Of a stretch of 64,000 nucleotides of DNA, positions 1 through 64,000 are shown piece by piece; within the stretch, counting starts at the first letter, position 1; every line of letters starts with the position of its first letter. Under the pieces are notes generated by a model. It saw nothing but the letters and a program-made list of their open reading frames with translations, was not told the origin of the DNA and ran no database searches. The DNA lies in IMG/VR virus record IMGVR_UViG_2788499951_000002, positions 93,857 through 157,856 of that record; one strand, 5' to 3'. This DNA is from a virus (lineage: Duplodnaviria; Caudoviricetes). The translations under genes were made by a program, and so were the position numbers.

Positions 1-518
1 TGGTCATGGTCAAGCTGTCTGATGGCAGCACAGTACCGGCATCCGGTGGGGTTGTGACTCGCATCCTCGAAGAGGAAGGGGACCGACTGGTCAAGTTCCT
101 CGACAATCTGTACGAGAATCCGTCATACACCGCCATCACTGGCCTGTTCGACTTCCTCGAGGCAACAGACATCCAGATCGACGATGAAGGGTATGTGATT
201 GCGATGAAGGTCATCACCCATGACTATCTCGACAAGCACACACGGACGATGGACAACTCCGTAGGGACGACAGTGAAGATGGATCGCCGTCTGGTCGATG
301 ACAATCCGGATTCACTGTGCAGTTCCGGCCTACATGCATGCAGTGAGTCATACATCGAAGGGTTCCGCAGTGGTAATGATCGACTCGTCAAGGTCCGGAT
401 TCACCCCAAGGACTTCGTCTCTGTCCCGAAGGCTTACACCCGAACCGTCGAGGGCGGAAGTGTGGCATCAAAGGCCCGCGTGTGTGAGTATGTGGTGATC
501 GAAGAAGTCAAAGATTGA
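1..518 (+). CDS. rIIB: rIIB-like protein, C-terminal part (5' truncated by window)
   Basis: FLDNLYENPS...LFDFL and DNSVG...VDDNPDSLCSSGLHAC...VKVRIHPKDFVSVP...KARVCEY are typical of phage rIIB. Confidence 0.8.
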   Translation, partial: VMVKLSDGSTVPASGGVVTRILEEEGDRLVKFLDNLYENPSYTAITGLFDFLEATDIQIDDEGYVIAMKVITHDYLDKHTRTMDNSVGTTVKMDRRLVDDNPDSLCSSGLHACSESYIEGFRSGNDRLVKVRIHPKDFVSVPKAYTRTVEGGSVASKARVCEYVVIEEVKD

Positions 519-532
519 TGTCAATTTGGCAG

Positions 533-560
533 TTGACATGTGCACAATATGTGGTATGAT
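533..560 (+). promoter_or_regulatory. sigma70-type early promoter for nrdA
   Basis: TTGACA-16 bp-TATGAT with TGn extended -10. Confidence 0.6.
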
Positions 561-633
561 GTGTGCCTATGGGGGACTAAATAGTCCCCCATTTTGAGAA
601 AGACATAGCAAAGTTATCCCAACAGGAGAAGTC

Positions 634-3600
634 ATGACAGCACCGATCAAAGTCACCAAGCGTAGCGGCAAGACAGCAGAACTCGACATCGAGCGTATCC
701 ACAAGGTAGTCGAATGGGCATGTGAGGGGATCACCGGTGTTTCCATCTCCGACATCGTCCTCTCAGCCAAACTGAAGTTTTACAACCGTATTCCCACCCG
801 TGAGATTCATTCATCCCTGATCGACACTGCAGAAGAACTCACCACTGTCGACACACCCAACTATGACAAGGTCGCCGCCCGCCTCTATGGCTTCGATCTC
901 CGCAAGCGAGTGTATGGCTCATTTGAGGCACCTGAACGTTACAGCAAGCTGTTCACTTCTCTGATCAAGAAGGGTCTCTATACCAAAGAGTTCGGTGACA
1001 TCCCGAAGGCATTCATCGACCGCCTGTGGGACAAACATGTCAAACAGGATAACGAGTATGAGATCCCGTGTTATGGTCTCAAGCAGCTCGAGAAGAAGTA
1101 CTGTGTGACCAGCCGCACCACAGGAAAGGTACACGAGACGCCCTCAATGGTGTACTTCCGTGCAGCACTGGTTGGGGCCATGCAGCGACATGTGAAGATG
1201 GATTACATGTCTGAGGAGTATCTGAATGCCGTCGAGACGACTTTCAAAGTTTACCTCGACCAGTTCGCAAACGACGCAGAGAACAGTCTTCCGTCCCCGA
1301 TCATGAACGGTGTCGGTACTCCTCTCCGTCAGTACTCCAGCTGTACTGGTATCGATGTGGGTGACTCCATCCCCTCGATCAATGCGGGGTCTGCGTCCAT
1401 CGTGACATACGTGACCCAGCGTGCAGGAATCGGTGCAAACGTGGGGCGGATTCGTGCAATCGGTGAGGACGTTCGTGGTGGGGAGGTTCGCCACACTGGT
1501 CTGGTGCCGTTCATCAAGAAGCTTCAGGGTGATGTTCACTGTGTCTCTCAGGGCGGATACCGCAAGTCAGCCGCAACGATGTTCTTCCCAATCTGGCACT
1601 TCGAGTTCCCCGAACTGGTCGTGCTGAAGGACAACACGCTGGTTGAAGAGACCACGGCTCGCCATCTGGACTATGGCATCACGATCAACGGGTACTTCTA
1701 TGAGAAGCTCCTGAGAGGAGAGGACATCACACTGATCTCTCCGCATCATGAGAATCATCGTCTGTATGAGGCATTCGCACTCGGTAAAGACGAGTTCGCC
1801 GAAGTGTACGAAGAGATGATTGCCAATCCGAAGTACCGCACCCGTCGCTACAGTGCTGCTGAGATCTTCACCCAGATGTTCCTGATGCAGCGCAAGGAAA
1901 CCGGTCGGATCTACTTCGTAAACATTGACCATGCGAATGCTCATGGTGCGTTCGATCCGACAAAGGCTCCGGTTCACTTCAGTAACCTCTGTGTGGCCCC
2001 TGAGACGCTGATCCTGACTGACCAAGGGTATCAGGTCATCTCGGAGCTGGAAGGGCAGGAAGTGGCCGTATGGAACGGTGAGGAGTTCTCCAAGACCACG
2101 GTTCAGAAGACCGGTAAGAACCAGAAGCTGATCACGGTCAAGACTGACAGCGGACAGGAGCTGACGTGTACCGAGTACCACAAGTTCTACCTGAAGGATG
2201 GACGTAAGAAGAAGCCGAAGGAAGTTCGAGCTGCTGAACTGAAGGAAGGTGATATCCTCATCCCATTCGAACTGCCCCTCATCGAGGGATATGAGATGAT
2301 AGAGACACCGTTCGAGAAAGGAAGATCACTGACTGACATCCCGACCGTTCGAGCCAGCAAAGAAGATCGCATCGATTGGTTGAATGGTGCATTCGTCGAA
2401 GCTGGTGAGATCGTAGAAGGTGATGCCCATTACGCGATGCCCCGTGAGATCGCGACAGAAGTACAGCTGATGATCCAGACGCTTGGTATTCATAGTCGTC
2501 TGACCGAATCCGGCCTGATGGTCGAGGGAAGAGAGTTTAAAGAACTCGTTGATCTCGGCGCGAATCCGAAAACTGGATTGATCACCAAGGCTCTGACTCC
2601 GGTCAAAGTCACCGAGGTGGTCGACAACGGTCGGACTGATGACACTTACTGCTTCACCGAAGAGAAGCGCCACATGGGTATGTTCAACGGGCTGCTGACT
2701 GGTCAGTGTTTGGAGATCCTGCTTCCGGCATCCCCGATGCAGTTCTTCAATGATCCGTCTGGTGAGATCTTCCTGTGTACTCTGGCCAACATCAACATGG
2801 GCACTGTGAAGATTGAGGATCTCCAGCGGGTGTGTTACAACACCGTCCGCTATCTGGATGACCTGCTGGACTATCAGGACTATCCGACTGAATCTGCACG
2901 ATTCTGGGCGACCAAGCGACGTGCACTCGGCATTGGTATCAACAACTATGCGTACTGGCTGGCTCGTCAGAGTCTCAAGTACGGGGAGAAAGAAGCCCTC
3001 GAGAAGACCCATGAGTACATGGAGGCGATGCAGTACTGGTTGATTGATGCATCTGCAGAGATCGCCAAGGAGAAAGGACGTTGTGAGCTGTTCGATGATA
3101 CCAAGTATTCACAGGGCATCCTCCCCTGCGACGCTGGGGCATACAAGGAAGATGTTGATACCCTTGGTGACTTCGAACTGAAGATGGACTGGGAAGCACT
3201 TCGTGAGAAGGTCAAGGAGCACGGTATGCGCAACTCTACCCTGAGTGCCATTCCGCCGTCCGAGACTTCCTCTCAGGTGATCAAACATGGTGCCACGAAC
3301 AGTGTAGAACAGGCCCGAGCATTGATCACCCGTCGCTCCAACAAGGATATCTCCGGCAAGACGATGGTGCCTGAACTGACGCGACTCAAGAACAAGTATG
3401 ACCTGCTGTGGGACCATGCATCCCCCGAGGGTTATCTGTTCACCATCGCGGTGATCCAGAAGTGGGTCGATCAGTCAATCAGTGCCAACTTCTCTTACAA
3501 TCCGCGACTCTGGGAGAATGGTGACATCCCGATGAGTCAGATGGTTCGAGATCTCCTGATGGCGTACAAGTATGGCCTAAAGACCGGCTACTACCACAAC

Positions 3601-3690
3601 ACCAACAAGGAATCCGGCATCTCCGAGGACGAGGCTCAGGAGAATCCGGATGACGCAATGGGCTGCGAAGGTGGCGGCTGTGACGTGTAA
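634..3690 (+). CDS. nrdA: class Ia ribonucleotide reductase alpha subunit (ATP cone), intein-containing
   Basis: VTKRSG ATP cone, SPIM..G, SSC, QGG.R, SNL/CLEI active-site motif split by an intein, RRALGIG, LKTGYY, C-terminal CEGGGC. Confidence 0.97.
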   Translation: MTAPIKVTKRSGKTAELDIERIHKVVEWACEGITGVSISDIVLSAKLKFYNRIPTREIHSSLIDTAEELTTVDTPNYDKVAARLYGFDLRKRVYGSFEAPERYSKLFTSLIKKGLYTKEFGDIPKAFIDRLWDKHVKQDNEYEIPCYGLKQLEKKYCVTSRTTGKVHETPSMVYFRAALVGAMQRHVKMDYMSEEYLNAVETTFKVYLDQFANDAENSLPSPIMNGVGTPLRQYSSCTGIDVGDSIPSINAGSASIVTYVTQRAGIGANVGRIRAIGEDVRGGEVRHTGLVPFIKKLQGDVHCVSQGGYRKSAATMFFPIWHFEFPELVVLKDNTLVEETTARHLDYGITINGYFYEKLLRGEDITLISPHHENHRLYEAFALGKDEFAEVYEEMIANPKYRTRRYSAAEIFTQMFLMQRKETGRIYFVNIDHANAHGAFDPTKAPVHFSNLCVAPETLILTDQGYQVISELEGQEVAVWNGEEFSKTTVQKTGKNQKLITVKTDSGQELTCTEYHKFYLKDGRKKKPKEVRAAELKEGDILIPFELPLIEGYEMIETPFEKGRSLTDIPTVRASKEDRIDWLNGAFVEAGEIVEGDAHYAMPREIATEVQLMIQTLGIHSRLTESGLMVEGREFKELVDLGANPKTGLITKALTPVKVTEVVDNGRTDDTYCFTEEKRHMGMFNGLLTGQCLEILLPASPMQFFNDPSGEIFLCTLANINMGTVKIEDLQRVCYNTVRYLDDLLDYQDYPTESARFWATKRRALGIGINNYAYWLARQSLKYGEKEALEKTHEYMEAMQYWLIDASAEIAKEKGRCELFDDTKYSQGILPCDAGAYKEDVDTLGDFELKMDWEALREKVKEHGMRNSTLSAIPPSETSSQVIKHGATNSVEQARALITRRSNKDISGKTMVPELTRLKNKYDLLWDHASPEGYLFTIAVIQKWVDQSISANFSYNPRLWENGDIPMSQMVRDLLMAYKYGLKTGYYHNTNKESGISEDEAQENPDDAMGCEGGGCDV
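1990..2706 (+). mobile_element. intein in NrdA (239 aa), C-terminal Gln, degenerate LAGLIDADG remnant
   Basis: SNL|CVAPETLILTDQG ... TCTEYHKF (block B) ... DDTYCFTE (block F) ... FNGLLTGQ|CLEI; removal restores SNLCLEI. Confidence 0.93.
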
Positions 3691-3724
3691 TAACTAGACC
3701 AGCATTGACAACGACGTAAGTTTT

Positions 3725-3752
3725 GGGAGGGGCCATCGGTCCCTCCTTTCTT
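3725..3752 (+). terminator. intrinsic terminator
   Basis: GGAGGGGCC-ATC-GGTCCCTCC followed by TTTCTT. Confidence 0.6.
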
Positions 3753-3778
3753 CTGTAACGACCAAGGAAACGATTTAA

Positions 3779-4855
3779 ATGAAACTCAAAACATTCCCTA
3801 CCCAGACCAAATCACACACAGAAAAAGAGATGTTCTTCGATGACGGCGTGGATGTTGCACGCTATGATGTTGTGAAGTATCCGGTATTCTCCCGCCTCTC
3901 CAAGGAGCAGTTCGGCTTCACATGGGGGCCGGAAGAGATCTCACTGGCAGCGGATGTTGTCAACTTCCGAAAGTTCGATGCGGCAAAGGAACACATCTTC
4001 ACTGCAAACCTCAAGCGCCAAATCCTGCTGGATTCCATCCAAGGTCGTGGCCCTCTGGAAGCCCTGCTCCCGATCTGCTCACTCCCTGAGCTTGAGAACT
4101 GGTTCATTCGCTGGTCTGCTTCCGAGGTTGTTCACAGTGAGACCTATGTGTACATGATCCGTGCATTGTACACAAACCCGAGTTACGTTTTCGACAACCT
4201 GAGGTCCATCCCCGAGATTGAGGAGTGTGCAGCCTCCATCACCCCGTACTACGACAATCTGATTCACTTCGATGGTGAATATGGCAGCAAGGCTCACCGC
4301 AAGGCATTGTGGATGTGTCTGAATGCCATCAACGCACTCGAGGCGGTTCGATTCTATGTCTCATTCGCATGCACCTATGCGTTCGGGAAGGCGGGTCTTC
4401 TGACTGGTTGTGCGGACGAGATCCGCCTGATCAATCAGGATGAAGATCTTCACCGTAAGGGCACCACCGAGATGATCAAGCATCTCCTCAAGGAGAACCC
4501 GATCTACACCGAGATCCGTGATGAGTGTGAAGAAGAAGTCACCCAGATGTTCGTTGATGTGATTGAACAGGAATGTGCATGGGCTGACTATCTGTTCAAG
4601 GAAGGCTCCATGCTGGGCTTGACAGCTCCGCTACTGAAGGAGTATGTTCGCTGGGTAGGAACCAAGCGTATGCGTGGTGTTGGTCTGAAGTCCCCGTACA
4701 AGATCAGCCAGCACAATCCTCTGCCTTGGGTTGATGAGTACGTCAACGAGGCGAACTCCCAGAAGTCCCCTCAGGAAGAAGGACTGACTTCATACGAGAA
4801 AGGCCGTGTCGTGCAGGACTTCGACACCAGCAACTTTGCAGATTTTTCACTCTAA
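3779..4855 (+). CDS. nrdB: ribonucleotide reductase class Ia beta subunit
   Basis: W.PEEI, LLDSIQG, EVVHSETY (radical Tyr), LEAVRFYVSFAC, DEDLH diiron ligands. Confidence 0.97.
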   Translation: MKLKTFPTQTKSHTEKEMFFDDGVDVARYDVVKYPVFSRLSKEQFGFTWGPEEISLAADVVNFRKFDAAKEHIFTANLKRQILLDSIQGRGPLEALLPICSLPELENWFIRWSASEVVHSETYVYMIRALYTNPSYVFDNLRSIPEIEECAASITPYYDNLIHFDGEYGSKAHRKALWMCLNAINALEAVRFYVSFACTYAFGKAGLLTGCADEIRLINQDEDLHRKGTTEMIKHLLKENPIYTEIRDECEEEVTQMFVDVIEQECAWADYLFKEGSMLGLTAPLLKEYVRWVGTKRMRGVGLKSPYKISQHNPLPWVDEYVNEANSQKSPQEEGLTSYEKGRVVQDFDTSNFADFSL

Positions 4856-4865
4856 GGAGAAGCAT

Positions 4866-5177
4866 ATGAAATTCGTGATCTATGGTCGTACTGTCCCCAA
4901 CTGCATCTACTGTGACAAGGCGAAAGAAACTCTCGATTCGATCCAGTATGCAGAATACACATTCATCGACGTGACTGCTGATCCTCGACTGTTGGACTGG
5001 TTCAAGGAAGTCGATACTCGTCATACAACATTCCCTCAGGTCTATGTCGAAGATGAGAAGACCGGCACCCTCCGATATGTGGGTGGGTACACCGAGCTGA
5101 GTGGTTTCCTCGAAGAGAACCGAGCGGCTATGGCGGAAGCGGCCATGTCAGCCATCCCAGACGGGTTCACCCTGTAA
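4866..5177 (+). CDS. glutaredoxin (NrdC-like)
   Basis: CIYC, TFPQV, YVGGYTEL; AGGAG RBS before ATG 4866; follows nrdAB. Confidence 0.9.
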   Translation: MKFVIYGRTVPNCIYCDKAKETLDSIQYAEYTFIDVTADPRLLDWFKEVDTRHTTFPQVYVEDEKTGTLRYVGGYTELSGFLEENRAAMAEAAMSAIPDGFTL

Positions 5178-5185
5178 GACATTCA

Positions 5186-5224
5186 ATCCCTCGACTTGAC
5201 GGTCGGGGGATTTTTGTTTATAGT
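5186..5224 (+). promoter_or_regulatory. terminator hairpin overlapping a sigma70 promoter
   Basis: AATCCCTCGAC-TTGACG-GTCGGGGGATTTTT; TTGACG(5196)-17 bp-TATAGT(5219). Confidence 0.7.
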
Positions 5225-5251
5225 GTGCGAAACAAACTGATAGGAGACATC

Positions 5252-6502
5252 ATGACAAAGTCAAAATCCCCCATCGCCGTTCGGGACTTGCTGTCCCCAG
5301 TGGCACACAAGAAACTGCGAGCAACGATGAGTTCTGCAGACCGCAAGGAGTTGGAAGGATTCTTTCATCGCGCACAGTTGATGAAAGGCCGTATGGTGGG
5401 ATTCTCACTCGTACCTCTCATGCTGCCGAGACGGCACCTGCAGACAGTCGCTCCCATCAGTGGGGAGGTTGAGGACAGGATCACGACCGGTCACTACAGC
5501 ATCGATACACACATTCGCTCGACTGACATCGCGTCCGGCGTCATCCCCTCGGTCAAAACGCTCCTTGGTCCACTCAAGGATGAGGTCTTGATGCCCGAGG
5601 ACGGATTCATTGATACCTCCAATCTGAGCGGTGTGGGTCAGGGTGATCCGATGGTGTGCATCAGTGAGAAGTCATTCATGAATGCGGTAAGTTGGATGAC
5701 AGAGCACTACTCCCTAGTCGATTCGATTGAGGACTGCCGGTTGGTCATGATCGATGACATTTCGTCTATGGGCCTCACCAGCCGTCCGTATGAATTCTTG
5801 GCGATGATGGGGTTCTTTCCGATTGGAGGAGTCACATCCCAATACTACCTGTTTGACGGCGTGGAATACCATAACTCGTGCGTCCGGAACGGTAATGTCC
5901 CAATGACGTCATCGAAAGACCCTTACGCGTTTCTGGATGCAGATGATCCTTGGAACCAGCTCAAATCCGCGAAGATGTTTGGACATCTCAACTGCTGGAA
6001 CGGGGTACTCACTCTCGACCTTCCAGTGTTCTTCTTGGTCCCCAAAGATCTGTATGACTGGGATGAGGATGAACTGACTGGACAGATCATGGAATCGATG
6101 CTGAATGTCCCTGCTCGGGCTGCGGTGGATAGAATTGCTTCCAAGACTGCCTATGAGTTGACTCACAATATCAAGTCCATCCTCGATAAGAAGAATGAGC
6201 CTGTACTGAACGCATTAGCACGGGAGATTCGTGACCTCGATATGAAATTGAGTGCGTTGAAGTTCACTCTGGAGCGAGTTCAGGAATCCATCAATGATGA
6301 ACTGAGTGAATTGACAGACGTCGACGTCAAAGTTGCACAGGCGGATGCACTGCTCGCGGTGGAGGAGGAATCCTTAGACTTCATGACGCCGTTTCATACT
6401 CGTTACCTTCTGGCAAAGGCGGCATCGCTGGAGGCTCCGAACTATGAGCACTCACTGATCAAACTCAACTACACCATCAATGGGAATTCCTCAAATGACT
6501 AA
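5252..6502 (+). CDS. hypothetical protein with C-terminal coiled coil
   Basis: long ORF, AGGAG RBS before ATG 5252. Confidence 0.75.
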   Translation: MTKSKSPIAVRDLLSPVAHKKLRATMSSADRKELEGFFHRAQLMKGRMVGFSLVPLMLPRRHLQTVAPISGEVEDRITTGHYSIDTHIRSTDIASGVIPSVKTLLGPLKDEVLMPEDGFIDTSNLSGVGQGDPMVCISEKSFMNAVSWMTEHYSLVDSIEDCRLVMIDDISSMGLTSRPYEFLAMMGFFPIGGVTSQYYLFDGVEYHNSCVRNGNVPMTSSKDPYAFLDADDPWNQLKSAKMFGHLNCWNGVLTLDLPVFFLVPKDLYDWDEDELTGQIMESMLNVPARAAVDRIASKTAYELTHNIKSILDKKNEPVLNALAREIRDLDMKLSALKFTLERVQESINDELSELTDVDVKVAQADALLAVEEESLDFMTPFHTRYLLAKAASLEAPNYEHSLIKLNYTINGNSSND

Positions 6503-6722
6503 CGGAAGATATGTGCGTTCGGTGATTCTCTTCATCGTGGACGAAATTCTCAAGGCACCTGAGATGTCGGTGTATTCGAAGAAGAAGCGCATCCACGACG
6601 CACTGATGAGCCATGATGTCATTGAGCGGAATGACGACGGAACTCCTATCGTTGAACTTGGTGATGTTGAATTAACGAAAGAATGGGTAGAGAGCATCAT
6701 TGCGTTGAGCACACTGGAATAA
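6495..6722 (+). CDS. hypothetical protein
   Basis: ORF in operon context. Confidence 0.6.
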   Translation: MTNGRYVRSVILFIVDEILKAPEMSVYSKKKRIHDALMSHDVIERNDDGTPIVELGDVELTKEWVESIIALSTLE

Positions 6723-6753
6723 GTAGTACCCAGACTAGGAGGAGACGCGTCCG

Positions 6754-7398
6754 ATGACAGCAAAGAAACAACACCAAGAGGCGCTAGGTAAGGGATACCT
6801 AGTAATCCCGAAAGACCCAAAGGCAGCGAGAGTCTTGGATGACAGACGCCGCTATGTGAGAGGAGGAGCATTGATCTTCTATGGCGACATGGAGAAGATC
6901 AGGCAGCTGTGTGAGATCAGATATGATTCATGGGTGGCCCCCTCCAATATGCCCCAGACGAAGGACGGCATAGATGGGGAGACCATTCACATCGATTCTG
7001 GTTTGAGTCGTGCAATCTCAACGACCGTCCGCCTTAGCACCTACGAACTCTACATCGAGTCCAAGACTGAGCAACACGTCGTCCTGACGCATGCTCCCGT
7101 TCTCGGGTTCGTTGAGGTGTCGAAGAAAGTGACTGATTTCCTGAAGGAGAAGACAATCACCACCGATTGTGACTTCGGCCAGACACTAGTTGAGTGGTGG
7201 GAGTTCTGGAAGTCTCCGGTTTGTATGGCCCGTGACAGGACATACATCGGGAAGACTTCAATTGAAAAGCAGGCGAGATACAAGCGACATGAGGTAGACT
7301 GGTTCAATATCGACAATCCACTTGAATTCAATTCTGCGATCTGTCGGCTTTGGACTGAGCCTCGTCTGGACGATGGAACATCTCAGAGAGCAGCATGA
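6754..7398 (+). CDS. hypothetical protein
   Basis: ORF with GGAGG RBS. Confidence 0.7.
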   Translation: MTAKKQHQEALGKGYLVIPKDPKAARVLDDRRRYVRGGALIFYGDMEKIRQLCEIRYDSWVAPSNMPQTKDGIDGETIHIDSGLSRAISTTVRLSTYELYIESKTEQHVVLTHAPVLGFVEVSKKVTDFLKEKTITTDCDFGQTLVEWWEFWKSPVCMARDRTYIGKTSIEKQARYKRHEVDWFNIDNPLEFNSAICRLWTEPRLDDGTSQRAA

Positions 7399-7400
7399 CG

Positions 7401-7437
7401 AACGGGGGTTGACATCAGTCAGCCCCCGTTTTATATT
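7401..7437 (+). promoter_or_regulatory. terminator hairpin overlapping a sigma70 promoter
   Basis: AACGGGGGTTGAC-ATCA-GTCAGCCCCCGTT-TT; TTGACA(7409)-17 bp-TATATT. Confidence 0.65.
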
Positions 7438-7460
7438 GTTCATACAGAAAGGAGAAACAC

Positions 7461-7676
7461 ATGGCATACTATAGCTGGAAAGAACTCAGAGACGTGTTAA
7501 TGTCTTGTGGTAAATTGGATCAATTTGGTGAACCAATCGACAAAGATGCCCACGGAGACTTACTCGAGTGCGATTATGATGGAAACATCCATGAGATCGC
7601 AGCGGATACCATCCGTGGACTCGTCGAAGAGAACAAGGAACTCAAGGCCAAACTCACTCAGGAACAATCAAAATGA
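7461..7676 (+). CDS. hypothetical protein
   Basis: ORF with AGGAG RBS. Confidence 0.65.
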   Translation: MAYYSWKELRDVLMSCGKLDQFGEPIDKDAHGDLLECDYDGNIHEIAADTIRGLVEENKELKAKLTQEQSK

Positions 7677-8200
7677 CAACCTGTATCGTTGATTTCGACA
7701 CGAAGACTATATACACCGATGACCTTCAGACTCGGTACCATAAGGAGGTAACGACCTCCTCATTTGGATTCAAGAAGGTGAGTCGTGATGTCGGCCTTGG
7801 GTTCGCCCCCACCGAGAAGATCCGAATGACAGCCAATGGGTGCACTGTCGTCGCTGCTGGGTGCGCCACCACTCTCGACGAGTTCGCCCGAGGGTATCCC
7901 AACAAGATACCCAAAGCACCCAAATCAAACACCACCATCCTCGTCTGTCAGGTTGTTGGTGACACGTTCAGAGTGATTTCATACCAAAGTCGCGTCGGAG
8001 TATTCCGCAACCGCTGGGAGATCGACGTGATCAGCCCCCTGAAACGCCATATCGCAATTGGCTCTGGATCTGAGTATGCTGCTGGTGCACTGGCTGCTGG
8101 TGCAACTCCTGAGAACGCCATCATCGCAGCCAGTAAGCTTGATCACTATACCAGTGCGAACGTGACAGGTTACAAAGTCGTTGATCCACGGACAGTGTGA
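7673..8200 (+). CDS. Ntn-hydrolase, HslV/proteasome-beta-like peptidase
   Basis: N-terminal M-T-T-C nucleophile; AIGSGSEYA.GAL..GA....AI..ASKLD.YT. Confidence 0.75.
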   Translation: MTTCIVDFDTKTIYTDDLQTRYHKEVTTSSFGFKKVSRDVGLGFAPTEKIRMTANGCTVVAAGCATTLDEFARGYPNKIPKAPKSNTTILVCQVVGDTFRVISYQSRVGVFRNRWEIDVISPLKRHIAIGSGSEYAAGALAAGATPENAIIAASKLDHYTSANVTGYKVVDPRTV

Positions 8201-8379
8201 TGTGGAAGAGAATCAAGGCATTCCTGAAACGCCGTAAGGACAGGAACCAGAAGGCCCGATTTCGCGGTAAGGTCGGGCCTTCTGGTGATGTGACGTTCAA
8301 TGGTGGTGGTCTCAATATCACCAAGTCTGACATAGAAGAAATCAAGAGACTCAGGAGGGAGTCCATCGATGAAAGATAA
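8197..8379 (+). CDS. hypothetical protein
   Basis: small ORF overlapping neighbours at both ends. Confidence 0.5.
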   Translation: MMWKRIKAFLKRRKDRNQKARFRGKVGPSGDVTFNGGGLNITKSDIEEIKRLRRESIDER

Positions 8380-8785
8380 GATGAAATTGGCGTACATGAA
8401 GACGGCAGAGGTGTTCGCAGAATGCTCTCCTGCGGTTCGTCTTCAAGTGGGCGCAGTACTGGTCAAGAACAATCGAATCATCTCATGTGGATATAATGCA
8501 CTCCCAGCTCATCTGGATGGTTCATGTGAAATCGAGAATGAGGATGGGTCACTGACGACCCGACATGAGGTGATCCATGCCGAGGACAACACCCTGCGAG
8601 GATTGATTCAATCCAATGAATCATCACAGGGTTCAATCATCTTTATCACCCATGCCCCATGTGAGAATTGTGCCAGTCTGATTGTCCAAAGTGGCATCAT
8701 CAAGGTTTTCTACCGCCATATCTACCGATGTGACCGAGGGCTTGAATACCTCAGACAGTATGGCATCGAAGTCGAAAAAATCTGA
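8369..8785 (+). CDS. cd: dCMP deaminase
   Basis: VGAVLV, GYN, HAE, THAPCENC zinc motif. Confidence 0.93.
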   Translation: MKDKMKLAYMKTAEVFAECSPAVRLQVGAVLVKNNRIISCGYNALPAHLDGSCEIENEDGSLTTRHEVIHAEDNTLRGLIQSNESSQGSIIFITHAPCENCASLIVQSGIIKVFYRHIYRCDRGLEYLRQYGIEVEKI

Positions 8786-8851
8786 AGAAAGTGGTTGCAA
8801 GTTTGGTAAGTCGGCGGTAGAATGATCACATCAACTCAAAGAGGAGACGCA

Positions 8852-9574
8852 ATGAACATCAAACGACTACAGGGCATCCTGTCCACACTGGATGCTGTCG
8901 GGATCGGATCTCTGATCTTCGCCCCAGAGGGGGACGGGTGCCGCATCCGTGGCATCGACAAGGATCATCAGGTTCTGATCTTCCACTATCTGGATGAACC
9001 TCTCGTCGAGAAACCGATGGCTATCCAGACTGTCAAAGGTCTGCTGACTCGTCTGAATCTCTTCGATATCGACAAGGCGTCTGTCAATATCGAGTATAAT
9101 GACAAGATGGCCACCTCGCTGCAGATCAAGATGGGCCGCAAGAAAGCGGGATTCACATTCGTCCGTCCGGAGTCACTGCCGGTCCCTCAGGTGATCCCGA
9201 TGTCGGAAGAGACGATTGATCCGATTCTTCTCTCCGAGGAGTACGTAGAGCACCTGTCGTCTGTCATCTCTGCCATGGCATATACGGGTGACAAGAAGGA
9301 ACGTTACCTCAGTATCGAGGTCAACGATGATCGAGAATGCACTCTGAGTGTGTTTGACGGTGAGGATGATTCCTATGTGGATGAGATCCTCAATGCGGGG
9401 TCTCATGAACCGATTCGTTGCAGCTGGGATGTCCCAGCCTTCAATCTGGTCATGAAGAACTCCATGAAGATGGATGAAGAGAAGATCGCCCGACTGACTA
9501 TCTCTGAGTATGGAGTGGCCACTTTCTCTCTGGGTGACATGGTCGCGATGGTCTCACCTCTCTCAACATCGTAA
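8852..9574 (+). CDS. putative DNA sliding clamp (gp45/PCNA-like)
   Basis: about 240 aa, acidic alpha/beta pattern, directly upstream of the SSB; inference from context and size. Confidence 0.45.
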   Translation: MNIKRLQGILSTLDAVGIGSLIFAPEGDGCRIRGIDKDHQVLIFHYLDEPLVEKPMAIQTVKGLLTRLNLFDIDKASVNIEYNDKMATSLQIKMGRKKAGFTFVRPESLPVPQVIPMSEETIDPILLSEEYVEHLSSVISAMAYTGDKKERYLSIEVNDDRECTLSVFDGEDDSYVDEILNAGSHEPIRCSWDVPAFNLVMKNSMKMDEEKIARLTISEYGVATFSLGDMVAMVSPLSTS

Positions 9575-9697
9575 GAAACTTTCGAAAGAAAGTGTTGTAA
9601 ATAGGCCACCATCATTGTAGAATGCTCTGGTGGTCAACGAAGCAAAAACCACACTGAAATCAGTAACTACCAATCGAAACTCGAGGATTAAACGATT

Positions 9698-10741
9698 ATG
9701 AACAAACTGGCTGCCATGCGTAACAACGTGAAGAAGAACCTGCGCGAAGACATCGAAGCTGCAAACAAGAAAGGCAAGCGCAAGGATCCGAACGCTCTGA
9801 ACTACTACGATCTGAAGGACGGTGAGAAAATGACCGTGCTGTTCGTAGCCTCTGAGCAAACCGGTGATATCTGGTTCCGTCACGGTCTTCATGGTAAGGG
9901 TCTGCGCGGTATTGATCGCGTTCGCTGCCCGCGTATCGAGTCAGGCGGTACCGACAACTGCCCGATCTGTGAATACGGCTTCGCTCTGAATGCGGAGTAC
10001 AAGGAAGGTGGCTCCAAGGATCCGGTCCTGCGTGAGCGTTATCGTACCTTCCTCGGTAAGGACCAGACTGCGATGCAGTGTGTGGTCATGGAATCCCCGA
10101 TGGAGATCAGCCAGTCTCCGGACGGCAATCAGGTGAAGATGTTCATCGCCCCCAAGGGTATTGTTGATCAGATCACCAACCAGATCGTCGAGGGTCAGCT
10201 GGATGAGGATGACATCGTCACCACTCCCTTCACCATCAAGAAGACCAACAACGGCGGCGGTTTCCCGAAGTATGACGACAGCTTCTTCGCCCGCAAGCCC
10301 ATCGCCGATGCTGATCTGGAAGCGTTCGACGACAAAGTCATCGAGACTTGGGACTTCCGTGCTGAAGGCACTCCGGAGATCCCGAAGCAGCTGGACGAAG
10401 AAGGTCTGAAGGAATGGTTGGAAAAGGCGATTCGTATCTATGACGAATCTCTGGCCGCAGATGCACAGAAAGGCGGCAACGGTGGTGGTAACGGTGGTGG
10501 TCAGTCCGCCCCCGACACCAATAACCTGAAGTCCAAGGTCGGTGGTGGTCTGGCAGCTCGCAAGGCCGCGATGGACAACAACGCCAAGACCCAAGTCGCT
10601 GATAACCAGAAGCCTGATCTGGATCACTCTCTGGACGATCAGGTTCCTGACTTCAGCAAGGAAGAGGCCAAAGAGGAGCCGAAGAAAGAGGAATCCGGTT
10701 CCGGTGGCATCCGTTCCCGCCTCAGCTCCCTCCGTCGTTAA
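9698..10741 (+). CDS. single-stranded DNA-binding protein, T4 gp32-like
   Basis: H...CP......CPIC zinc motif, PKYDDSFF, long flexible Gly/acidic tail. Confidence 0.8.
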   Translation: MNKLAAMRNNVKKNLREDIEAANKKGKRKDPNALNYYDLKDGEKMTVLFVASEQTGDIWFRHGLHGKGLRGIDRVRCPRIESGGTDNCPICEYGFALNAEYKEGGSKDPVLRERYRTFLGKDQTAMQCVVMESPMEISQSPDGNQVKMFIAPKGIVDQITNQIVEGQLDEDDIVTTPFTIKKTNNGGGFPKYDDSFFARKPIADADLEAFDDKVIETWDFRAEGTPEIPKQLDEEGLKEWLEKAIRIYDESLAADAQKGGNGGGNGGGQSAPDTNNLKSKVGGGLAARKAAMDNNAKTQVADNQKPDLDHSLDDQVPDFSKEEAKEEPKKEESGSGGIRSRLSSLRR

Positions 10742-10761
10742 TCTCTGATATAGTTCAGAAC

Positions 10762-10786
10762 AAGGGCCACTGCAATGGTGGCCCTT
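10762..10786 (+). terminator. hairpin/terminator after SSB
   Basis: AAGGGCCACT-GCAA-TGGTGGCCCTT. Confidence 0.55.
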
Positions 10787-10808
10787 CCCACATAAAAAAG
10801 GAACCAAC

Positions 10809-11369
10809 ATGAACCAACAGACCACCCCAACAACTCGTGAGAGCGAGTTCACTACCTTCCGACATTATCGGTCCCCTCGGGCTGATATCGCATCACTGAC
10901 AGTCTGCGTTCGACGCTTTGGTGAGAACCCCACTCACATGTCAGTCTCATGGTCCATCTGCTCACCGAAGGATCAGTTCTCTCGCAAGGTCGGTCGTGAA
11001 CTTGCGTTGGATCGAATGAGCAAGGGTCAGTGCGTCATCCACAAGATCAATCCGAAACGGTCGATGGCACTCAACACCATCGATGCTCTTTACGACGGGG
11101 AGGTGTCAATTGTCGTCCGGAGTCAGAGTGCAGGTGTCGCCCAAGCCATGCAAGGTGTCCACACCCTGCTGGTCGAGGGGTTCCGTGAGCAGGCTATTCA
11201 GGCTCTGGAAAACGTGGCATTCATTGAAGCAGCCCTCCACCATGAAGATGGTGAACCCGTTCCATCTGGCTCGGATGCTTCGATTCTGGATAATGTTCTC
11301 GCTCGCGTGGTGGCAAATGAACTATCCCACCGAGGGATCGAAGCGGCCAAGCTGATTGGTGCAGTCTGA
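10809..11369 (+). CDS. conserved phage hypothetical protein
   Basis: SICSPKDQFSRKVGRELAL motif common in phage hypothetical proteins. Confidence 0.65.
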   Translation: MNQQTTPTTRESEFTTFRHYRSPRADIASLTVCVRRFGENPTHMSVSWSICSPKDQFSRKVGRELALDRMSKGQCVIHKINPKRSMALNTIDALYDGEVSIVVRSQSAGVAQAMQGVHTLLVEGFREQAIQALENVAFIEAALHHEDGEPVPSGSDASILDNVLARVVANELSHRGIEAAKLIGAV

Positions 11370-11459
11370 TCCACATTGTGTGATAAATAAGCCTCTTCTC
11401 CGGAAGGGGCTTTCTTGTGTCTGAACTCCCATAAATAAATCAAATGGGAGAACCATATC

Positions 11460-11906
11460 ATGGCCAGAAAATACCAACAGGGGATATACGAACCCGTCAA
11501 TAAAGAGAAGTACACCGGCACCAAGAATCCGACATATCGATCCAGTTATGAGTTGGAAGTCTTCAAATTCTTTGATCGTAGTCCATATGTGATCAAGTGG
11601 AGTTCGGAGTTGGTGGTGGTACCTTATTTCGATCCAGTCAAACAAAAGAAGCGCAGATATATCACTGATGTGTATGTGGAGTATCGAGACAAACAAGGCA
11701 ACAAACACATTGAGTTGATTGAGATCAAACCATCATCACAGTGTAAGCCACCTGTTAAAGGGAAGAGGCAGTCGAAACATACCTATGAGGAAGCAATGTT
11801 GACATATATGACCAACACTGCAAAATGGGAACACGCTGCCGAATATGCACGACAGCGTGGGTGGAAGTTCCGTATACTAACGGAGAATCAAATTTTCAGA
11901 GGATGA
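11460..11906 (+). CDS. head completion nuclease (T4 gp4-like, TnsA-N/PD-(D/E)xK)
   Basis: G.Y.P.N.EKY.G...PTYRSSYE...WSSE...RY..D...EIKP...N.AKW.A......GWKFRILTE. Confidence 0.9.
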   Translation: MARKYQQGIYEPVNKEKYTGTKNPTYRSSYELEVFKFFDRSPYVIKWSSELVVVPYFDPVKQKKRRYITDVYVEYRDKQGNKHIELIEIKPSSQCKPPVKGKRQSKHTYEEAMLTYMTNTAKWEHAAEYARQRGWKFRILTENQIFRG

Positions 11907-12461
11907 TCACTGAAGTGAAATGAAGTCATCGATAATGAAGTAATCAACATTCTCGAATGTCAATGAGGCTGTGATAGTTGATTCCATATCATCACCAACA
12001 TCCAGCTCGGAGAATGACAGTTCGGTAATCACACAGTTGACCAACATGTAACTATCGGTGACTTCCCTCTGAGAATTGAATCGATCAATCCTCACCGAGA
12101 ACATGTACTCAGAATCATACCCATCGATCTCACTCTGGGACATGTCTACCTTCTTCAACTGGCGGAAGATCTGCGTATGTAGCAGTCGTGAAGTCAGTCC
12201 CTCCGAATCATCCTTGAACGTCATCGTGATGGGCGCAAAGCGGGCCTGTGCGGTTGACTGATATCTGGCTCCTCTCTTGCTCACGTCGGTCGTCTCAAAC
12301 GTCACAGTGGGCCTCTCTGTTCGAATGAGCTGCTTCGCCAAGAAGTTACTGACGTTATCAGGGAACCTCAGGAACGTCGCATAGAACTCATCAGACTGAC
12401 GAGTCGTGTTTGCTCGATTGAGCATGACTGCCGTGGTGAGTGGTTTAATCGGGGATGTCAT
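11907..12461 (-). CDS. tail tube-like protein (gp19/gp54 family)
   Basis: RP.VTF, PITMTF.DD, LVNC.IT.LSFSELD, ITASLTFE; next to gp15. Confidence 0.65.
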   Translation of the reverse strand: MTSPIKPLTTAVMLNRANTTRQSDEFYATFLRFPDNVSNFLAKQLIRTERPTVTFETTDVSKRGARYQSTAQARFAPITMTFKDDSEGLTSRLLHTQIFRQLKKVDMSQSEIDGYDSEYMFSVRIDRFNSQREVTDSYMLVNCVITELSFSELDVGDDMESTITASLTFENVDYFIIDDFISLQ

Positions 12462-13176
12462 CGAAGTTCGCTCCTTCTGGGATGATGATTTCTTCTAACA
12501 TGTCAAGTGATTCTGTGCTGTCATCGAAGATCCTCATTCGGATCCTTTCAATTATACCGGAAGAGAGATCAACCGGATAACTGAGACGAACGGGGAGTGA
12601 GAAGTTCAATGTCTGTTCAACAACTCTTTGATCCGTCCCAAGGGGATATGACACTTCATTGTTGATTCCCTCCAGTGTGATATCCGAGATGTAATCCTGA
12701 TTGAATACGCTGTTATCAGTCTGGATTGATACTCGGGGATTGAACACCAGTAGGATTTGCTCAAGGATTGAAAACAACTCGGTGTTTGAGCTGGCATATA
12801 TGGACACTGAGACATTCATGATGAATGCCGGACCCATCGCTCTGCTATATGAGGCATGTGTTCCATCTGCTGTCTTATATGACACTTCGTCCACGTGATA
12901 GACATTCCGCTTCGCCTCCTGATCAATCTCAAGTGAATCGAGATTGAATGCCATCATCGGAACTCTTCGGTTACTCAGGAAGTCTCTGTCGTTCAGTAGT
13001 TGTGCCACTACACGAGACATGCTACCGTATACCACGGGGACTCTGCGGGTCTTGACCGTTTCATCGCCATCCCGCTTCACTCCATCCCTCACCTGAAATC
13101 CCGAAAGGACTCTGGCGAACTGGGACAGGAATCGTTCGAACTGTGCACCATAGCGGTACGGATATAGGTTGCTCAT
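12445..13176 (-). CDS. tail sheath stabilizer/terminator (gp15-like)
   Basis: F...F, RVPVVYG, ILEQILLVFNP motifs. Confidence 0.8.
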   Translation of the reverse strand: MSNLYPYRYGAQFERFLSQFARVLSGFQVRDGVKRDGDETVKTRRVPVVYGSMSRVVAQLLNDRDFLSNRRVPMMAFNLDSLEIDQEAKRNVYHVDEVSYKTADGTHASYSRAMGPAFIMNVSVSIYASSNTELFSILEQILLVFNPRVSIQTDNSVFNQDYISDITLEGINNEVSYPLGTDQRVVEQTLNFSLPVRLSYPVDLSSGIIERIRMRIFDDSTESLDMLEEIIIPEGANFDDIPD

Positions 13177-13202
13177 TGATTGAATCCTCTCTGTTTGTTC
13201 AC

Positions 13203-13224
13203 TATTTACCTCGGGCACTAAATA
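13203..13224. promoter_or_regulatory. candidate divergent late promoters (TAAATA on both strands)
   Basis: TATTTA at 13203 and TAAATA at 13219 between divergent virion genes; TAAATA also precedes gp4 and 61864..62145; resembles T4 late TATAAATA. Confidence 0.5.
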
Positions 13225-13245
13225 CAGTCAAACCAAGGAGCCATC

Positions 13246-13989
13246 ATGAAATCATTCGAAGACCTCATCGAGGAGGCAAGATCATTCGGTATGTCTTCTC
13301 ATCTGGACGTCACCGAACTCCGCATCATGTACTATGGGCGTCTGGATATGTATGTCGCCTTCACTGATGACGGAGAACTCTCATTCTCCCCTGATGACGG
13401 AGAACTGGATCGCCCCGATGGTCTGATCGCATACGATGTCAGAGATGTTGTGGGGAAGAAAGTCAGATCTGGCATGTTCTATGCCAACGTTGTCCGACTG
13501 TCACCGAACGCAGGAAAGCAGGTCAAGGACGTCAAGCATTACTCCAGCGATGACCTGAGGAGAGACATTGGGGAGATCCGAAAGATCGACACCATCGAGC
13601 CTGAGATGGTTGACATGATCATCGAATCCATCATGTCGGACTCTTCCATGACATCTCCCTTTGCCATCTTCTGGCGTATCACCGAGTATCTGGCCAAGCT
13701 GGTAAGTCTACCGGCCTACAGTTCTGTCTGGGCATCGATCCTGTCTGACCTTGGCTATGCCTCATTCTCTGATCCATCTCGGACAGGGATGATCAACGGG
13801 AAGAAGGTACCTGTCACCCTCTATATCCAGCAGGACGACATCGAACCGGTTGATATTCTCCCTATCCAAGGAGAAAGATCAGATCCAAGAAAGCGAATCA
13901 GAGACAAGGTAGAGCGAGACAGGCGACTGATGAGAAACGCCAGAAACAGGATCGCAAAGAAGATCCCGTTAATCCGTAGGAGCCTATAA
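13246..13989 (+). CDS. probable virion/internal head protein
   Basis: late-gene context; N-terminus MKSFEDLIEE resembles the T4 capsid-targeting sequence. Confidence 0.55.
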   Translation: MKSFEDLIEEARSFGMSSHLDVTELRIMYYGRLDMYVAFTDDGELSFSPDDGELDRPDGLIAYDVRDVVGKKVRSGMFYANVVRLSPNAGKQVKDVKHYSSDDLRRDIGEIRKIDTIEPEMVDMIIESIMSDSSMTSPFAIFWRITEYLAKLVSLPAYSSVWASILSDLGYASFSDPSRTGMINGKKVPVTLYIQQDDIEPVDILPIQGERSDPRKRIRDKVERDRRLMRNARNRIAKKIPLIRRSL

Positions 13990-14702
13990 TGAAGCAGAGA
14001 AACAAGATTGGATTGTACGGGCCGAAGACTCGTTCATTCCAGAGGAAGGTCACCAAGGAGATGTTTGGATTGTCATTCAAGACTGCCAACGTCTATGCAT
14101 ATCTGGGTGACCGCAGTAACGAGAACCCTGACATCGATGACATCGGGTCCACCGTGTTCTATGAAGTCCCTGACCGTGCATACGCAGACACACCCGTCAA
14201 TATCAACATCGGGATGGATTCTCTCCCAGAGAGTGCACTTGACTTCTCGAGGTTCGGTCTGATCAATCCGATGCAGGGAGAACAGACATTCCGTGTCCAC
14301 ATGGATGACTTCAAATGCCTCGGGAGAGACATGGTGGTTGGGGATGTCTTCGAGATTCCTTTCTTTGAGCGAGACTGCAAGAAATCATTCTGGGAAGTGA
14401 CAGACGTCGATGACAAACCTTCATACGAGAAGTTTTACTTTGTCATCCATGCTGTTCCCCTCGGTGATGCACGCACAACTCGTGAGATCCCGATCAACCG
14501 TTCCAACAGTGACACACTGAGTGACATCATGGTCATGGCAGACGAAGATCAGGAAGCAGCAGTGCCTTTCGCAGGACTGGATGAATCCATCATCGATGAT
14601 GAGTTTGTTCCCCCTGAGGAGCCTGTTGACTCCCGCAACGAATGGCAGTCCTCTTTCTTGGACAATCCTGATATGCCCTTCACTTTCGACAAAGAGGACT
14701 AA
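13989..14702 (+). CDS. neck protein gp14-like (head closure)
   Basis: F.E..DRAY, DFSRFGL, VGDVFEIP...WEVTDV; adjacent to gp13. Confidence 0.75.
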   Translation: MKQRNKIGLYGPKTRSFQRKVTKEMFGLSFKTANVYAYLGDRSNENPDIDDIGSTVFYEVPDRAYADTPVNINIGMDSLPESALDFSRFGLINPMQGEQTFRVHMDDFKCLGRDMVVGDVFEIPFFERDCKKSFWEVTDVDDKPSYEKFYFVIHAVPLGDARTTREIPINRSNSDTLSDIMVMADEDQEAAVPFAGLDESIIDDEFVPPEEPVDSRNEWQSSFLDNPDMPFTFDKED

Positions 14703-14705
14703 CCA

Positions 14706-15434
14706 ATGCAATTCGAGCAATTCAAAGAAGAAATCGTCACCATGCTGGGTGACAACATGGTGGAGGTCGAGCTGTCAGACAATGACATTCATCTTGCCTT
14801 CCAGAGAGCAAAACGAACCTACAAGCAGAAGGGTCCGGACAACAGCAGAAAGGTGTTTTACTGTCTCTCTGCCAGCAAGGAGACCACGACGTTCATGATC
14901 CCTCGGGAGATTGACACGATTATCAAGATCATCCGTCCATCCATCAACACATTCGGTCTGGGCGGGTATGGATTCAATGATGGACTCGGTGAGCGATACG
15001 GCGCTGGGTTCTATGATCTGTTCGCAGACGGGGACATGTTGTCATATGAACTCCTCCTCGGGAAGATGGAATCATGGCGCAGGCTGATGAACTTCGACGT
15101 CAGCTTCCAGCACGACAAACACCGGTCGACACTGAAGGTTAACCAGAAACCCTATGTGGACGAGAAGTGGTTCATCGAGTGCTATGCATCTCTGACGGAT
15201 GATGAGTACCGCGAGATGATCTGGATCCAAGACTGGGCACTGGCAGAGGCCAAGATCATCCTTGGTACTGCATACCGGAAGTTCAGTGGCATCCCAGACC
15301 CCACAGGAAGCTCTGTGAGCCTCGGTGGTGACCAACTGATAGCTGAGGCCCAACAGGAGAAAGAACGCCTCCTAGAGGACATCCTGAACGGCGTGAGTGG
15401 TGATGTGGATTACTACGGTGTGTACATCGGCTGA
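14706..15434 (+). CDS. neck protein gp13-like
   Basis: LG...VEVEL, WIQDWALAEAKIILG.A..KF...P.P.G..SL.G..L..EA..E. Confidence 0.85.
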   Translation: MQFEQFKEEIVTMLGDNMVEVELSDNDIHLAFQRAKRTYKQKGPDNSRKVFYCLSASKETTTFMIPREIDTIIKIIRPSINTFGLGGYGFNDGLGERYGAGFYDLFADGDMLSYELLLGKMESWRRLMNFDVSFQHDKHRSTLKVNQKPYVDEKWFIECYASLTDDEYREMIWIQDWALAEAKIILGTAYRKFSGIPDPTGSSVSLGGDQLIAEAQQEKERLLEDILNGVSGDVDYYGVYIG

Positions 15435-15452
15435 TAGTTCATCAGCACAAAG

Positions 15453-15479
15453 AAAGGGGAGCCATATGGCTCCCCTTTT
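15453..15479. terminator. bidirectional terminator between convergent operons
   Basis: AAAGGGGAGCC-ATAT-GGCTCCCCTTTT. Confidence 0.8.
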
Positions 15480-15919
15480 CATTTCTCTTCCTCGGCAAAC
15501 CGGTCAAGTTCACATGTCAATCGAAAGAACAGTGAGACATGAACAACGGCTATCCCCCAGATCAACAATCCAATCTGAAGGTTGACCGCAAATGGACTCC
15601 CGAGTGCAAGGATTACCAAGATCATACCGATCCAGTTGGCATAGTACTGAACTGACGTCCAGAACAGGTGACGCTCGCTGGTATCGAAGGGCTGGTGATC
15701 CTCACTCACGACATAGGCCGCACCTATGTGATTGAGAGCCAAAGCAATCAGGCTGGAGAATCCAATGAAGAACAACACGTCATATATCAGGGGACTCTCG
15801 GTCAGGACCATGGCCACAACATCAAGGAAGGTGCCTGCAGTCAGGTAACTCCCCATATCCTCCCCATGGATCTTACGAGAGACCCCCTCAAGTGGTTTCA
15901 AGAGGGGGAAGGTGTTCAT
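15479..15919 (-). CDS. membrane protein, hypothetical
   Basis: about 4 hydrophobic segments. Confidence 0.65.
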   Translation of the reverse strand: MNTFPLLKPLEGVSRKIHGEDMGSYLTAGTFLDVVAMVLTESPLIYDVLFFIGFSSLIALALNHIGAAYVVSEDHQPFDTSERHLFWTSVQYYANWIGMILVILALGSPFAVNLQIGLLIWGIAVVHVSLFFRLTCELDRFAEEEK

Positions 15920-16362
15920 AGGCGGAAGGTGTTTCCTTTGTGGGAACAAACAGAGTTGATGAGAGACCGTCCGATAACGGCTTCAGCCACCCCACCGACA
16001 AGTGAACTCAGGATAAACATGAATCCGATATCTGGGACGAACATGCTTATGATACCGACTGCAACATTCAATGCTCCAATCGCGACCAGCACCATACCGA
16101 TGATGATCCAGATGTCCCACTTCGATCCACCCTGCGGAACCTTGAGTGCTCTGGCGAATGCACCCGCCCCGTACTGACGCTCAAACACTGGGATGGCGAG
16201 GGCAGCAACACAGGCGAACACCATCCCGATCAACATGGGGATGGTGGATGCGTCAATCCCCATCATGATGACCATCGGGAGAAGGAGGACCATGGGCATG
16301 AACCCGATGATATGGGGCGGGATCAGAGGCATACGGCGGGCAATATTGTCAATGATAGACAT
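15916..16362 (-). CDS. membrane protein, hypothetical
   Basis: about 4 hydrophobic segments; AAGGA RBS before MSIID. Confidence 0.65.
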   Translation of the reverse strand: MSIIDNIARRMPLIPPHIIGFMPMVLLLPMVIMMGIDASTIPMLIGMVFACVAALAIPVFERQYGAGAFARALKVPQGGSKWDIWIIIGMVLVAIGALNVAVGIISMFVPDIGFMFILSSLVGGVAEAVIGRSLINSVCSHKGNTFRL

Positions 16363-16363
16363 T

Positions 16364-16822
16364 TCAGTTTCCTTTTTTGAGAGTTTTGATTCGATTGCTG
16401 ATTTTTGTCCATGCTTCAATGGCAGGGACGACATGAGAAGTATTCTTGATCGCGACCAGAAGGATAGCAACTGCGAACAACGCATTCCCACCTGTGGTCA
16501 GGATCCCTAGTGTGATCCATCCGAGCAGGAAAGTAAAGACCATGCTGATCATAACCTTTGCCGTCAAGATACGACGGAGTTCTGTCAGGGAATCAAGGTC
16601 GTTCCAGTTTCGCTCCATACCTGAAGTGACTTCCCGCTTGAATTCCGGCACGTCACGATGTGCATTGATCGCCTCGGCTAGAACGACAATGAGGAAGAGG
16701 AACAACGCGATGGGATGAGAACCCGCGAGAAGCCCCAACATGACCCATCCCAGAAAGTACGGAAAGGGCTTTTCCTCTTCGAGTGAGTTGAGCCAGTCTA
16801 GTGCGCTTACTACAGTTTTCAT
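16364..16822 (-). CDS. membrane protein, hypothetical
   Basis: about 4 hydrophobic segments; AGGAG RBS. Confidence 0.65.
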   Translation of the reverse strand: MKTVVSALDWLNSLEEEKPFPYFLGWVMLGLLAGSHPIALFLFLIVVLAEAINAHRDVPEFKREVTSGMERNWNDLDSLTELRRILTAKVMISMVFTFLLGWITLGILTTGGNALFAVAILLVAIKNTSHVVPAIEAWTKISNRIKTLKKGN

Positions 16823-16838
16823 GCTATTCTCCTTTTGG

Positions 16839-17360
16839 TTATAAGTCGTCGATGGCGATTCGAAGTGTCAGTTCTTCCCATAAGCGCCGACGATCATCTT
16901 CACCGAAGAAGATGACGAGTGGGTCTCTGTCAGTCACACGCAGCTCCTTGATGATGTCACATCCGGTTTCAGGAAGAATCCCCATGTCCAAACAGAAAAT
17001 AATCCTCTCGTTTTTCTCCCGTTCATACACCTCGATTACCACCATTAGGCTCGGGATCGGGAGGTTCATCTCCAGCGTTGAGTCTATGAACACACAGATC
17101 GGTACGGCGTCTTCTAGGTGCCCCCAGAACACCTCCGCCCCATCCAGTATGTGCTCGGATATGATGTCCAATGTATCCGAACGCCCCTCCATTCCGGCGC
17201 GGTTCTTCCCCGCACTACTCACCCACGCATCGAGGCGACGAGTGAATGCATCTCTCACGGGTTGGGAGTCTCTGAAGCTCTTGTACGTCCCCCCAAACTT
17301 CTTACCCAACCAATCGTTGACTCCCATTTGGAGTGAATACTGCGGTGTGATAAGTTCCAT
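16839..17360 (-). CDS. hypothetical, C-terminal tag family (AIDDL*)
   Basis: GAGG RBS before MELIT; shared C-terminal motif. Confidence 0.7.
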   Translation of the reverse strand: MELITPQYSLQMGVNDWLGKKFGGTYKSFRDSQPVRDAFTRRLDAWVSSAGKNRAGMEGRSDTLDIISEHILDGAEVFWGHLEDAVPICVFIDSTLEMNLPIPSLMVVIEVYEREKNERIIFCLDMGILPETGCDIIKELRVTDRDPLVIFFGEDDRRRLWEELTLRIAIDDL

Positions 17361-17367
17361 GGTGGCC

Positions 17368-17937
17368 TCACAGAGTGTCAAGTGCGATATGTTGAAGGAG
17401 GTTGTTGTGGATCTGTCGGGCATCATTCTCCCCGAGGAGAAACAGGATCCCAGACTCGAAGTCTTTCGTGGTGAACCGGTCAATGACACGCCTGACGTGT
17501 CCTATCGTATTGAATTCAACGTCGACAATGTTTTGACCGACACAGGTCATCTCTCCGGCACGGGTGATTCTGGGGTAGAGCAGGATCATATCAGGGGTGT
17601 CAAAGCGACCATGGCAGCTATCATGAAACGCGTCAATCACAATCGCATACGGGAGAACCTCATCATGGTGTGGGCTAGTCGGTGGATGGGATCCGATGTA
17701 TGGGGTTTCATCGATAACAGCATCAAACACCTCGAACACCGAACCAGTGACGTGTGGTGGGTTGATAGTCGTTTGAAACTCACTGTTCTCCCATTCGGAG
17801 AACATGTCGCTGATTTGGATGCGATGTGAATGTCGGGCGAACGTCTCATTATAGATGTCAGGTCGTTCTCTCACTGCTCTAGTCAGTGCGTCCGCAGTGA
17901 GTGGTTCCAAACACGGTGTCTCAAAGTAACGATTCAT
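17368..17937 (-). CDS. hypothetical, C-terminal tag family (ALDTL*)
   Basis: ORF in tightly packed array. Confidence 0.7.
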   Translation of the reverse strand: MNRYFETPCLEPLTADALTRAVRERPDIYNETFARHSHRIQISDMFSEWENSEFQTTINPPHVTGSVFEVFDAVIDETPYIGSHPPTSPHHDEVLPYAIVIDAFHDSCHGRFDTPDMILLYPRITRAGEMTCVGQNIVDVEFNTIGHVRRVIDRFTTKDFESGILFLLGENDARQIHNNLLQHIALDTL

Positions 17938-18506
17938 AATTGCTCCAACGCGTGTTGTGTTTTGAGGTTGTCCATGAGTCTGACTCTATCATCATCTCCC
18001 AGCCAGATCAACATCGGGTTATCAACCGACCAACGCTCGATGTTGATCTGACTCAGTCGCTCCCTGTCTACCATGAACGACCTAGCTACGATCTGACCAT
18101 CATTGGTCACCCCGAGGAGGACCGCGTCATGGCTGAGTTCAGATATTGACTCAGTGACATAAGGAGGGACTGCCATCCGGTCACTGATTATGAACATCGG
18201 GGCAAATTCACGCCCGTCACGAGTGACGACTGCATTATGAGTGTGCTCGGTGGTGAACTCGAGTAACTCTGGAACTCCGTCAGGCGCTGAGCGTTCCTTT
18301 CCGTTGGATTGCAACCATGGCATTGCATGGCGCTCGATCTGTTGCCGAACCACACTGTCATGGGAGACCCATGGGTATAGTCGATATGCACCCTGTATCG
18401 CGGTGACAATGGCGTCAATGAACATGTCAAACTTGACCTGATCAAATTCATCTTCCCCCATGAAGGGAATGCATGGTGATGACAGCATGTTATCGGTATT
18501 GAACAT
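17934..18506 (-). CDS. hypothetical, C-terminal tag family (ALEQL*)
   Basis: ORF in array. Confidence 0.7.
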   Translation of the reverse strand: MFNTDNMLSSPCIPFMGEDEFDQVKFDMFIDAIVTAIQGAYRLYPWVSHDSVVRQQIERHAMPWLQSNGKERSAPDGVPELLEFTTEHTHNAVVTRDGREFAPMFIISDRMAVPPYVTESISELSHDAVLLGVTNDGQIVARSFMVDRERLSQINIERWSVDNPMLIWLGDDDRVRLMDNLKTQHALEQL

Positions 18507-18515
18507 CTCAGACTC

Positions 18516-19085
18516 CTACAGTCGACTCAAGGCACGAATTTCAGCGAACATGTCATGAACCATATCAGATGTCTCTTCGTCTGTAAACAGAAAGAGAGCA
18601 ATCCCGTCGTCACCAATGTCAATCTGCCCATTGATTAGCTTCTCGTGGAACTCCGAGTTGATGTGGACACTCTGTGACACCGCCACGTTAGCGAGCGCAC
18701 AGTTTTCTGTGCCGTTCCCACGGAACGATGCGGTCAAGACACACAGCTCCCAGTGCCCAACCCCCAGTGACTCCAGTTCGAACGAGCCAGCTGTACAGTC
18801 ACAGAACACCCCGATGTTGCGGAAGGCGTTTTCGGGTGCAAGATTGAGGTCATGACCCGACAGATGTGACCTCCATCCGCCCACAGGATCGGCAGCCATA
18901 TTGATGAACTCTTCGAGGTCCATACCCTTCACAGTCGAAAATCCCCTGATGGGTCTGTCTTCGAACTGATACTTCAGAATCGGTGACATATACATGGCGA
19001 CTGAGCTGGTCCAGTCGAGTGCCGACCATTGGCCTGCGATGACAGGAGAGGTATCGATGGCTCGTTGAACACTCGTATTAATCAT
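18516..19085 (-). CDS. hypothetical, tag family (ALSRL*); paralog of 19712..20287
   Basis: shared FSTV.GM, RNIGVFCD, WE.CV, IAL.LFTD.E.SDMV. Confidence 0.75.
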   Translation of the reverse strand: MINTSVQRAIDTSPVIAGQWSALDWTSSVAMYMSPILKYQFEDRPIRGFSTVKGMDLEEFINMAADPVGGWRSHLSGHDLNLAPENAFRNIGVFCDCTAGSFELESLGVGHWELCVLTASFRGNGTENCALANVAVSQSVHINSEFHEKLINGQIDIGDDGIALFLFTDEETSDMVHDMFAEIRALSRL

Positions 19086-19702
19086 AGTGACTCCATGGCT
19101 TGTGTCAGATTGATGAAATGGATGATGTTGTCTGATTCCTCCTTAGAGAGAAACCGTATCAGCATCTCCGGATTGTTGAAATCGAAATCAGGAAGGAACT
19201 GAAGCATCTCATCTTTCGCATACGAAGATCCATATGTGACGGTCAGACCGATCCTGACTCCACCTTCGAACGTCGAGACATCCATACCCTCTCCCCACGG
19301 GGCGGAGTCGGCGTCTACCGGTGAATCAATCGCAATGATGAGGTTCAGGTAGTAGAGTACCGTCCCCTCTGCCGTATATCCCTCATCCTCATCAAACCCC
19401 AGATCGGTGATGACAGCGATGACACGAGCGTCGTCGAGTGCTTTTGTCAGTTCATGCATCGCGAATTCGCCACTGTTGGTGCTGAATATCGCGATGTCTT
19501 CCTCTGACATCGCATCCAAACCGCATGGCTTGGAATGCTCGAACCCCGAATTCTTCCACTCGGTGAAGTGCTCTTGAAACGTATTTCGCACGGCGTGAAG
19601 ACGGGAATCATCACGTCCACACCAGACCGTCATTGCATATGACGATTGGACGGAGAATATCTCATGGTGGGACAGTAACTTGAGGCGTTCCTCATTGAAC
19701 AT
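19082..19702 (-). CDS. hypothetical, tag family (AMESL*); paralog of 20284..20913
   Basis: shared MF.E.RL, WK.SGF, PDFD.NNP..LIRFLS.EESD. Confidence 0.75.
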   Translation of the reverse strand: MFNEERLKLLSHHEIFSVQSSYAMTVWCGRDDSRLHAVRNTFQEHFTEWKNSGFEHSKPCGLDAMSEEDIAIFSTNSGEFAMHELTKALDDARVIAVITDLGFDEDEGYTAEGTVLYYLNLIIAIDSPVDADSAPWGEGMDVSTFEGGVRIGLTVTYGSSYAKDEMLQFLPDFDFNNPEMLIRFLSKEESDNIIHFINLTQAMESL

Positions 19703-19711
19703 CTCAGACTC

Positions 19712-20287
19712 CTACAGTTCGTTGATTGCTCTGATGTCAGAGAAGTGTTTACCCACCATATCAGATGCCTCTTTGTCTGTAAACAGGTAGAGTGCGATAT
19801 GGTCCTCTCCGAGATCGATTCCACCTCCTCGCAGCGACTTCAAGAAGTCTACATTCGCGTATGTGGTTTGACTGATGAATACCTCGTTGATCACCATGGA
19901 GCCGGTTTTCTTGTTTCGTGTGGTCGCTGCGCTTATGACACAGACTTCCCAAGTTTCATCGTTGACCATTGTGTAATTGAAATTAGACCGTGTGAAGTCA
20001 CAGAACACGCCGATATTGCGGATGGTATCCGAGGGCATCGCGTTTATTAAGGATTCAGCGATTCTGACATTGGGACTACGCGTTGGGTCAATGCTCGCAT
20101 TGAGGAAATCAGACAGAGACATCCCCTGAACGGTTGAGAATGTCCGCAGAATGCCATCACTGGTGTGGCGGCGCAGCGCAGATTCCATGTGAGTCTTTAC
20201 CGAATCAGTCCAATTGTAGATCAGATGCTTCTCATTGAGCATATTGAGAGAATCAATCAACGCTTGGGTGGCTGGGTTTGCTTTCAT
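19712..20287 (-). CDS. hypothetical, tag family (AINEL*)
   Basis: paralog of 18516..19085. Confidence 0.75.
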   Translation of the reverse strand: MKANPATQALIDSLNMLNEKHLIYNWTDSVKTHMESALRRHTSDGILRTFSTVQGMSLSDFLNASIDPTRSPNVRIAESLINAMPSDTIRNIGVFCDFTRSNFNYTMVNDETWEVCVISAATTRNKKTGSMVINEVFISQTTYANVDFLKSLRGGGIDLGEDHIALYLFTDKEASDMVGKHFSDIRAINEL

Positions 20288-20913
20288 AAGTCATCCATCG
20301 CAGTGGTGAGGATCAGGTATTCGATCAGGTGATCCGATTCCTCCCTAGAGAGAAACCGAATCAGAGGTATGGGGTTATTATGATCGAAATCTGGGAACAA
20401 GTCAACCATTTCCGACCAGCTCAACATGACGTCCCCATATGCACTGGAGAGCTGTGATCTTATCCTATACCCATCATCATCGAACTCGTTTGATTGATCA
20501 TAAAGTATCGACGGGACAACCTCATCATCAGAGTAATCCCCATGTGCGATCATCGCATTCAGGGGGTATCGACCGTTCTCCCCAGCGATGTCAAATCCGA
20601 AGTCACTGAGAAGGGCAATGATTCTCATCTTACTCAGTTGTGGTGGAGTGAACCCATACACGATATTCGCGATGCTCGTCGGTTGATTTGAATCCCCTGT
20701 TGTAAAGGTGTCATTCTTGATCAGACGGTCGAACCCACTGGGGAGGTCACATGAGAATCCAGACGCCTTCCAGTGTGCATAACGCTTATCGAATTCATCC
20801 ACAAGGCATTGCGGGGGTTCAAGCAAGATCCCCCACGTGGTGATACCACTGCAGAGAAGGTGTTTGAAAATCTCATCTGCTGCTATCTCATTGAGTCGGC
20901 GTTCATCGAACAT
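20284..20913 (-). CDS. hypothetical, tag family (AMDDL*)
   Basis: paralog of 19082..19702. Confidence 0.75.
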   Translation of the reverse strand: MFDERRLNEIAADEIFKHLLCSGITTWGILLEPPQCLVDEFDKRYAHWKASGFSCDLPSGFDRLIKNDTFTTGDSNQPTSIANIVYGFTPPQLSKMRIIALLSDFGFDIAGENGRYPLNAMIAHGDYSDDEVVPSILYDQSNEFDDDGYRIRSQLSSAYGDVMLSWSEMVDLFPDFDHNNPIPLIRFLSREESDHLIEYLILTTAMDDL

Positions 20914-20914
20914 G

Positions 20915-21493
20915 TCAGAGTTCCCTCATGGCCACTGTCAGATCGTGGATTTCTGTCATCTGATTCTTCAGTTGGATGCCCTTGTCTTCAGGAATGAAGA
21001 ACCAGACCGGTATATTCTCACCTTTGTTCAATTCAGCAGCCGAGGTGATGTGTTGAATGAGTTCCTCATGCAACCTGATACCTCGGAGGACATTCAGCTC
21101 ATCAACCGCATATGTGAATTCCCCGTCACTGTCGACCGACTGCCAGATCACAGACAGTTCAGGGATATCATCATATCCTTCATCGGTCAATACGGCAAAT
21201 ACCCTCGACTTCTCATAGTCGAACCCACATGGGTAATATGATGTCTTCATCCAGCCGACATGACCCAAGATATCGTTGACACGCCTCGGGGACTCGTTTT
21301 CAAGTGAACACTCCCCCAGCAAGAAATCCGCCATGAGGTGGTCCTCACGGGTGTGTTTTTTCTCTGAAAAAACGGCAGATGCATGATCCTCGATCACATC
21401 GTACATCAGACTCACCGGAACGTAGACGGATGCCCTCCTTTCTGCCATGTAGATGAGTTCATAGACCTTCTGTATTATGACATCGTCCTGCAT
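20915..21493 (-). CDS. hypothetical, tag family (AMREL*)
   Basis: start MQDD overlaps upstream stop, GGAGG RBS. Confidence 0.7.
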   Translation of the reverse strand: MQDDVIIQKVYELIYMAERRASVYVPVSLMYDVIEDHASAVFSEKKHTREDHLMADFLLGECSLENESPRRVNDILGHVGWMKTSYYPCGFDYEKSRVFAVLTDEGYDDIPELSVIWQSVDSDGEFTYAVDELNVLRGIRLHEELIQHITSAAELNKGENIPVWFFIPEDKGIQLKNQMTEIHDLTVAMREL

Positions 21494-22038
21494 CACAATT
21501 CCTCCACGGCTAGACTCATGTGAATCGCATCTTTGACTGTGCGATCCATGGCGGTTGATACAGAGAACCACTCGACGAATCGCTCTGGTGGTGTCGTTAG
21601 AACGCAAGGTTCACTCGGACGGTCTTTTGAATCCATCGAAGCGATCATCTCGTGTAGCTTCCCACTGGTAACGAAACGAGTCAGTGTGAGTTCACCTTCA
21701 TCCCGCCCAGTGAACACCAGAATGCTTTCGTTGGACCCTTGTCCGCCGTATTCACTCATGATCCCGACCAACACATATTCTGTCATGAGGCGATCACGGA
21801 CCCCAATCATGTGGAGAAAATGAAGCAGGTCTTCTACCACACCAGCCAGATCGGCATCGATGAAACGGTCACCCGTCCCAACCTCAAGTGAGCCATTCTT
21901 CCCCTCAGAGATATCCCGCCGCATCACCTCGCGTTCATCCCATGTGATTCGGCTTAGAGCCATCTCGCTGATCGGTGAAGTGTGCCTCAGTATCTCGATG
22001 AAGTTGGTCATGGACTGATCACAGACTAGGCGCGTCAT
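21493..22038 (-). CDS. hypothetical, tag family (AVEEL*); paralog of 22035..22613
   Basis: shared VG.GD.F, GI.SEYG..G.NE, LH..I..MD, EWFS.S. Confidence 0.75.
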   Translation of the reverse strand: MTRLVCDQSMTNFIEILRHTSPISEMALSRITWDEREVMRRDISEGKNGSLEVGTGDRFIDADLAGVVEDLLHFLHMIGVRDRLMTEYVLVGIMSEYGGQGSNESILVFTGRDEGELTLTRFVTSGKLHEMIASMDSKDRPSEPCVLTTPPERFVEWFSVSTAMDRTVKDAIHMSLAVEEL

Positions 22039-22613
22039 AATCCCTCCAATGCGATATACATGTGTACGTATTCGCTGAATTCCTGACCGGCGTCTTTAGA
22101 AATGGAGAACCATTCCGCATGTCGACGCTCGTTTATCGGTATGTCGGCCCACACTCTGCCAACTTGCGCAGTTCGGGGCTTGTCGTCCATCACCTCTATG
22201 ATTGAATGAAGATGAGTATCCATAGTGAAGAGGTAAGATTCATCACCAGTTTTGGTCGTGTCTCGCCAAATTATGACCGTCTCATTCAGCCCATACGGGC
22301 CGTACTCACTGATGATCCCGAACGGGAGTGCCTTGGCTGTGTCGATACCCTCCTCGCGTTGGTATTCTTCACGGAGTCGATATACTAACGACGGGCGCAC
22401 CTTGTGGTGCGTCTCAAGGAACTTGTCACCCGAACCAACCTTGATTCCTTCCGGCGTATACAATTCATCAAGGGACACTGCGATCTCCTCGAACTGGCGA
22501 GTGATGATGATCTTTCGCATCGAATGCCAAGAGATAGAAGTCTCTACCTCTACATGCACCAGAAGCCTTTCGACGTCATCTCGAATGCCCGACGTACTGT
22601 CAAAAACTCTCAT
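22035..22613 (-). CDS. hypothetical, tag family (ALEGL*)
   Basis: paralog of 21493..22038. Confidence 0.75.
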   Translation of the reverse strand: MRVFDSTSGIRDDVERLLVHVEVETSISWHSMRKIIITRQFEEIAVSLDELYTPEGIKVGSGDKFLETHHKVRPSLVYRLREEYQREEGIDTAKALPFGIISEYGPYGLNETVIIWRDTTKTGDESYLFTMDTHLHSIIEVMDDKPRTAQVGRVWADIPINERRHAEWFSISKDAGQEFSEYVHMYIALEGL

Positions 22614-22617
22614 TCGT

Positions 22618-23025
22618 TCATCCTCTGTCTCGGTAGAATTCATGGGTACCGACAGCACCGACCATCTCGATCTTGCTGTAGTCCCACTGAGGTGTGACAT
22701 AGTCTGCGTGATAGTAAAGCACATTCCCCATCAGAGGTCCAGCGTCAGTTGAGAGAACCGCATAGGCGGCTGCTTCTGCTTCACGTCGGGCCTTCTCGTT
22801 CGGCATGTCGAGACGCCCTGTGGCGATCTCAGTATTGCGGTACGAGAACTGGAAAGGCTGCTCAACCACGAGGCATGGGGTGTCTGGCCATCTCGGATCC
22901 AAGGTGCGATTATAGATGACTGCAGCCACTGCCACCATTCCAGAGAATCCCTCACCCCTTGCTTCGAAGTAGAGGGCTTCTGTCATGCATTCAAGTTGTG
23001 CCGCCATTACGAGTTCTGCAAACAT
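22618..23025 (-). CDS. cell wall hydrolase, SleB/Hydrolase_2 family
   Basis: C...ALYFEARGE...G..AVA.VI.NR...WP.T.C.VV.QPFQFS...YYHA.YV.P.W...G.H.FY. Confidence 0.9.
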   Translation of the reverse strand: MFAELVMAAQLECMTEALYFEARGEGFSGMVAVAAVIYNRTLDPRWPDTPCLVVEQPFQFSYRNTEIATGRLDMPNEKARREAEAAAYAVLSTDAGPLMGNVLYYHADYVTPQWDYSKIEMVGAVGTHEFYRDRG

Positions 23026-23051
23026 GGTGCTCTCTCCTGTTGTTTGATTGA

Positions 23052-23080
23052 ATCATACGTCAGACAGAGCACCATGTCAA
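23052..23080 (-). promoter_or_regulatory. sigma70 early promoter
   Basis: TTGACA-17 bp-TATGAT. Confidence 0.75.
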
Positions 23081-23083
23081 CAC

Positions 23084-23566
23084 TCAAATTGACTCCATCG
23101 CGAGAGACATCTCCACATCGGGATGGTCGACGAATGACGCTGTGAGAAGTTTCACCGCCTCCTGTGTCTCAAGCCTGACGTAGTGTTTTCCCGCCTCACT
23201 GGACCCCTCTACGGTGAACCTGTCGGAAGAACCACGAACCCCATGGGAGAAGAAAACGTTGCGGATGATAACCGAGTCCCCATCTGGTAGATGGCTCGGT
23301 GGTGGAACAGCACTCATTGTGACGGTTAACGTCTCTTCCATTGGATCCCCGAATATCGCCTCAAGCGAAACACCCCAGTCATCCAGCAGTGCATACACAC
23401 ATGTTGAGCTTCCAATGGCATTCATGTATATGGTTCGGTCACCATGTGGAGTTCCGTCGAGGATATATCGAAGCAGCCGCTCAATTGGAGGTGCGAGGAC
23501 GATGTCACCCATCAAGATGGGCTTGTCTTCTGCCAGTAGTCTCATGAAACGATCATAGTTCGACAT
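23084..23566 (-). CDS. hypothetical, tag family (AMESI*)
   Basis: ORF in array. Confidence 0.7.
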   Translation of the reverse strand: MSNYDRFMRLLAEDKPILMGDIVLAPPIERLLRYILDGTPHGDRTIYMNAIGSSTCVYALLDDWGVSLEAIFGDPMEETLTVTMSAVPPPSHLPDGDSVIIRNVFFSHGVRGSSDRFTVEGSSEAGKHYVRLETQEAVKLLTASFVDHPDVEMSLAMESI

Positions 23567-24156
23567 TACAGTTGCTCCAGTGCGATTGAGTCGTTGATTA
23601 TGTTGACAAACTGCATCGGGGCGACGGTAGTGCCGGTGACAACCCTGACATCGACATGGGTCGCCGCCTTAGGGTTACGGGAGAATGAATGCCCACCTCC
23701 CAACCTGCTCGCACCACGGGCGAGGATTCTCTGATTGCCCACGACAGCGTTGAATAATACCTCGATTGAGTGGGGCAGTAGCTCGGATGTATCTGGATCG
23801 TGACAATGAACCGTCAGACACTTGATATGAACTCGTCCGGTGCGACTAGGGACATACACCATCCGTGCCTTGACCGATGTCATGACAGCCATACCATTGA
23901 CCTGAGACATCATGGGTGTCTCGGGTATCACGATCACGTCCATATGGAGGTTGGCCCCGTAAGAAGCCCGAGGGATAACACTGTATCCTTCAGGGTTCTC
24001 AACGAACCCCCGCCATACTGAGAGGCCATCGGAGAGAAGCTTCATCCCTTCGTGCCATTCCGAACGATACGGATCGTTCCACGTCGGTTTGTTTGATTCA
24101 AACGTATCCATTTCAACAATCCCATTGTTGGGGATCGGCGTGATGATTGACGCCAT
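23566..24156 (-). CDS. hypothetical, tag family (ALEQL*)
   Basis: ORF in array. Confidence 0.7.
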   Translation of the reverse strand: MASIITPIPNNGIVEMDTFESNKPTWNDPYRSEWHEGMKLLSDGLSVWRGFVENPEGYSVIPRASYGANLHMDVIVIPETPMMSQVNGMAVMTSVKARMVYVPSRTGRVHIKCLTVHCHDPDTSELLPHSIEVLFNAVVGNQRILARGASRLGGGHSFSRNPKAATHVDVRVVTGTTVAPMQFVNIINDSIALEQL

Positions 24157-24163
24157 GGTAACC

Positions 24164-24979
24164 TCACATTTTGTCGAGAGCGTGTTGGAATTTCAGATCT
24201 TCGAACTCCTGAGAGTCTTTGACCCAATCATAGCACAACATGTAGACATACCAAAGAACAAATTCGTTCATTTCGATCTGGCCGGAGAAATACTGACCAT
24301 TCATCCCAACTCCGTCCATGTCGGCCAGTGACCGAGTGAAGAACTCGTATGAGACATGATCAACATCGAGGAACATGAAGCGACTTTCGATCTCAATGAG
24401 GTGAGTGCTGCCGAACGGTACTTGATAGGTCATCTTGGTCGGCATCAGCTGTTTCTTACCATTGACGTCCAATAAGCCGACCTCGTGAACCGTCGTGTTG
24501 TTCCTCAGCACGCTGGGGTCATCAAGAATACGCTTCACCCCAACGCTGGTGTCGGATGTCACCCCATTCGGATCACTGGCGAGCAGTGAGACGGGTATCA
24601 AGAACAGGTGAATCATGACAGGGAGAAAACTATCATCCCTTGTCAACTCACCAGCCATGAGGAATGATGCCACAACGATGATCGCACCGACTGAAAGCGC
24701 CGCTGTTCCAATCTGGGTTGCTTTCATTCTGGGTATACATTCGAGACGATGACCCTTCACGGTGCAGGTGATAATGGTGATCATCAATGTAATCATAGCG
24801 ATAGCACCGAGGGCTAATAACCGCACCCGCTCCGGTGTGGAGAATCCGTCTATCACGATCAACAACGGAAGGAATGTGATTATGAGCAGTGTGGGAATCA
24901 CTGCTGCCAACTTTCTTCTCCACCGGCGATGCAGCTGAATCGTGATATGGTCTTCATCCGTCAGGTCGCGAAGGATCAT
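24164..24979 (-). CDS. membrane protein (about 4 TM + soluble domain), tag family (ALDKM*)
   Basis: N-terminal hydrophobic helices. Confidence 0.7.
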   Translation of the reverse strand: MILRDLTDEDHITIQLHRRWRRKLAAVIPTLLIITFLPLLIVIDGFSTPERVRLLALGAIAMITLMITIITCTVKGHRLECIPRMKATQIGTAALSVGAIIVVASFLMAGELTRDDSFLPVMIHLFLIPVSLLASDPNGVTSDTSVGVKRILDDPSVLRNNTTVHEVGLLDVNGKKQLMPTKMTYQVPFGSTHLIEIESRFMFLDVDHVSYEFFTRSLADMDGVGMNGQYFSGQIEMNEFVLWYVYMLCYDWVKDSQEFEDLKFQHALDKM

Positions 24980-24988
24980 GTTGTCTCC

Positions 24989-25819
24989 TCAGATTTTTTC
25001 GATTGCGATGCGTTCTTGAGACACCATACCAGTGATGAGGGCATGAATCAATTCGACGGAAGGCGCAGCACTCGATCCCCAGATGGACGCGGTTCTGAGA
25101 TCCGCTGCATCGAATGCAGTTCGGGTCGAAATATCAGCGAGGACACTCGACTTGACCACATCTTCATCTGGCAGTTCAAATCGCAGACCACCCACATGGA
25201 CAACCCCATGGAATTGATGGTCATTGATGATATTCGTCTTGGGATTTCGTGCGACCATCTGGACCTTTGCTGTTGTTACAGCACCGTAATCCTCGATTTG
25301 AGTGGCGACCAGTCGTTCGATGTCACAATTGAATGATAGTTGGAGTGACCCACACTCAATGGTTGCGCTCGAGATCAGATGGACTGGCTTGTCTCCCACC
25401 CGAATGTCGGTTGTCTCAAGATGAGTCACTTCGAACTTCTTTGAGTCCCGCGTCAGGTACAGACGATATGCGATGACTTCAAGTCTGGACAGCGAGGTGT
25501 ACTCCATCAGAGTCCTCATAAGCACCAATCCCATGAAGATGATACCGAGGGACGCCAGACTTAACCCCACCACCGCGACTCCCAGAGGGCGATCATCTGA
25601 TTCCATAAGTATCCCAGCATTGATTCCGTGCGTGATTGCCATCACGGAGCCAAACAAGGAGGCCAGAATCAGCAGAACGAACGGGAGGCGTTTCTGGTAG
25701 ATTCGCGCACGCTTTGCATCTTTCCACCGTCGGCGAGCAACCAGTGTCGGGGACATCCGGATGAAGTGGGCATGGAATCCGAGAAGGACGTTGTAAACAA
25801 CATGGATGATGTAGTTCAT
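24989..25819 (-). CDS. membrane protein (2 TM + soluble domain), tag family (AIEKI*)
   Basis: similar to 25829..26644 (IH..I..MVS.E.IA). Confidence 0.7.
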   Translation of the reverse strand: MNYIIHVVYNVLLGFHAHFIRMSPTLVARRRWKDAKRARIYQKRLPFVLLILASLFGSVMAITHGINAGILMESDDRPLGVAVVGLSLASLGIIFMGLVLMRTLMEYTSLSRLEVIAYRLYLTRDSKKFEVTHLETTDIRVGDKPVHLISSATIECGSLQLSFNCDIERLVATQIEDYGAVTTAKVQMVARNPKTNIINDHQFHGVVHVGGLRFELPDEDVVKSSVLADISTRTAFDAADLRTASIWGSSAAPSVELIHALITGMVSQERIAIEKI

Positions 25820-25828
25820 TTCAAGACC

Positions 25829-26644
25829 TCAGAGCTGTGAGAGGGCGATGTGTTCCTCTGACACCATGTCAGAGATCATTGAGTGAATCGCGATGCAACG
25901 TGACGTACTGGTGTGTTTGAACCAAGCTTCCATCTGGTTTCCCATGGGGAAGGCTTCACCATAGAGAGACGCGTTGATGCGGACGGATTGCCAGTCACTC
26001 CGAAGCACACCACCGTATGACTGGCCGTTGTAGACGATATCACCACCCACCGATTTCGGCAAGTATTTGATGATGAGCTTGAAGTCAATCGGACCTGAGT
26101 TCGGGTGGCTACCATCTATCTGATCAATGATGATCTTGTCCACATCGAGAAGGAAAGATACAGTCCGGATGCCGTCGTCGAGATCAACCCGAGAGATGAT
26201 GGTGCGTATCTCATTGTTGACCTTTACCTTGGCCGTCCTGATGTTGGTGATCATGATTTCTCTCTTCTTGCGGGATCTCCACATGGAGTAGATGAGTGCC
26301 GCTGCCGAGTCGGTCCGGTTGCTCGGAAGTGCATGTTTGAATCCAAACAGTACGACCCCGATCCCAATCCCACCTATGAGGGAACCAAGTATGGCCAACT
26401 CAGGCACCACCGACCCACCGGCGTTACTCGGCCAATGTCCCCATCCTACCCAAGTCCCCAGACCGATCAGGACGGATCCGAGGACTAGCATCGGGATCAT
26501 CGGGAATGCCTTCAGTGTCTGCATGCGGTGTTGCCAGTGCCAATCACTACTCAGTCCGAGTGGTGATCGCTTGAATCGCATTGCGCGGATGGACATACCA
26601 ACACCCAGACAGAACATCTTGAGGGAGTTCATAAAAGATCTCAT
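25829..26644 (-). CDS. membrane protein (2 TM + soluble domain), tag family (ALSQL*)
   Basis: similar to 24989..25819. Confidence 0.7.
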   Translation of the reverse strand: MRSFMNSLKMFCLGVGMSIRAMRFKRSPLGLSSDWHWQHRMQTLKAFPMIPMLVLGSVLIGLGTWVGWGHWPSNAGGSVVPELAILGSLIGGIGIGVVLFGFKHALPSNRTDSAAALIYSMWRSRKKREIMITNIRTAKVKVNNEIRTIISRVDLDDGIRTVSFLLDVDKIIIDQIDGSHPNSGPIDFKLIIKYLPKSVGGDIVYNGQSYGGVLRSDWQSVRINASLYGEAFPMGNQMEAWFKHTSTSRCIAIHSMISDMVSEEHIALSQL

Positions 26645-27501
26645 AAGTGCTCCAGTGCTATTTCATCAGAGAAGTCGATCTTGGATGCAAGCACCCACGT
26701 GATGAGAATATAGCCGATGTTGAGTGTGTTTTCAATCGACATTTTGTCCGTCTTGGATCTGGCACCCCATCCCCCCATGGATGACGTCGATACTCGTTCT
26801 TCCATGCTGACCTCGGTGGACAATGAGTACCGTGGCTTCACTTTTTCCGAACCGACCGACATCGACATGACTGACTGACGGACCCCCTTATCGCCGATTC
26901 CGATGAATGCCGGTGTGCTACCCGTGTCAATGAGTTCAAGTAGGCTGATCGGGTTCTTACCCCCACGTGATCTCGACATGCGAAGTGTCCATCTCCCGTC
27001 GAGCGTAATAGTCCCATCGACGGGAATGTGCATTACTTCGGGGTCTTCGCCGGTGCGATTGATTGTGAGGGTCTTGAACGTCACCCCGTCAACATCAATA
27101 CGTGACTTGACTTCCTCTGCAGAGGTGGTCATTAGCCAGCGCAGCATCGAACGAATGCGCTCATCCGTTGCTTGGATCTGCTTGTTGGACTCTTGTTTTG
27201 GACGGAACTCACCAAGTGTGATACACAGCGCCAATGCATAAATGAGGGATGCAACCACAATGGTAACTCCGATGAACGCACAGACAACCTGCAGTCCGCT
27301 TCCGTCCGGTACATACATGATCATCCCAGTTATGGCGAGACCGCATATGATCAACATTATCACCGAGTAGATACAGAACACCACATTATGACCATAGTAC
27401 AACCCAACTTCGACCAGTTCCTCGAAGTCGGAGTCTCGGAGGTACGGGATCTTGAGTTGTTCGATATTCCGCATGACTCGCCATGTTGTGAATATGTTCA
27501 T
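26641..27501 (-). CDS. membrane protein (2 TM + soluble domain), tag family (ALEHL*)
   Basis: two hydrophobic helices at about aa 40-95. Confidence 0.7.
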   Translation of the reverse strand: MNIFTTWRVMRNIEQLKIPYLRDSDFEELVEVGLYYGHNVVFCIYSVIMLIICGLAITGMIMYVPDGSGLQVVCAFIGVTIVVASLIYALALCITLGEFRPKQESNKQIQATDERIRSMLRWLMTTSAEEVKSRIDVDGVTFKTLTINRTGEDPEVMHIPVDGTITLDGRWTLRMSRSRGGKNPISLLELIDTGSTPAFIGIGDKGVRQSVMSMSVGSEKVKPRYSLSTEVSMEERVSTSSMGGWGARSKTDKMSIENTLNIGYILITWVLASKIDFSDEIALEHL

Positions 27502-27508
27502 TGCTGCC

Positions 27509-28813
27509 TCACTTGATGATGTTGTTTGATTTAAGGGATTCTAGGTACAGACTAGCATCGTCCTTCCCGTAGAGCAATGCCTCATTCAAGAAGCACCCAC
27601 GTCCACCGATGAACTCGGTAGAGGAGAAGTCGAACTCAGGGAAGACACGTTCACTATAACGGCGGATGTCCTCACCGCTCAGATCCCCTACCTCAACGAT
27701 TCGATCAATACGCCCCTTACGGGTGACAGCCGGATCAATCATCTCGAGATGGTTCGTAGTGAAGAACAGGATACAGTTGTCCAGAGGTACCACACCGTCC
27801 AGCACGTTCAGAACCCCACTGATAGTGAGTGGTGAGAAGTTCATCAATGAGTCTCCCCCACTGCTGTTGACCTCTTCGCCACCCCCAGCGTTTCGATCAT
27901 GAAACGCCTTGGACGAGTCAAAGTCCTCAATCACAACAACTGAGTTGGTCGGGACACTGTCCAGTGCTGCCTCGAATGTCTTGTCGGACAGGGTAGCCAG
28001 TGAGACAGTGCACAGGTTCATATTATAGTGAGAAGCGAGTGCACGGATCAACGATGTTTTACCGGTTCCGGGCTGCCCATGCAAGATGAAGGCCAGTTTG
28101 TATGCCAGACTGTTGTCATAGTACCACCCACGCTGGTTCTTGAAGTGATCGATACATGAGGTGATCTCCTCGCGCATGGCGACCGGCATTGCAACAGACT
28201 CGAGGGGACGACGGGTGATGCGCTTGCTGCGCTCCCAATCCCCATGCATGTCCATCTTGTAGACCGAGATCTTGTCATTGTCGTCGTCTTTCGGGGTGAT
28301 TGAATCGAACAGCTCGGTGAAGATCGCATGGCGGCGTCCGAGCATCGTCACGGTGATCTCTTCTTTCTGGCGCTCGGATCCGGATGAGTCCAACTTGTCC
28401 ATGCGGATCCAGACCGGACGACCTCCCCAGAATGCAATATGATTACCATACCCGAGGGAAACGGTAACGTGCTCCACGAACCGAGACAGATCACGGTCAT
28501 AGGTTCGGGACGGGTTCACCGACTTTGAACGAGACAACCACTTCACGGTGTGTTCCTCTGCCCACTCGAGGAATCGATTGTAGTTCTCCTGCTGTTCGAA
28601 CCCTGCGTTGTTCAGAGTCAGAGTGGTGGTGGTCATGTGCTTGATCTTTGCAAGCACTTTGGCTGGGATAGAGCGAGCTGCATACCCCACCCACGTAATA
28701 GCACCACCCCCGAGGATCCCCGCTAGGAATTCATTCCCATGAGTGGCTTCGTTGATGAATGCAGACCAAGCGGCTATTGCATCGCTGGCGTGTGTGATGA
28801 GTGATTCAATCAT
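27509..28813 (-). CDS. BCS1-like membrane-anchored AAA ATPase
   Basis: N-terminal TM; BCS1_N-like GYGNH..W.GRPVWI...EITVTMLGR; RPLESV; Walker A GQPGTGKT; Walker B VIEDFD; SGVLNVLDG; TTNH...DPAV.R.GRID. Confidence 0.85.
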   Translation of the reverse strand: MIESLITHASDAIAAWSAFINEATHGNEFLAGILGGGAITWVGYAARSIPAKVLAKIKHMTTTTLTLNNAGFEQQENYNRFLEWAEEHTVKWLSRSKSVNPSRTYDRDLSRFVEHVTVSLGYGNHIAFWGGRPVWIRMDKLDSSGSERQKEEITVTMLGRRHAIFTELFDSITPKDDDNDKISVYKMDMHGDWERSKRITRRPLESVAMPVAMREEITSCIDHFKNQRGWYYDNSLAYKLAFILHGQPGTGKTSLIRALASHYNMNLCTVSLATLSDKTFEAALDSVPTNSVVVIEDFDSSKAFHDRNAGGGEEVNSSGGDSLMNFSPLTISGVLNVLDGVVPLDNCILFFTTNHLEMIDPAVTRKGRIDRIVEVGDLSGEDIRRYSERVFPEFDFSSTEFIGGRGCFLNEALLYGKDDASLYLESLKSNNIIK

Positions 28814-28821
28814 GTTGTCTC

Positions 28822-29490
28822 CTAGAGGTCATGGAGGGCTGTGTTCATTCGGACATCATCAAGCCTATCAGATGTCAGGAAGAAATCAAGCAGCATTTCT
28901 ATATGGGGTTGGTAGAATCGGCGATATATCACCGGATTGGTATAATGTGGCAAGCTGTGTCCGAACCGGCACTCCCCACGGATCCCGAAGTAAACACGGG
29001 CACGATGTTCATGAACGGATGATATGCCGACATATGCAACAAGAGCCGCAATGGTCTGCATTCTACCGGTGGGGCCGACAATGGTGCATCGAATCGTCGC
29101 GAATCCATCAACTGGATGTATCGTGATATTGTTCTCGTGGAAGATGTCATCGGGGTAGATCTTCGCCGTCAAGAAAGTCAGGATGCCCTCTTTGAGAGAT
29201 CTGACCCCACGGTCGATGTCAGCCAACTCACTGACCTCACCTGAGAACAATCCCAGATTCGCAGATGACCAGAAGGTCAGGGCGGGGATCGCCGACATGA
29301 AAGACCCGAGCGCCAGTGGGATCCAGAACTCATATTCGTTCATCAATGCCCATATGAACCCACCCAGAGAGACAAAGACGATCAGTAGCCACACCACAGT
29401 ATAAGCGATGTGTTTGACAAACATCCTCATCAGCCCTGCGTCTCTCATGACACCAAGATTCTTCAACGCCCATACGATTCCTCTGTTCAT
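28822..29490 (-). CDS. membrane protein (2 TM), tag family (ALHDL*)
   Basis: AGGAG RBS before MNRG; hydrophobic helices. Confidence 0.7.
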   Translation of the reverse strand: MNRGIVWALKNLGVMRDAGLMRMFVKHIAYTVVWLLIVFVSLGGFIWALMNEYEFWIPLALGSFMSAIPALTFWSSANLGLFSGEVSELADIDRGVRSLKEGILTFLTAKIYPDDIFHENNITIHPVDGFATIRCTIVGPTGRMQTIAALVAYVGISSVHEHRARVYFGIRGECRFGHSLPHYTNPVIYRRFYQPHIEMLLDFFLTSDRLDDVRMNTALHDL

Positions 29491-29491
29491 T

Positions 29492-30175
29492 TCATAACTC
29501 CTGCAGTGCAGCGACTTCCCGCATGTGTGGGTATTCCTCGGTGACACGGCGTCCGAATGCATCCAGTTCCATCGCCAGAATCTCAACCTCGACCCTTGGG
29601 CAGATACCCCCACTAGCGGGTGGGTATATCCTTAGGCTCTTCACCGTGTCAGACGTTCTGCTGATGAAGAGGTTATTCAGGAAAGCCAGCCAGCGCCGTG
29701 ACCCTGTTTGCTCCTGCCATACCACATCCGACCGTTCTGTGTTTGTGCAGGAAATCCTGACCGTATCAGCATGGTGCATATCATGCATGGTGTCACATGT
29801 GAAGTCAACACCGCGTGTCATGTACCCACCGAAGTCAGAAACCGACTGTAGGACACCATCTGAGGACCACTCAAGCAGTGCGCCACACGGTTGAAGCTCT
29901 CGGGGATGAAGCATCGAGAGATCACCCGTGAGATTGGGGATGTCATTGAATGATGAGTTCAACAGTTCCCGTGTTCTCAGACGAGATAGATGAGCATGGA
30001 TCAGGGACGCAATACAGACTCCCAGCGGGAACAGAGGAGGCAGGACGATATATCCCCACCCACCGAGCCCGAGTATGGAAACAGCTGCAGAGATGCCGAT
30101 TGCCCCGAATATACAGTTCGGAAGACGCTCTCTGACCTCTCGTTTCATCTGAATCACATACGGATGTGTCATCAA
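29492..30175 (-). CDS. membrane protein (2 TM), tag family (ALQEL*)
   Basis: hydrophobic helices at about aa 20-60. Confidence 0.7.
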   Translation of the reverse strand: MMTHPYVIQMKREVRERLPNCIFGAIGISAAVSILGLGGWGYIVLPPLFPLGVCIASLIHAHLSRLRTRELLNSSFNDIPNLTGDLSMLHPRELQPCGALLEWSSDGVLQSVSDFGGYMTRGVDFTCDTMHDMHHADTVRISCTNTERSDVVWQEQTGSRRWLAFLNNLFISRTSDTVKSLRIYPPASGGICPRVEVEILAMELDAFGRRVTEEYPHMREVAALQEL

Positions 30176-30396
30176 TCACTCTCCTTGTCTCTTCGAACCA
30201 GAATGATGTCGAATTCAAGCGACCACACCTTCAGGACGAAAGCCATACCAGAGAAGAACCCTGCAACAAACAGGGCAATGACCCATCCTGATAACATGAA
30301 CATGATCAGGAATACGAGTGCGATGATGAGTCGATATGAAGCAGCAGACGGCTTGATGTGGTACGGGACATTAGGCTTCGGTAATTGCATTGTCAC
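30172..30396 (-). CDS. small membrane protein
   Basis: long hydrophobic stretch. Confidence 0.6.
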   Translation of the reverse strand: MTMQLPKPNVPYHIKPSAASYRLIIALVFLIMFMLSGWVIALFVAGFFSGMAFVLKVWSLEFDIILVRRDKESD

Positions 30397-30450
30397 ACTC
30401 CTGAGATTGGAGGGCCACCCGAGAAAGAGTGGCCCTGATGAGATGATAGA

Positions 30451-31830
30451 TTACCCGAGGAGGATCAGTTCGTCAACCTTCTCAGAAGAGTCGGCCTCGA
30501 ACTTGTCTGTACGCACCTCGATGATGCGAGGGAGGTAGAACTTACCGGCAGCCGTCAGACGGTGGAATCGAACCGCCACGATGGTCCCGACCAGTGCACC
30601 TTGAGAGTGAAGCTCAAACATCTTGGCACGCTGTTCTTCATTCAGGCCAGAACCGATTGAGCCACTGTACTTGCCGTCGGATGTTTCGATGGTCAGGGAA
30701 CCAATGTCCTTGTCCGAACCCTTCATCAGGCGTGCATCAGTGATCACCAGATCGCAGTCAGTCTGGATCTTCACCTTGATCCAATCCTTGGACTTCTTGG
30801 TCACATAGAGGGAATCGAGGTTCTTGATGACCACACCCTCTTCTCCTTCTTGGCGCATGATGCTGAAGTACTCATCAACCTCTTCCTTCGACTCGGCGAT
30901 GATCCCATCAACAGGAATGATCGCACACTTCTCGAAGAAACCGGCATACACGAGGCGCTTCTTCAGCGGTGTTGAGTCGACCCCGATGCGGAGTTGATTG
31001 GCACTGCTGAGGCAGTCGAAGACGTAGAATCGCATGCGTGATTCTTCCTCCTCAGTCAGGTTCCCTTTGAGTGCCTTACTGGCCAGACCATTGGTTGTCT
31101 CACGGGGCAGACGCTTACCATGCTCGTCAAGGAAGATGATCTCACCGTCGAGGGTGAAGCCGTCATACAGCTCACTTGCATAGTAAGAACGGAACTCCTC
31201 AAGGGACGGGATCAGGTTACCGGTCTGCTTCAGTTCTGCACCTGAGGAACTACGGACCTTGACACCGCCGTCTCGGGTACATTCGATCACACCACGATAC
31301 CCATCCATCTTCATCTCGACACGAGCCGGATACTTGATGGAGTCGATGTTGGTTGCATCGTATGCCTTCATGACCTTGAATGTCGGGATCAGATCCTTCC
31401 ATACCTTGTTGATGGTCGAGGCGGTTGCACCGATGAGGAGGTCACGTGCGATTGCACGTTCAAGGAACGCATATTCCTCAGATGTCGCATGAGTCTTCAC
31501 TGCCAGACCCAGAGCCGCAATCGAGGATTTGACCATACCATAGTCAGCCTTCTGCATGCCCAGAGAGATGATGGTACCGGCGATGGCATCAGAGGCATCC
31601 CCAATTTCATCGAACGGGTTGGTATTGGTGATACGCTCTACCACCTCATCATCGAGGACAGACGGGTGCGGGATAGTGCGGATATGGAGATTCACGAACG
31701 GGTCATGAATCACAGAGAGGAACGTCTTGAGTTGGTCATTGGCTGAATACTCGTTCAGAACTACAATCTTGGCCTTCGGACCATTGGCATTACGAACATC
31801 GTTGAGGATGGAGAGGATGGTGGTTGACAT
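30451..31830 (-). CDS. ATP-dependent DNA ligase
   Basis: EMKMDGYR (motif I), LDGEI, FYVFD, EGVVIKN, WIKVK, GSGL, YLPR...RTDK. Confidence 0.95.
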   Translation of the reverse strand: MSTTILSILNDVRNANGPKAKIVVLNEYSANDQLKTFLSVIHDPFVNLHIRTIPHPSVLDDEVVERITNTNPFDEIGDASDAIAGTIISLGMQKADYGMVKSSIAALGLAVKTHATSEEYAFLERAIARDLLIGATASTINKVWKDLIPTFKVMKAYDATNIDSIKYPARVEMKMDGYRGVIECTRDGGVKVRSSSGAELKQTGNLIPSLEEFRSYYASELYDGFTLDGEIIFLDEHGKRLPRETTNGLASKALKGNLTEEEESRMRFYVFDCLSSANQLRIGVDSTPLKKRLVYAGFFEKCAIIPVDGIIAESKEEVDEYFSIMRQEGEEGVVIKNLDSLYVTKKSKDWIKVKIQTDCDLVITDARLMKGSDKDIGSLTIETSDGKYSGSIGSGLNEEQRAKMFELHSQGALVGTIVAVRFHRLTAAGKFYLPRIIEVRTDKFEADSSEKVDELILLG

Positions 31831-31871
31831 GAAAAAGGCTCCGTTGTGCCATGTGGTTGGTTACGGAGCCT

Positions 31872-31900
31872 ATAGTAGGGGTTATGGAATCGATTGTCAA
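31872..31900 (-). promoter_or_regulatory. sigma70 early promoter for ligase operon
   Basis: TTGACA-17 bp-TACTAT. Confidence 0.7.
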
Positions 31901-32085
31901 ATATCTTCTTCGACAATGATCTCACCTTCCTCATGGAGACTCTCAAGCATCAGCTCTAGGTCGATCATGAGGGATTCTTTGCTGCGGACATCTTTGAATC
32001 GAATGCGAACCTCAAACTCGTCATATTCGATATTGCTTACATTACGTGGCATAGTGACACTCCTTGTGTTTCACGCCACTATTTA

Positions 32086-33009
32086 CTACCCGATTTGGAA
32101 CAGCTCCTTGGCCGTCTGTCGTTTCATCGAGGTCGTGTCCCAGCCCATCGCGGACATATAACTGTCGATCTTCTTCTTCGCAGCCTGCCACATCGCCTTA
32201 TCATCAACTGCAATCGTGTCCATGAATGCCGGTAGGTTGTTGATATCAATGGGGAATGCCATGTACTTACCTTTCGGGTGTCTGATATTGAACACACCGA
32301 TCTTGTCCCCTGCTCGGATCTTCTTGTCCATGGGTCCACACATTGAGTTGTAGAGCATGGCCGCCTTCACCTGATACGGGATGTTCTTCACCTTCCCCAT
32401 CGCAAGTGCATCCTCGTACTTCTTCAGACCCTTGCAGGAGATCGGACGTGCGGTGTCTCGGATGTCGTACTCGAGATATCGCTTCCTCATCTTCTGAGTC
32501 TCCTGACGAAGTGTCTCTCGGTCGGCACCATTCAGTGCGGACTTGACCAGTTCTAGCAGGAGTTCTTTCACCGCCTTGGGGACGTCTGACTTCTTGAGTT
32601 CGACACCGGTGATCTTCAACTTGTCACACGGATCGCCTTCATTGTTGATCACATGCATGACATAGCGTTTCTTGGACAAGAACAATGATCTGTCAGACAC
32701 AACCTCTCGGTCAGTCTGGATGATCTGATCACGTTCTTTCGGTGCATTGAATGCGAACCGTACGTATTCAGGGAACAGTGCATTGACTTCCTGACCGATG
32801 GCATCAGCAACATCCACGACCAAGTCCTTGTCCTCGAATTCATCAGGGAAGACACGGGCGAGATTGACAAATGCAGAATCTGTGTCCCCGCCTGTTAAGT
32901 TTTGTAACCATTTCTTCTCATACCGCCATACCCCATCATCGCCCTTGGTCCAGTTCCACACACTGTTCGGGCGTTCTGGGTCATCGAAATCTGGATATCG
33001 TTCACTCAT
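32086..33009 (-). CDS. family B DNA polymerase, C-terminal subunit (palm motif C + thumb)
   Basis: GDTDS, DREV, KKRYV, LKITGVELKKSD.P, PYQVKAA..YN, I..GDKI. Confidence 0.9.
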   Translation of the reverse strand: MSERYPDFDDPERPNSVWNWTKGDDGVWRYEKKWLQNLTGGDTDSAFVNLARVFPDEFEDKDLVVDVADAIGQEVNALFPEYVRFAFNAPKERDQIIQTDREVVSDRSLFLSKKRYVMHVINNEGDPCDKLKITGVELKKSDVPKAVKELLLELVKSALNGADRETLRQETQKMRKRYLEYDIRDTARPISCKGLKKYEDALAMGKVKNIPYQVKAAMLYNSMCGPMDKKIRAGDKIGVFNIRHPKGKYMAFPIDINNLPAFMDTIAVDDKAMWQAAKKKIDSYMSAMGWDTTSMKRQTAKELFQIG

Positions 33010-33099
33010 GTTTGTTTTCTCCTCTTAGGACTGACCATTTATCATCGTACCACACATGAGAAAGGATCCCAACCTCTCGATTGGGATCCTCTGTTGGTG

Positions 33100-33681
33100 T
33101 TACTTCTTTCTGCCATGGAGTGGGTTGAATCCTAGCTCCCTGAGTTGTCTGAATCGAGCGGCAGCGGCGTCCAGAAGGGTATCACAACGCTCATGTCGCG
33201 CAGCGGTCGAAGAACCATTGGCATACGTCTTGGCGATCCACTTACCACTTCGCTTGCAGTATGACACACCACTCAGCCCAATCGCATTATCAGACCTCAG
33301 CCGGACGTTCTTCTGATTATCGGCATAGCTGGCGAGCTGGAGATTGTCCCACCGGTTATTGGTGGGATCCTGATCAATGTGGTCGATCAACTCGGGCGGC
33401 CACTCACCGGTCATCAGAACCCATGCGAGACGGTGAGCCAGCACCTTGCTTTTGACCATCGGAAGGCGGACCTCGATCCGATAGTAATCACGGTTCTTCA
33501 CCTTGCGCTTACCACCCGCCACCGTCCCTGCATATCGCCGGTTGAACTGGTTTGCGCCATTGACTGTCCAGTGCTCACTGACTGTCTTTCGTTTCTTCCA
33601 GATGAGATCACCAGTCTCAGGGTTATAGTCCAGCAACTCTCTGACCTGTTCGACAGGTATTTCGATTCGTTCTTTAGCCAT
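33100..33681 (-). CDS. HNH homing endonuclease with AP2-like domain
   Basis: LDYNPETG, AHRLAW...GEWP...IDHID.D..NNRWDNL, G..GVS. Confidence 0.9.
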   Translation of the reverse strand: MAKERIEIPVEQVRELLDYNPETGDLIWKKRKTVSEHWTVNGANQFNRRYAGTVAGGKRKVKNRDYYRIEVRLPMVKSKVLAHRLAWVLMTGEWPPELIDHIDQDPTNNRWDNLQLASYADNQKNVRLRSDNAIGLSGVSYCKRSGKWIAKTYANGSSTAARHERCDTLLDAAAARFRQLRELGFNPLHGRKK

Positions 33682-33950
33682 GATGTGTCTCCTTTTGTTG
33701 GCTGTTGGTTCACTTTCCTCTCTTAGGACTAACCATCCTACCCGCCGGTCGGACCGATTTCAAGGAGCTGTTCTTCCTTGACGCGCTTGGCCTCTTCCAG
33801 TGTCTTCACATTCATTCTCCTCTTATGCGTTTCTTGGCTTCTTGGGCACGTTTCACGTGGTATGCCCATCTCTCTTTGATGCCTTTCTTGGTGAGTCTTC
33901 CGACACCGGCTCCTCCGACGGTTATCTGTCTCGGGACTCTGAGCTTTCGT

Positions 33951-34523
33951 TTAAAATAGTCGTTCAAACGTTTTACGTAGTTCATTCCGTACCTTCTCCC
34001 CTCGTTGTCGTTTGATTCGTTGCCAACTGTCCTTGATCAGTTGCTTCTCCGGTGTAGTGAGAACTCCTTCATGGTCCATCACTTCAACATCCCCTCCGAC
34101 GCGAACAATGACATTGGTGCGGGTGTCGAGGATATGAGGTTCGTGCCATGGGTGATTATCCTCATGGGATAACGGTGGAGGGTATGCAGTGTCCATCGCC
34201 CGTCGAACGAACGCGGTGTTTGACACTCCCGTCGGATAGAACTCAATCCATCTTCCTTCCTCCTTGAACCCGTCGGTCATTCGTCGCACCGCAGGAGAGA
34301 CATCACTGTTCTCATGCGTCTTGAACGTCTTGACCCACCACCAACGGACCAGAAACAGGAGACCCACAGGTGGACAGATGACGAACTGGATGATTCGGAT
34401 TCGCTTTCGACTGTATGCCTTTGGTTTGGTCAGATAGAGAATCTCAATGTAGATGGCCGATACCGCACCAAAGCCGATTATGAATACCCATGGAAGTTCA
34501 CCCATCATGGTGTTTTTCTCCAT
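33951..34523 (-). CDS. membrane protein, hypothetical
   Basis: two TM segments, CPPVG motif. Confidence 0.6.
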   Translation of the reverse strand: MEKNTMMGELPWVFIIGFGAVSAIYIEILYLTKPKAYSRKRIRIIQFVICPPVGLLFLVRWWWVKTFKTHENSDVSPAVRRMTDGFKEEGRWIEFYPTGVSNTAFVRRAMDTAYPPPLSHEDNHPWHEPHILDTRTNVIVRVGGDVEVMDHEGVLTTPEKQLIKDSWQRIKRQRGEKVRNELRKTFERLF

Positions 34524-34729
34524 TCTGATTTAATGAATATCTTGACCCAGAGCTTGATCGTCAAGAGGAATACCCCTACTGGGGGACATAGTATCGAATA
34601 AAACACCATCAACCGGCCAGTATGAAACCGGTGGGGGTCGTCGTTCTCCACCCAACATGCAATGCACATGGCGATTATCCCGCCACAGATGACCCAGAGT
34701 GTCAAGAACACTACTACATTGAGGTCCAT
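34505..34729 (-). CDS. small membrane protein
   Basis: two TM segments, CPPVG motif. Confidence 0.55.
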   Translation of the reverse strand: MDLNVVVFLTLWVICGGIIAMCIACWVENDDPHRFHTGRLMVFYSILCPPVGVFLLTIKLWVKIFIKSEWRKTP

Positions 34730-34730
34730 A

Positions 34731-35282
34731 TCATTTCTCCTTGATCGGGTCGAACCCGAACAGCTTCAGTTGTTGATTCTTGATCTTGATTGCCTCTTCA
34801 AGGCTGTCGGTTGTTGCAGTCTTCGAGCGCCCTTCATGAGTTGTTCGGACTTCATAGTATCCGCGACTTTCGATCCAACTTACGCCTCTGATACCTGTAC
34901 TGTTGTCGGTTCTCAGTTTGGCGCGATGGTTGAGATCTCCTTGTGTCGCCAACATGAGATTCTCCCACCGATTGTCGGTTCTGTCATCGTTCTTGTGGCA
35001 GATCTTTCCGTCGGGCCATTCTCCTTTCACCACGGTGTAGATCACACGATGAAGAGGGTAGACCTTTCCGTCAGGAAGTGCCACAAGCAGCAAAGGAGCG
35101 TCTGTGTTGGACTTTGCAACACGGCCTGCCTGTTTACCTGCATGACGCGTATTGAAGCGTCTGGCGGCTCTCTGGGTCCAATATGGCGACGTCTCGTCTC
35201 TGGTCTTCCATGTTGCAACGCCAGTGGCGGGATCATAGTCAAACAGGTTCTTCAGTTCGGATGCAGGGAAAGCGTTCTTCAT
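34731..35282 (-). CDS. HNH homing endonuclease with AP2-like domain
   Basis: FDYDPATG, LHRVI...GEWP...HKNDDRTDNRWENL, NSTGIRGVSW. Confidence 0.88.
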   Translation of the reverse strand: MKNAFPASELKNLFDYDPATGVATWKTRDETSPYWTQRAARRFNTRHAGKQAGRVAKSNTDAPLLLVALPDGKVYPLHRVIYTVVKGEWPDGKICHKNDDRTDNRWENLMLATQGDLNHRAKLRTDNSTGIRGVSWIESRGYYEVRTTHEGRSKTATTDSLEEAIKIKNQQLKLFGFDPIKEK

Positions 35283-35298
35283 ATGATGGTTCCTTTCG

Positions 35299-35787
35299 TT
35301 ACAGGGAATTGACTGCTTGGATGAGTGTGACGCTTTTGAGAACCTCACGCAAGTTCATTCTCGGCGCATTGGAGACAGTCCAACAACCACCACATGTGCA
35401 ATTCTCGATATCGTCAAACTGTGTCCCAGCACTGGTCATGTTGGATCGAGATATCTGACAGCCCTGATGATGACCGATATACTCGACCCCGTCAGGTCTT
35501 TCCCACTTGTACTCGAGATAAGTGTCGCGGAGAAGTCGCAGTACTTCATCCGGATATGTTAGAGCTTCGGAAAAGATCGCCGCCATCGCCGTGGTAGAGA
35601 AATCACACAGAACCGTTATCCGGTGTCCTACAACCGAATCGGAGAAATATGAGTGCTCCCCCAGAATCGCCGGATGATCAGGCCCAATGCATTCAGCCAA
35701 CATGTCGAAAACTAACCTGCCCGTCAATGGCAGGAAACTGAGGGAGCTGGTTGGGAACCGTTCCGGAACTCTTCGTGTCGAAATCAT
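35299..35787 (-). CDS. hypothetical, tag family (AVNSL*)
   Basis: ORF in array. Confidence 0.65.
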   Translation of the reverse strand: MISTRRVPERFPTSSLSFLPLTGRLVFDMLAECIGPDHPAILGEHSYFSDSVVGHRITVLCDFSTTAMAAIFSEALTYPDEVLRLLRDTYLEYKWERPDGVEYIGHHQGCQISRSNMTSAGTQFDDIENCTCGGCWTVSNAPRMNLREVLKSVTLIQAVNSL

Positions 35788-36221
35788 AATCTCTCCAGTG
35801 CATTTCTCTCGTCTGCGAGGTTGGCCGCCTCATCAAAGTCCAACAACCCGAACGTCTGTCTGTCCGAGGTGTGCCAATCGTCAGCGGTGGTGACAACCCA
35901 TCCGAACTTCCCTTCACTCTCGTCATACACTGGGAGCGGGAGATAGGTGTTGCCAAGCCACCCCCTGTCAAACTCCAACAGACGCGTGTAGCGGTCCGGT
36001 CGATTCGAGAACGTCCACACACAGAACCCAACGATGCGCGGATCATACTCAGAAAAGCTGACTATGAGGCTACACAGATTGATGCTTCGTTGAGACGTGA
36101 AATCCGGTGGGACGTTCTCATCCGACGTGTTGATCTCCCTCCACATAATGAGTGCGATCTCTCTGTCATGTTGAAGCAAGAGATCCGCATGCGTGAGATC
36201 AGATACAGTTTTCATAATCAC
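35784..36221 (-). CDS. hypothetical, tag family (ALERL*)
   Basis: GGAGG RBS. Confidence 0.7.
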   Translation of the reverse strand: MIMKTVSDLTHADLLLQHDREIALIMWREINTSDENVPPDFTSQRSINLCSLIVSFSEYDPRIVGFCVWTFSNRPDRYTRLLEFDRGWLGNTYLPLPVYDESEGKFGWVVTTADDWHTSDRQTFGLLDFDEAANLADERNALERL

Positions 36222-36224
36222 CTC

Positions 36225-36638
36225 CTATAGTTGTTGGGCTGCAACGATCATGCGCAATTCCTCAAGAGCATCAAGGGCGGAATCAAACACTCTACATCGC
36301 CCAGAGTCGATACATGCCGAGGCCGTTTTCATTCTGGGAAGTTTATACGCTATTGAGAATATGTCTGGTAAATCTCTTGTCCTTGAACATTCCTCAACTG
36401 CCCATGCATGTCTAGGGCCATCAGTCACTGCGTACATGCGTGGGGCACTTTCCAATTTGATGGCATCAACTATGAACTGGATGTCATCGAATGTCAATCT
36501 CCCACTCATGATGAGGTCTTCGATCTCCTTGTGCGCCCCGTAGGAAAAGAAATAGGCGAACGGGAGACCCGTGTTGACTTGTGCGGCAAGTCGAATTTGG
36601 AACGAACTTGGTGGTCTCTGGATCGGTTTCTTGGCCAT
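36225..36638 (-). CDS. hypothetical, near-match to tag (AAQQL*)
   Basis: ORF in array. Confidence 0.65.
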   Translation of the reverse strand: MAKKPIQRPPSSFQIRLAAQVNTGLPFAYFFSYGAHKEIEDLIMSGRLTFDDIQFIVDAIKLESAPRMYAVTDGPRHAWAVEECSRTRDLPDIFSIAYKLPRMKTASACIDSGRCRVFDSALDALEELRMIVAAQQL

Positions 36639-37078
36639 TACATACCCTCCATGGTATTCAGCAGTGAGCACTCTTCGATTGCGGCATCGAGTTCATCGAG
36701 TTCAAACATGATGGCGGTGTCATCATCGACGGGGAATGAGATAGACCATCCAGTCACACGAGAGGTATCTACGGTCCTTCCAGTAATGAGCCTCCCGTGA
36801 TGGTGCATGTCATCCCACGTCATGGAAACACGTGTCTCAATTTCTGGGGTTATGATCCAGCACAACAGAATGGGACGATTCAGGTAATCGGTATCCGTCA
36901 TGGTCATCCAGCGCTGGATGGACGGAGCGAGCGAGGGTGGCAGATCCTCGATGAGTCTCTTTGCATCGGTCCTCATGAAGTAACTATCAATCGTATGGAG
37001 GTGATGCAGGCGGTGAACAACACCGCCATCGAACACGACAAAACTTTCGCGCACGGGTAGGGATGATGGAGAACGCAT
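36638..37078 (-). CDS. hypothetical, near-match to tag (TMEGM*)
   Basis: ORF in array. Confidence 0.65.
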   Translation of the reverse strand: MRSPSSLPVRESFVVFDGGVVHRLHHLHTIDSYFMRTDAKRLIEDLPPSLAPSIQRWMTMTDTDYLNRPILLCWIITPEIETRVSMTWDDMHHHGRLITGRTVDTSRVTGWSISFPVDDDTAIMFELDELDAAIEECSLLNTMEGM

Positions 37079-37088
37079 GTTTGATTCC

Positions 37089-37298
37089 TCAAAGTTCTTC
37101 TAGGGCATCCAGCACTGACTTGGCGTCAGATGCTTCATCCAGACTGTCATGAAGAGATACCAAATCGATGGTCTGGAAACTGATGATCGCGTGTTTGATC
37201 ACGTCCCCATCATTCGCTTCAAACGGGCCAACGAACTTCCATCTCCGGCGACTGTCATGTTCAGAGACATACACCCTAGCGATACCATAGCGTGACAT
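37089..37298 (-). CDS. mini-protein, tag family (ALEEL*)
   Basis: 69 aa, coupled to upstream ORF. Confidence 0.65.
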   Translation of the reverse strand: MSRYGIARVYVSEHDSRRRWKFVGPFEANDGDVIKHAIISFQTIDLVSLHDSLDEASDAKSVLDALEEL

Positions 37299-37732
37299 TA
37301 TAGCACCTCCAAGGCGTTATGAAGTTCGCATTTCCGGCAGGCGTCCTCGAATGACCCCACATGGTGATCGGCAAACTGGTCATTCCATTCGAACGCATCC
37401 GACTCTCCGGTTAGGACCGTTGTCCATCCTATCCACCCACTCTCAGACATCGCAGGACGCGGCAGCAATGTGTCTTGTCCCCTTGACGACTGTCGACGTG
37501 CCGATATCAACTTACGGACACGTGTCTCATCTTTAGCCATCTCAGAGATCACGAAATCAATCAAAAAGGTGGCATACCGAGACATCACCAAAACCATCGT
37601 ACACACTATGTTCTCCTCTTCTTCGGTCAGATCAGATCCCACCTCTGGCCCGTATATCCCTCGGAGGATTTCTTGCTTCACCTCAGCCGCCGTTGAAAGT
37701 TTTCTTCCTCTGATACAGATAGTCATTATCAT
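37298..37732 (-). CDS. hypothetical, tag family (ALEVL*)
   Basis: first gene after promoter 37756-37784. Confidence 0.65.
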   Translation of the reverse strand: MIMTICIRGRKLSTAAEVKQEILRGIYGPEVGSDLTEEEENIVCTMVLVMSRYATFLIDFVISEMAKDETRVRKLISARRQSSRGQDTLLPRPAMSESGWIGWTTVLTGESDAFEWNDQFADHHVGSFEDACRKCELHNALEVL

Positions 37733-37755
37733 TCCCCCGATGTAAGAATACCCAC

Positions 37756-37784
37756 ATCATAACAGACGTGGGCATGAAAGTCAA
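37756..37784 (-). promoter_or_regulatory. sigma70 early promoter
   Basis: TTGACT-17 bp-TATGAT. Confidence 0.7.
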
Positions 37785-38230
37785 AGTTCCCAGATGTGGA
37801 TGTTGTCGGGAAGATACTCGACCATCGGGAGGATTGTTTCACGTGAAACACCTCCCAGACCGACCGCAGGCATAGGGACCGCGAACAGTTGATCCTTGTT
37901 CAGTGTTGCCTCGACGTCCAACATCGCCAGAGAGCATTCGACGAGGTCAAGCGGGGAGGGGTCACGCCAGTGGCGTTTAGTCTGCAGTGCGAAGATCTTG
38001 GTCTCGTTGTCGAAGATCAACAGGAAGTCCTCGCCAGTAGCGGTGAATGTCTTGACCTGTTCAGCCAGACGGGTATCGATCCCACCAAAGGTGTCACGAA
38101 CCACCTTGGCGTTTCCTCCACCCATAACGAGGCATCCATCGTCCATGACGACCGAGTTGGCAGTGAACCCGATGTGATGGTATGTCGCATAGTTCTCTGC
38201 GGTGTAAAGATTGCCTTTCTTGAGAATCAT
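37781..38230 (-). CDS. macrodomain (ADP-ribose binding/hydrolase) protein
   Basis: KGNL, TANS....G.LVMGGG.A, TKRHW..PS.L..V..SL, AVP..AVGLGG. Confidence 0.75.
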   Translation of the reverse strand: MILKKGNLYTAENYATYHHIGFTANSVVMDDGCLVMGGGNAKVVRDTFGGIDTRLAEQVKTFTATGEDFLLIFDNETKIFALQTKRHWRDPSPLDLVECSLAMLDVEATLNKDQLFAVPMPAVGLGGVSRETILPMVEYLPDNIHIWEL

Positions 38231-38584
38231 TTTGTCATTCCTCGATGAGTTGATTGTATGCGTCCAGCCAGTTCTCATACCCTCGGGCATGGGATTCATT
38301 GTTCGCCAACCTGCGTCGAACCGCAGATCCAGCATCCCACATCCCGAGTTCGACCGTTCTCTCTGAGTATACCTTCTTCAGCAGAGAGCGGAAAGAGGTT
38401 TCATCTAGGGTTTCTGTGTGGCTATCCATGCGTCAGTCGCCTCTCGGTGAGTCTCATGTTTCGAGATGATCTTGTATCGAAGGATGCCGTTGGTGTCGGT
38501 CTCCTTGACGGTGATGTCGACCAACAGGAACCAGAACTTGTCATCTTCGGGTACATATCGATCTTCTACCGCGTATATCGCCAT

Positions 38585-38764
38585 TCAGATATCCTCAACC
38601 GCTCGCCACATGACGGCATCTTCTTCCTTGTCGAAGAACTTTTCCTGATCGAATTCTTCCTCGGGACATACCCCAACGTGTAGGTAGATGTGGCGGTTGA
38701 ACGATGCACAGAGCCACCCCCTTCCCTCATAGTACAGTGTAAATGGTGTGTTGATATCCATCAT
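38585..38764 (-). CDS. mini-protein (59 aa, not in ORF track), tag family (AVEDI*)
   Basis: hand translation MMDINTPFTLYYEGRGWL...DAVMWRAVEDI*; ATG overlaps upstream TGA. Confidence 0.6.
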   Translation of the reverse strand: MMDINTPFTLYYEGRGWLCASFNRHIYLHVGVCPEEEFDQEKFFDKEEDAVMWRAVEDI

Positions 38765-38991
38765 AGCTCCTCCAGAGCCACCCAGTTTCGGAACTCAACA
38801 ACCGCTGGACCCGTCTTGGTTGAGGAGCACCGGTGAACCGTTTCCCATACCATGTTCCGCAATGCACTCACCGAGTTATTTGCCAGTTGCTCAACCAAGA
38901 AGAGACCTCCCCACTCGACCAAGCGATAGTCACCTTCGTGAGCGATGACATTCGGGATCATATTGCGACGTCCTTTAGGGGCACTCATCAT
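38761..38991 (-). CDS. mini-protein, tag family (ALEEL*)
   Basis: ORF in array. Confidence 0.6.
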   Translation of the reverse strand: MMSAPKGRRNMIPNVIAHEGDYRLVEWGGLFLVEQLANNSVSALRNMVWETVHRCSSTKTGPAVVEFRNWVALEEL

Positions 38992-39155
38992 AATCGCTCC
39001 AATGCGTTGAGTTCATCTCTGAGTTTTTCAGCGGCTTCTTTCGTTAGGAGGGTCATGTGGACCTCCGCGATCCCGTCTGTGTGCTTGAGGATAGCCCAGT
39101 ACGAGTTGCGATGCGTTCGGTCCCCAGACATCTCAACCACGGCGTAATACACCAT
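38988..39155 (-). CDS. mini-protein (55 aa, not in ORF track), tag family (ALERL*)
   Basis: hand translation MVYYAVVEMSG...EAAEKLRDELNALERL*. Confidence 0.6.
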   Translation of the reverse strand: MVYYAVVEMSGDRTHRNSYWAILKHTDGIAEVHMTLLTKEAAEKLRDELNALERL

Positions 39156-39157
39156 GA

Positions 39158-40474
39158 TCAAGCATCCCGAGTATGATGCTTGGGATTGCGATCTGCGTGG
39201 AGTTCCTGCAGGCGCTTGATGTGACCAGTCATCTCATTGATCATATCGCGATACCCCTCAGCCTCGACCTGACGGTCATCGATCAGGGTGCCAGCCGTCT
39301 TCGCATCCACGATGATGGCGAGTGAGGCCAAGGCCGCCGCCAGATGAGGGACTCCATCATCCGGATCGACCTCTTCACCTTCCATGTATGCCATCATGTG
39401 GCGCATCGCGGCATCCACATAGATGGAGGTTCGGACGTTGGATGCTCGGAAGTTGGCCTTGCCATACTTGAGGGCACCGTTGTACAGACCGACTGAACCG
39501 TATGCGGTTGCTGCTGACGGCCAGATGCTCATCGGGATCTTTGAAGAGCCGATGATGTCCTTGGGATTGGCTGCTTCCTCGATGCTCTCGCTCTTGATTG
39601 GCTCCTCAAGTTCATCGTGCCTGATAGTGTGCCTCACTTGGAGACTTGGAGAGTTATCGACGATGCCCACACACTTGAGTGAAGTGTCGTACATGACACG
39701 ACGGAACTCACGGGGAATCGAAGCATCTGCGATATCAACAGCGACACCGAGTTGGACTCGATCTTCCGCCGGAGACGGGGATCCGATGCTATATTCAGAA
39801 CCCCCAGCGGAGACCATGTTGATGTCTTTCGCAGCCTCATAGAATCCATAACCATTGATGAAGATATACTCATACCCATCAGAGAACAGTTCACCACAGT
39901 CCACATGATCCTCGATGTCACCGAACAGCATACGAGCCAGTTCGACGGAAGTAGAGACCTCTGCATCGGCATTGATGTAGCGGCGACCGGTACCTTTCGC
40001 ATATTTCATGTAATTCACACGCTTCTCCTTTGGATGTTGAATATATTCATGTGATTCGTTTTTGATGATGCACGACGTGGGGTTCTTTCCCTGATGATAG
40101 AACTCCACCACCATACTGTCAAGTCTCAGAACGCTGACCCGTGCCAGTTCGGGGATATCAGACCCCCAGCATGCAATCCGAGCGCCCAGTGGGTGGACAC
40201 GCATGTCGGGCTTGATGTCGACACACTTGATACTGTCCCCACGCTCAGGACGGTCAACGGTTCGAAACAGGTGACTACTTGGTTCCGCACACAGTGCGAG
40301 CAAGTCACCGCCGATACCAACACAGACGATATCAAAACCAGTGCTGATGAGGTATCGACGAGCCTCTGGGGTGACGACAGATTGATAAACGTCTTTGGCA
40401 ATACCATTTTGGGCTGACAACACTTCAGTGGTCAGGGTGATCGTTTTTTCACCATTGTCTGCTCGAGTGATCAT
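39158..40474 (-). CDS. protein with C-terminal dATP/dGTP diphosphohydrolase (DUF5664-like) domain
   Basis: NPKD..G..K.P, GALKYG..NFR, Y.DA..RH....EGE..DPD.G.PHLA.A.A.L.I. Confidence 0.75.
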   Translation of the reverse strand: MITRADNGEKTITLTTEVLSAQNGIAKDVYQSVVTPEARRYLISTGFDIVCVGIGGDLLALCAEPSSHLFRTVDRPERGDSIKCVDIKPDMRVHPLGARIACWGSDIPELARVSVLRLDSMVVEFYHQGKNPTSCIIKNESHEYIQHPKEKRVNYMKYAKGTGRRYINADAEVSTSVELARMLFGDIEDHVDCGELFSDGYEYIFINGYGFYEAAKDINMVSAGGSEYSIGSPSPAEDRVQLGVAVDIADASIPREFRRVMYDTSLKCVGIVDNSPSLQVRHTIRHDELEEPIKSESIEEAANPKDIIGSSKIPMSIWPSAATAYGSVGLYNGALKYGKANFRASNVRTSIYVDAAMRHMMAYMEGEEVDPDDGVPHLAAALASLAIIVDAKTAGTLIDDRQVEAEGYRDMINEMTGHIKRLQELHADRNPKHHTRDA

Positions 40475-40692
40475 AAATCCTCCAATGCGTTGAGTGTTTG
40501 GGCCATCTCGTCGGCGGCCTCTTCTGTGTGATGGCGAGAGACCGCCGTCAGAACTGATCTGACTCCTGCATACTGAGTATGGCGCATCTCGAGATTCCTG
40601 TCAATCACAATCCAGTGAAACCCGCCATACAAGGCGGGAACACATTCTACACCATAACGAAGACTCATTTCGACTCCTAGATGATCAGGCAC
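40471..40692 (-). CDS. mini-protein, tag family (ALEDL*)
   Basis: ORF in array. Confidence 0.6.
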   Translation of the reverse strand: MPDHLGVEMSLRYGVECVPALYGGFHWIVIDRNLEMRHTQYAGVRSVLTAVSRHHTEEAADEMAQTLNALEDL

Positions 40693-40812
40693 GAACGGGT
40701 CTCTGGGCGCTCAACAGAACTGAACTGATGTTTCGCCAGAACTAACATTCCCACAACGACCACCAGTGCGACGATGACCATGATGGTGACTCGTTTGATC
40801 TCTTTATCCATG

Positions 40813-41364
40813 TCATTGTCCTGATCTGTCGGGTTTACCATGAGGGCCAGTGTACCACTCCGGAATGCCACATGGGAAGGTGACCATCATCCGACGTTTG
40901 TCGGTGCGAGTCATCCACTCGGTGTACTTCTCGATCAGATACTGGCGATATGCCTCTTCGCGCCCACCGAATACCGCATGCTTCTTGAGGTGCTCCGGAA
41001 TGACCATGGGAGGGGCGGTGAACCCCTCGTATTCAATCTCAGCCGGAACATGACGTAGCGCGGCGAGGATGTCGTGGGTCTTGTGACGCTTACCGGATGC
41101 CTCTTCGGTGATTCGAATCAACTCACACAGATGCTCATACACCCACAGGTAATGCTGGGATGATGCACAGACCCATACTGCGCACGGGTGACCCTGATGG
41201 GTAAGACGATAGAGGTCGTTGCGATCTGCATATGCGCCGTCGTCTTTCATGCGATGAGCCGCTGACAGCAACTGGGCTGACTCTACGATCATCTTGGTCA
41301 CGTGGATGTTGCACAGATTACGCGCTGCAACCACAGGGGATGGATCAGTGTAGAATACGTTCAT
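40813..41364 (-). CDS. pyrimidine dimer DNA glycosylase (DenV/Pyr_excise-like)
   Basis: MNVF..D.SP..AA...C..HV.KMI.ESAQLLS, TH..HPC..W, AYR.Y. Confidence 0.75.
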   Translation of the reverse strand: MNVFYTDPSPVVAARNLCNIHVTKMIVESAQLLSAAHRMKDDGAYADRNDLYRLTHQGHPCAVWVCASSQHYLWVYEHLCELIRITEEASGKRHKTHDILAALRHVPAEIEYEGFTAPPMVIPEHLKKHAVFGGREEAYRQYLIEKYTEWMTRTDKRRMMVTFPCGIPEWYTGPHGKPDRSGQ

Positions 41365-41389
41365 GTGTCACCTCGTTTGAATTCGATCA

Positions 41390-43108
41390 TCAGTATAGCT
41401 CCCCTCGCTCCTTCATGTCAACCAATTCATCAACCAGATCATTCGCCATGGTGGCTTGGAACTTTGAGATGCATCGGGCCGTACCTGTGATAGAACGTGC
41501 GAGTTCGATGTTGAACAGACGGAAGAACTGGTTTGAGATCGCACCATAGAGAGAGTTACAGACGATCTTGAGAACCTTCTGGAACAGATCATGCTGCTCT
41601 CGCTCAGTCTGGGTCTCTGCCGTCTTCATCAGTTTCTTGTAGTGCTTACGCATCTCAAACGTCTCTTTGACGTATGCAGATAGCAGTCCCATCTCACCGT
41701 TGAATATGCTGCCATTGGCACTGATGCACAGGCCGTCGTCGATTATCATCTGGTGGATGTCTGCCGCCTTGGCCATCAGGCGTTCATTGGTGTTGACGTC
41801 GTATATCTCAACCATCTCATCACTGTCTGACATGACGGCGATGTAGTCCTCATAACGATTCGCCAGCTGGTAGATGTATGTCTCCGTAGACAGCCCTAGA
41901 AGCATCATACAGCTCGGATACAGTGCGGTAAGGTCAATGGTCGACTGATAGCCGAAACGCCCTGAGAGTGTGTCATAGACGACCGCACCGTCGAATGATT
42001 CCTTGTCGGGTGATTGCTTGTCGGGGAGCACGATGTTGCCGTTGGCTCGACAGAACTTGATGAACCCGTTTTCGATTGTCTTGATGGATCCGCAAACATC
42101 GGACGGCAACACGCAGTGATTGCGAGCCAGCATCATCGCCAGCTTGATGACCTCCATCTTACGGTCCAGCCACATCAGCAGACGAGAGTCATGCAGAGAG
42201 TACTCGAAGAACTTGCGGGGATTCTCACGGTAGAGACTACCCAAGTCATCCTCGAACTCGATCTTTGATTCCCCCAGAAACTCCTCACAGATGGATGCCA
42301 ATGCGAACGACATCTGTTCAGACGGGTGGAACTTCTTGAACAGTTTCATCATATCGAGATGACAACGACCATGTAGGGTCCACTCCCATGTCTCATTCCC
42401 CATGTCGTCGACAAAGTCCCGACGCTTGGCAGGGAACCCGCCTCGGCAGAGAAATGATGCGGCTTCTTTCTCTGGCATGTAGACTTTCAGACGTTCGATG
42501 ATGTAAGGCAAATCGTACCCATCACCGTTCCATGCCGCCAGAATGTCGGAATCCTCGATGACCTCTCGGAAGAGATGAAGCATCTCCCACTCACTCTTGG
42601 CATAGAGGATGTTGACAGGATACTCATCATCCTCAAGAACCCCGACCTCATCCTCAAGGTGGTGACGGAAGATCATCGTGTATTCTTTCTTGGCTGAATC
42701 AAACACCGAGAAAGAGTTGATCTCACCATGGGGTTTCTCAGGGACCGGATAGCCAAGCCCCTCAGAAAGGTCAAAGTCGGTCTCAATGTCGTAGTACGCG
42801 ACGTGGTAGGGGGAATTCACCTCAGTGTCACTGTACTCATCGAGAAGGAATCGGTACGTCAGGGGGACGTCCGACTCAGCCACGATGTCTTGACGGTTTC
42901 TGGCGAACTCCTGAAGTGTTCTACGGTCCTTGAAGGGAACCTTCTTCATCGGATTGCCGTACAGATCCTTGAACTCGCCAGTCCCTGTGTTGTCCCGCAT
43001 GAACAGGTAGGTGTAGTTCTCAGCCGGATGGATGTGGTGGTGGAGGCCGTTCTGATCACGTTCCCAGACGTGGATCTCCCCCTTTGATTCTGTTGCACTG
43101 ATATACAT
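41390..43108 (-). CDS. family B DNA polymerase, N-terminal subunit (exonuclease, motif A, motif B)
   Basis: YDIET, WNG.GYDLPY, Y..HD, DLTALYPS, KIVCNSLYG, SITGT; ends before motif C. Confidence 0.92.
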   Translation of the reverse strand: MYISATESKGEIHVWERDQNGLHHHIHPAENYTYLFMRDNTGTGEFKDLYGNPMKKVPFKDRRTLQEFARNRQDIVAESDVPLTYRFLLDEYSDTEVNSPYHVAYYDIETDFDLSEGLGYPVPEKPHGEINSFSVFDSAKKEYTMIFRHHLEDEVGVLEDDEYPVNILYAKSEWEMLHLFREVIEDSDILAAWNGDGYDLPYIIERLKVYMPEKEAASFLCRGGFPAKRRDFVDDMGNETWEWTLHGRCHLDMMKLFKKFHPSEQMSFALASICEEFLGESKIEFEDDLGSLYRENPRKFFEYSLHDSRLLMWLDRKMEVIKLAMMLARNHCVLPSDVCGSIKTIENGFIKFCRANGNIVLPDKQSPDKESFDGAVVYDTLSGRFGYQSTIDLTALYPSCMMLLGLSTETYIYQLANRYEDYIAVMSDSDEMVEIYDVNTNERLMAKAADIHQMIIDDGLCISANGSIFNGEMGLLSAYVKETFEMRKHYKKLMKTAETQTEREQHDLFQKVLKIVCNSLYGAISNQFFRLFNIELARSITGTARCISKFQATMANDLVDELVDMKERGELY

Positions 43109-43195
43109 GGCATCTCCTTCGGTAAGTTTGATAATGATACAACGAAAAACGGGAAGAGGCAATGCCCCTTCCCGTTCATTTATGCTACCGTTGGA

Positions 43196-43501
43196 TCACT
43201 CTTCAACTTGCTGATCGAGTGCCTTCTTGTTGCGAGCGGCAGTGCGGAGCATCTCGTCCAGCTCGACCGTTTCCTGATGCTTCTCGACTGCCTCTGCTGC
43301 TGCGTTGCAGTGGCGTTGGCGGACCAGACTGTTGAAGCGTGCAGTCGGAACACCGATCTCGTCCTTGACCCGTTCAGCAACGTCCTTGCGGAAGTTCTTC
43401 TCGATCTCAGCACGGACCAGTGATTGACTTGCCTCGTCGACTGCGTCGTTCAGGGCGGCTTGCTGCTTCGGGGTCAGGATCAGTTCGCTATCGGATGACA
43501 T
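43196..43501 (-). CDS. T4 DsbA-like double-stranded DNA-binding protein
   Basis: EAS...........KD.....KDE.GV....FN.L....H pattern. Confidence 0.7.
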   Translation of the reverse strand: MSSDSELILTPKQQAALNDAVDEASQSLVRAEIEKNFRKDVAERVKDEIGVPTARFNSLVRQRHCNAAAEAVEKHQETVELDEMLRTAARNKKALDQQVEE

Positions 43502-43566
43502 ATTCAGTTTCCTTTTGATTGAAGTGTTGGTCAGGTGGGGACTTCACGTCCCCTGTTGGATTGATA

Positions 43567-43842
43567 TCAGCGTGAGGTGGTAGTCTTGTGGTTCTGGAGC
43601 TGGACTACCAGTGACTCCAGTTCGACGACCTTGTCAAAGATGTAGTGATTGGCGTAGAAGCGGAAGCCGTATGATTCGATCTCATGACGAGTGAACTCGA
43701 TGTCCTTCTGGATGTCCTTGGTGGCATCTGAGACTCGAAGACCTCGCATGACACTCAGAGCACGATTGTAGCGCTTCTGGATCGGGGACATCTGGCGCTT
43801 GCTGTTGTTTCCTGCGGAACGAGTGGTGGATTGAGTTTTCAT
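43567..43842 (-). CDS. hypothetical protein
   Basis: ORF, phage-like codon use. Confidence 0.6.
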   Translation of the reverse strand: MKTQSTTRSAGNNSKRQMSPIQKRYNRALSVMRGLRVSDATKDIQKDIEFTRHEIESYGFRFYANHYIFDKVVELESLVVQLQNHKTTTSR

Positions 43843-43847
43843 GATTG

Positions 43848-44369
43848 TTACTCCCAAGATATGCCATACAGTGGCATTGACTGTGTTGCTTTTGCTGAGG
43901 CAGATGGTGAATTCGATTCAACCGGTGCTGCCTTGATGGTCAACTTCTTTCTGGTTCTCTTCTTAGCAGGTGACTTCTTGGGAGTCACTACGGTGGACGG
44001 TGATGGGTCATGTGACACCTTAGGTTCAGGGGTTGATGGGACGTCGAAGACGGGTGTCTGTTCCTTCTCGACGACATTTTCATTTGAAAACAAGATCTTA
44101 TCACCGAACTGGTAGCACTGCAACTGAATATCGTTCGGGTTGTAATCAAAGTCTTTCTTCTTGCCACTAACGAGGATGACTAACTTCTTGTCTGTGAACG
44201 AGTGGATTTCCCCCTGATGTGTGGATCCACCCGCTTCTTCCAGACCGATGGTGACCTTTAGGCCGATGAGTTCCTCAGTCATGTTCTCAGGTGTCAGACG
44301 AATGCATGGCACCACAGCGAATCCGCGACTGTTGACAGGGTAGCGTGACTTGTCGAATTTGGAACTCAT
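43848..44369 (-). CDS. hypothetical protein with Pro/Lys-rich tail
   Basis: ORF, GAGG RBS. Confidence 0.65.
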   Translation of the reverse strand: MSSKFDKSRYPVNSRGFAVVPCIRLTPENMTEELIGLKVTIGLEEAGGSTHQGEIHSFTDKKLVILVSGKKKDFDYNPNDIQLQCYQFGDKILFSNENVVEKEQTPVFDVPSTPEPKVSHDPSPSTVVTPKKSPAKKRTRKKLTIKAAPVESNSPSASAKATQSMPLYGISWE

Positions 44370-44394
44370 CGGTCAATCCTCATTGGTGTTTTAC

Positions 44395-45507
44395 TTACTG
44401 ATTGGCAGCGTCTTCAATCACTTCGCCAATCTTATCGATGATCTGGGAATAAGTCAACCCCAGAATTTCATCGATGGTGCCCAGCAGGAGATGCTCCTTG
44501 TCAGGGCGGATGGTGACGTCACCATTACCTCGCAGTGCGAAGCGATTCTTGCCAACCTGCTCACGGAGAACCGTGCGCAGTTCATCCTTGTTGCGGATGG
44601 TGATATCATCCTCATCGCGGACATCGATGTCGAGATCGACACTCTCAGTTGCACCAGAGAGCATCATACCAAGCTCACCCAGTGCACTTTCGAGCATGTT
44701 CTCCTTGTTCTCGATGCCGTACATCACTTCCATCGGATCATATGCCTCGGTCTTGGTGGACAGTTCGACCGGCATCAGGAGACCATTGGCGTCGATGTAC
44801 ATCTCGTCATCACGCTTGACAACCACGAAGTGTTCGACCGGCTCAGTGTCCTTGGCGTTGAACTGTTCCCAGCTGATGGCACATCCGCGTTCGAGTGCAT
44901 CTTCGTCGCTCAGAGTGATCTCAGTGTACTTGGAGCGCTCGAACTCTTCATCAGTCAGGATACCCTCGGTGACCTCGGTGTAGATGCGAGTGAATCGCTT
45001 CTGCTTCGCCACCACGTTGTCCTCATGCTGGGAAGTCTTACCATAGAACCCATAGGACTCTCGATGAGCCATCAGCTCAGAGTGAGGCTGCACGACGCGG
45101 ATGTCACCACGTGCCCAGAGCATGAAGCCAGCAGAGGCTGCCTCGGAACATACCACAGTGATGGTGTGGCGGAACTTATCCATGATGGTGAACAGTTCCA
45201 GCATCAGATCGACACGACCGCCCGGACTGTTGATGTAGATCATCAGAGTTGGCACGCTTTCTGCAAGGCGGTACAGCTCTGCCAGTTCTCGGGTGTTCTC
45301 CTGCGGGGAGTTGAACTCACCACGAAGATGGAGTTCGATGCGATTGTGCTGCTCGTTAGGCACAATGGTCATGAACTGAGGGAGGGGAAACATTGCCATC
45401 GGGTCCATGCTGCCGCGAGGGCGAGAACGAGAATCTACCTCTCCTTCGACCTGCATGGCGGTGGACGAGAAAACGGACGGCTTGATTGCGGAGAAATCGA
45501 GATTCAT
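44395..45507 (-). CDS. ClpP-like (S14) serine peptidase with C-terminal extension
   Basis: IYINSPGG, AASAG (catalytic Ser), LMAH (catalytic His). Confidence 0.85.
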   Translation of the reverse strand: MNLDFSAIKPSVFSSTAMQVEGEVDSRSRPRGSMDPMAMFPLPQFMTIVPNEQHNRIELHLRGEFNSPQENTRELAELYRLAESVPTLMIYINSPGGRVDLMLELFTIMDKFRHTITVVCSEAASAGFMLWARGDIRVVQPHSELMAHRESYGFYGKTSQHEDNVVAKQKRFTRIYTEVTEGILTDEEFERSKYTEITLSDEDALERGCAISWEQFNAKDTEPVEHFVVVKRDDEMYIDANGLLMPVELSTKTEAYDPMEVMYGIENKENMLESALGELGMMLSGATESVDLDIDVRDEDDITIRNKDELRTVLREQVGKNRFALRGNGDVTIRPDKEHLLLGTIDEILGLTYSQIIDKIGEVIEDAANQ

Positions 45508-45586
45508 GTTGGTGATCCTTTTCGTTTGTTGGTGTGACCATCTTACTTCAAGGGAGGGGGCTTTTCAACCCCCTCGGGTGAGGATT

Positions 45587-46285
45587 TTACTCCTCGGATT
45601 CTTCTACTGCTCCTTCTTCGTACTGACTCACCACCTGCTGGGCCACCGGTTCATCGAGGAACACGATACGACCAGAAGTCGGAGCGTTGTCCTTACCATC
45701 GGCCCAGATGGCGAACGTCAGTGTGGTATCCGACTTGAAAGTGAGGGAGAACTGCTCACCACCGCCGATTGCACTTGAGATGATACCACGGACTTCTTCC
45801 TCGAGGATGATCTCAGGAGTTGAGTTCTCCTCATCGAGGAACATGACATGGGTCAGGTTCTTGATGGCCGACACCACCGGAAGAGTGCGCATCAGACCCA
45901 TCAGATAGTCAGTCAGCTCCTCGTGATCCTGATCAGACAGTTCAGAGACCTTCAGTTGGTTGGTGATCTCGCCAGTGGCGGGAACAGATCCTGCGATGTT
46001 GGTGACGGATACCTGAGTGTGTACGGAAGTGATGCGAAGACCGGTGACGTACTCAGTCGGACTCATCAGCTCGAGACCAGCACTCGGATTGCCCAGTGCT
46101 TTCTTGATCTCTTCATTCTCCGGCTCGAAGTACGCACCCACCACCAGCGGGAATGCACGGACATTCGAGAGCGGGAAGGAGGCGGTCTGCATGAAGTTGC
46201 GGTTCTGTTCAGCAGGGACGCCGTTGTTGAACTCTTCAAAGATCTCTTTGAACAGCGGGGTCTGGGTGGTGGTTTCTTCTGACAT
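45587..46285 (-). CDS. hypothetical acidic protein
   Basis: ORF with AGGAG RBS and own promoter. Confidence 0.7.
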   Translation of the reverse strand: MSEETTTQTPLFKEIFEEFNNGVPAEQNRNFMQTASFPLSNVRAFPLVVGAYFEPENEEIKKALGNPSAGLELMSPTEYVTGLRITSVHTQVSVTNIAGSVPATGEITNQLKVSELSDQDHEELTDYLMGLMRTLPVVSAIKNLTHVMFLDEENSTPEIILEEEVRGIISSAIGGGEQFSLTFKSDTTLTFAIWADGKDNAPTSGRIVFLDEPVAQQVVSQYEEGAVEESEE

Positions 46286-46332
46286 GTGATGATCTCCTGA
46301 TTGATATGTCGTTATGTCTTACTTGAGAGCTT

Positions 46333-46361
46333 AGTCTATCTTGCCTCAACACCAGTGTCAA
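46333..46361 (-). promoter_or_regulatory. sigma70 early promoter
   Basis: TTGACA-17 bp-TAGACT. Confidence 0.65.
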
Positions 46362-46382
46362 CACCGATGTTGGAATTTTTTT

Positions 46383-46976
46383 TTACATCGAGTCTACTGC
46401 ACCGTACATCTCGACGACCGCACGGATCTCCTCAAGGGAAATCACCGAGTCCGTCACACGCATGCATACTGCGTGATTGGCGACATCAAGAGGCGGCAAT
46501 AGCGCATCAGTTGCCTCGATCAACGGCTTGCTTTGTGAATGACCGATGTCGAACTCGAGTCGAGCGATATTGCACATCGCCAGATACCATGTTTCGGTAT
46601 CGTTCTCCGTCACGTGCTCATCGAACTCTCGGAGGTTTTTGAACACACGCAGTTTCTCATGAGTGGTGCCACAGGGCACATACTTTTCCGAACGAATCAC
46701 CGCAGGGTGAATACTCATGAACATCGGACGAGTCTTCACATCTTTATACTCATGACCAGTCCCCGTGACCCATGAAAATGAAATATGAGCCACATCGGAC
46801 GGGAACCCGTACTCTTTCACATACTGGCTGATGCGTTGACAGAATTCCTTACGATGGGTCTCGGTCATGAGATTGACAAGTTCAAACGCATCGATGCGTT
46901 CGATGTGCCCAGTGTCATTGATGTGAGAAGTGTTCTCGAGCAGACTGGTTTGATATCGTTTGGATATGAACGACAT
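46383..46976 (-). CDS. hypothetical, tag family (AVDSM*)
   Basis: AGGAG RBS. Confidence 0.65.
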   Translation of the reverse strand: MSFISKRYQTSLLENTSHINDTGHIERIDAFELVNLMTETHRKEFCQRISQYVKEYGFPSDVAHISFSWVTGTGHEYKDVKTRPMFMSIHPAVIRSEKYVPCGTTHEKLRVFKNLREFDEHVTENDTETWYLAMCNIARLEFDIGHSQSKPLIEATDALLPPLDVANHAVCMRVTDSVISLEEIRAVVEMYGAVDSM

Positions 46977-47012
46977 GCTTGTCTCCTTTGAGGAGGTGGG
47001 TGGGTGGATGGA

Positions 47013-47201
47013 TTAACGTTTGTGTTTGAAGTCACTTTCGTACCAACCGGTGCCCTTGAACTGGGCGCGAGCTGGTGCTGAGATTGTGGTTTCCATGTCG
47101 GAGCCACAGGTTGGACAGGGGATGGTTTTGACGTCCGACTTTACGATCTTCTCGATCTTGGGTTGGTCGCAGTTGTTACAGATGAAATCTCGAATGGGCA
47201 T
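47013..47201 (-). CDS. FmdB-family zinc-ribbon protein
   Basis: MPI.DF.C..C...CPTCGS...FKGTGWY..D. Confidence 0.85.
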   Translation of the reverse strand: MPIRDFICNNCDQPKIEKIVKSDVKTIPCPTCGSDMETTISAPARAQFKGTGWYESDFKHKR

Positions 47202-47249
47202 GGCACATAATCTCCTTAGGACGGGGTCAGTATGTGCCATGTGGATCTA

Positions 47250-47393
47250 TCAGTCAAGCACTTTCTTGTGCTTTTTCTTGCGAGAATAGGACTTCTTCTT
47301 GTCCTTCTCGACTCGCTGTCGGAAGAGCGGGGACTTGACCAAGGCATGCTGGGCGTTGTCTTTGATCTTCCCTTTCTTGTGGTCGTGCTCCAT
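47250..47393 (-). CDS. arfA: alternative ribosome-rescue factor A homolog (47 aa, not in ORF track)
   Basis: [47 protein letters not shown] versus recalled E. coli Arf[27 protein letters not shown]...SY.RK.KH; AGGAG RBS. Confidence 0.88.
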
Positions 47394-47402
47394 CAGCTTC
47401 TC

Positions 47403-47795
47403 CTATGGCAGGTAGTTGATAATGACCGCGATCACCAACGGCACCATGACAGCAGTGATGAACACCCCGAAGTTCTTGACGAACCGGCTGTTATCCCGTG
47501 TCTTGATTGATGCCTCTTCTTGCTTCTTTGTGACTTCGACAACGGCCTTTTCGATCTCACCGAATCGAAGTGTCAGGGTTGAAAGATGCTTTTCGTGCTC
47601 GTGGATCATTTTTGTCACACTGGTCAGAGTCTCCGTGAGACGCGTGATGTCGGCTCGCTGTTGTGCCAAGAGAGCCTGTGTAGCAACCACCTCTTTAAGC
47701 GTGGACGTGATCTCGTCCAGTGTGTCTTTTTGGTGCGTGATCACGCTCTCTACGACCGCAACACGCTCATTGATTTTGTCTGGCTGGTCGCTCAT
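47403..47795 (-). CDS. coiled-coil protein with C-terminal TM (holin/XhlA-like architecture)
   Basis: ERVAVVE coiled coil, terminal hydrophobic helix. Confidence 0.55.
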   Translation of the reverse strand: MSDQPDKINERVAVVESVITHQKDTLDEITSTLKEVVATQALLAQQRADITRLTETLTSVTKMIHEHEKHLSTLTLRFGEIEKAVVEVTKKQEEASIKTRDNSRFVKNFGVFITAVMVPLVIAVIINYLP

Positions 47796-47908
47796 TCTGA
47801 TTTCTCCTCAACGTCTCATTATTTATTATGAGAGGGAGATCAATGCAACCAAGTCTTGTAATGTCTGTTTCATATAACGTCTATCTGATTAAACGGCATG
47901 TGAAACAG

Positions 47909-47932
47909 AGATCCCCTCCGAAGAGGGGATCT
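47909..47932 (-). terminator. intrinsic terminator hairpin
   Basis: AGATCCCCTC-CGAA-GAGGGGATCT (TTCG loop on - strand). Confidence 0.7.
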
Positions 47933-47943
47933 GATGGTCCTGA

Positions 47944-49518
47944 TCAGTGATTCGTGTCATCCATGTAGATGACCTTTGCATCTTCCAGCTGGAGATCTCG
48001 ATTGCCACCACGAGTGACAACGAAGATGTACTTCATGGCGTCCTCTTTGGTGGCCTCGTTGATCGGAGAGGTAGGCAAATACCCGTCGGTGACCACGATG
48101 CAGGCGTTGAATTCCTCTCCCTCATCAACCTGATCATTGGCGTAATTGATCAGAGGAGCCATGCAAGTTCCGCCACCCCCTATGGCACGGAAGTCCATGT
48201 TGCTCAGGTCATCATCATCCTCGGATGAATAGCGCCCCAAGAATGTCGCAGCAACATCACACGTGATCAGATCCAGATCCCATGCATCGAACATCTCGAG
48301 CAGACTGTGTAACTCACCACCCACGTCTGCATAGTCATCGCGACTCATTGAGCCAGAGGAGTCGAATCCGAACACAACACGAACCTTGTTACCAGTCAGG
48401 GTCGGGAACACCACAGAACCGCTCGTGCGGCGGCTCAGACGGTTATAGGTGGTGCGCTCACGTGATGATGCCTGAATCGCATCAGACAGCTCTGTACGCC
48501 AATCTACGGCGGGTTTCGCCAGATCACCGAGGACTGCAACCATGTTGCCTTCTGACTCACCGATACCACCCATCGCATTGGCACTGGCCACAGCTGCTGC
48601 AGCAGACTGGCGATTCTTGACAACTTGGGCACCGGAACCAGAGGTCTCAGCGACGTTGTCCAGAGCACGCTGACCTGCCTTCCCGCGCTTGGCCGGATCA
48701 GCCTGTGTCAATCCTTCGTCTTCGCGCTCAGAGGCGCTCTTGACCTTCTTACGGCCACCAGATGACTTCGATTGACCACTGCCACTGCCGTCGCCCTCAC
48801 CGTCGTCGTTTCCATCACCGTCACCGTCACCGTCACCGGAACCCTCACCATCTTCATCACCGGAACCCTGCTGTTCTTCACCATTCTCATCAGAGGGTTG
48901 ACCACCATGTGCCTCAATGGCCTTGTTGGCGTCGTTATCATTCTCTTCGAGGAGGAGATGATAGATCTCATCAGATGACATATCGATGAATCGTTCGTCG
49001 TAAAGTACGAACGTCGGAAGACTCAGATACTGCTGATACTTGCTGGAATGGTGGATGCTATCACCGTTCTCATCCTTGTATGCACCAGCACATGTCAGGT
49101 TGATGCAGTAATCAGTTGCGATGTTGAACAGCTGATGATTGTACCCACGCTCGATGGCACGTCCACCGTGCTCGAGGAAGATGTGCAGGATCTCATGCAG
49201 GATCACGAATGCACGTTCTTCACGTGTCTGCAGGGTGTTCATCCAGAATCGCGGATTGATGAAGATATGGTTCTCATCGCCACGAACCAGCGCACCCGCA
49301 GTCTGGATCGCCGGATCATCAGACCAGTGATACTTGCAGGTGAACATCATATAGGCGAACGTCGGAGACGCCAGAGAGAGGTTCGTACGTGCGGCTGACA
49401 GAGAGTCATCCCACTCACGCTTGACATCGTCTCCCGTCAGGGTGGACGGCATGCCGGATGAATCTTGGATGATGCTGACTGCCACATCCTTCGGGTCGAT
49501 ATTCGCTTGATCTGTCAT
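47944..49518 (-). CDS. DUF2201-type metallopeptidase + VWA domain protein
   Basis: HEILH, N.A.D..IN, acidic Gly linker, DSSGSM MIDAS, GGGT, VTDG. Confidence 0.88.
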   Translation of the reverse strand: MTDQANIDPKDVAVSIIQDSSGMPSTLTGDDVKREWDDSLSAARTNLSLASPTFAYMMFTCKYHWSDDPAIQTAGALVRGDENHIFINPRFWMNTLQTREERAFVILHEILHIFLEHGGRAIERGYNHQLFNIATDYCINLTCAGAYKDENGDSIHHSSKYQQYLSLPTFVLYDERFIDMSSDEIYHLLLEENDNDANKAIEAHGGQPSDENGEEQQGSGDEDGEGSGDGDGDGDGNDDGEGDGSGSGQSKSSGGRKKVKSASEREDEGLTQADPAKRGKAGQRALDNVAETSGSGAQVVKNRQSAAAAVASANAMGGIGESEGNMVAVLGDLAKPAVDWRTELSDAIQASSRERTTYNRLSRRTSGSVVFPTLTGNKVRVVFGFDSSGSMSRDDYADVGGELHSLLEMFDAWDLDLITCDVAATFLGRYSSEDDDDLSNMDFRAIGGGGTCMAPLINYANDQVDEGEEFNACIVVTDGYLPTSPINEATKEDAMKYIFVVTRGGNRDLQLEDAKVIYMDDTNH

Positions 49519-49544
49519 GTCATTTCCTCAGTTGGTGAGCCATC

Positions 49545-49573
49545 ATTGTACCCACCATGATGACTGATGTCAA
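49545..49573 (-). promoter_or_regulatory. sigma70 early promoter
   Basis: TTGACA-17 bp-TACAAT. Confidence 0.75.
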
Positions 49574-49575
49574 AC

Positions 49576-49605
49576 AAAGAACCCCCTCGATTGAGGGGGT
49601 TCTTT
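49576..49605 (-). terminator. intrinsic terminator
   Basis: AAAGAACCCCCTC-GATT-GAGGGGGTTCTTT. Confidence 0.75.
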
Positions 49606-49613
49606 TCGGGGTC

Positions 49614-50837
49614 TTACTTGTCGGTACCGTTGATGATACCGGCCAGCGGAGAGAACTGGGCACGGAGACGCGGCACACGGATGATCGCGGACTTCACATC
49701 AGGACCAGCTGCCTTGATAGTCTTGAACATGATGATGCGAGCTTCCTTCTTCAGCTGCTCAGAGACATCACACAGGTGACCGAGTTCCGCTTCGACCTGA
49801 TCCGCAGTCTTCTTGGAAGTACCCTCACCATTCTTGATGGAGTTGGCTTCCTTCAGGGCGTCGATGATCTGGAACGCCAGACTGTTGGACAGGTTGTACA
49901 TCATGCCACCGTCATCATGCTTGACAGTGTAGCCCTCACCGGCACGGACTTTCTTCCAGTCGGGGAGCTTCTCGTTGAACTCGAGGTAGCCCATGAAGTC
50001 CGTTGCGACCTTGGAGCCTACAGCACCGGCAATCGCGATACGCAGCATACGCGGATCATTGGCGATGTACTTGTTCTTCATGTGGGTGGACACCATGTAC
50101 CAAGAACGCGGGGTCGGGAATGCCGCTTCCTCAGAGTTCGGAGCCTCGTAGGTGTGAGCCGGTTTCCAGTTCAGGTAGCCCGCGATGTTCTGGTTGAAGC
50201 CAGCACCGACAGCGTATTCGATGAAGGATTCAGCGGCACGCTCGGAATCGATGGTCAGGTGCAGACCGAAACGGTTGGCAGCAGCAGGAGCCAGCGGCTT
50301 CGCACCAGTCTTGTCAGACTTCAGGTTACCAGCAGCGATGATGGCACAGGTATCCGGCAGCTTGGTGTTGTTCTGGACAGTGCGGTCCAGAATGATGCGG
50401 TATGCAGCGTGCTGGACGTGGATCGGAGCGTTGAGCAGCTCATCGAGGAACAGGATCGAGACACGTCCATCACGCGGGAACCATGCCGGTGTGGAGAAGA
50501 ACATGTCCTTCTCGTCGGTCTCGAAAGTCTCACCAGTGGTGTGATTGGTGACTTGCAGCTTGAAGCCGGTGTGTGCCACATACGGGATACCCTGTACGTC
50601 AGCACTGTCCATGCCACCCAGACGGACATCGATGACAGCCGGAGTGTAATCGAGCTTCAGGACATCACGCAGGCGAGTCGCCAGCTGCATCACGATCTCG
50701 CTTTTCCCAAGCCCAGGACTACCTGTGATACACGCGTTCAGCGGAATGTACTTGTTCTCGACAGCGGAGACGATGTTGGCCATCAGCAGTTCGGCGGCTT
50801 CGGCGATGGTGACCTTGTTCAGTGCGAAGTTAGACAT
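49614..50837 (-). CDS. MoxR-like AAA+ ATPase
   Basis: GSPGLGKS, LFLDEL, AAGN, ANRF, PTPRSW; paired with VWA gene. Confidence 0.9.
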   Translation of the reverse strand: MSNFALNKVTIAEAAELLMANIVSAVENKYIPLNACITGSPGLGKSEIVMQLATRLRDVLKLDYTPAVIDVRLGGMDSADVQGIPYVAHTGFKLQVTNHTTGETFETDEKDMFFSTPAWFPRDGRVSILFLDELLNAPIHVQHAAYRIILDRTVQNNTKLPDTCAIIAAGNLKSDKTGAKPLAPAAANRFGLHLTIDSERAAESFIEYAVGAGFNQNIAGYLNWKPAHTYEAPNSEEAAFPTPRSWYMVSTHMKNKYIANDPRMLRIAIAGAVGSKVATDFMGYLEFNEKLPDWKKVRAGEGYTVKHDDGGMMYNLSNSLAFQIIDALKEANSIKNGEGTSKKTADQVEAELGHLCDVSEQLKKEARIIMFKTIKAAGPDVKSAIIRVPRLRAQFSPLAGIINGTDK

Positions 50838-50928
50838 GTTTCTTTTCCTTTCATCGGTTTGGTTTGGGTGGGAGACTATCCCCGTCTCCCAAGGGGTGAT
50901 TCAATCTTAATTCATCCAGTCAGAAGAA

Positions 50929-51528
50929 TCAAGAGGTTTTTCGTTTCTTTCTTTCGGGCTTGGGTGGTGCTGGCTGGCCATGACCCTCTTGAATCCCGTG
51001 CTTCTCTCGGAAATCGTTGACCACCTTCTCAGCTTCTTCCAGCGTATCATAGCAACCGAGATAATGGCGCTTCTTGTCATGGTACAGACGAACCATCCAG
51101 CTATCAGTTGCCTTGGACCAGTTCACGCCACTGATTCCCGACTTGTTGGTTGACTTCATCGACATGTTGGCAGAGTTCTTACCAGACTCCAACATCCGCA
51201 GGTTTTCCCAACTGTTGTCAGTTGCGTCTCGGTTCTTATGGTCGATTGTCATTCCTTCCTCGACCCATTCACCAGTCATATAGAACCATGCGACCTGATG
51301 TTCCTTGTACTTCAGACCCTTGATCCCGATCCTCCGGTGGATCCACGTAGGGTCTCCAAACTCAACATATCCTGCACGCTTTCCTGCATAGCGTCCATTC
51401 CATGTCTTGATACTCATCTCATCACCCTCACGGGGCTTCCAAGTGAACTCACCAGTCTCTGGGTCATAATCCAGCAGCTTGGTGAGTTCATCATGGGGCA
51501 GTGCGTCCTTCTGTTTTTGAGTGGCCAT
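50929..51528 (-). CDS. HNH homing endonuclease with AP2-like domain
   Basis: LDYDPETG, H.VAWFYMTGEW, IDHKNRD..DN..ENL, YLGCY...EEA. Confidence 0.9.
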   Translation of the reverse strand: MATQKQKDALPHDELTKLLDYDPETGEFTWKPREGDEMSIKTWNGRYAGKRAGYVEFGDPTWIHRRIGIKGLKYKEHQVAWFYMTGEWVEEGMTIDHKNRDATDNSWENLRMLESGKNSANMSMKSTNKSGISGVNWSKATDSWMVRLYHDKKRHYLGCYDTLEEAEKVVNDFREKHGIQEGHGQPAPPKPERKKRKTS

Positions 51529-51584
51529 CATATGTCTCCTTTGTTTGATTGACGGCCACATCATCTCAGGGTCTCAGACAGCTG

Positions 51585-52532
51585 TCAAGCCTCCATACCG
51601 AGTTTGATCAGGAGTTTCTCCATGCGGTCCATGACCTTCTTGTTCAGACGGGAGCGAATGTCATCACCACGGGCGTTCTTGTCATTATCATCATACTTGG
51701 AGCGCATGAAGTCTGACAGTCCGGTGAGGACTTGAATGCCTGATACGTCAGAGGAATCGACAGCTTCCCCGACGAACGTCTTGGCCTCGTCGATGACCTT
51801 GTCGGCTACCTTGGCGGCCTTCATTGACTCATCGACGATGGTCAGTGCCATGGAGCGGTCCATCTTCGCATCACCCATCAGGTTGATGAACGGCATGATC
51901 TCATCATTCCACTGGGTGATCATGGTTGAGATGATGGCAGAGAATGCCACGTGAGACTCATGAATGGCCTTGGTGTGGCGGATGTTGAGGTCGAACATCT
52001 CATTACAGACACCGATGACCTCGGAGCCGGTCTTCTCATCGACGGCGAGCAGGCGGACCGTGTGACGGCGTGACCCATCGACGCTGGTAATCAGCTGGAC
52101 ATGCATGTTGATGGTGTTCATGCAATCAGGGGAGAGTTGACCCTTGATGGCGACGTTGAGCTGTTGTTGACCACCCGAGCCAGAAAGATACAGGTGTGTC
52201 GGATGAGCGTCAACCCCCATCTGGGTCAGTTCGGTCATGAGGTCATGATAGACCTGAGCCGTCGGGAGCGTGCCATACAGACCGGTGACGGTGGTGATGG
52301 TGGACAGGACACCAGTGCGATCACGGTCGACCACGATGCCATAGAACTTGGTGTTGCGACCGGTGTTGGTGTTGCCTTCGGCCTGATAGGTCTCTTCCTC
52401 ATGCTCGAATGTCAGGGGCTTGACATAGACGGGGAAGTTGACGGCATCGATTGCAGTGGTCCATGCGTCCTCGGTGGTCATGGTGGACAGTTCGGACATG
52501 TTCTGACGGTTCTGCATCGGATTGGTGTTCAT
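51585..52532 (-). CDS. DUF932-like phage protein
   Basis: TSVDGS and IRHT motifs; moderate resemblance only. Confidence 0.5.
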   Translation of the reverse strand: MNTNPMQNRQNMSELSTMTTEDAWTTAIDAVNFPVYVKPLTFEHEEETYQAEGNTNTGRNTKFYGIVVDRDRTGVLSTITTVTGLYGTLPTAQVYHDLMTELTQMGVDAHPTHLYLSGSGGQQQLNVAIKGQLSPDCMNTINMHVQLITSVDGSRRHTVRLLAVDEKTGSEVIGVCNEMFDLNIRHTKAIHESHVAFSAIISTMITQWNDEIMPFINLMGDAKMDRSMALTIVDESMKAAKVADKVIDEAKTFVGEAVDSSDVSGIQVLTGLSDFMRSKYDDNDKNARGDDIRSRLNKKVMDRMEKLLIKLGMEA

Positions 52533-52847
52533 GTCTTGGTACCTCGGAATGTGTGAATGCTTGGGTTAACCTGAGATGACTGTTGACTGACTTTACCAGA
52601 ACAGTCGAAGAAGAATCAAGAGGAACGAGATGATCAGTAGCCAGATCATACCAGAGATCCACCGGCGATGACAATCACCCAGAGGACAAGTTGATATGTC
52701 TGGAAGAGGATGGCATCGAACGCACCCTCAGCCATGTTGAAGCGATCATCCTCAGGAAGTCTGGAGCCAACCACTGGCATTGACCAGTGGCGGAGGCGAT
52801 AGCAGACAGTGAGTGACATCAGGATAGACACGATTGCGATTGTCATA

Positions 52848-53075
52848 TCATTCACCAAAGAAGTTGGATTCGTTTTTGGACTCGATGATACTGCGGACCT
52901 CGGATACCCAGCGCTCCATGTCGAGATCATTCAAGCGATAGGTGAAGATGGATGTGCTATATGCGCCCTCGACATCATCACCAATGCAGTAGAAGTACCC
53001 GTCACCCTTGACCAGCTCGACATTGAGACCGAGCTGGGAGAGGCGCTTGTTTACTCTCTTGAGAGTCAGCATCAT
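52848..53075 (-). CDS. hypothetical protein
   Basis: GAGGT RBS; VELVKG.GYFY. Confidence 0.65.
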   Translation of the reverse strand: MMLTLKRVNKRLSQLGLNVELVKGDGYFYCIGDDVEGAYSTSIFTYRLNDLDMERWVSEVRSIIESKNESNFFGE

Positions 53076-53081
53076 ATCACC

Positions 53082-53402
53082 TCAGATGATCAGTTTCCAA
53101 AGGATTCGATTGTTACCGCCACGAGCACGAATCTTGCCTTGGGCGGGTTCCGCGTCGGACCTTGCGATGTATCCCTGAGCCTCGAAGAAACGCAGGGCGA
53201 AGCGCAGATCCTGTGTGTCGATGGACGGGGCGTGCTTGGCCACGTCGAATACTGAGAAGTTCTCACCGCGACCAATCTTGGCGATGGAACGGATGGCCAT
53301 GATGCGGGCCTGAGCAGCTTTTGCTTTGATCGGGCGACCGGCACCGTCACGGTCGCGGATCTGCATGATATGGGAGATGGGAAGTTCGTGTTGGTTAGAC
53401 AT
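53082..53402 (-). CDS. hypothetical, possible winged-helix DNA-binding protein
   Basis: basic; FSV.DVA...LR.ALR.F...GYI. Confidence 0.5.
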   Translation of the reverse strand: MSNQHELPISHIMQIRDRDGAGRPIKAKAAQARIMAIRSIAKIGRGENFSVFDVAKHAPSIDTQDLRFALRFFEAQGYIARSDAEPAQGKIRARGGNNRILWKLII

Positions 53403-53606
53403 AATGTTGACTCCTGAGCTTATCCGTCTGGGTTGTGGATCAATGACCACCAATGGCCATCGATTGTTTTACATGGTACATCGATTCGAATCAAAAGTCC
53501 AATCCCGTTTTCCAAATGAATCAAACAGCGTTGAGATTGGTCTGATGCTGTCACAGGGTAGGGAGTGTCGCGTTTGATAGCCCCGTGGTTCACCGGTGAT
53601 ACCGCT

Positions 53607-53819
53607 TTAAGCACTGGGGAGTGCCTCAATCCAGTTGCGAATCGCAGCCTCGCTTTGAGCAGTCACAACGTACTCCTCGGGCTTGGATTTGCAGATGTCG
53701 AGGATGCGGGATGCGACGTGGCGCTTGGTGGCGTCGCAGCAGCTGATGCCCTGTTCTTCAGCAGACATGAAACCTTCGAGCAGGGACTTGCGAGTGAGCT
53801 TGATACGAGTCATGGTCAT
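53607..53819 (-). CDS. hypothetical protein
   Basis: GAGGT RBS. Confidence 0.55.
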   Translation of the reverse strand: MTMTRIKLTRKSLLEGFMSAEEQGISCCDATKRHVASRILDICKSKPEEYVVTAQSEAAIRNWIEALPSA

Positions 53820-53823
53820 TACC

Positions 53824-54087
53824 TCACAGGTTGAGAATCGAGACAACTGTCGCATGGACAGCTGATGCTGCTTCGGGTGAAAGTTTGACACTCGGGCGTT
53901 CACCCTGCATGCCGTTCGCGTTTACCGTATCGTCTAGGACATCATAGTACCAATGCCCCTGAGTTGCAACCGCGTTTTGATCGAAACATACAGGGTACGA
54001 TGATCGATCATCTTGCATTCGAAACGTTCCGTCATCATGATGCGGACTCCTCAGCCATCCGCCGGATGGTCTCGATGTCTTGATCAT
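53824..54087 (-). CDS. hypothetical protein
   Basis: ORF in leftward operon; start uncertain. Confidence 0.45.
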   Translation of the reverse strand: MIKTSRPSGGWLRSPHHDDGTFRMQDDRSSYPVCFDQNAVATQGHWYYDVLDDTVNANGMQGERPSVKLSPEAASAVHATVVSILNL

Positions 54088-54289
54088 TGATCATTCCCGT
54101 GCGGTATGCATACAAGACGTCATATGCGGCCTTGTGGTAGCGAGCGGCTTCCAGCACCTCATTGCGATGCTTGATGCAGAATTGAGCCACTTCCGCATCT
54201 TTGGCCATGCGAGACTCGCGATGCAGATGAATAGCAAGGATGGCATCACGCTGATAAGCACGCTTGTGGCGATGTTCTGGGGTGATCAT
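54035..54289 (-). CDS. hypothetical protein
   Basis: GAGGT RBS. Confidence 0.6.
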   Translation of the reverse strand: MITPEHRHKRAYQRDAILAIHLHRESRMAKDAEVAQFCIKHRNEVLEAARYHKAAYDVLYAYRTGMINDQDIETIRRMAEESAS

Positions 54290-54371
54290 TGGTTGTTACC
54301 TCACTGTCAGTCGATTGATGTTGTGGTGCCTCACAGATGCCCCCTCAGTGCGAGGAGGCATGAATCAGGCA

Positions 54372-54746
54372 TTACGGTTTCTTGATACCGCGCATCTGGC
54401 TGACTGCACTGTCGAGCCATTCATGCGATGCAATCCCATCACGGCCCCGTGCAATCGCGATGACTTCCTCAGCCAGTTTGATGGCAGTTTTCTTCGCCAC
54501 GTCCTTTTGGTAGTACATCCGGATGCGGTCGTCAGTCGGGGGGAGGATCTGGGGAGCAGACCGCCAGCGAGACGTCGAACCGTGTCCCCAGCGTTCCCCA
54601 TTGTCCTTGCGGTATCCTTCACCGTCGTCGATGAATACCCGCGTGGCGGTTAGGCGAACCACCTGCTTAAGTTTGACCTCGTTTCCCTCATACAGGATAA
54701 CCGAGTCCCCGACTTTCAACGATTCACGAAATTCTCGATCAGTCAT
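54372..54746 (-). CDS. hypothetical protein (SH3/KOW-like start)
   Basis: LKVGDSV, V.RLT.TR; GAGGT RBS. Confidence 0.65.
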   Translation of the reverse strand: MTDREFRESLKVGDSVILYEGNEVKLKQVVRLTATRVFIDDGEGYRKDNGERWGHGSTSRWRSAPQILPPTDDRIRMYYQKDVAKKTAIKLAEEVIAIARGRDGIASHEWLDSAVSQMRGIKKP

Positions 54747-54760
54747 ACATCACCTCACTA

Positions 54761-54949
54761 TCAGGCCACACGTGTGAAGCCAGTCGGAAGCTGGCCGCGT
54801 TGGATCTTGTCACTGTTTGTCAGTATCTGGCGAACTACACGATTCACCAGACTCAGGAACTTGCCGTCACACACGACGGTATCAAGGACGCCGTCTTCAT
54901 CGAATGTGACCTCATACACCTTACCACCCTTCTCAATTCTCGTATTCAT
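54761..54949 (-). CDS. hypothetical protein
   Basis: ORF in operon. Confidence 0.55.
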   Translation of the reverse strand: MNTRIEKGGKVYEVTFDEDGVLDTVVCDGKFLSLVNRVVRQILTNSDKIQRGQLPTGFTRVA

Positions 54950-55178
54950 TCACTTCCCCCAGCGTTAGAACCACAGCGTCGTCGGTGAAGTCTCGATAAA
55001 ACCGATGGTCAGGATCTTCACCGAGTGACAGACACCTCATTGCGACAATGTACGTGCCATCTTCTTCTCGATCAATATCGACCACTTCGAAACGGTGACC
55101 GTTACCAGCTGGACCGAAGACGATGATGTCTTCAATTTCAAGGTCACACACCTTCTTCTCAATTTTCTGATGTGACAT
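54933..55178 (-). CDS. hypothetical protein
   Basis: ORF in operon. Confidence 0.6.
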   Translation of the reverse strand: MSHQKIEKKVCDLEIEDIIVFGPAGNGHRFEVVDIDREEDGTYIVAMRCLSLGEDPDHRFYRDFTDDAVVLTLGEVNEYEN

Positions 55179-55184
55179 ATCAAC

Positions 55185-55616
55185 TCACTCCCAGTCCACG
55201 TTGAGTTTGTTACCCTGCTCGACATGTAGCACCGGTCGGCGCATGCTCAGGGCATTGTTGCGAAGACGTGACATCGCGTCAGAATGAATGGTCGACCAGA
55301 CGGCGAGGTGGTTCGGCCCCGCCAACTGGTATTCGGCCATGTCCGTCCCGATCATCTGGAAGACGTTAGTCACCCCCGCATCAGACATCGCCTTGAAATG
55401 ATTGGCGACTGATTTGATGTCTATCTCATTCTGGAAGTAGTAGGCGAGGGCAGCGACTTGGAGACGCGCTTCCTCATCCTCAGCAAAATCGAGAAGATGG
55501 GGAGGGGACTCGAAACCATCCTCACATTCCACCGGATCGGTGTGAAGCTGGCAGCCATAGACATAGCCACGCATGAAGTCGATGGCCGGTTTGTTGTCGA
55601 TGAGAAGATTGAACAT
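55185..55616 (-). CDS. hypothetical early protein
   Basis: starts at the end of repeat copy 1. Confidence 0.7.
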   Translation of the reverse strand: MFNLLIDNKPAIDFMRGYVYGCQLHTDPVECEDGFESPPHLLDFAEDEEARLQVAALAYYFQNEIDIKSVANHFKAMSDAGVTNVFQMIGTDMAEYQLAGPNHLAVWSTIHSDAMSRLRNNALSMRRPVLHVEQGNKLNVDWE

Positions 55617-55710
55617 GATGATACCTCACTTTCAGTTTGGTTGAGTTGACTCACGTGGTACAGCTTAACGGAACGCCCTGACACCTGTCAAGGCGCTCGA
55701 GTAAACTTTA
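55617..55710 (-). repeat. promoter/stem-loop/RBS repeat, copy 1
   Basis: TAAAGTTTACTCGAGCGCCTTGACAGGTGTCAGGGCGTTCCGTTAAGCT...AAGTGAGGTATCATCATG. Confidence 0.9.
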
Positions 55711-55935
55711 CGCGGTGACTGGTTTCGCCACAAGGACGCGACATGCATTCCCTCGGCGCAGTTCGAATTCCATCGCGGCCCCTAGTGCGATGTCATTCGG
55801 GTATGATTCTTTGAGAATCACGGTGGGATATGCACACAATGCGGCATCCATACTACTGAATACCTCATAATCGATGATCTCAAATTGTCCCATCGAATCA
55901 AAGGTATACTGTTCTACCACCGGTACGGTCTTCAT
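55708..55935 (-). CDS. hypothetical early protein
   Basis: stop TAA abuts repeat. Confidence 0.6.
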   Translation of the reverse strand: MKTVPVVEQYTFDSMGQFEIIDYEVFSSMDAALCAYPTVILKESYPNDIALGAAMEFELRRGNACRVLVAKPVTA

Positions 55936-55936
55936 A

Positions 55937-56200
55937 TCACTTCTCCTCATACTTTGCAATGATGTCATCCGGCGACGGTAGGACGGGATAGCAGCGCCCT
56001 GACTTGTGCCATGTCATGCGTTCTTTGGCCTGATACGTTCCGCGACATTCACGATGGATGGCACCTTTGACAGTGAAAGTCTCCTTGCTTTTGGAAACCG
56101 TATACACCGTCACTCGGCGTCCATCGCGGGTCAGATATTCACCGGTCGCATCGACTATGGTGACCAGTTCACGAAGTGGGACAAACGCCTTATCATTCAT
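55937..56200 (-). CDS. hypothetical early protein
   Basis: G.YLTRDGR.V ... W...GR ... DII. Confidence 0.65.
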   Translation of the reverse strand: MNDKAFVPLRELVTIVDATGEYLTRDGRRVTVYTVSKSKETFTVKGAIHRECRGTYQAKERMTWHKSGRCYPVLPSPDDIIAKYEEK

Positions 56201-56796
56201 GCTTCTGCCTCAATGTCGACAATGAAGCCGTCATAGTGGCCGTTACCTTTCAAGTCACCGGCAATGCCGTTTTCCCACTCCTCCCCCAGTACACACTCAC
56301 ACAGGCACTCTAACATGAGGTGTGTCTGGTCGGCACGCCACTCGTCGATGTTTTCTGACCACTCAGGATCATTGATATCGTTGCTGACAAAGGAGACGAA
56401 ACCCGAGCAGCTGGTACAGTTGTCAAGGATTTTCTGCTTGAACTCCTCAAAGTGATGGTGCAGGAGATGGGCGCGGACGGTTTTCAGATGCTCCAGCGGC
56501 ATGACACCCATGATTTCATCGTTGGACGTGAAATAGTCCTTGGCGGGATGGATGCCAGTGAGTCGCGCCTCGAGGCGCAGTTCGGAGCTGTTATTGATCT
56601 CATGGATCAACTGGCCAGTGTATGCTTTCGCAAACTCGAGGAAGTTTGTGTCGTTGATCTGCATATCATACGGTGCGTCATCGCCATCGATCCCGTCGTT
56701 CTCCAGCATCATCTCAAATTCATCATCGACGTATGCTTCGTGGATGGTGTTACCAAAACCGGCGAACGGGAAGCGCATGGTTGTTTCGTTTTTCAT
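56197..56796 (-). CDS. hypothetical acidic early protein
   Basis: starts at the end of repeat copy 2. Confidence 0.7.
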   Translation of the reverse strand: MKNETTMRFPFAGFGNTIHEAYVDDEFEMMLENDGIDGDDAPYDMQINDTNFLEFAKAYTGQLIHEINNSSELRLEARLTGIHPAKDYFTSNDEIMGVMPLEHLKTVRAHLLHHHFEEFKQKILDNCTSCSGFVSFVSNDINDPEWSENIDEWRADQTHLMLECLCECVLGEEWENGIAGDLKGNGHYDGFIVDIEAEA

Positions 56797-56887
56797 GATG
56801 ATGCCTCACTTACAGTTTGGGTGGACTTACACGGTACAGCTTAATCAAGCGCCCTGACACCTGTCAAGGCGCTTTGTTAAACTTTTA
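56797..56887 (-). repeat. promoter/stem-loop/RBS repeat, copy 2 (near-identical to copy 7)
   Basis: AGTTTAACAAAGCGCCTTGACAGGTGTCAGGGCGCTTGATTAAGCT. Confidence 0.9.
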
Positions 56888-57592
56888 CCCTTTCGCGATG
56901 ATAGAGACTTTCTTCTTTTGGACACCATGCGCGGTGAAAGCGATGACGCTGGCACGGTCTGCCTTGGCGCATGCCTTGCACGTTGCACAATCCAGACTGT
57001 CGACGTATTCAGCGGGGCAGCGGGATACGTGGACGCCGTCTACGTCTTTCCAGTTCGCGTCGGAGTCATCCCAAAAGTCAGTAGGGACAATGGTCACGAT
57101 GGGAAGACGTGGGTGCACATACTTGGTGGTAACGGCCTCTTTGACACTATTGGTGCTGATGTTCACAGTGAAGCCCGCACGATTCGCCGTTTCGATTGCC
57201 ATCACGTTGGTCGGAATACGCATGTCATGATGCGTATAGGTGAAACCGTTAGCACCGGCGTCGTGGTTCGCTTTGACCAATTCAGCAACCATGCCGGTAT
57301 CGATTGCACCTTTGTGATGCGGCAGATCGCCAGCTTGATTGTGACGCCAGATCTGACCTTTGTCCAGATTGCGGACGAATCCGACCAGCTGGCCCCAATC
57401 GCCGCCACGTTCACCGGAATCGACCTTGCGCCAGTGCATGCCAGTGTGGCCAAGACCCGCGTAACATCCCGCACCACCGCCATTCTTGTTAAGCGGGCAT
57501 GTAGACGGGCATGACTCGCTGGACGTCGTGGTGACGGGGATCGGGCCGGTTTTCTTGTTACCAGACTTGGGGGAAATGTGGACCTTAATCAT
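56885..57592 (-). CDS. Cys-rich phage protein (GP88-like, possible Fe-S/metal binding)
   Basis: N.KTG, CP..CP...CYA, RH...GD, FTYTH, CPA...C..C..C. Confidence 0.6.
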   Translation of the reverse strand: MIKVHISPKSGNKKTGPIPVTTTSSESCPSTCPLNKNGGGAGCYAGLGHTGMHWRKVDSGERGGDWGQLVGFVRNLDKGQIWRHNQAGDLPHHKGAIDTGMVAELVKANHDAGANGFTYTHHDMRIPTNVMAIETANRAGFTVNISTNSVKEAVTTKYVHPRLPIVTIVPTDFWDDSDANWKDVDGVHVSRCPAEYVDSLDCATCKACAKADRASVIAFTAHGVQKKKVSIIAKG

Positions 57593-57674
57593 GATGATAC
57601 CTCACTTGCTTGTTGATGATGGTCTAGCTTAACGGAGCGCCCTGACACCTGTCAAGGCGCTCGAGTAAACTTTA
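57593..57674 (-). repeat. promoter/stem-loop/RBS repeat, copy 3
   Basis: same core as copy 5. Confidence 0.9.
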
Positions 57675-57684
57675 CCTTTGAAAC

Positions 57685-57870
57685 TCACTTGTCAAATTTC
57701 GTCACAATGTCATCGGACATTGGTTGGTCTGACCAGCCTAGCACGTTGATAGCGAACCAACCAAAGCAGGCACAAACGCCGACCAGTGCCAGCATTGCGA
57801 TGACACCAAAAACCGTCATGCCAAGCATGGATTCAATGCCAAGCGCGTTGAAGATATGACCTAACCACAT
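57685..57870 (-). CDS. small membrane protein
   Basis: one hydrophobic helix. Confidence 0.5.
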   Translation of the reverse strand: MWLGHIFNALGIESMLGMTVFGVIAMLALVGVCACFGWFAINVLGWSDQPMSDDIVTKFDK

Positions 57871-57871
57871 A

Positions 57872-58234
57872 TCACACCCCCATTTTAGTGTTGAGCAGTT
57901 GAGCGTCATATGCTTTCAGGAGCACATGCTGGCGACGCTTTTGCACTGCGCTAAACCCGTGATGGCCAGCGTGTGACCAACTGACCTGCTGGCGACCAGT
58001 CCGGCACGGTGAATAGTCTTCACCATAGCGCGCTTTGTTTTCGGCGTCAATCTTTTCCTTCCAGTCGGCCTTCAATACCTCATTCTTGAAGACCTCAACA
58101 CCGTCTACCATGACACGCGCAGTCTTATACGCATCATTCTCAGTCACCACGACCTCAGTATTGGCACGCTTGAAGTGATAACCAAAGTTCACCGCGTTCA
58201 CCATATCGACTTCAATGAGACGCATCTTGATCAT
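57872..58234 (-). CDS. hypothetical early protein (N-terminus like 59322..59651)
   Basis: MRLIE..MV.A......F...NT.V versus MRKIE..MV.A......F...NT.V. Confidence 0.65.
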   Translation of the reverse strand: MIKMRLIEVDMVNAVNFGYHFKRANTEVVVTENDAYKTARVMVDGVEVFKNEVLKADWKEKIDAENKARYGEDYSPCRTGRQQVSWSHAGHHGFSAVQKRRQHVLLKAYDAQLLNTKMGV

Positions 58235-58323
58235 GACATTACCTCACTTGCTTGATTGAATTGAAACAACACGACTAGCTTAATCAAGTGCCCTGACGCT
58301 GTCAAGGCACTTTGTTAAACTTA
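58235..58323 (-). repeat. promoter/stem-loop/RBS repeat, copy 4 (near-identical to copy 6)
   Basis: AGTTTAACAAAGTGCCTTGACAGCGTCAGGGCACTTGATTAAGCT. Confidence 0.9.
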
Positions 58324-58803
58324 TCAGATATTCATCGATATGACATTGATCATACCGTTGGAGTCGAACTTGAACACCGGCAGATGTCCAGCTGGCATGT
58401 TTTTCTGTGGTGTCATGTATGCAAACCCTGACCATTTACCCGTGCCAGCGATGAAACGTGCAGGCATTGGAATTCCCGCTGGCTCACTGGTATCAAGATA
58501 CGCCACCACAGAATGGGTGGCTTTTGGAGCCACACCGATAATACCGTACGCCTCGGCCATCGAACTGACAAAATACCCAAGGCGCGGAAGAATGTTGGTA
58601 ATTTCCTTGCCGTCCACATCCCAGCCCTTGTGGACTATTTCATCGTGGTTGATACGACCACCCCCGAGACACGGACGGAGCGCGGTTTTTTCGAACACGA
58701 CATCTTCCAGTGCCGCCAGATGATTGATGGCCGTCACTTCACTGTCGGCGTTATCAGCGGACACTTCCTGACCAGCGGTGATTGAAACGAAGAATGAAGA
58801 CAT
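58324..58803 (-). CDS. hypothetical early protein
   Basis: single-gene unit between repeats. Confidence 0.7.
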   Translation of the reverse strand: MSSFFVSITAGQEVSADNADSEVTAINHLAALEDVVFEKTALRPCLGGGRINHDEIVHKGWDVDGKEITNILPRLGYFVSSMAEAYGIIGVAPKATHSVVAYLDTSEPAGIPMPARFIAGTGKWSGFAYMTPQKNMPAGHLPVFKFDSNGMINVISMNI

Positions 58804-58894
58804 GATGATACCTCACTTACTTGATTGAGTTGACTTACGTGGTACAGCTTAACGGAGCGCCCTGACACCTGTCAAGGCGCTCGAGTAAACTTTA
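58804..58894 (-). repeat. promoter/stem-loop/RBS repeat, copy 5
   Basis: near-identical to copy 1. Confidence 0.9.
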
Positions 58895-59236
58895 CACACC
58901 AACAATCAAGACCTTGCGCAATGTGCGCATCTCGGCGGTATAGTCCTGACCAGCGACATATGACCACCCGTGACGCTTGTCATACGTCAAACGTGACAGG
59001 ATTCCCGCGCTATCGATGTCGTCCAGATTGCGCAGGGCAGTTCGGACGCGGCGAAGTGTGTCAACTCGACAGCCCTTTGTCACAATATCGGCGATGGCGT
59101 CGACGTCGCTATCTTCCAGACACACCTCGCGGGATATGTCCTTCCAGCCGGATTTGACCAGCACACGACGACAAACAAAGTTATCGAGTGACAGATGACG
59201 GGCATTGCGCTTGATTGCGGAAATTGACTTATACAT
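58892..59236 (-). CDS. hypothetical early protein
   Basis: single-gene unit; WSYVAGQDY..E...LR. Confidence 0.7.
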   Translation of the reverse strand: MYKSISAIKRNARHLSLDNFVCRRVLVKSGWKDISREVCLEDSDVDAIADIVTKGCRVDTLRRVRTALRNLDDIDSAGILSRLTYDKRHGWSYVAGQDYTAEMRTLRKVLIVGV

Positions 59237-59324
59237 GACATTACTCACTTGCTTGATTGAATTGAAACAACACGACTAGCTTAATCAAGTGCCCTGACGC
59301 TGTCAAGGCACTTTGTTAAACTTA
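59237..59324 (-). repeat. promoter/stem-loop/RBS repeat, copy 6
   Basis: matches copy 4 except a 1-nt deletion in the RBS. Confidence 0.9.
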
Positions 59325-59651
59325 TCGACTCACACGGGAGAATGTTACACCATTGGTAAACAATTCGTCGTTACCGTTTTTGGTGACGTACCACACACCC
59401 TTGCGCTGGTAGACCCCATTGTTGCGACCGTCACACAGGCCGTTAATCAGGGCATTCAGACGTGACTTTGTGGTGACACTACGCCATCCCCCATCCAACA
59501 CAGACAGCCCCGCACTGGTCACGGTGGCGATATGGTTTCCATGCAGGTGTACATGGAGTGATTCATTGACGCGGGTGACGGTGGTGTTGCCGTTGCTGAA
59601 AGTCTTGTTGGCGATAATGGCGGCGACCATTGCAGATTCGATTTTACGCAT
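59322..59651 (-). CDS. conserved phage hypothetical early protein
   Basis: LHGNHIA...DGGW.S.TTKSRLNAL...VYQ....WY. Confidence 0.75.
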   Translation of the reverse strand: MRKIESAMVAAIIANKTFSNGNTTVTRVNESLHVHLHGNHIATVTSAGLSVLDGGWRSVTTKSRLNALINGLCDGRNNGVYQRKGVWYVTKNGNDELFTNGVTFSRVSR

Positions 59652-59741
59652 GATGATACCTCACTTACAGTTTGGGTGGACTTACACGGTACAGCTTAAT
59701 CAAGCGCCCTGACACCTGTCAAGGCGCTTTGTTAAACTTTA
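59652..59741 (-). repeat. promoter/stem-loop/RBS repeat, copy 7
   Basis: near-identical to copy 2. Confidence 0.9.
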
Positions 59742-60209
59742 CACGTTGGCGGTGTGACGGATTGCACCCATGTTATACGCCACGACCTTACAGCCGCCAT
59801 ATTCCAGAAAGGCACTGGCAATCCAATTTGTGGCAGACTGACAATCCTCGCACTTGCCACACGGGGCCGTGTCCAGCTGGCGGGAACGCTCAGTCACGGC
59901 CATCCACATATTGTCCAGCTGGTCACGATCAGCGACAATGGACACACCGCCACCAAAGATCCAACCAAAGTTAGAATACCGTGCCACCTGATCGATGACG
60001 GATTCAGGAACACAAAGGCCGACAGCGCGACCGTTGACGATACTGGTACGGACTTCACCACGCTTAGTGCGGAGTGTCAGGGTAGTAGCCGTGTGGCGCT
60101 GGTTTTGCTCGACTTCGAGAACTTCAGCATACCCGTCAAAACCACGATCGATCCAGTCGCCAGCTTTGACATCAGCGGCACGGACGTTGATGATTTTCAT
60201 ATCGGACAT
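59739..60209 (-). CDS. hypothetical early protein
   Basis: single-gene unit; PCGKCEDC. Confidence 0.7.
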   Translation of the reverse strand: MSDMKIINVRAADVKAGDWIDRGFDGYAEVLEVEQNQRHTATTLTLRTKRGEVRTSIVNGRAVGLCVPESVIDQVARYSNFGWIFGGGVSIVADRDQLDNMWMAVTERSRQLDTAPCGKCEDCQSATNWIASAFLEYGGCKVVAYNMGAIRHTANV

Positions 60210-60292
60210 AATAATACCTCACTTACAGTTTGGGTTGACTTGCAGGATAAAGTTTAGGCTTGCACCCTGACAACTGTCAAGGTGCAAGGTAA
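60210..60292 (-). repeat. promoter/stem-loop/RBS repeat, copy 8 (divergent)
   Basis: TTGCACCTTGACAGTTGTCAGGGTGCAAGCCTAAACT...AAGTGAGGTATTATTATG. Confidence 0.8.
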
Positions 60293-60652
60293 CACTCTAT
60301 CAATTTTTTTTTTCATTGTTCACGACATCAGCCGCATATGGGATTTATGGTTTTGGTTACATCGCACCATAGAAACGCGGGTTTATTTTACGTACCACTC
60401 CATGCACGTTGAGGGAAACCATATGTTGAAGATTCGCGCTAGTGTTCACTTCTCACAAGTGTCAAGTCACACGGTGGGGCCGCTAGGCGGACTTATCCCG
60501 TATGGATGCGCCTACACTAGCAGGCGTCATTCTACAATCCCTCACACGTTCCGCCGATGGCTCCGGCACTATAACACTAGCGTGTTAGGGAGTTCGGGCG
60601 GGATATCTTGCCCCGCATTCCATTGGTCCGTGATTTAGGGATCAACTTTTAG

Positions 60653-60702
60653 ATTGTTAAAGAGCGTGCCTCTATGTTAGCTGGCGTGGTTTCGATTGTC
60701 AA
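60653..60702 (-). promoter_or_regulatory. sigma70 promoter + rrn-type boxA
   Basis: TTGACA-17-TAACAT, then CGCTCTTTAACAAT. Confidence 0.8.
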
Positions 60703-60757
60703 GGATTATTTTTCGATCCTTTTCGATACCTTGGGTGATTCATGTTTTCGCCCCCTC

Positions 60758-60787
60758 ATTCTAGCCTATCCCGTTTCACCGTGTCAA
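60758..60787 (-). promoter_or_regulatory. sigma70 promoter
   Basis: TTGACA-18-TAGAAT. Confidence 0.6.
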
Positions 60788-60836
60788 GTGTTATTTCAGA
60801 CGCCTGACAAATTCATTCATGAATCAGGATGGCCAA

Positions 60837-60887
60837 ATTGTTAAGGAGCGATGGTCGAATTGTGAAGTATGGTGCTGATCTTGTCAA
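60837..60887 (-). promoter_or_regulatory. sigma70 promoter + boxA-like element
   Basis: TTGACA-17-CACAAT, then CGCTCCTTAACAAT. Confidence 0.7.
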
Positions 60888-61043
60888 GTGCGTTTTTGAG
60901 GCTGGCATATAAAGCGCGAATATCATTGTTCCGATAAGGCTTTATATTCTTCTCAGGGCCGCAGCGGCGGCTGGTACACGCTGACACACATAAGACTAGC
61001 AGACTTCCCCAATTCGATCAATCCCTAAATTCTGGATATCCCA

Positions 61044-61062
61044 AATGAGAATGATTCTCATT
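61044..61062. promoter_or_regulatory. Fur-box-like perfect 9-1-9 palindrome
   Basis: AATGAGAAT-G-ATTCTCATT. Confidence 0.65.
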
Positions 61063-61080
61063 AGTGAAAGGGTAGGCTAA

Positions 61081-61128
61081 ATTGTTAAGGAGCAGGCCCA
61101 TACTATCGCGGGTGGTCGAGCTTGTCAA
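61081..61128 (-). promoter_or_regulatory. sigma70 promoter + boxA-like element
   Basis: TTGACA-17-TAGTAT, then TGCTCCTTAACAAT. Confidence 0.75.
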
Positions 61129-61581
61129 ACGTTTTTCATGTTGGCCTTTTATCGTGGTCTCAGGCTTCACCCTGACGGCGACTCGGGTAGTTTGCAGCTA
61201 CTCCAACTGGGGCGTGCTAGGCCAGTCCCCTAAGGCGGCGACTATGGCGATGCTTCCCTAGAAAACGCCGTGTTGCTTGCGTTTCCATGGTTTGAACTAT
61301 GATGCATGCCGCCGGATTCGTCAAATTTTATTTTCATGTTTTTGCGAAAAAACTTGTAAGTGCCTGTTTTTCTTAACAAATTATTTCGCAGGATTTGTTG
61401 TCGAACACTGTTTCCGTTCGTCGGCCCCGTGTTAGCGGCTCCCGCTTTAGTTCGCCTGCTAACGATGTCGCCTTGTATAAGGAGGAACGCGCCCGCGTGC
61501 GTTATATAATCCATCACACGAAATAAATCAATAAATTTTTCGATTTATTTTCGATTTATTCCCTCCTTTATTACGCACGCG

Positions 61582-61610
61582 ATTATATTATTTTTCTAAT
61601 TTATTGTCAA
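61582..61610 (-). promoter_or_regulatory. consensus sigma70 promoter with AT-rich upstream element
   Basis: TTGACA-17-TATAAT exact consensus. Confidence 0.8.
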
Positions 61611-61825
61611 TCAATTCTTTTCATTTTTTCAAAATTTTTTGTAAGTCTTTGATTTTAAAAGAAAAAACGTCCTGTATTACGTCCCTAACGTCCTTTTGTC
61701 CTGATTCCTATAATACCCAAAAAGGACGGGCTTCTCAGGACGTTTACAGGACAAAAAGACGACGAAAGGATCCCGAAAAGAAACAGGAATCAGCGCCAAT
61801 ATATGCCGTTATAACCCCATAAAAC

Positions 61826-61858
61826 AAATAACCCCCACACCGAAGTGCAGGGGTTATT
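61826..61858 (-). terminator. intrinsic terminator
   Basis: AATAACCCC...CGAA...GGGGTTATT hairpin, T-rich 3' side on - strand. Confidence 0.65.
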
Positions 61859-61863
61859 ATATA

Positions 61864-62145
61864 TCAGAGTCCGCGTTGTTTACGAATACGCATTGCTTTC
61901 TTGCGGCGCTTGACGGCCTTGCGCTGGCCAGAAACATCTCTGGCTCGAGTCTTGGCCGCTTTCTTGGCTCTCTTACGCAGAGCACTGGCGCTCATACCAG
62001 TCGTTCTTACTGCCCTGCGCTTTCGGGTCTTGCGGTCCTTCTTGCGGGCCGTATTCCCTCGAGAGTCCACTGTTCTAACTGTACCTTCTTCGATAGCAAG
62101 GTCAAGCTTTGCGAGTTCGGACTCAATGAGTTCTTCAAAGTCCAT
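61864..62145 (-). CDS. small basic protein, probable prohead core/DNA-condensing protein
   Basis: acidic leader then K/R-rich body; TAAATA upstream. Confidence 0.6.
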   Translation of the reverse strand: MDFEELIESELAKLDLAIEEGTVRTVDSRGNTARKKDRKTRKRRAVRTTGMSASALRKRAKKAAKTRARDVSGQRKAVKRRKKAMRIRKQRGL

Positions 62146-62172
62146 GTTCGTCTCCTATGTTCTGAAGACTAT

Positions 62173-62922
62173 TTACTCCTGAGTGTAGAACTCATCACGT
62201 ACGTTGTCACGAAGTTCATCCAGTGTCATGGTCGGAGTGTCCATGAAGGCTTCGATCAGGGGGAGCATACGCGCGTTATCCTCGACACCCTCGACATTGA
62301 TCTTGGTGTAACCCTGACCATTGAACTGTGCAGTACGGTAGTGGTTCAGAGTGTTCTTTGCTGCCATGTAGGCAGAGAAGCGTTCGATTGAACCAATGTT
62401 CGCTGCGAGGGTCTGGAGAGTGCCGATCAACTCATAGATGTCTTGATATGACTGGGACAACAGAGTCGACGCAAGACGAATGAACTCACAATGACTCAGA
62501 GTGTTCGGAGCAGTCACCAGAGAGGCCACAGGAGCGCCGCCAGCGTCAGACCCGACATACCAGTTGGAGAACTGGCTAAAGTCCGTCACGTCGCATTCTC
62601 CGGCGGCTGAGAGGGTCTGCTTGACCACAGAGTACATCATGGAGAGATGGAAGTGGCAGATGTCAGTCAGTTCGATCTTGAGGTTGTGGGTATCCAGAAG
62701 ATCCGGATCCTTGGCAGCACCCCACCATTTCCAACTTAATGAATCCGAACCAATGAACTCTGCAAGCTCATCGAGGATGGCGACCTGATACTGGCAGGTG
62801 CTGACCGGACCGGAAGACGCTTGCATCACGGCGTCGAGGTCCATCTGAGCCGTCATCAGTTCTGCGACCGACATACGACGGGATTGTTGAAGAGGGGTGA
62901 GAGTTGAGCAGCAGTTTGACAT
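62173..62922 (-). CDS. dimeric (all-alpha) dUTPase
   Basis: ELAE...WKWW, EL.DI.HF.LS, Y..KN.LN.YR...GY.K. Confidence 0.85.
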   Translation of the reverse strand: MSNCCSTLTPLQQSRRMSVAELMTAQMDLDAVMQASSGPVSTCQYQVAILDELAEFIGSDSLSWKWWGAAKDPDLLDTHNLKIELTDICHFHLSMMYSVVKQTLSAAGECDVTDFSQFSNWYVGSDAGGAPVASLVTAPNTLSHCEFIRLASTLLSQSYQDIYELIGTLQTLAANIGSIERFSAYMAAKNTLNHYRTAQFNGQGYTKINVEGVEDNARMLPLIEAFMDTPTMTLDELRDNVRDEFYTQE

Positions 62923-62967
62923 TGAAAGTTTCCTGTTTGGTTGAGTTCGTATTTATCTTACGGCAAT

Positions 62968-63750
62968 TCACGCTGTGGGATTGTCAAGTCCATTCTCGAG
63001 ACGCCATTCTAACAGCGCCATCAGGGCCTCGTCAAGTTCCTTGAAGTATCCGACGAGATGTGATTTGCGATTATTCTTGCCTCCAGTGGACGGGCGAACC
63101 TGCCACCCGTTATGGCGGGGAGACCAATATATGTTCTTAATACCCGAAGTACTGTTGGGGCTGGACAAAGGCCATTCGGGGACATAAGGGACATAGTCCG
63201 CATGAAATGGAGGGGCTTGTCCATGAGTCTCATCGAAACCGTGCTCGGCACGAAACTTCAATCCTGCCTCATTTGCCTCTTCAGCAGTGTCAAACGTCCC
63301 GAGGTGATGTTTAACACCAAGCATCCCGCACTCTGCGACGTACCGGATACCATCGGAGGCGATTTGTACCCCGTTGTACCCAGTGACATTGCGGGAGCTG
63401 AGTGAACCATTCCTGCCGTTTTTGACATGGTCCGCGAGACGAAGATTTTCCCAACGATTGTCAGTGGCATCATGATTCTTATGGTCGATCATATCCGGCC
63501 ATTCACCTGTCATATAGAACCAAGCGAGATGATGTTCATGGAATAGAGCATTGTCGAGTCGGATACGGCGTCGATGATAGCGTTCGGTTCGCTGAACCGA
63601 ACCGGCTCGTTTACCGGTGCATTGAGAATTCGCTGCGTTGCTCACCCATGGACGATGTTTCCATGTGAAGATTCCCGTCTCTGGGTCATAGTCTAGGGAG
63701 GCTTTGAGGTGATCGAGTGTCAGTGCGTCCTTTTGCTGTTGTGTAGCCAT
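62968..63750 (-). CDS. HNH homing endonuclease with two AP2-like domains
   Basis: LDYDPETG, H.LAWFYMTGEWP..IDHKNHD..DNRWENL, HLGTF.T.EEA, VGYF..L.EA. Confidence 0.9.
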   Translation of the reverse strand: MATQQQKDALTLDHLKASLDYDPETGIFTWKHRPWVSNAANSQCTGKRAGSVQRTERYHRRRIRLDNALFHEHHLAWFYMTGEWPDMIDHKNHDATDNRWENLRLADHVKNGRNGSLSSRNVTGYNGVQIASDGIRYVAECGMLGVKHHLGTFDTAEEANEAGLKFRAEHGFDETHGQAPPFHADYVPYVPEWPLSSPNSTSGIKNIYWSPRHNGWQVRPSTGGKNNRKSHLVGYFKELDEALMALLEWRLENGLDNPTA

Positions 63751-63801
63751 GTTTATATTCCTATGTGAGATGCCTCTCTTTTGAGAGGCATCATTTGGTC
63801 A

Positions 63802-64000
63802 TCAGACCGAGTAAACCTCATTACGTGGGCGGGTGTCCGCGTGGGAACCTGTCTCGAGAGGCGTCACCATATCCTTCACTTCCTCCCCTGTCAACACCTG
63901 ACGTCCCACTTCACCGTACTTCTTGGAGATGTGGACACAGGTCAACATTGCTCGACTGCGCCAGCCGTACTCATGTGCATATGCGTCCTTACCCGCCATA
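63802..64000 (-). CDS. hypothetical protein (5' truncated by window)
   Basis: open frame running off the window, followed by hairpin 63769-63792. Confidence 0.5.
   Translation of the reverse strand, partial: MAGKDAYAHEYGWRSRAMLTCVHISKKYGEVGRQVLTGEEVKDMVTPLETGSHADTRPRNEVYSV

What the first reader, a model, noticed from the sequence alone, without database searches (positions are those of the whole stretch)
16839..46976. About 29 dissimilar phage proteins share one C-terminal motif, A-[LMIV]-x-x-[LIM]-COOH: candidate undescribed tagging/sorting system
Seen: the last five residues of leftward ORFs, in order, are AIDDL, ALDTL, ALEQL, ALSRL, AMESL, AINEL, AMDDL, AMREL, AVEEL, ALEGL, AMESI, ALEQL, ALDKM, AIEKI, ALSQL, ALEHL, ALHDL, ALQEL, AVNSL, ALERL, ALEEL, ALEVL, AVEDI, ALEEL, ALERL, ALEDL and AVDSM. 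That is 27 strict matches, plus near-matches AAQQL and TMEGM. The motif usually caps a ~15-20 aa acidic amphipathic helix (e.g. EESDHLIEYLILTTAMDDL, EAAEKLRDELNALERL). The carriers differ widely: 150-210 aa soluble proteins, 220-290 aa proteins with 2-4 TM helices, and 55-76 aa mini-proteins. None of the recognisable enzymes or virion proteins in the window ends this way. The codons differ, so conservation is at protein level, and the position relative to the stop is fixed, implying a free C-terminus is recognised. Inference: a shared docking signal. It could be a degron for the phage's own ClpP/HslV-like peptidases, a substrate signal for the embedded BCS1-like ATPase, or a handle recruiting variable effector domains to one hub. 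I know of no described phage system of this kind.
Basis: partly seen in the sequence, partly recalled or inferred. Interest (0 to 1): 0.92.

Follow-up and report, generated by a model that had tools for sequence, protein, structure and literature searches.

The report
Shared C-terminal tail on phage proteins
About one gene in six of this uncultured 158-kb T4-like phage, all of unknown function and mostly with no detectable mutual similarity, ends in the same short helix tipped by Ala-hydrophobic-x-x-hydrophobic-stop; it looks like a common handle read by one partner that is not yet identified.

Summary
The complete 157,856-bp genome has 7 more, giving 34 strict matches against 0.6 expected. 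The motif sits exactly at the C-terminus, and Ala at -5 is essential.

Part of the motif is nucleotide-driven. Where the next gene overlaps, xTG-GAG-nnn-yTA-TGA also encodes its Shine-Dalgarno site and start codon. This explains most Glu(-3) and the rare Leu codons. Carriers without an overlap still keep Ala/hydrophobic/hydrophobic with varied codons, so selection acts on the protein.

The shared element is about 12 residues and is predicted helical. With it removed, the 36 carriers fall into 29 sequence groups, with only 7 paralog pairs. None has a Pfam or PHROG match.

Phages with about 50% PolB identity carry small-ORF arrays ending in hydrophobic-x-x-hydrophobic-COOH in a syntenic slot, next to a MoxR/zincin-VWA/ClpP-like module, but never with Ala(-5).

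My best reading is a common docking handle with an unknown reader (about 0.4). The main rival is the signature of one explosively duplicated family (about 0.3).

Other agents in this scan noted comparable shared C-terminal tails in other phages.

The parts
16839..17360 (-). carrier, ends AIDDL (173 aa from the SD-preceded ATG; long ORF runs to 17489)
   Evidence: L001 ortholog ends AVEDI
17368..17937 (-). carrier, ends ALDTL (189 aa)
   Evidence: no Pfam
17934..18506 (-). carrier, ends ALEQL (190 aa); weak paralog of 16839
18516..19085 (-). carrier, ends ALSRL (189 aa); paralog of 19712 (37% identity)
19082..19702 (-). carrier, ends AMESL (206 aa); paralog of 20284; AF2 model has C-terminal helix 187-205
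19712..20287 (-). carrier, ends AINEL (191 aa)
20284..20913 (-). carrier, ends AMDDL (209 aa)
20915..21493 (-). carrier, ends AMREL (192 aa)
21493..22038 (-). carrier, ends AVEEL (181 aa); paralog of 22035
22035..22613 (-). carrier, ends ALEGL (192 aa)
23084..23566 (-). carrier, ends AMESI (160 aa); its stop is followed by a strong sigma70-like promoter
23566..24156 (-). carrier, ends ALEQL (196 aa)
24164..24979 (-). membrane carrier, about 4 hydrophobic segments, ends ALDKM
24989..25819 (-). membrane carrier, 2 hydrophobic segments, ends AIEKI; paralog of 25829
25829..26644 (-). membrane carrier, 2 hydrophobic segments, ends ALSQL
26641..27501 (-). membrane carrier, 2 hydrophobic segments, ends ALEHL
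27509..28813 (-). BCS1-like AAA ATPase without the tail, embedded among the membrane carriers (candidate reader)
   Evidence: BCS1_N 2e-13, AAA 4e-16
28822..29490 (-). membrane carrier, 1 hydrophobic segment, ends ALHDL
29492..30172 (-). membrane carrier, 2 hydrophobic segments, ends ALQEL
35299..35787 (-). carrier, ends AVNSL (162 aa)
35784..36215 (-). carrier, ends ALERL (143 aa); AF2 gives hairpin 91-110 plus helix 127-142, pLDDT about 80
36225..36638 (-). near-match carrier, ends AAQQL
36638..37078 (-). near-match carrier, ends TMEGM
37089..37298 (-). mini carrier (69 aa), ends ALEEL
37298..37732 (-). carrier, ends ALEVL (144 aa); paralog of 35784
38585..38764 (-). mini carrier (59 aa), ends AVEDI
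38761..38991 (-). mini carrier (76 aa), ends ALEEL
38988..39161 (-). mini carrier (57 aa), ends ALERL
40471..40692 (-). mini carrier (73 aa), ends ALEDL
46383..46976 (-). carrier, ends AVDSM (197 aa); lies between the ClpP-like and zincin/VWA genes
44395..45507 (-). ClpP-like peptidase (Ser and His conserved), no tail; candidate downstream protease
47944..49518 (-). zincin (HExxH) + VWA (MIDAS DxSxS..T..D) protein, DUF2201 type; candidate reader
49614..50837 (-). MoxR-like AAA+ ATPase, partner of the VWA protein
   Evidence: synteny

Best explanation
The shared element is a short C-terminal helix of about 12 residues: an acidic N-cap near -12, hydrophobic positions at -10 and often -8, then invariant Ala(-5), hydrophobic(-4), two polar residues and hydrophobic(-1) directly before the stop.

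I read it as a portable handle. One partner protein would recognise the Ala/hydrophobic/hydrophobic face of the last helical turn together with the free carboxylate. That would bring some 36 otherwise unrelated, fast-evolving proteins (soluble acidic ones, mini-proteins and membrane-anchored ones) to the same place or the same fate. These proteins are probably made early in infection.

Shown here: the motif is real, sits exactly at the C-terminus, is under protein-level selection, is the only thing most carriers share, and is specific to this lineage.

Inferred: that a reader exists, and which protein it is. Candidates, none tested:
- the MoxR / zincin-VWA / ClpP-like module, whose MIDAS site could ligate a carboxylate;
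- the BCS1-like ATPase embedded among the membrane carriers;
- a host hub or protease.

Where genes overlap, the tail's codons are also used as the ribosome-binding site and start codon of the next gene. This shapes Glu(-3) and codon choice but does not create the motif.
For: Enrichment and position:
- 34 strict matches against 0.6 expected; shuffle maximum 4.
- 29 at offset 0 against 0-2 at other offsets.
- No excess of hydrophobic-x-x-hydrophobic ends without Ala.

Protein-level selection:
- All four Ala codons are used.
- In the 21 non-overlapping carriers only 6 have xTG at -4 and 3 have GAG at -3, yet the motif holds.

Extent of the shared element:
- Between-group similarity covers -12 to -6 (p = 1e-8) and stops there.

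Unrelated bodies:
- hhalign between groups aligns only the last 10-21 residues.
- With 12 residues cut off, iterative HMM search gives 29 components for 36 carriers.
- No carrier tested against Pfam (35 of 36) or PHROGs (20 of 36) has a significant match.
- An exhaustive profile search with the group A alignment (14 sequences) over 1.84 billion proteins finds only this lineage.

Comparison with relatives:
- In the close relative L001, changes stay within the motif classes (AIDDL to AVEDI, ALEQL to ALEHL), and an extra carrier absent from this genome ends in ALETL.
- Relatives at about 50% PolB identity have, in the syntenic slot, small ORFs ending hydrophobic-x-x-hydrophobic-COOH but 0 of 17 with Ala(-5). 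The three proteins in that slot here all have Ala. A genome-wide change of this kind fits a co-evolving reader.
- Slickus01, the nearest named phage, has 0 of 197.
Against:
- AF2 models place the tail as a moderately confident helix (pLDDT 70-85) directly after a beta-strand or hairpin. It may therefore be a structural part of each protein rather than an exposed tag.
- Carriers sit in tandem arrays with seven paralog pairs. Leave-one-out profiles link a few more group A members. A single founder with later divergence could therefore explain the shared end and the shared Ala.
- The arrays in the relatives are visibly paralogous, with shared N-termini in L011.
- The MoxR/VWA pair also occurs in phages without such tails: Slickus01 and N4-like phages.
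- BCS1-like neighbourhoods in L005 and L006 have no tails.
Confidence: 0.4

Rival explanations
1. Family signature without a reader. The carriers descend from one or a few founder genes that multiplied by tandem duplication in this lineage and diverged beyond recognition. The terminal strand-plus-helix is the structural core that could not change, and the fixed stop is kept in place by translational coupling to the next gene.
For: - Tandem, co-oriented arrays with seven paralog pairs.
- A duplicated two-gene unit with an identical junction, TAG-GAGTCTGAG-ATGTTCAAT.
- Leave-one-out profiles link 20915 (E = 2e-5) and 16839/17934 to other group A members even with the tails removed.
- AF2 places the helix with pLDDT 70-85 directly after a strand or hairpin.
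- Arrays in the relatives are clear paralogs.
Against: - Most carriers show no similarity once 12 residues are removed (29 components). Groups C/D and T fail the leave-one-out test.
- Carriers range from 57-aa minis to 4-TM membrane proteins.
- Ala is present in 35 of 36 with no Gly, Ser, Cys or Val substitutes, and the end is exact. That is tighter than structural helix ends usually are.
- Even under this reading the tail must be the most strongly selected part of every member.
Confidence: 0.3
2. Degron. The tail marks proteins of the early programme for timed destruction. The destroying machine would be a host protease that reads non-polar C-termini (ClpXP, ClpAP, FtsH, Lon), or the phage's own MoxR / zincin-VWA / ClpP-like module, whose MIDAS metal could bind the terminal carboxylate.
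For: - The tail needs a free C-terminus with a non-polar tip.
- Sigma70-like promoters precede the arrays.
- The phage encodes a ClpP-like peptidase with Ser and His kept, and a zincin/VWA protein with HExxH and a complete MIDAS.
- In three relatives, the arrays lie just upstream of that module.
- Kaur et al. 2020 (PMC7159879) describe fast-diverging small proteins with a conserved C-terminal peptide processed by a zincin next to vWA-MoxR systems.
Against: - No match to known degrons: the ssrA LAA tip and the MuA-type tail (own knowledge).
- The tail is predicted helical and placed directly after a strand, which is unusual for an unstructured degron.
- The module occurs in phages without tails.
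- Nothing here measures stability.
Confidence: 0.12
3. Pure by-product of gene packing. The last five codons are conserved only because they hold the Shine-Dalgarno sequence and overlapping start codon of the downstream gene.
For: - In the 15 overlapping junctions, 14 have xTG at -4, 11 have GAG at -3, and 12 use the rare TTA/CTA Leu codons (6% of genome Leu) that create TATGA.
- The unrelated contig L007 shows QME[SD][LI] ends with the same nucleotide pattern.
Against: - The invariant Ala is not part of any SD or start signal, and it uses all four codons.
- The 21 non-overlapping carriers keep the motif with other codons and with the SD located after the stop.
- Slickus01 and L005 also pack their genes tightly and lack the motif.
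Confidence: 0.05
4. Capsid or ejection targeting signal: a C-terminal analogue of the N-terminal capsid targeting sequence of T4 internal proteins.
For: - This is a T4-type phage (gp13 and gp15 homologs).
- T4 internal proteins are a hypervariable set that share only a short terminal targeting peptide (PMC3012670).
Against: - Carriers are mostly strongly acidic (net charge down to -24), and six are membrane proteins.
- They lie in replication and early-type regions behind sigma70-like promoters.
- There are 36 of them, which is far more than known packaged sets.
Confidence: 0.03

Closest known systems
Capsid targeting sequence (CTS) of T4-type internal proteins (PMC3012670)
   Same: In T4-type phages, a hypervariable set of accessory proteins shares nothing except a roughly 10-residue terminal peptide that addresses them to one partner.
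   Different: The CTS is N-terminal, is cleaved by the prohead protease and sends basic proteins into the capsid. Here the element is C-terminal and helical, sits on acidic and membrane proteins, and has no known partner.
Shared C-terminal docking tails of phage replisome and transcription proteins: T7 gp2.5/gp4 acidic tails ending in Phe, and T4 gp43/gp33/gp55 clamp-binding ends (own knowledge)
   Same: Several different phage proteins end in the same short tail, whose last hydrophobic residue and free carboxylate dock on one hub.
   Different: Those tails occur on 2-3 known replisome or transcription proteins. Here 36 proteins of unknown function carry the tail and no replisome protein does. 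The PolB C-terminal part here ends KELFQIG.
FxSxx-COOH-type peptide-processing modules linked to vWA-MoxR systems (Kaur et al. 2020, PMC7159879)
   Same: Small, rapidly diverging proteins have a conserved C-terminal peptide and are encoded near a zincin metallopeptidase and a vWA-MoxR pair.
   Different: The motif is different. There is no radical SAM/SPASM enzyme, and no AP-ATPase or TPR effector was seen. Here the zincin is fused to the VWA domain, and adjacency is seen in relatives but only loosely in this genome.
Adaptor and degron tails read by AAA+ proteases: ssrA LAA-COOH, SspB XB tail, HslU C-terminal tail (own knowledge)
   Same: A free, non-polar C-terminal tip is recognised by one machine.
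   Different: The sequence does not match any of them. The tail here is predicted to be part of a helix that follows a strand. No ClpX, HslU or HslV is encoded by the phage (for HslV).
Encapsulin cargo-loading peptides (own knowledge)
   Same: Dissimilar cargo proteins share a C-terminal peptide that docks on an HK97-fold shell.
   Different: The motif is different, the carriers here include membrane proteins, and there is no evidence of encapsidation.

Membership tests
T4-type capsid targeting sequence | N-terminal position, with a prohead-protease site (L/I-x-E) at its end | tested here: not met
   The element is at the extreme C-terminus. No conserved N-terminal peptide is visible in the carrier alignments.
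T4-type capsid targeting sequence | Carriers are found in the virion | not testable with these tools
   Needs virion mass spectrometry.
Clamp-binding or replisome C-terminal tails | The tail is present on the polymerase or other replisome proteins of the same phage | tested here: not met
   PolB parts, ligase, SSB-like protein, RNR and the clamp-loader homolog do not end in the motif.
FxSxx-COOH / zincin peptide-processing module of vWA-MoxR systems | Small fast-diverging precursor with a conserved C-terminal peptide | tested here: met
FxSxx-COOH / zincin peptide-processing module of vWA-MoxR systems | Adjacent zincin metallopeptidase and vWA-MoxR genes | tested here: inconclusive
   The zincin/VWA and MoxR genes are present. 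They lie directly downstream of the arrays in L011-L013. Here they are next to only one carrier (46383-46976), and the pair also occurs in phages without tails.
FxSxx-COOH / zincin peptide-processing module of vWA-MoxR systems | One of the four described C-terminal peptide types (FxSxx, RxD, acidic run, FtsH-associated), and for the FxSxx type a radical SAM/SPASM partner | tested here: not met
   The motif is A-hydrophobic-x-x-hydrophobic, which is not one of the four types listed in PMC7159879. No radical SAM match appeared among the window proteins scanned. The rest of the genome was not scanned for it.
ssrA / C-motif degrons of ClpXP | C-terminal LAA-like tip, unstructured | tested here: not met
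   The tip is [LIM] preceded by two polar residues and is predicted helical.
HslU-tail / HslV docking | An HslV-type peptidase encoded by the phage | tested here: not met
   PF00227 gives no match in the complete genome, while the control genomes do match.
PDZ-read C-terminal ligands | A PDZ domain encoded by the phage | tested here: inconclusive
   PF13180 (PDZ_2) gives no match in the genome. Other PDZ models and host PDZ proteins were not tested.

The most novel reading that the evidence does not exclude
The tail is the address label of a phage-encoded protein-handling system. The MIDAS metal of the zincin-VWA protein would bind the free carboxylate and the Ala/hydrophobic face of the last helical turn. 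The MoxR ATPase would remodel the captured protein, and the zincin and/or the ClpP-like peptidase would process or destroy it. About 36 unrelated proteins would then be handled as one class. The label and its reader would co-evolve between lineages: Ala(-5) here, Tyr(-7) and Leu(-4) in relatives. Other agents of this scan reported comparable tails in other T4-like phages that carry the same gene pair, which would make this a widespread, undescribed phage mechanism.
Probability: 0.12. Interest if true: 0.92.

Novelty: new variant of a known kind. Interest (0 to 1): 0.74.

Why it matters
One gene in six of a large phage is tied together by a single short peptide. A single experiment, a pull-down with the tail or a reporter fused to it, could therefore assign a common partner or fate to dozens of proteins of unknown function at once.

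If a reader exists, this would be a new way for phages to organise their accessory or host-takeover proteins, and a portable tag for delivering cargo during infection.

If instead the tail is only a family signature, the case documents an extreme burst of duplication and divergence in which 12 residues survive. It also gives a clear example of how overlapping translation signals shape protein C-termini.

Tried and rejected
Searches for relatives:
- No nucleotide match to known phages, and no tblastn match for a carrier.
- IMG/VR scans with the BCS1-like protein and with the zincin/VWA alignment found no relatives.
- Neither a word-seeded search with one group A carrier nor an exhaustive HMMER search with the group A profile found anything outside this lineage.

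Structure and fold searches:
- ESM Atlas gave only poor models and no meaningful neighbours.
- For the group A model, the best Z was 3.0. Several HORMA proteins scored Z 2.2-2.6, which is too weak to use.
- For the group C model, the best Z was 4.7, to generic sheet-plus-C-terminal-helix arrangements.
- PDB sequence profiles found nothing.

Tests of deeper homology:
- An apparent common mini-domain with a conserved Trp in groups C and D did not survive leave-one-out testing once the tail was removed. I do not claim it.
- The E-group proteins and the L007 trio, which occupy the same slot, show no sequence similarity.

Reader candidates:
- HslV (PF00227) and PDZ_2 (PF13180) are absent from the genome.
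- The clamp-binding idea is rejected because replisome proteins lack the tail.

Other:
- The apparent loss of the motif in L001 2269-3105 is a 1-nt difference in an A-run, with identical downstream codons. It is probably an assembly error or a very recent frameshift.

Full report
CONTEXT

The window is bases 93857-157856 of a complete 157,856-bp virus record with direct terminal repeats. It is a T4-type phage:
- gp13- and gp15-like neck genes appear in the syntenic relative;
- it has class I RNR, a gp32-like SSB, an ATP-dependent ligase, DsbA and a split family-B polymerase.

It has no nucleotide match among 50,697 phage records. The nearest named phage, Alishewanella phage Slickus01, shares 44% identity in PolB.

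THE OBSERVATION

Scanning the whole genome adds seven strict carriers outside the window.

Numbers:
- In a heuristic set of 216 genes, 29 carry the motif. The count is 34 with the small or overlapped genes that the greedy caller missed.
- Expected is 0.6 from amino-acid composition and 0.6 from the internal rate of the same pattern.
- 1000 shuffles give a mean of 0.63 and a maximum of 4.
- The pattern occurs 29 times exactly at the end and 0-2 times at each offset from 1 to 7.

Ends of the form hydrophobic-x-x-hydrophobic without Ala at -5 are at chance level, 10 observed against 9.9 expected. Ala is therefore part of the signal.

Relative entropy per position is 3.7 bits at -5, 2.9 at -1 and 2.2 at -4, then about 1 bit at -3, -8, -10 and -12.

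NUCLEOTIDE OR PROTEIN?

I split the carriers by how the next gene starts.

In about 15 carriers the next start overlaps the stop (ATGA or TRATG):
- 14 have xTG at -4;
- 11 have GAG at -3;
- 12 use TTA or CTA at -1. These codons make up only 6% of Leu codons genome-wide.

So xTG-GAG-nnn-yTA-TGA is at once L/M/V-E-x-L-stop, a GGAG Shine-Dalgarno site and an overlapping ATG. The same nucleotide pattern gives QME[SD][LI] ends in small paralogs of an unrelated contig, L007.

In the other 21 carriers the SD lies after the stop:
- only 3 have GAG and 6 have xTG;
- residue -3 is any polar residue;
- Ala, hydrophobic(-4) and hydrophobic(-1) persist with many different codons.

Ala uses GCA 18 times, GCC 10, GCG 5 and GCT 2. 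The core motif A-hydrophobic-x-x-hydrophobic-COOH is therefore selected at the protein level. Glu(-3) and codon choice are largely by-products of translational coupling.

HOW FAR THE SIMILARITY EXTENDS, AND HOW DISSIMILAR THE BODIES ARE

- A position-specific score trained on other groups separates carriers from other C-termini over -12 to -6 (p = 1e-8) but not beyond -13. The shared element is about 12 residues long.
- It is depleted in Pro and Gly and is net acidic.
- AF2 predicts it to be helical up to residue -2 in both models.
- BLASTP finds only six paralog pairs among the window's carriers.
- hhalign between eight provisional groups aligns only the last 10-21 residues.
- With 12 residues cut off, iterative HMM search gives 29 components for 36 carriers.
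- Leave-one-out profiles connect a few more members of the first array (20915 at E = 2e-5; 16839/17934) but none in the 140-aa/mini group or the membrane group.
- A visually appealing common mini-domain in the latter is therefore not established.
- No carrier tested has a significant Pfam match (35 of 36 scanned) or PHROG match (20 of 36 scanned).
- An exhaustive profile search with the group A alignment over 1.84 billion representatives returns only this lineage's own proteins.
- Six carriers flanking a BCS1-like ATPase have 1-4 hydrophobic segments. Most others are strongly acidic.

STRUCTURE PREDICTION

- The group A representative (19082-19702) has mean pLDDT 62 and pTM 0.68. It is an alpha/beta arrangement ending in strand 181-184 and helix 187-205, with local pLDDT about 70-85.
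- The group C representative (35784-36215) has a confident C-terminal 55 residues (pLDDT about 80): hairpin 91-110 plus helix 127-142.
- Neither model matches a known fold convincingly. The best Z scores are 3.0 and 4.7.
- The tail thus looks like the end of a helix that follows a sheet, not like a disordered appendage. I could not inspect coordinates, so burial of the motif residues is unknown.

RELATIVES

- L001 is a 25-kb Logan contig with 66-99% protein identity. It keeps the motif on all orthologs. Substitutions stay within the allowed classes (AIDDL to AVEDI, ALEQL to ALEHL, ALSQL to ALSRL). It carries one extra carrier ending in ALETL. One apparent loss is a 1-nt homopolymer difference.
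- Slickus01 has 0 of 197.
- L005 is a contig whose BCS1-like protein is 57% identical and which shares the neck-gene synteny. It has none within 21 kb.
- The closest PolB relatives (about 50% identity; L011, L012, L013) share a conserved gene order: DnaE-like part 1, an array of 3-8 small ORFs, a GroES-like gene, a 320-aa protein, MoxR, zincin/VWA, ClpP-like, DsbA, PolB.
- Their small ORFs end in [D/E]-Y-x-x-L-hydrophobic-x-hydrophobic-COOH, or similar forms. Ala is at -5 in 0 of 17.
- The three carriers at genome 73417-75305 occupy the same slot here, between DnaE-like part 1 and the GroES-like gene, and all three have Ala.
- A hydrophobic-x-x-hydrophobic-COOH end is therefore old in this clade. 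The Ala version, and its spread to about 36 genes, is specific to this lineage.

CANDIDATE READERS

- The zincin/VWA protein keeps HExxH and a full MIDAS motif.
- The ClpP-like protein keeps Ser and His.
- Kaur et al. 2020 describe fast-diverging small proteins with a conserved C-terminal peptide processed by a zincin beside vWA-MoxR systems, and argue that vWA domains capture peptides through the MIDAS site (PMC7159879).
- This makes the module a reasonable candidate. However, the same gene pair occurs in Slickus01 and in N4-like phages without such tails, and here only one carrier is adjacent to it.
- The BCS1-like ATPase sits among the six membrane carriers in this phage and in L001, but its homologs in L005, L006 and L007 have different neighbours.
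- No HslV and no PDZ_2 domain is encoded.

VERDICT

- there is a protein-level, free-C-terminus signal on mostly unrelated bodies;
- part of it is a translational-coupling by-product;
- part of the array is paralogous;
- the tail is probably a folded helix;
- no reader is known.

I rate a common docking handle at about 0.4, a reader-less family signature at about 0.3, a degron at about 0.12, a pure packing artefact at about 0.05 and capsid targeting at about 0.03.

Notes of other agents in this scan report similar genome-specific C-terminal tails in other uncultured phages, several of them with the same MoxR/VWA pair. I used these as leads only. The one point I re-examined, adjacency to that module, holds in three relatives but is not specific.

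Noticed in passing
window 32086-33009 and 41390-43162 (- strand): The family-B DNA polymerase is split into an N-terminal part (590 aa) and a C-terminal part (307 aa) that lie 8.4 kb apart. In Slickus01 and in L011-L013 the two parts are adjacent or separated by one small gene or a GIY-YIG endonuclease. Here the gap holds 12 tail carriers, two HNH endonucleases and a MazZ-like gene.
   Followed up: partly
window 39158-40474 (-): A 438-aa protein whose C-terminal 100 residues match the dATP/dGTP diphosphohydrolase N-terminal domain (MazZ-like, E = 3e-19). This hints at modified nucleotide metabolism. The N-terminal 290 residues have no match.
   Followed up: no
window 44395-45507, 47944-49518, 49614-50837 (-); L011, L012 and L013 at about 6000-9300: MoxR AAA+, a zincin (HExxH) fused to a VWA domain with an intact MIDAS, and a ClpP-like peptidase form a contiguous, conserved triad in three relatives. 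Here other genes are inserted between them, and the zincin/VWA protein carries an 80-residue acidic, Gly-rich insert.
   Followed up: partly
window 23080-23052 (-) and 31900-31872 (-): Near-consensus sigma70-type promoters: TTGACA-17-TATGAT directly after the stop of 23084-23566, and TTGACA-17-TACTAT upstream of the ligase gene. They suggest host-RNAP (early) transcription of the arrays.
   Followed up: no
window 18507-18515 and 19703-19711, with the adjacent gene starts: The identical junction TAG-GAGTCTGAG-ATGTTCAAT follows both 18516-19085 and 19712-20287. This points to tandem duplication of a two-gene unit (20284+19712 and 19082+18516).
   Followed up: partly
genome 75317-75625 (L008:3318-3626); L005:3001-3309; L007:11255-11545; L011:4419-4715: A conserved gene of about 100 aa with a weak full-length Cpn10/GroES match (E = 0.003), presumably a gp31-like co-chaperonin. 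It sits inside or next to the small-ORF arrays in every relative examined.
   Followed up: partly
L007:13683-14795: Four tandem small paralogs whose C-terminal halves resemble a winged-helix pattern (L..lGVv....g.y.L...eeAl) and that end in QME[SD][LI].
   Followed up: no
L002-L004 (Slickus01), record positions 1925, 21108, 69335, 72713: Four Slickus01 proteins end in [FI]-L-E-(G)-V (DDFLEV, VFLEV, EFLEGV, DILEGV). This may be a different shared tail, perhaps a replisome-docking one.
   Followed up: no
L001:2269-3105 against window 26641-27501: A single extra A in an A-run shifts the frame of the L001 ortholog and removes its tail, although the downstream nucleotides, including GCA CTG GAG CAC TTA TGA, are identical. 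This is an assembly error or a very recent frameshift.
   Followed up: yes
window 22618-23025 (-): A Hydrolase_2 (SleB-type cell-wall hydrolase) gene, 99% identical in L001, sits in the middle of the carrier array and lacks the tail.
   Followed up: no

Follow-up and report, generated by a model that had tools for sequence, protein, structure and literature searches.

A 47-codon gene on the minus strand of a complete phage genome was found to encode a protein which, by its profile and structure-chain matches, is a member of the ArfA family of ribosome-rescue factors. We judge it reasonably likely that this gene, which lies in the 64,000-nucleotide stretch of DNA analysed here (the window), is a minimal functional ArfA that would be always on, dependent on RF2 and free of tmRNA control. 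Judging from its sequence, the phage probably makes this protein constitutively to free stalled host ribosomes. Bacterial ArfA is the textbook example of a backup factor which is silenced by the very system that it backs up. For the phage gene the identity and the design are supported by the analyses presented below, and the function that they point to is plausible.

Genomic context of the arfA-like gene

The phage genome is complete at 157,856 bp, with 595-bp terminal repeats, 51% G+C and 7 tRNA genes. The genes neighbouring arfA in the replication module encode a B-family polymerase, a ClpP-like protease, a MoxR-type ATPase, a VWA/metallopeptidase protein and an HNH protein. The features in and around the gene are as follows:

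47250..47393, minus strand: arfA-like gene, 47 codons plus TGA stop (47252-47250), Pfam ArfA match of 59.4 bits
47400..47404, minus strand: AGGAG ribosome-binding site, 6 nt 5' of the arfA ATG, read from the sequence
47403..47795, minus strand: upstream gene in the same operon, 130 aa, with only weak Pfam matches below cut-off
47013..47201, minus strand: downstream FmdB-type zinc-ribbon gene, 62 aa, real start at 47201
47199..47241, minus strand: hairpin past the arfA stop, perfect stem of 10-11 bp, starting 9 nt after the stop
47913..47926, minus strand: terminator-like hairpin past the VWA/metallopeptidase gene, from a consensus scan only

A 47-codon frame preceded by AGGAG had been proposed in the original prediction, and the coordinates, the ATG (47393-47391), the TGA and the AGGAG were all found at 47250-47393 on the minus strand, giving a product of 47 aa. 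The AGGAG shares bases with the TAG that ends the upstream gene (47405-47403), an arrangement which suggests translational coupling of arfA to that gene, and its GGAG is also kept in three metagenomic contigs carrying the same gene (L005-7). The 130-aa upstream protein appears from its sequence to form a coiled coil with a hydrophobic C-terminal end, and its gene adjoins arfA in L005-7 (90% identity) and in a more distant contig, L011 (36%). The terminator-like hairpin at 47913..47926 probably marks the start of the transcription unit which contains arfA.

The arfA stop is followed by 47 nt and then by the zinc-ribbon gene. The Zn_ribbon_8 Pfam match begins at residue 14 of the longer listed ORF (75 codons) and an AAGGAG lies 10 nt 5' of the ATG at 47201; the encoded protein is 81% identical in L005-7. 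The stem arms of the hairpin at 47199..47241 are CATGGCACAT..ATGTGCCATG, with the AAGGAG site in the loop and the ATG of the zinc-ribbon gene in the 3' arm. The stem is invariant in L005-7 and the loop and spacer have diverged. This hairpin may set zinc-ribbon translation depending on which transcript carries it, and it is overlapped by a promoter-like TTGACT-17-CATACT (47257..47229). Because it is located 3' of the stop, it cannot render the arfA message stop-less.

Identity and residues of the phage protein

We compared the 47-aa protein with profile and structure databases. An HMM search with the ArfA family, which had been suggested as a check, gave a match to Pfam PF03889 over profile positions 1-44 of 44 (E = 2.3e-16, 59.4 bits against a curated cut-off of 25.5 bits), and the same profile gave 57.8 bits for this protein in a search of the whole phage genome. 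Against the PDB, phmmer matched six distinct E. coli ArfA chain sequences (E = 1e-10 to 6.5e-10), to which residues 3-42 align. No NCBIfam model matched the protein, and in PHROGs there was only a weak match of the basic tail to an unnamed family. The original prediction had called the gene unannotated; this holds only in part, as a 94%-identical protein of 47 aa has already been named ArfA by JGI.

The closest well-studied relative is E. coli ArfA (YhdL, PF03889; PDB 5MGP, 5U4I, 5MDV and 5H5U), with about 64% identity over residues 3-42 and 73% (19/26, counted by hand from the alignment) over the N-terminal and RF2-contact region. The two proteins share the N-terminal minidomain, an identical RF2-pairing strand and a basic channel tail. 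The ArfA core motif that had been reported from the first reading is present: PLFRQRVEK is identical to that of E. coli, including the FRQRV of E. coli residues 25-29, and Ile10, Ala17 and Leu18 of the minidomain align to Ile11, Ala18 and Leu19. Pro22 aligns to Pro23, and the counterpart of Glu30 is also kept. In structures of the E. coli protein, residues 25-29 pair with the beta-sheet of RF2 at residues 213-217, Pro23 stacks on A1492/A1493, Ala18 and Ile11 form the core of the RF2-activating minidomain and residues 31-48 fill the mRNA tunnel (PMC5378476).

The C-terminal part is where the phage protein has been altered. Residues 30-47 include 10 Lys/Arg out of 18, which makes this tail more charged than that of E. 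coli, and the protein ends KHKKVLD, with the TGA five codons past the conserved KH. It thus has no hydrophobic tail, as had been claimed, and it covers the equivalent of E. coli residues 1 to about 49. The claim that its stop directly follows the active core also held, since the protein ends just beyond the part which is ordered in E. coli ArfA ribosome structures, where only 46-48 residues were modelled (PMC8012679, PMC5378476). The KGKGS motif is incomplete, with KKKSY in place of the E. coli KKGKGSY. The loop is therefore shortened as originally described; the loss is, however, a 2-residue gap, in effect two glycines, and not the GKG that had been named.

E. coli ArfA without its last 17-18 residues is fully active and a 40-residue form is inactive (PMC8012679); the shortest E. 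coli form with demonstrated activity has about 55 residues. By analogy, the most economical reading is that the phage protein would work like E. coli ArfA minus its last 17 residues. What speaks against the always-on reading is its length of 47 aa, which is shorter than all 148 bacterial copies compared below, together with the two missing residues of the channel loop.

These same features could be used to argue that the peptide is a blocker, which occupies the empty channel or A site of stalled ribosomes or of free 30S subunits, with RF2 not productively activated; the effect would be that tmRNA-SmpB or host ArfA is kept out, or that host translation is damped. Besides the shortened loop and the mere five residues past KH, such an action would be in keeping with the single site which ArfA and SmpB share (PMC8012679) and with the A18T mutant, which separates binding from activation (PMC5378476). 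We regard it as unlikely, given that the best-conserved parts of the phage protein, namely the minidomain and the RF2-pairing strand, serve RF2 activation only, that a basic tail alone would suffice for blocking, and that the KGKGS residues are individually non-essential in E. coli (PMC6299226).

Bacterial arfA genes and their silencing devices

In E. coli, arfA has 72 codons and a hairpin 5' of its stop which leads to termination or RNase III cleavage, so that ArfA is made from a stop-less mRNA and hence tagged by tmRNA (PMC8012679). To this frame, hairpin and hydrophobic tail the window gene has no equivalent. RNA folding and a terminator scan found no terminator or strong hairpin in the window arfA or before its stop, where a 6-bp hairpin (AAGCAC/GUGCUU) at codons 41-46 has no U tract. 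The only strong structure here is the perfect 10-11 bp hairpin located 3' of the stop.

We examined bacterial copies in two samples. The first comprised 80 genomes, mostly Enterobacterales, compiled with a contig profile search and a six-sequence alignment and biased towards that order; the ArfA frames were 54-107 codons long and all had KGKGS. For the likely host group of the phage, the Alteromonadaceae (Pseudoalteromonas and relatives), an even sample of 400 genomes of the class gave ArfA in only 6, and a family-level sample was used instead. In this Pseudoalteromonas family ArfA was present in 67 of 201 genomes, with 68 matches, none of which had the 2-residue gap. KGKGS was therefore kept in 148/148 bacterial copies (80 + 68), every one of which was longer than the 47 aa of the phage protein. 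The Alteromonadaceae proteins resemble it in their N-terminal M.HDH.RG.IKDNA..ALV.S and in their small size (54-82 aa), and differ from it in that KGKGS is intact in all 68 matches.

All nine Alteromonadaceae arfA genes that we folded had a hairpin of 18-22 bp or a terminator with its 5' arm in frame, and the stop codon lay in the hairpin loop or beyond the terminator. The description of the phage gene as pre-truncated is strengthened by this comparison, since an in-frame hairpin or terminator was found in 9/9 folded Alteromonadaceae copies and in the phage copies L010, L011 and L014 described below, and in the window arfA there was none. With neither hairpin nor tail nor intact KGKGS, the phage gene therefore has none of the devices known or suspected to silence arfA.

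We also observed an ssrA-like end (..Y/W-L/Q-x-A/V-A) in 18 of the 30 fetched Alteromonadaceae ArfAs (L112 and L118-L146). Pseudoalteromonas-family ArfAs (L112, L118, L131-L134 and L136-L146) often end in ..E-S/P-Y-L-x-A-A, resembling the LAA of the ssrA tag, and in the six folded genes with an LAA-like end this stretch forms the 5' arm of the 18-22 bp hairpin, with the stop in the loop. The LAA-ended genes of this family may thus be controlled twice, through a stop-less message and through a degron of their own.

ArfA in other phages

We searched for further phage copies by several routes. A word-indexed protein search with the 47-mer gave one candidate and was too insensitive, and a full HMMER scan gave 82 cluster representatives. 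A nucleotide search gave no match among cultured phages, and tblastn at E 1e-3 against 50,697 phage records gave no close match, the only hit being Salmonella chromosomal sequence filed as phage. When tblastn was relaxed to E 5, Pseudoalteromonas phage J2-1 and Pseudomonas phage pf16 were matched. Citromicrobium phage RXM g10 also exceeds the Pfam ArfA cut-off, at 29.6 bits. Our literature searches turned up no work that addresses the function of a phage ArfA or compares phage ArfAs, the only traces being a one-line mention of the RXM gene (PMC8953757) and database annotations. A maximum-likelihood tree of 88 ArfAs had too few columns, and the phage copies were scattered over an unresolved backbone.

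Stop-terminated and in-frame-device designs both occur among phage arfA genes. Those which end at a stop with no structure 5' of it are the window arfA, L005-7, L008, L009, L013, L103, L105 and L106; in L105 (50 aa) there is a terminator, which is located past the stop. A jumbo-phage copy (L010) has a 15-bp terminator inside its 76-codon frame (L010:5130-5164), and L011 (L011:5123-5153) has an in-frame GCCCGC..GCGGGC in its fold, followed by UUUUU running into UAG; the scan called this L011 hairpin on the opposite strand only, the sense-strand terminator being our own reading of the fold. In L014 the hairpin spans the stop. Phage pf16 (KU873925.1; L147:4001-4144) carries an unannotated ArfA-like ORF of 47 aa (MEHDH.., with KGKGSY) between gp199 and gp198, overlapping the 3' end of the opposite-strand gp199, and its stop borders on a possible hairpin of 9 bp which was seen by eye and is absent from the minimum-free-energy fold. 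Since L011 retains an in-frame terminator-like hairpin, deregulation is no general rule in the lineage of the window phage, in which the off-switch appears from these sequences to have been either lost or gained.

The in-frame terminators of L010 and L011 raise the question of whether the window arfA is itself still a tmRNA-controlled backup, its message being cut or terminated in frame by a device that our scans missed, such as the 6-bp hairpin at codons 41-46 or a site for a phage or host endonuclease; in that case the protein would build up only under saturation of trans-translation. That hairpin lies just 5' of the stop, and over the final 60 nt of the frame the window and L005 hardly differ, even at silent sites. 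The hairpin has only 6 pairs, however, with neither a U tract nor a long RNase III stem, and the promoter-like TTGACT-17-CATACT explains the silent-site conservation equally well. In addition, the gene begins 9 nt past the previous stop and ends 47 nt before the next start, so that termination there would cut off the downstream genes. In-frame cleavage of the message by some nuclease is possible, but we consider continued control by tmRNA to be improbable as an account of this gene.

A separate group of short proteins was seen when IMG/VR was scanned with the exact pattern KKGKGSYxRK, which occurs in at least 116 viral contigs. ORFs in 79 of the 80 contigs that were fetched (L149-L228) match the ArfA HMM built here. 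Most of these matches are 35-55 aa long and of the form NPxAKxL..F.P.VV.PKKGKGSY, and some are the N-terminal part of proteins of 150-260 aa which end in ..GQWSARKAQM..YKKAGGGY. Like the window ArfA, the KKGKGSY peptides are phage-encoded and short (35-60 aa), with the same basic tail; most of them lack the RF2-activating N-terminal H.KG.IKDNA minidomain, whereas the core of the window ArfA is complete. The window ArfA is therefore not unique and is one case of a wider, little-studied phenomenon.

Conservation and gene order

The three contigs L005-7 encode a 94%-identical ArfA, flanked on either side by the same neighbour as in the window. Comparison of the window with L005 gave 12 synonymous and 3 non-synonymous codon changes (dN/dS = 0.046), and the gene is under strong purifying selection. 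One difference in L005, which weighs against the always-on reading, is a Ser which replaces the Pro that stacks on A1492/A1493.

The gene order in the window is VWA, the 130-aa gene and ArfA, then further downstream ClpP, a 173-aa gene and polB. L011 keeps all six genes in this order, and three of them (ArfA, ClpP and the 173-aa gene) are present in L008, where ClpP directly follows ArfA. ArfA has 50 residues in L011 and 49 in L008, and the other shared genes are about 36-56% identical. The synteny of arfA is thus retained in phages whose DNA polymerase (polB) is only about 43% identical. The ClpP-like protease gene travels with ArfA (window 44395-45507; L008:842-1669; L011:6571-7455), which it follows after 10 nt in L008 and after about 1.4-1.7 kb in L011 and the window. 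Among cultured phages, the Alishewanella phages Slickus01 and Slicko01 are nearest, with 44% polymerase identity, and a direct search of the Slickus01 genome found no ArfA.

That the gene has no phage role and is a passenger, namely a piece of host arfA which was captured recently and is now decaying, could be argued from a product shorter than every bacterial copy examined and from its absence from the closest cultured relatives (Slickus01, and no close match among the 50,697 phage records), but is very hard to credit given the dN/dS of 0.046, the kept synteny across phages with about 43% polB identity, the intact ribosome-binding site and start and the full-length Pfam match.

Proposed function

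No SmpB or RF-1-domain gene was found in the 157,856-bp phage genome. A phage tmRNA near the tRNA cluster was considered and ruled out, as ARAGORN, Rfam and an RF00023 search gave only an echo of a tRNA T-arm. With no phage tmRNA, SmpB or RF-1-domain gene, any action of the phage ArfA must use host RF2. The always-on reading would require the protein to fit the RF2 of its host, likely one of the Alteromonadaceae.

Under the always-on reading, arfA would be translated after infection from an ordinary polycistronic message and the product released at its own UGA, and because of this release it would avoid the tmRNA tagging which silences bacterial ArfA. [quoted passage not shown] The predicted outcome is tag-free, tmRNA-independent recycling of ribosomes when broken mRNAs are abundant, as might occur during phage-induced decay of host mRNA, heavy processing of phage transcripts or attack by mRNA-cleaving defence toxins. 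We infer from this scheme the physiological benefits that had been suggested for the gene, namely toxin resistance, tolerance of mRNA decay and less ssrA tagging. As ArfA acts only on ribosomes whose mRNA channel is empty (PMC4245945), a ribosome stalled by tRNA cleavage would come within its reach only after an additional cut in the mRNA, and ArfA alone would not relieve stalls from tRNA loss.

The genes found near phage arfA were also considered. The window phage has an Rnl1-type RNA ligase near its tRNA cluster, outside the window (G000:C1:82057-82734). In L105 (L105:5574-7821) Rnl1 and PNKP lie 1.3-2.7 kb from the 50-aa ArfA, and in L106 (L106:5134-5580) an HD_4 gene, called from a weak Pfam match, overlaps the 46-aa ArfA. 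The Rnl1/PNKP, HD_4 and tRNA context agrees with the always-on reading and lends it weak thematic support. Tentatively, and with somewhat more doubt than confidence, we suggest a broader scenario in which phages captured arfA repeatedly and several lineages stripped it of the in-frame hairpin, the hydrophobic or ssrA-like tail and two loop residues, and so of all means by which a cell silences it, turning it into an always-on recycler within a kit for translation maintenance and counter-defence.

If this broader scenario is true, the window protein would be the smallest natural RF2-activating peptide, standing alongside phage tRNAs, Rnl1/PNKP RNA repair and ClpP, and such phages would keep translating while tmRNA is saturated and mRNA is being shredded by nucleases of the host or of its defences. 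A conserved viral ArfA freed from control would mean that phages manipulate ribosome rescue directly. A minimal RF2 activator of 47 residues would be useful in structural and synthetic work, and the gene would give a simple handle on whether phage growth is held back by tmRNA saturation when host mRNA decays or when abortive-infection toxins cleave mRNA.

Comparison with known rescue factors

Among phages, an annotated counterpart of the window gene is found in Pseudoalteromonas phage J2-1 (MF988720.1, ATN93434.1), where a 51-aa gene is annotated as 'alternative ribosome-rescue factor A'. Like the window gene it is phage-borne, ends at its own stop (which overlaps the next start), has no significant RNA structure and lacks the GKG residues (RDKTKYRRKKKHK). 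It differs in belonging to another phage lineage (recorded as Ounavirinae) and has 57% identity to the window protein over 28 aligned residues only. The J2-1 annotation was made by similarity alone, and we found no published analysis of it.

A bacterial parallel in design is ArfT of Francisella tularensis, which at 40 aa is a small, basic and release-factor-dependent protein with an ordinary stop, and whose gene, like the window arfA, has no terminator or RNase III device (PMC6299226). Unlike the phage protein, ArfT does not belong to PF03889, works with RF1 or RF2 and is chromosomal. ArfT offers a bacterial precedent for a tiny, stop-terminated rescue factor of the kind that we propose for this phage.
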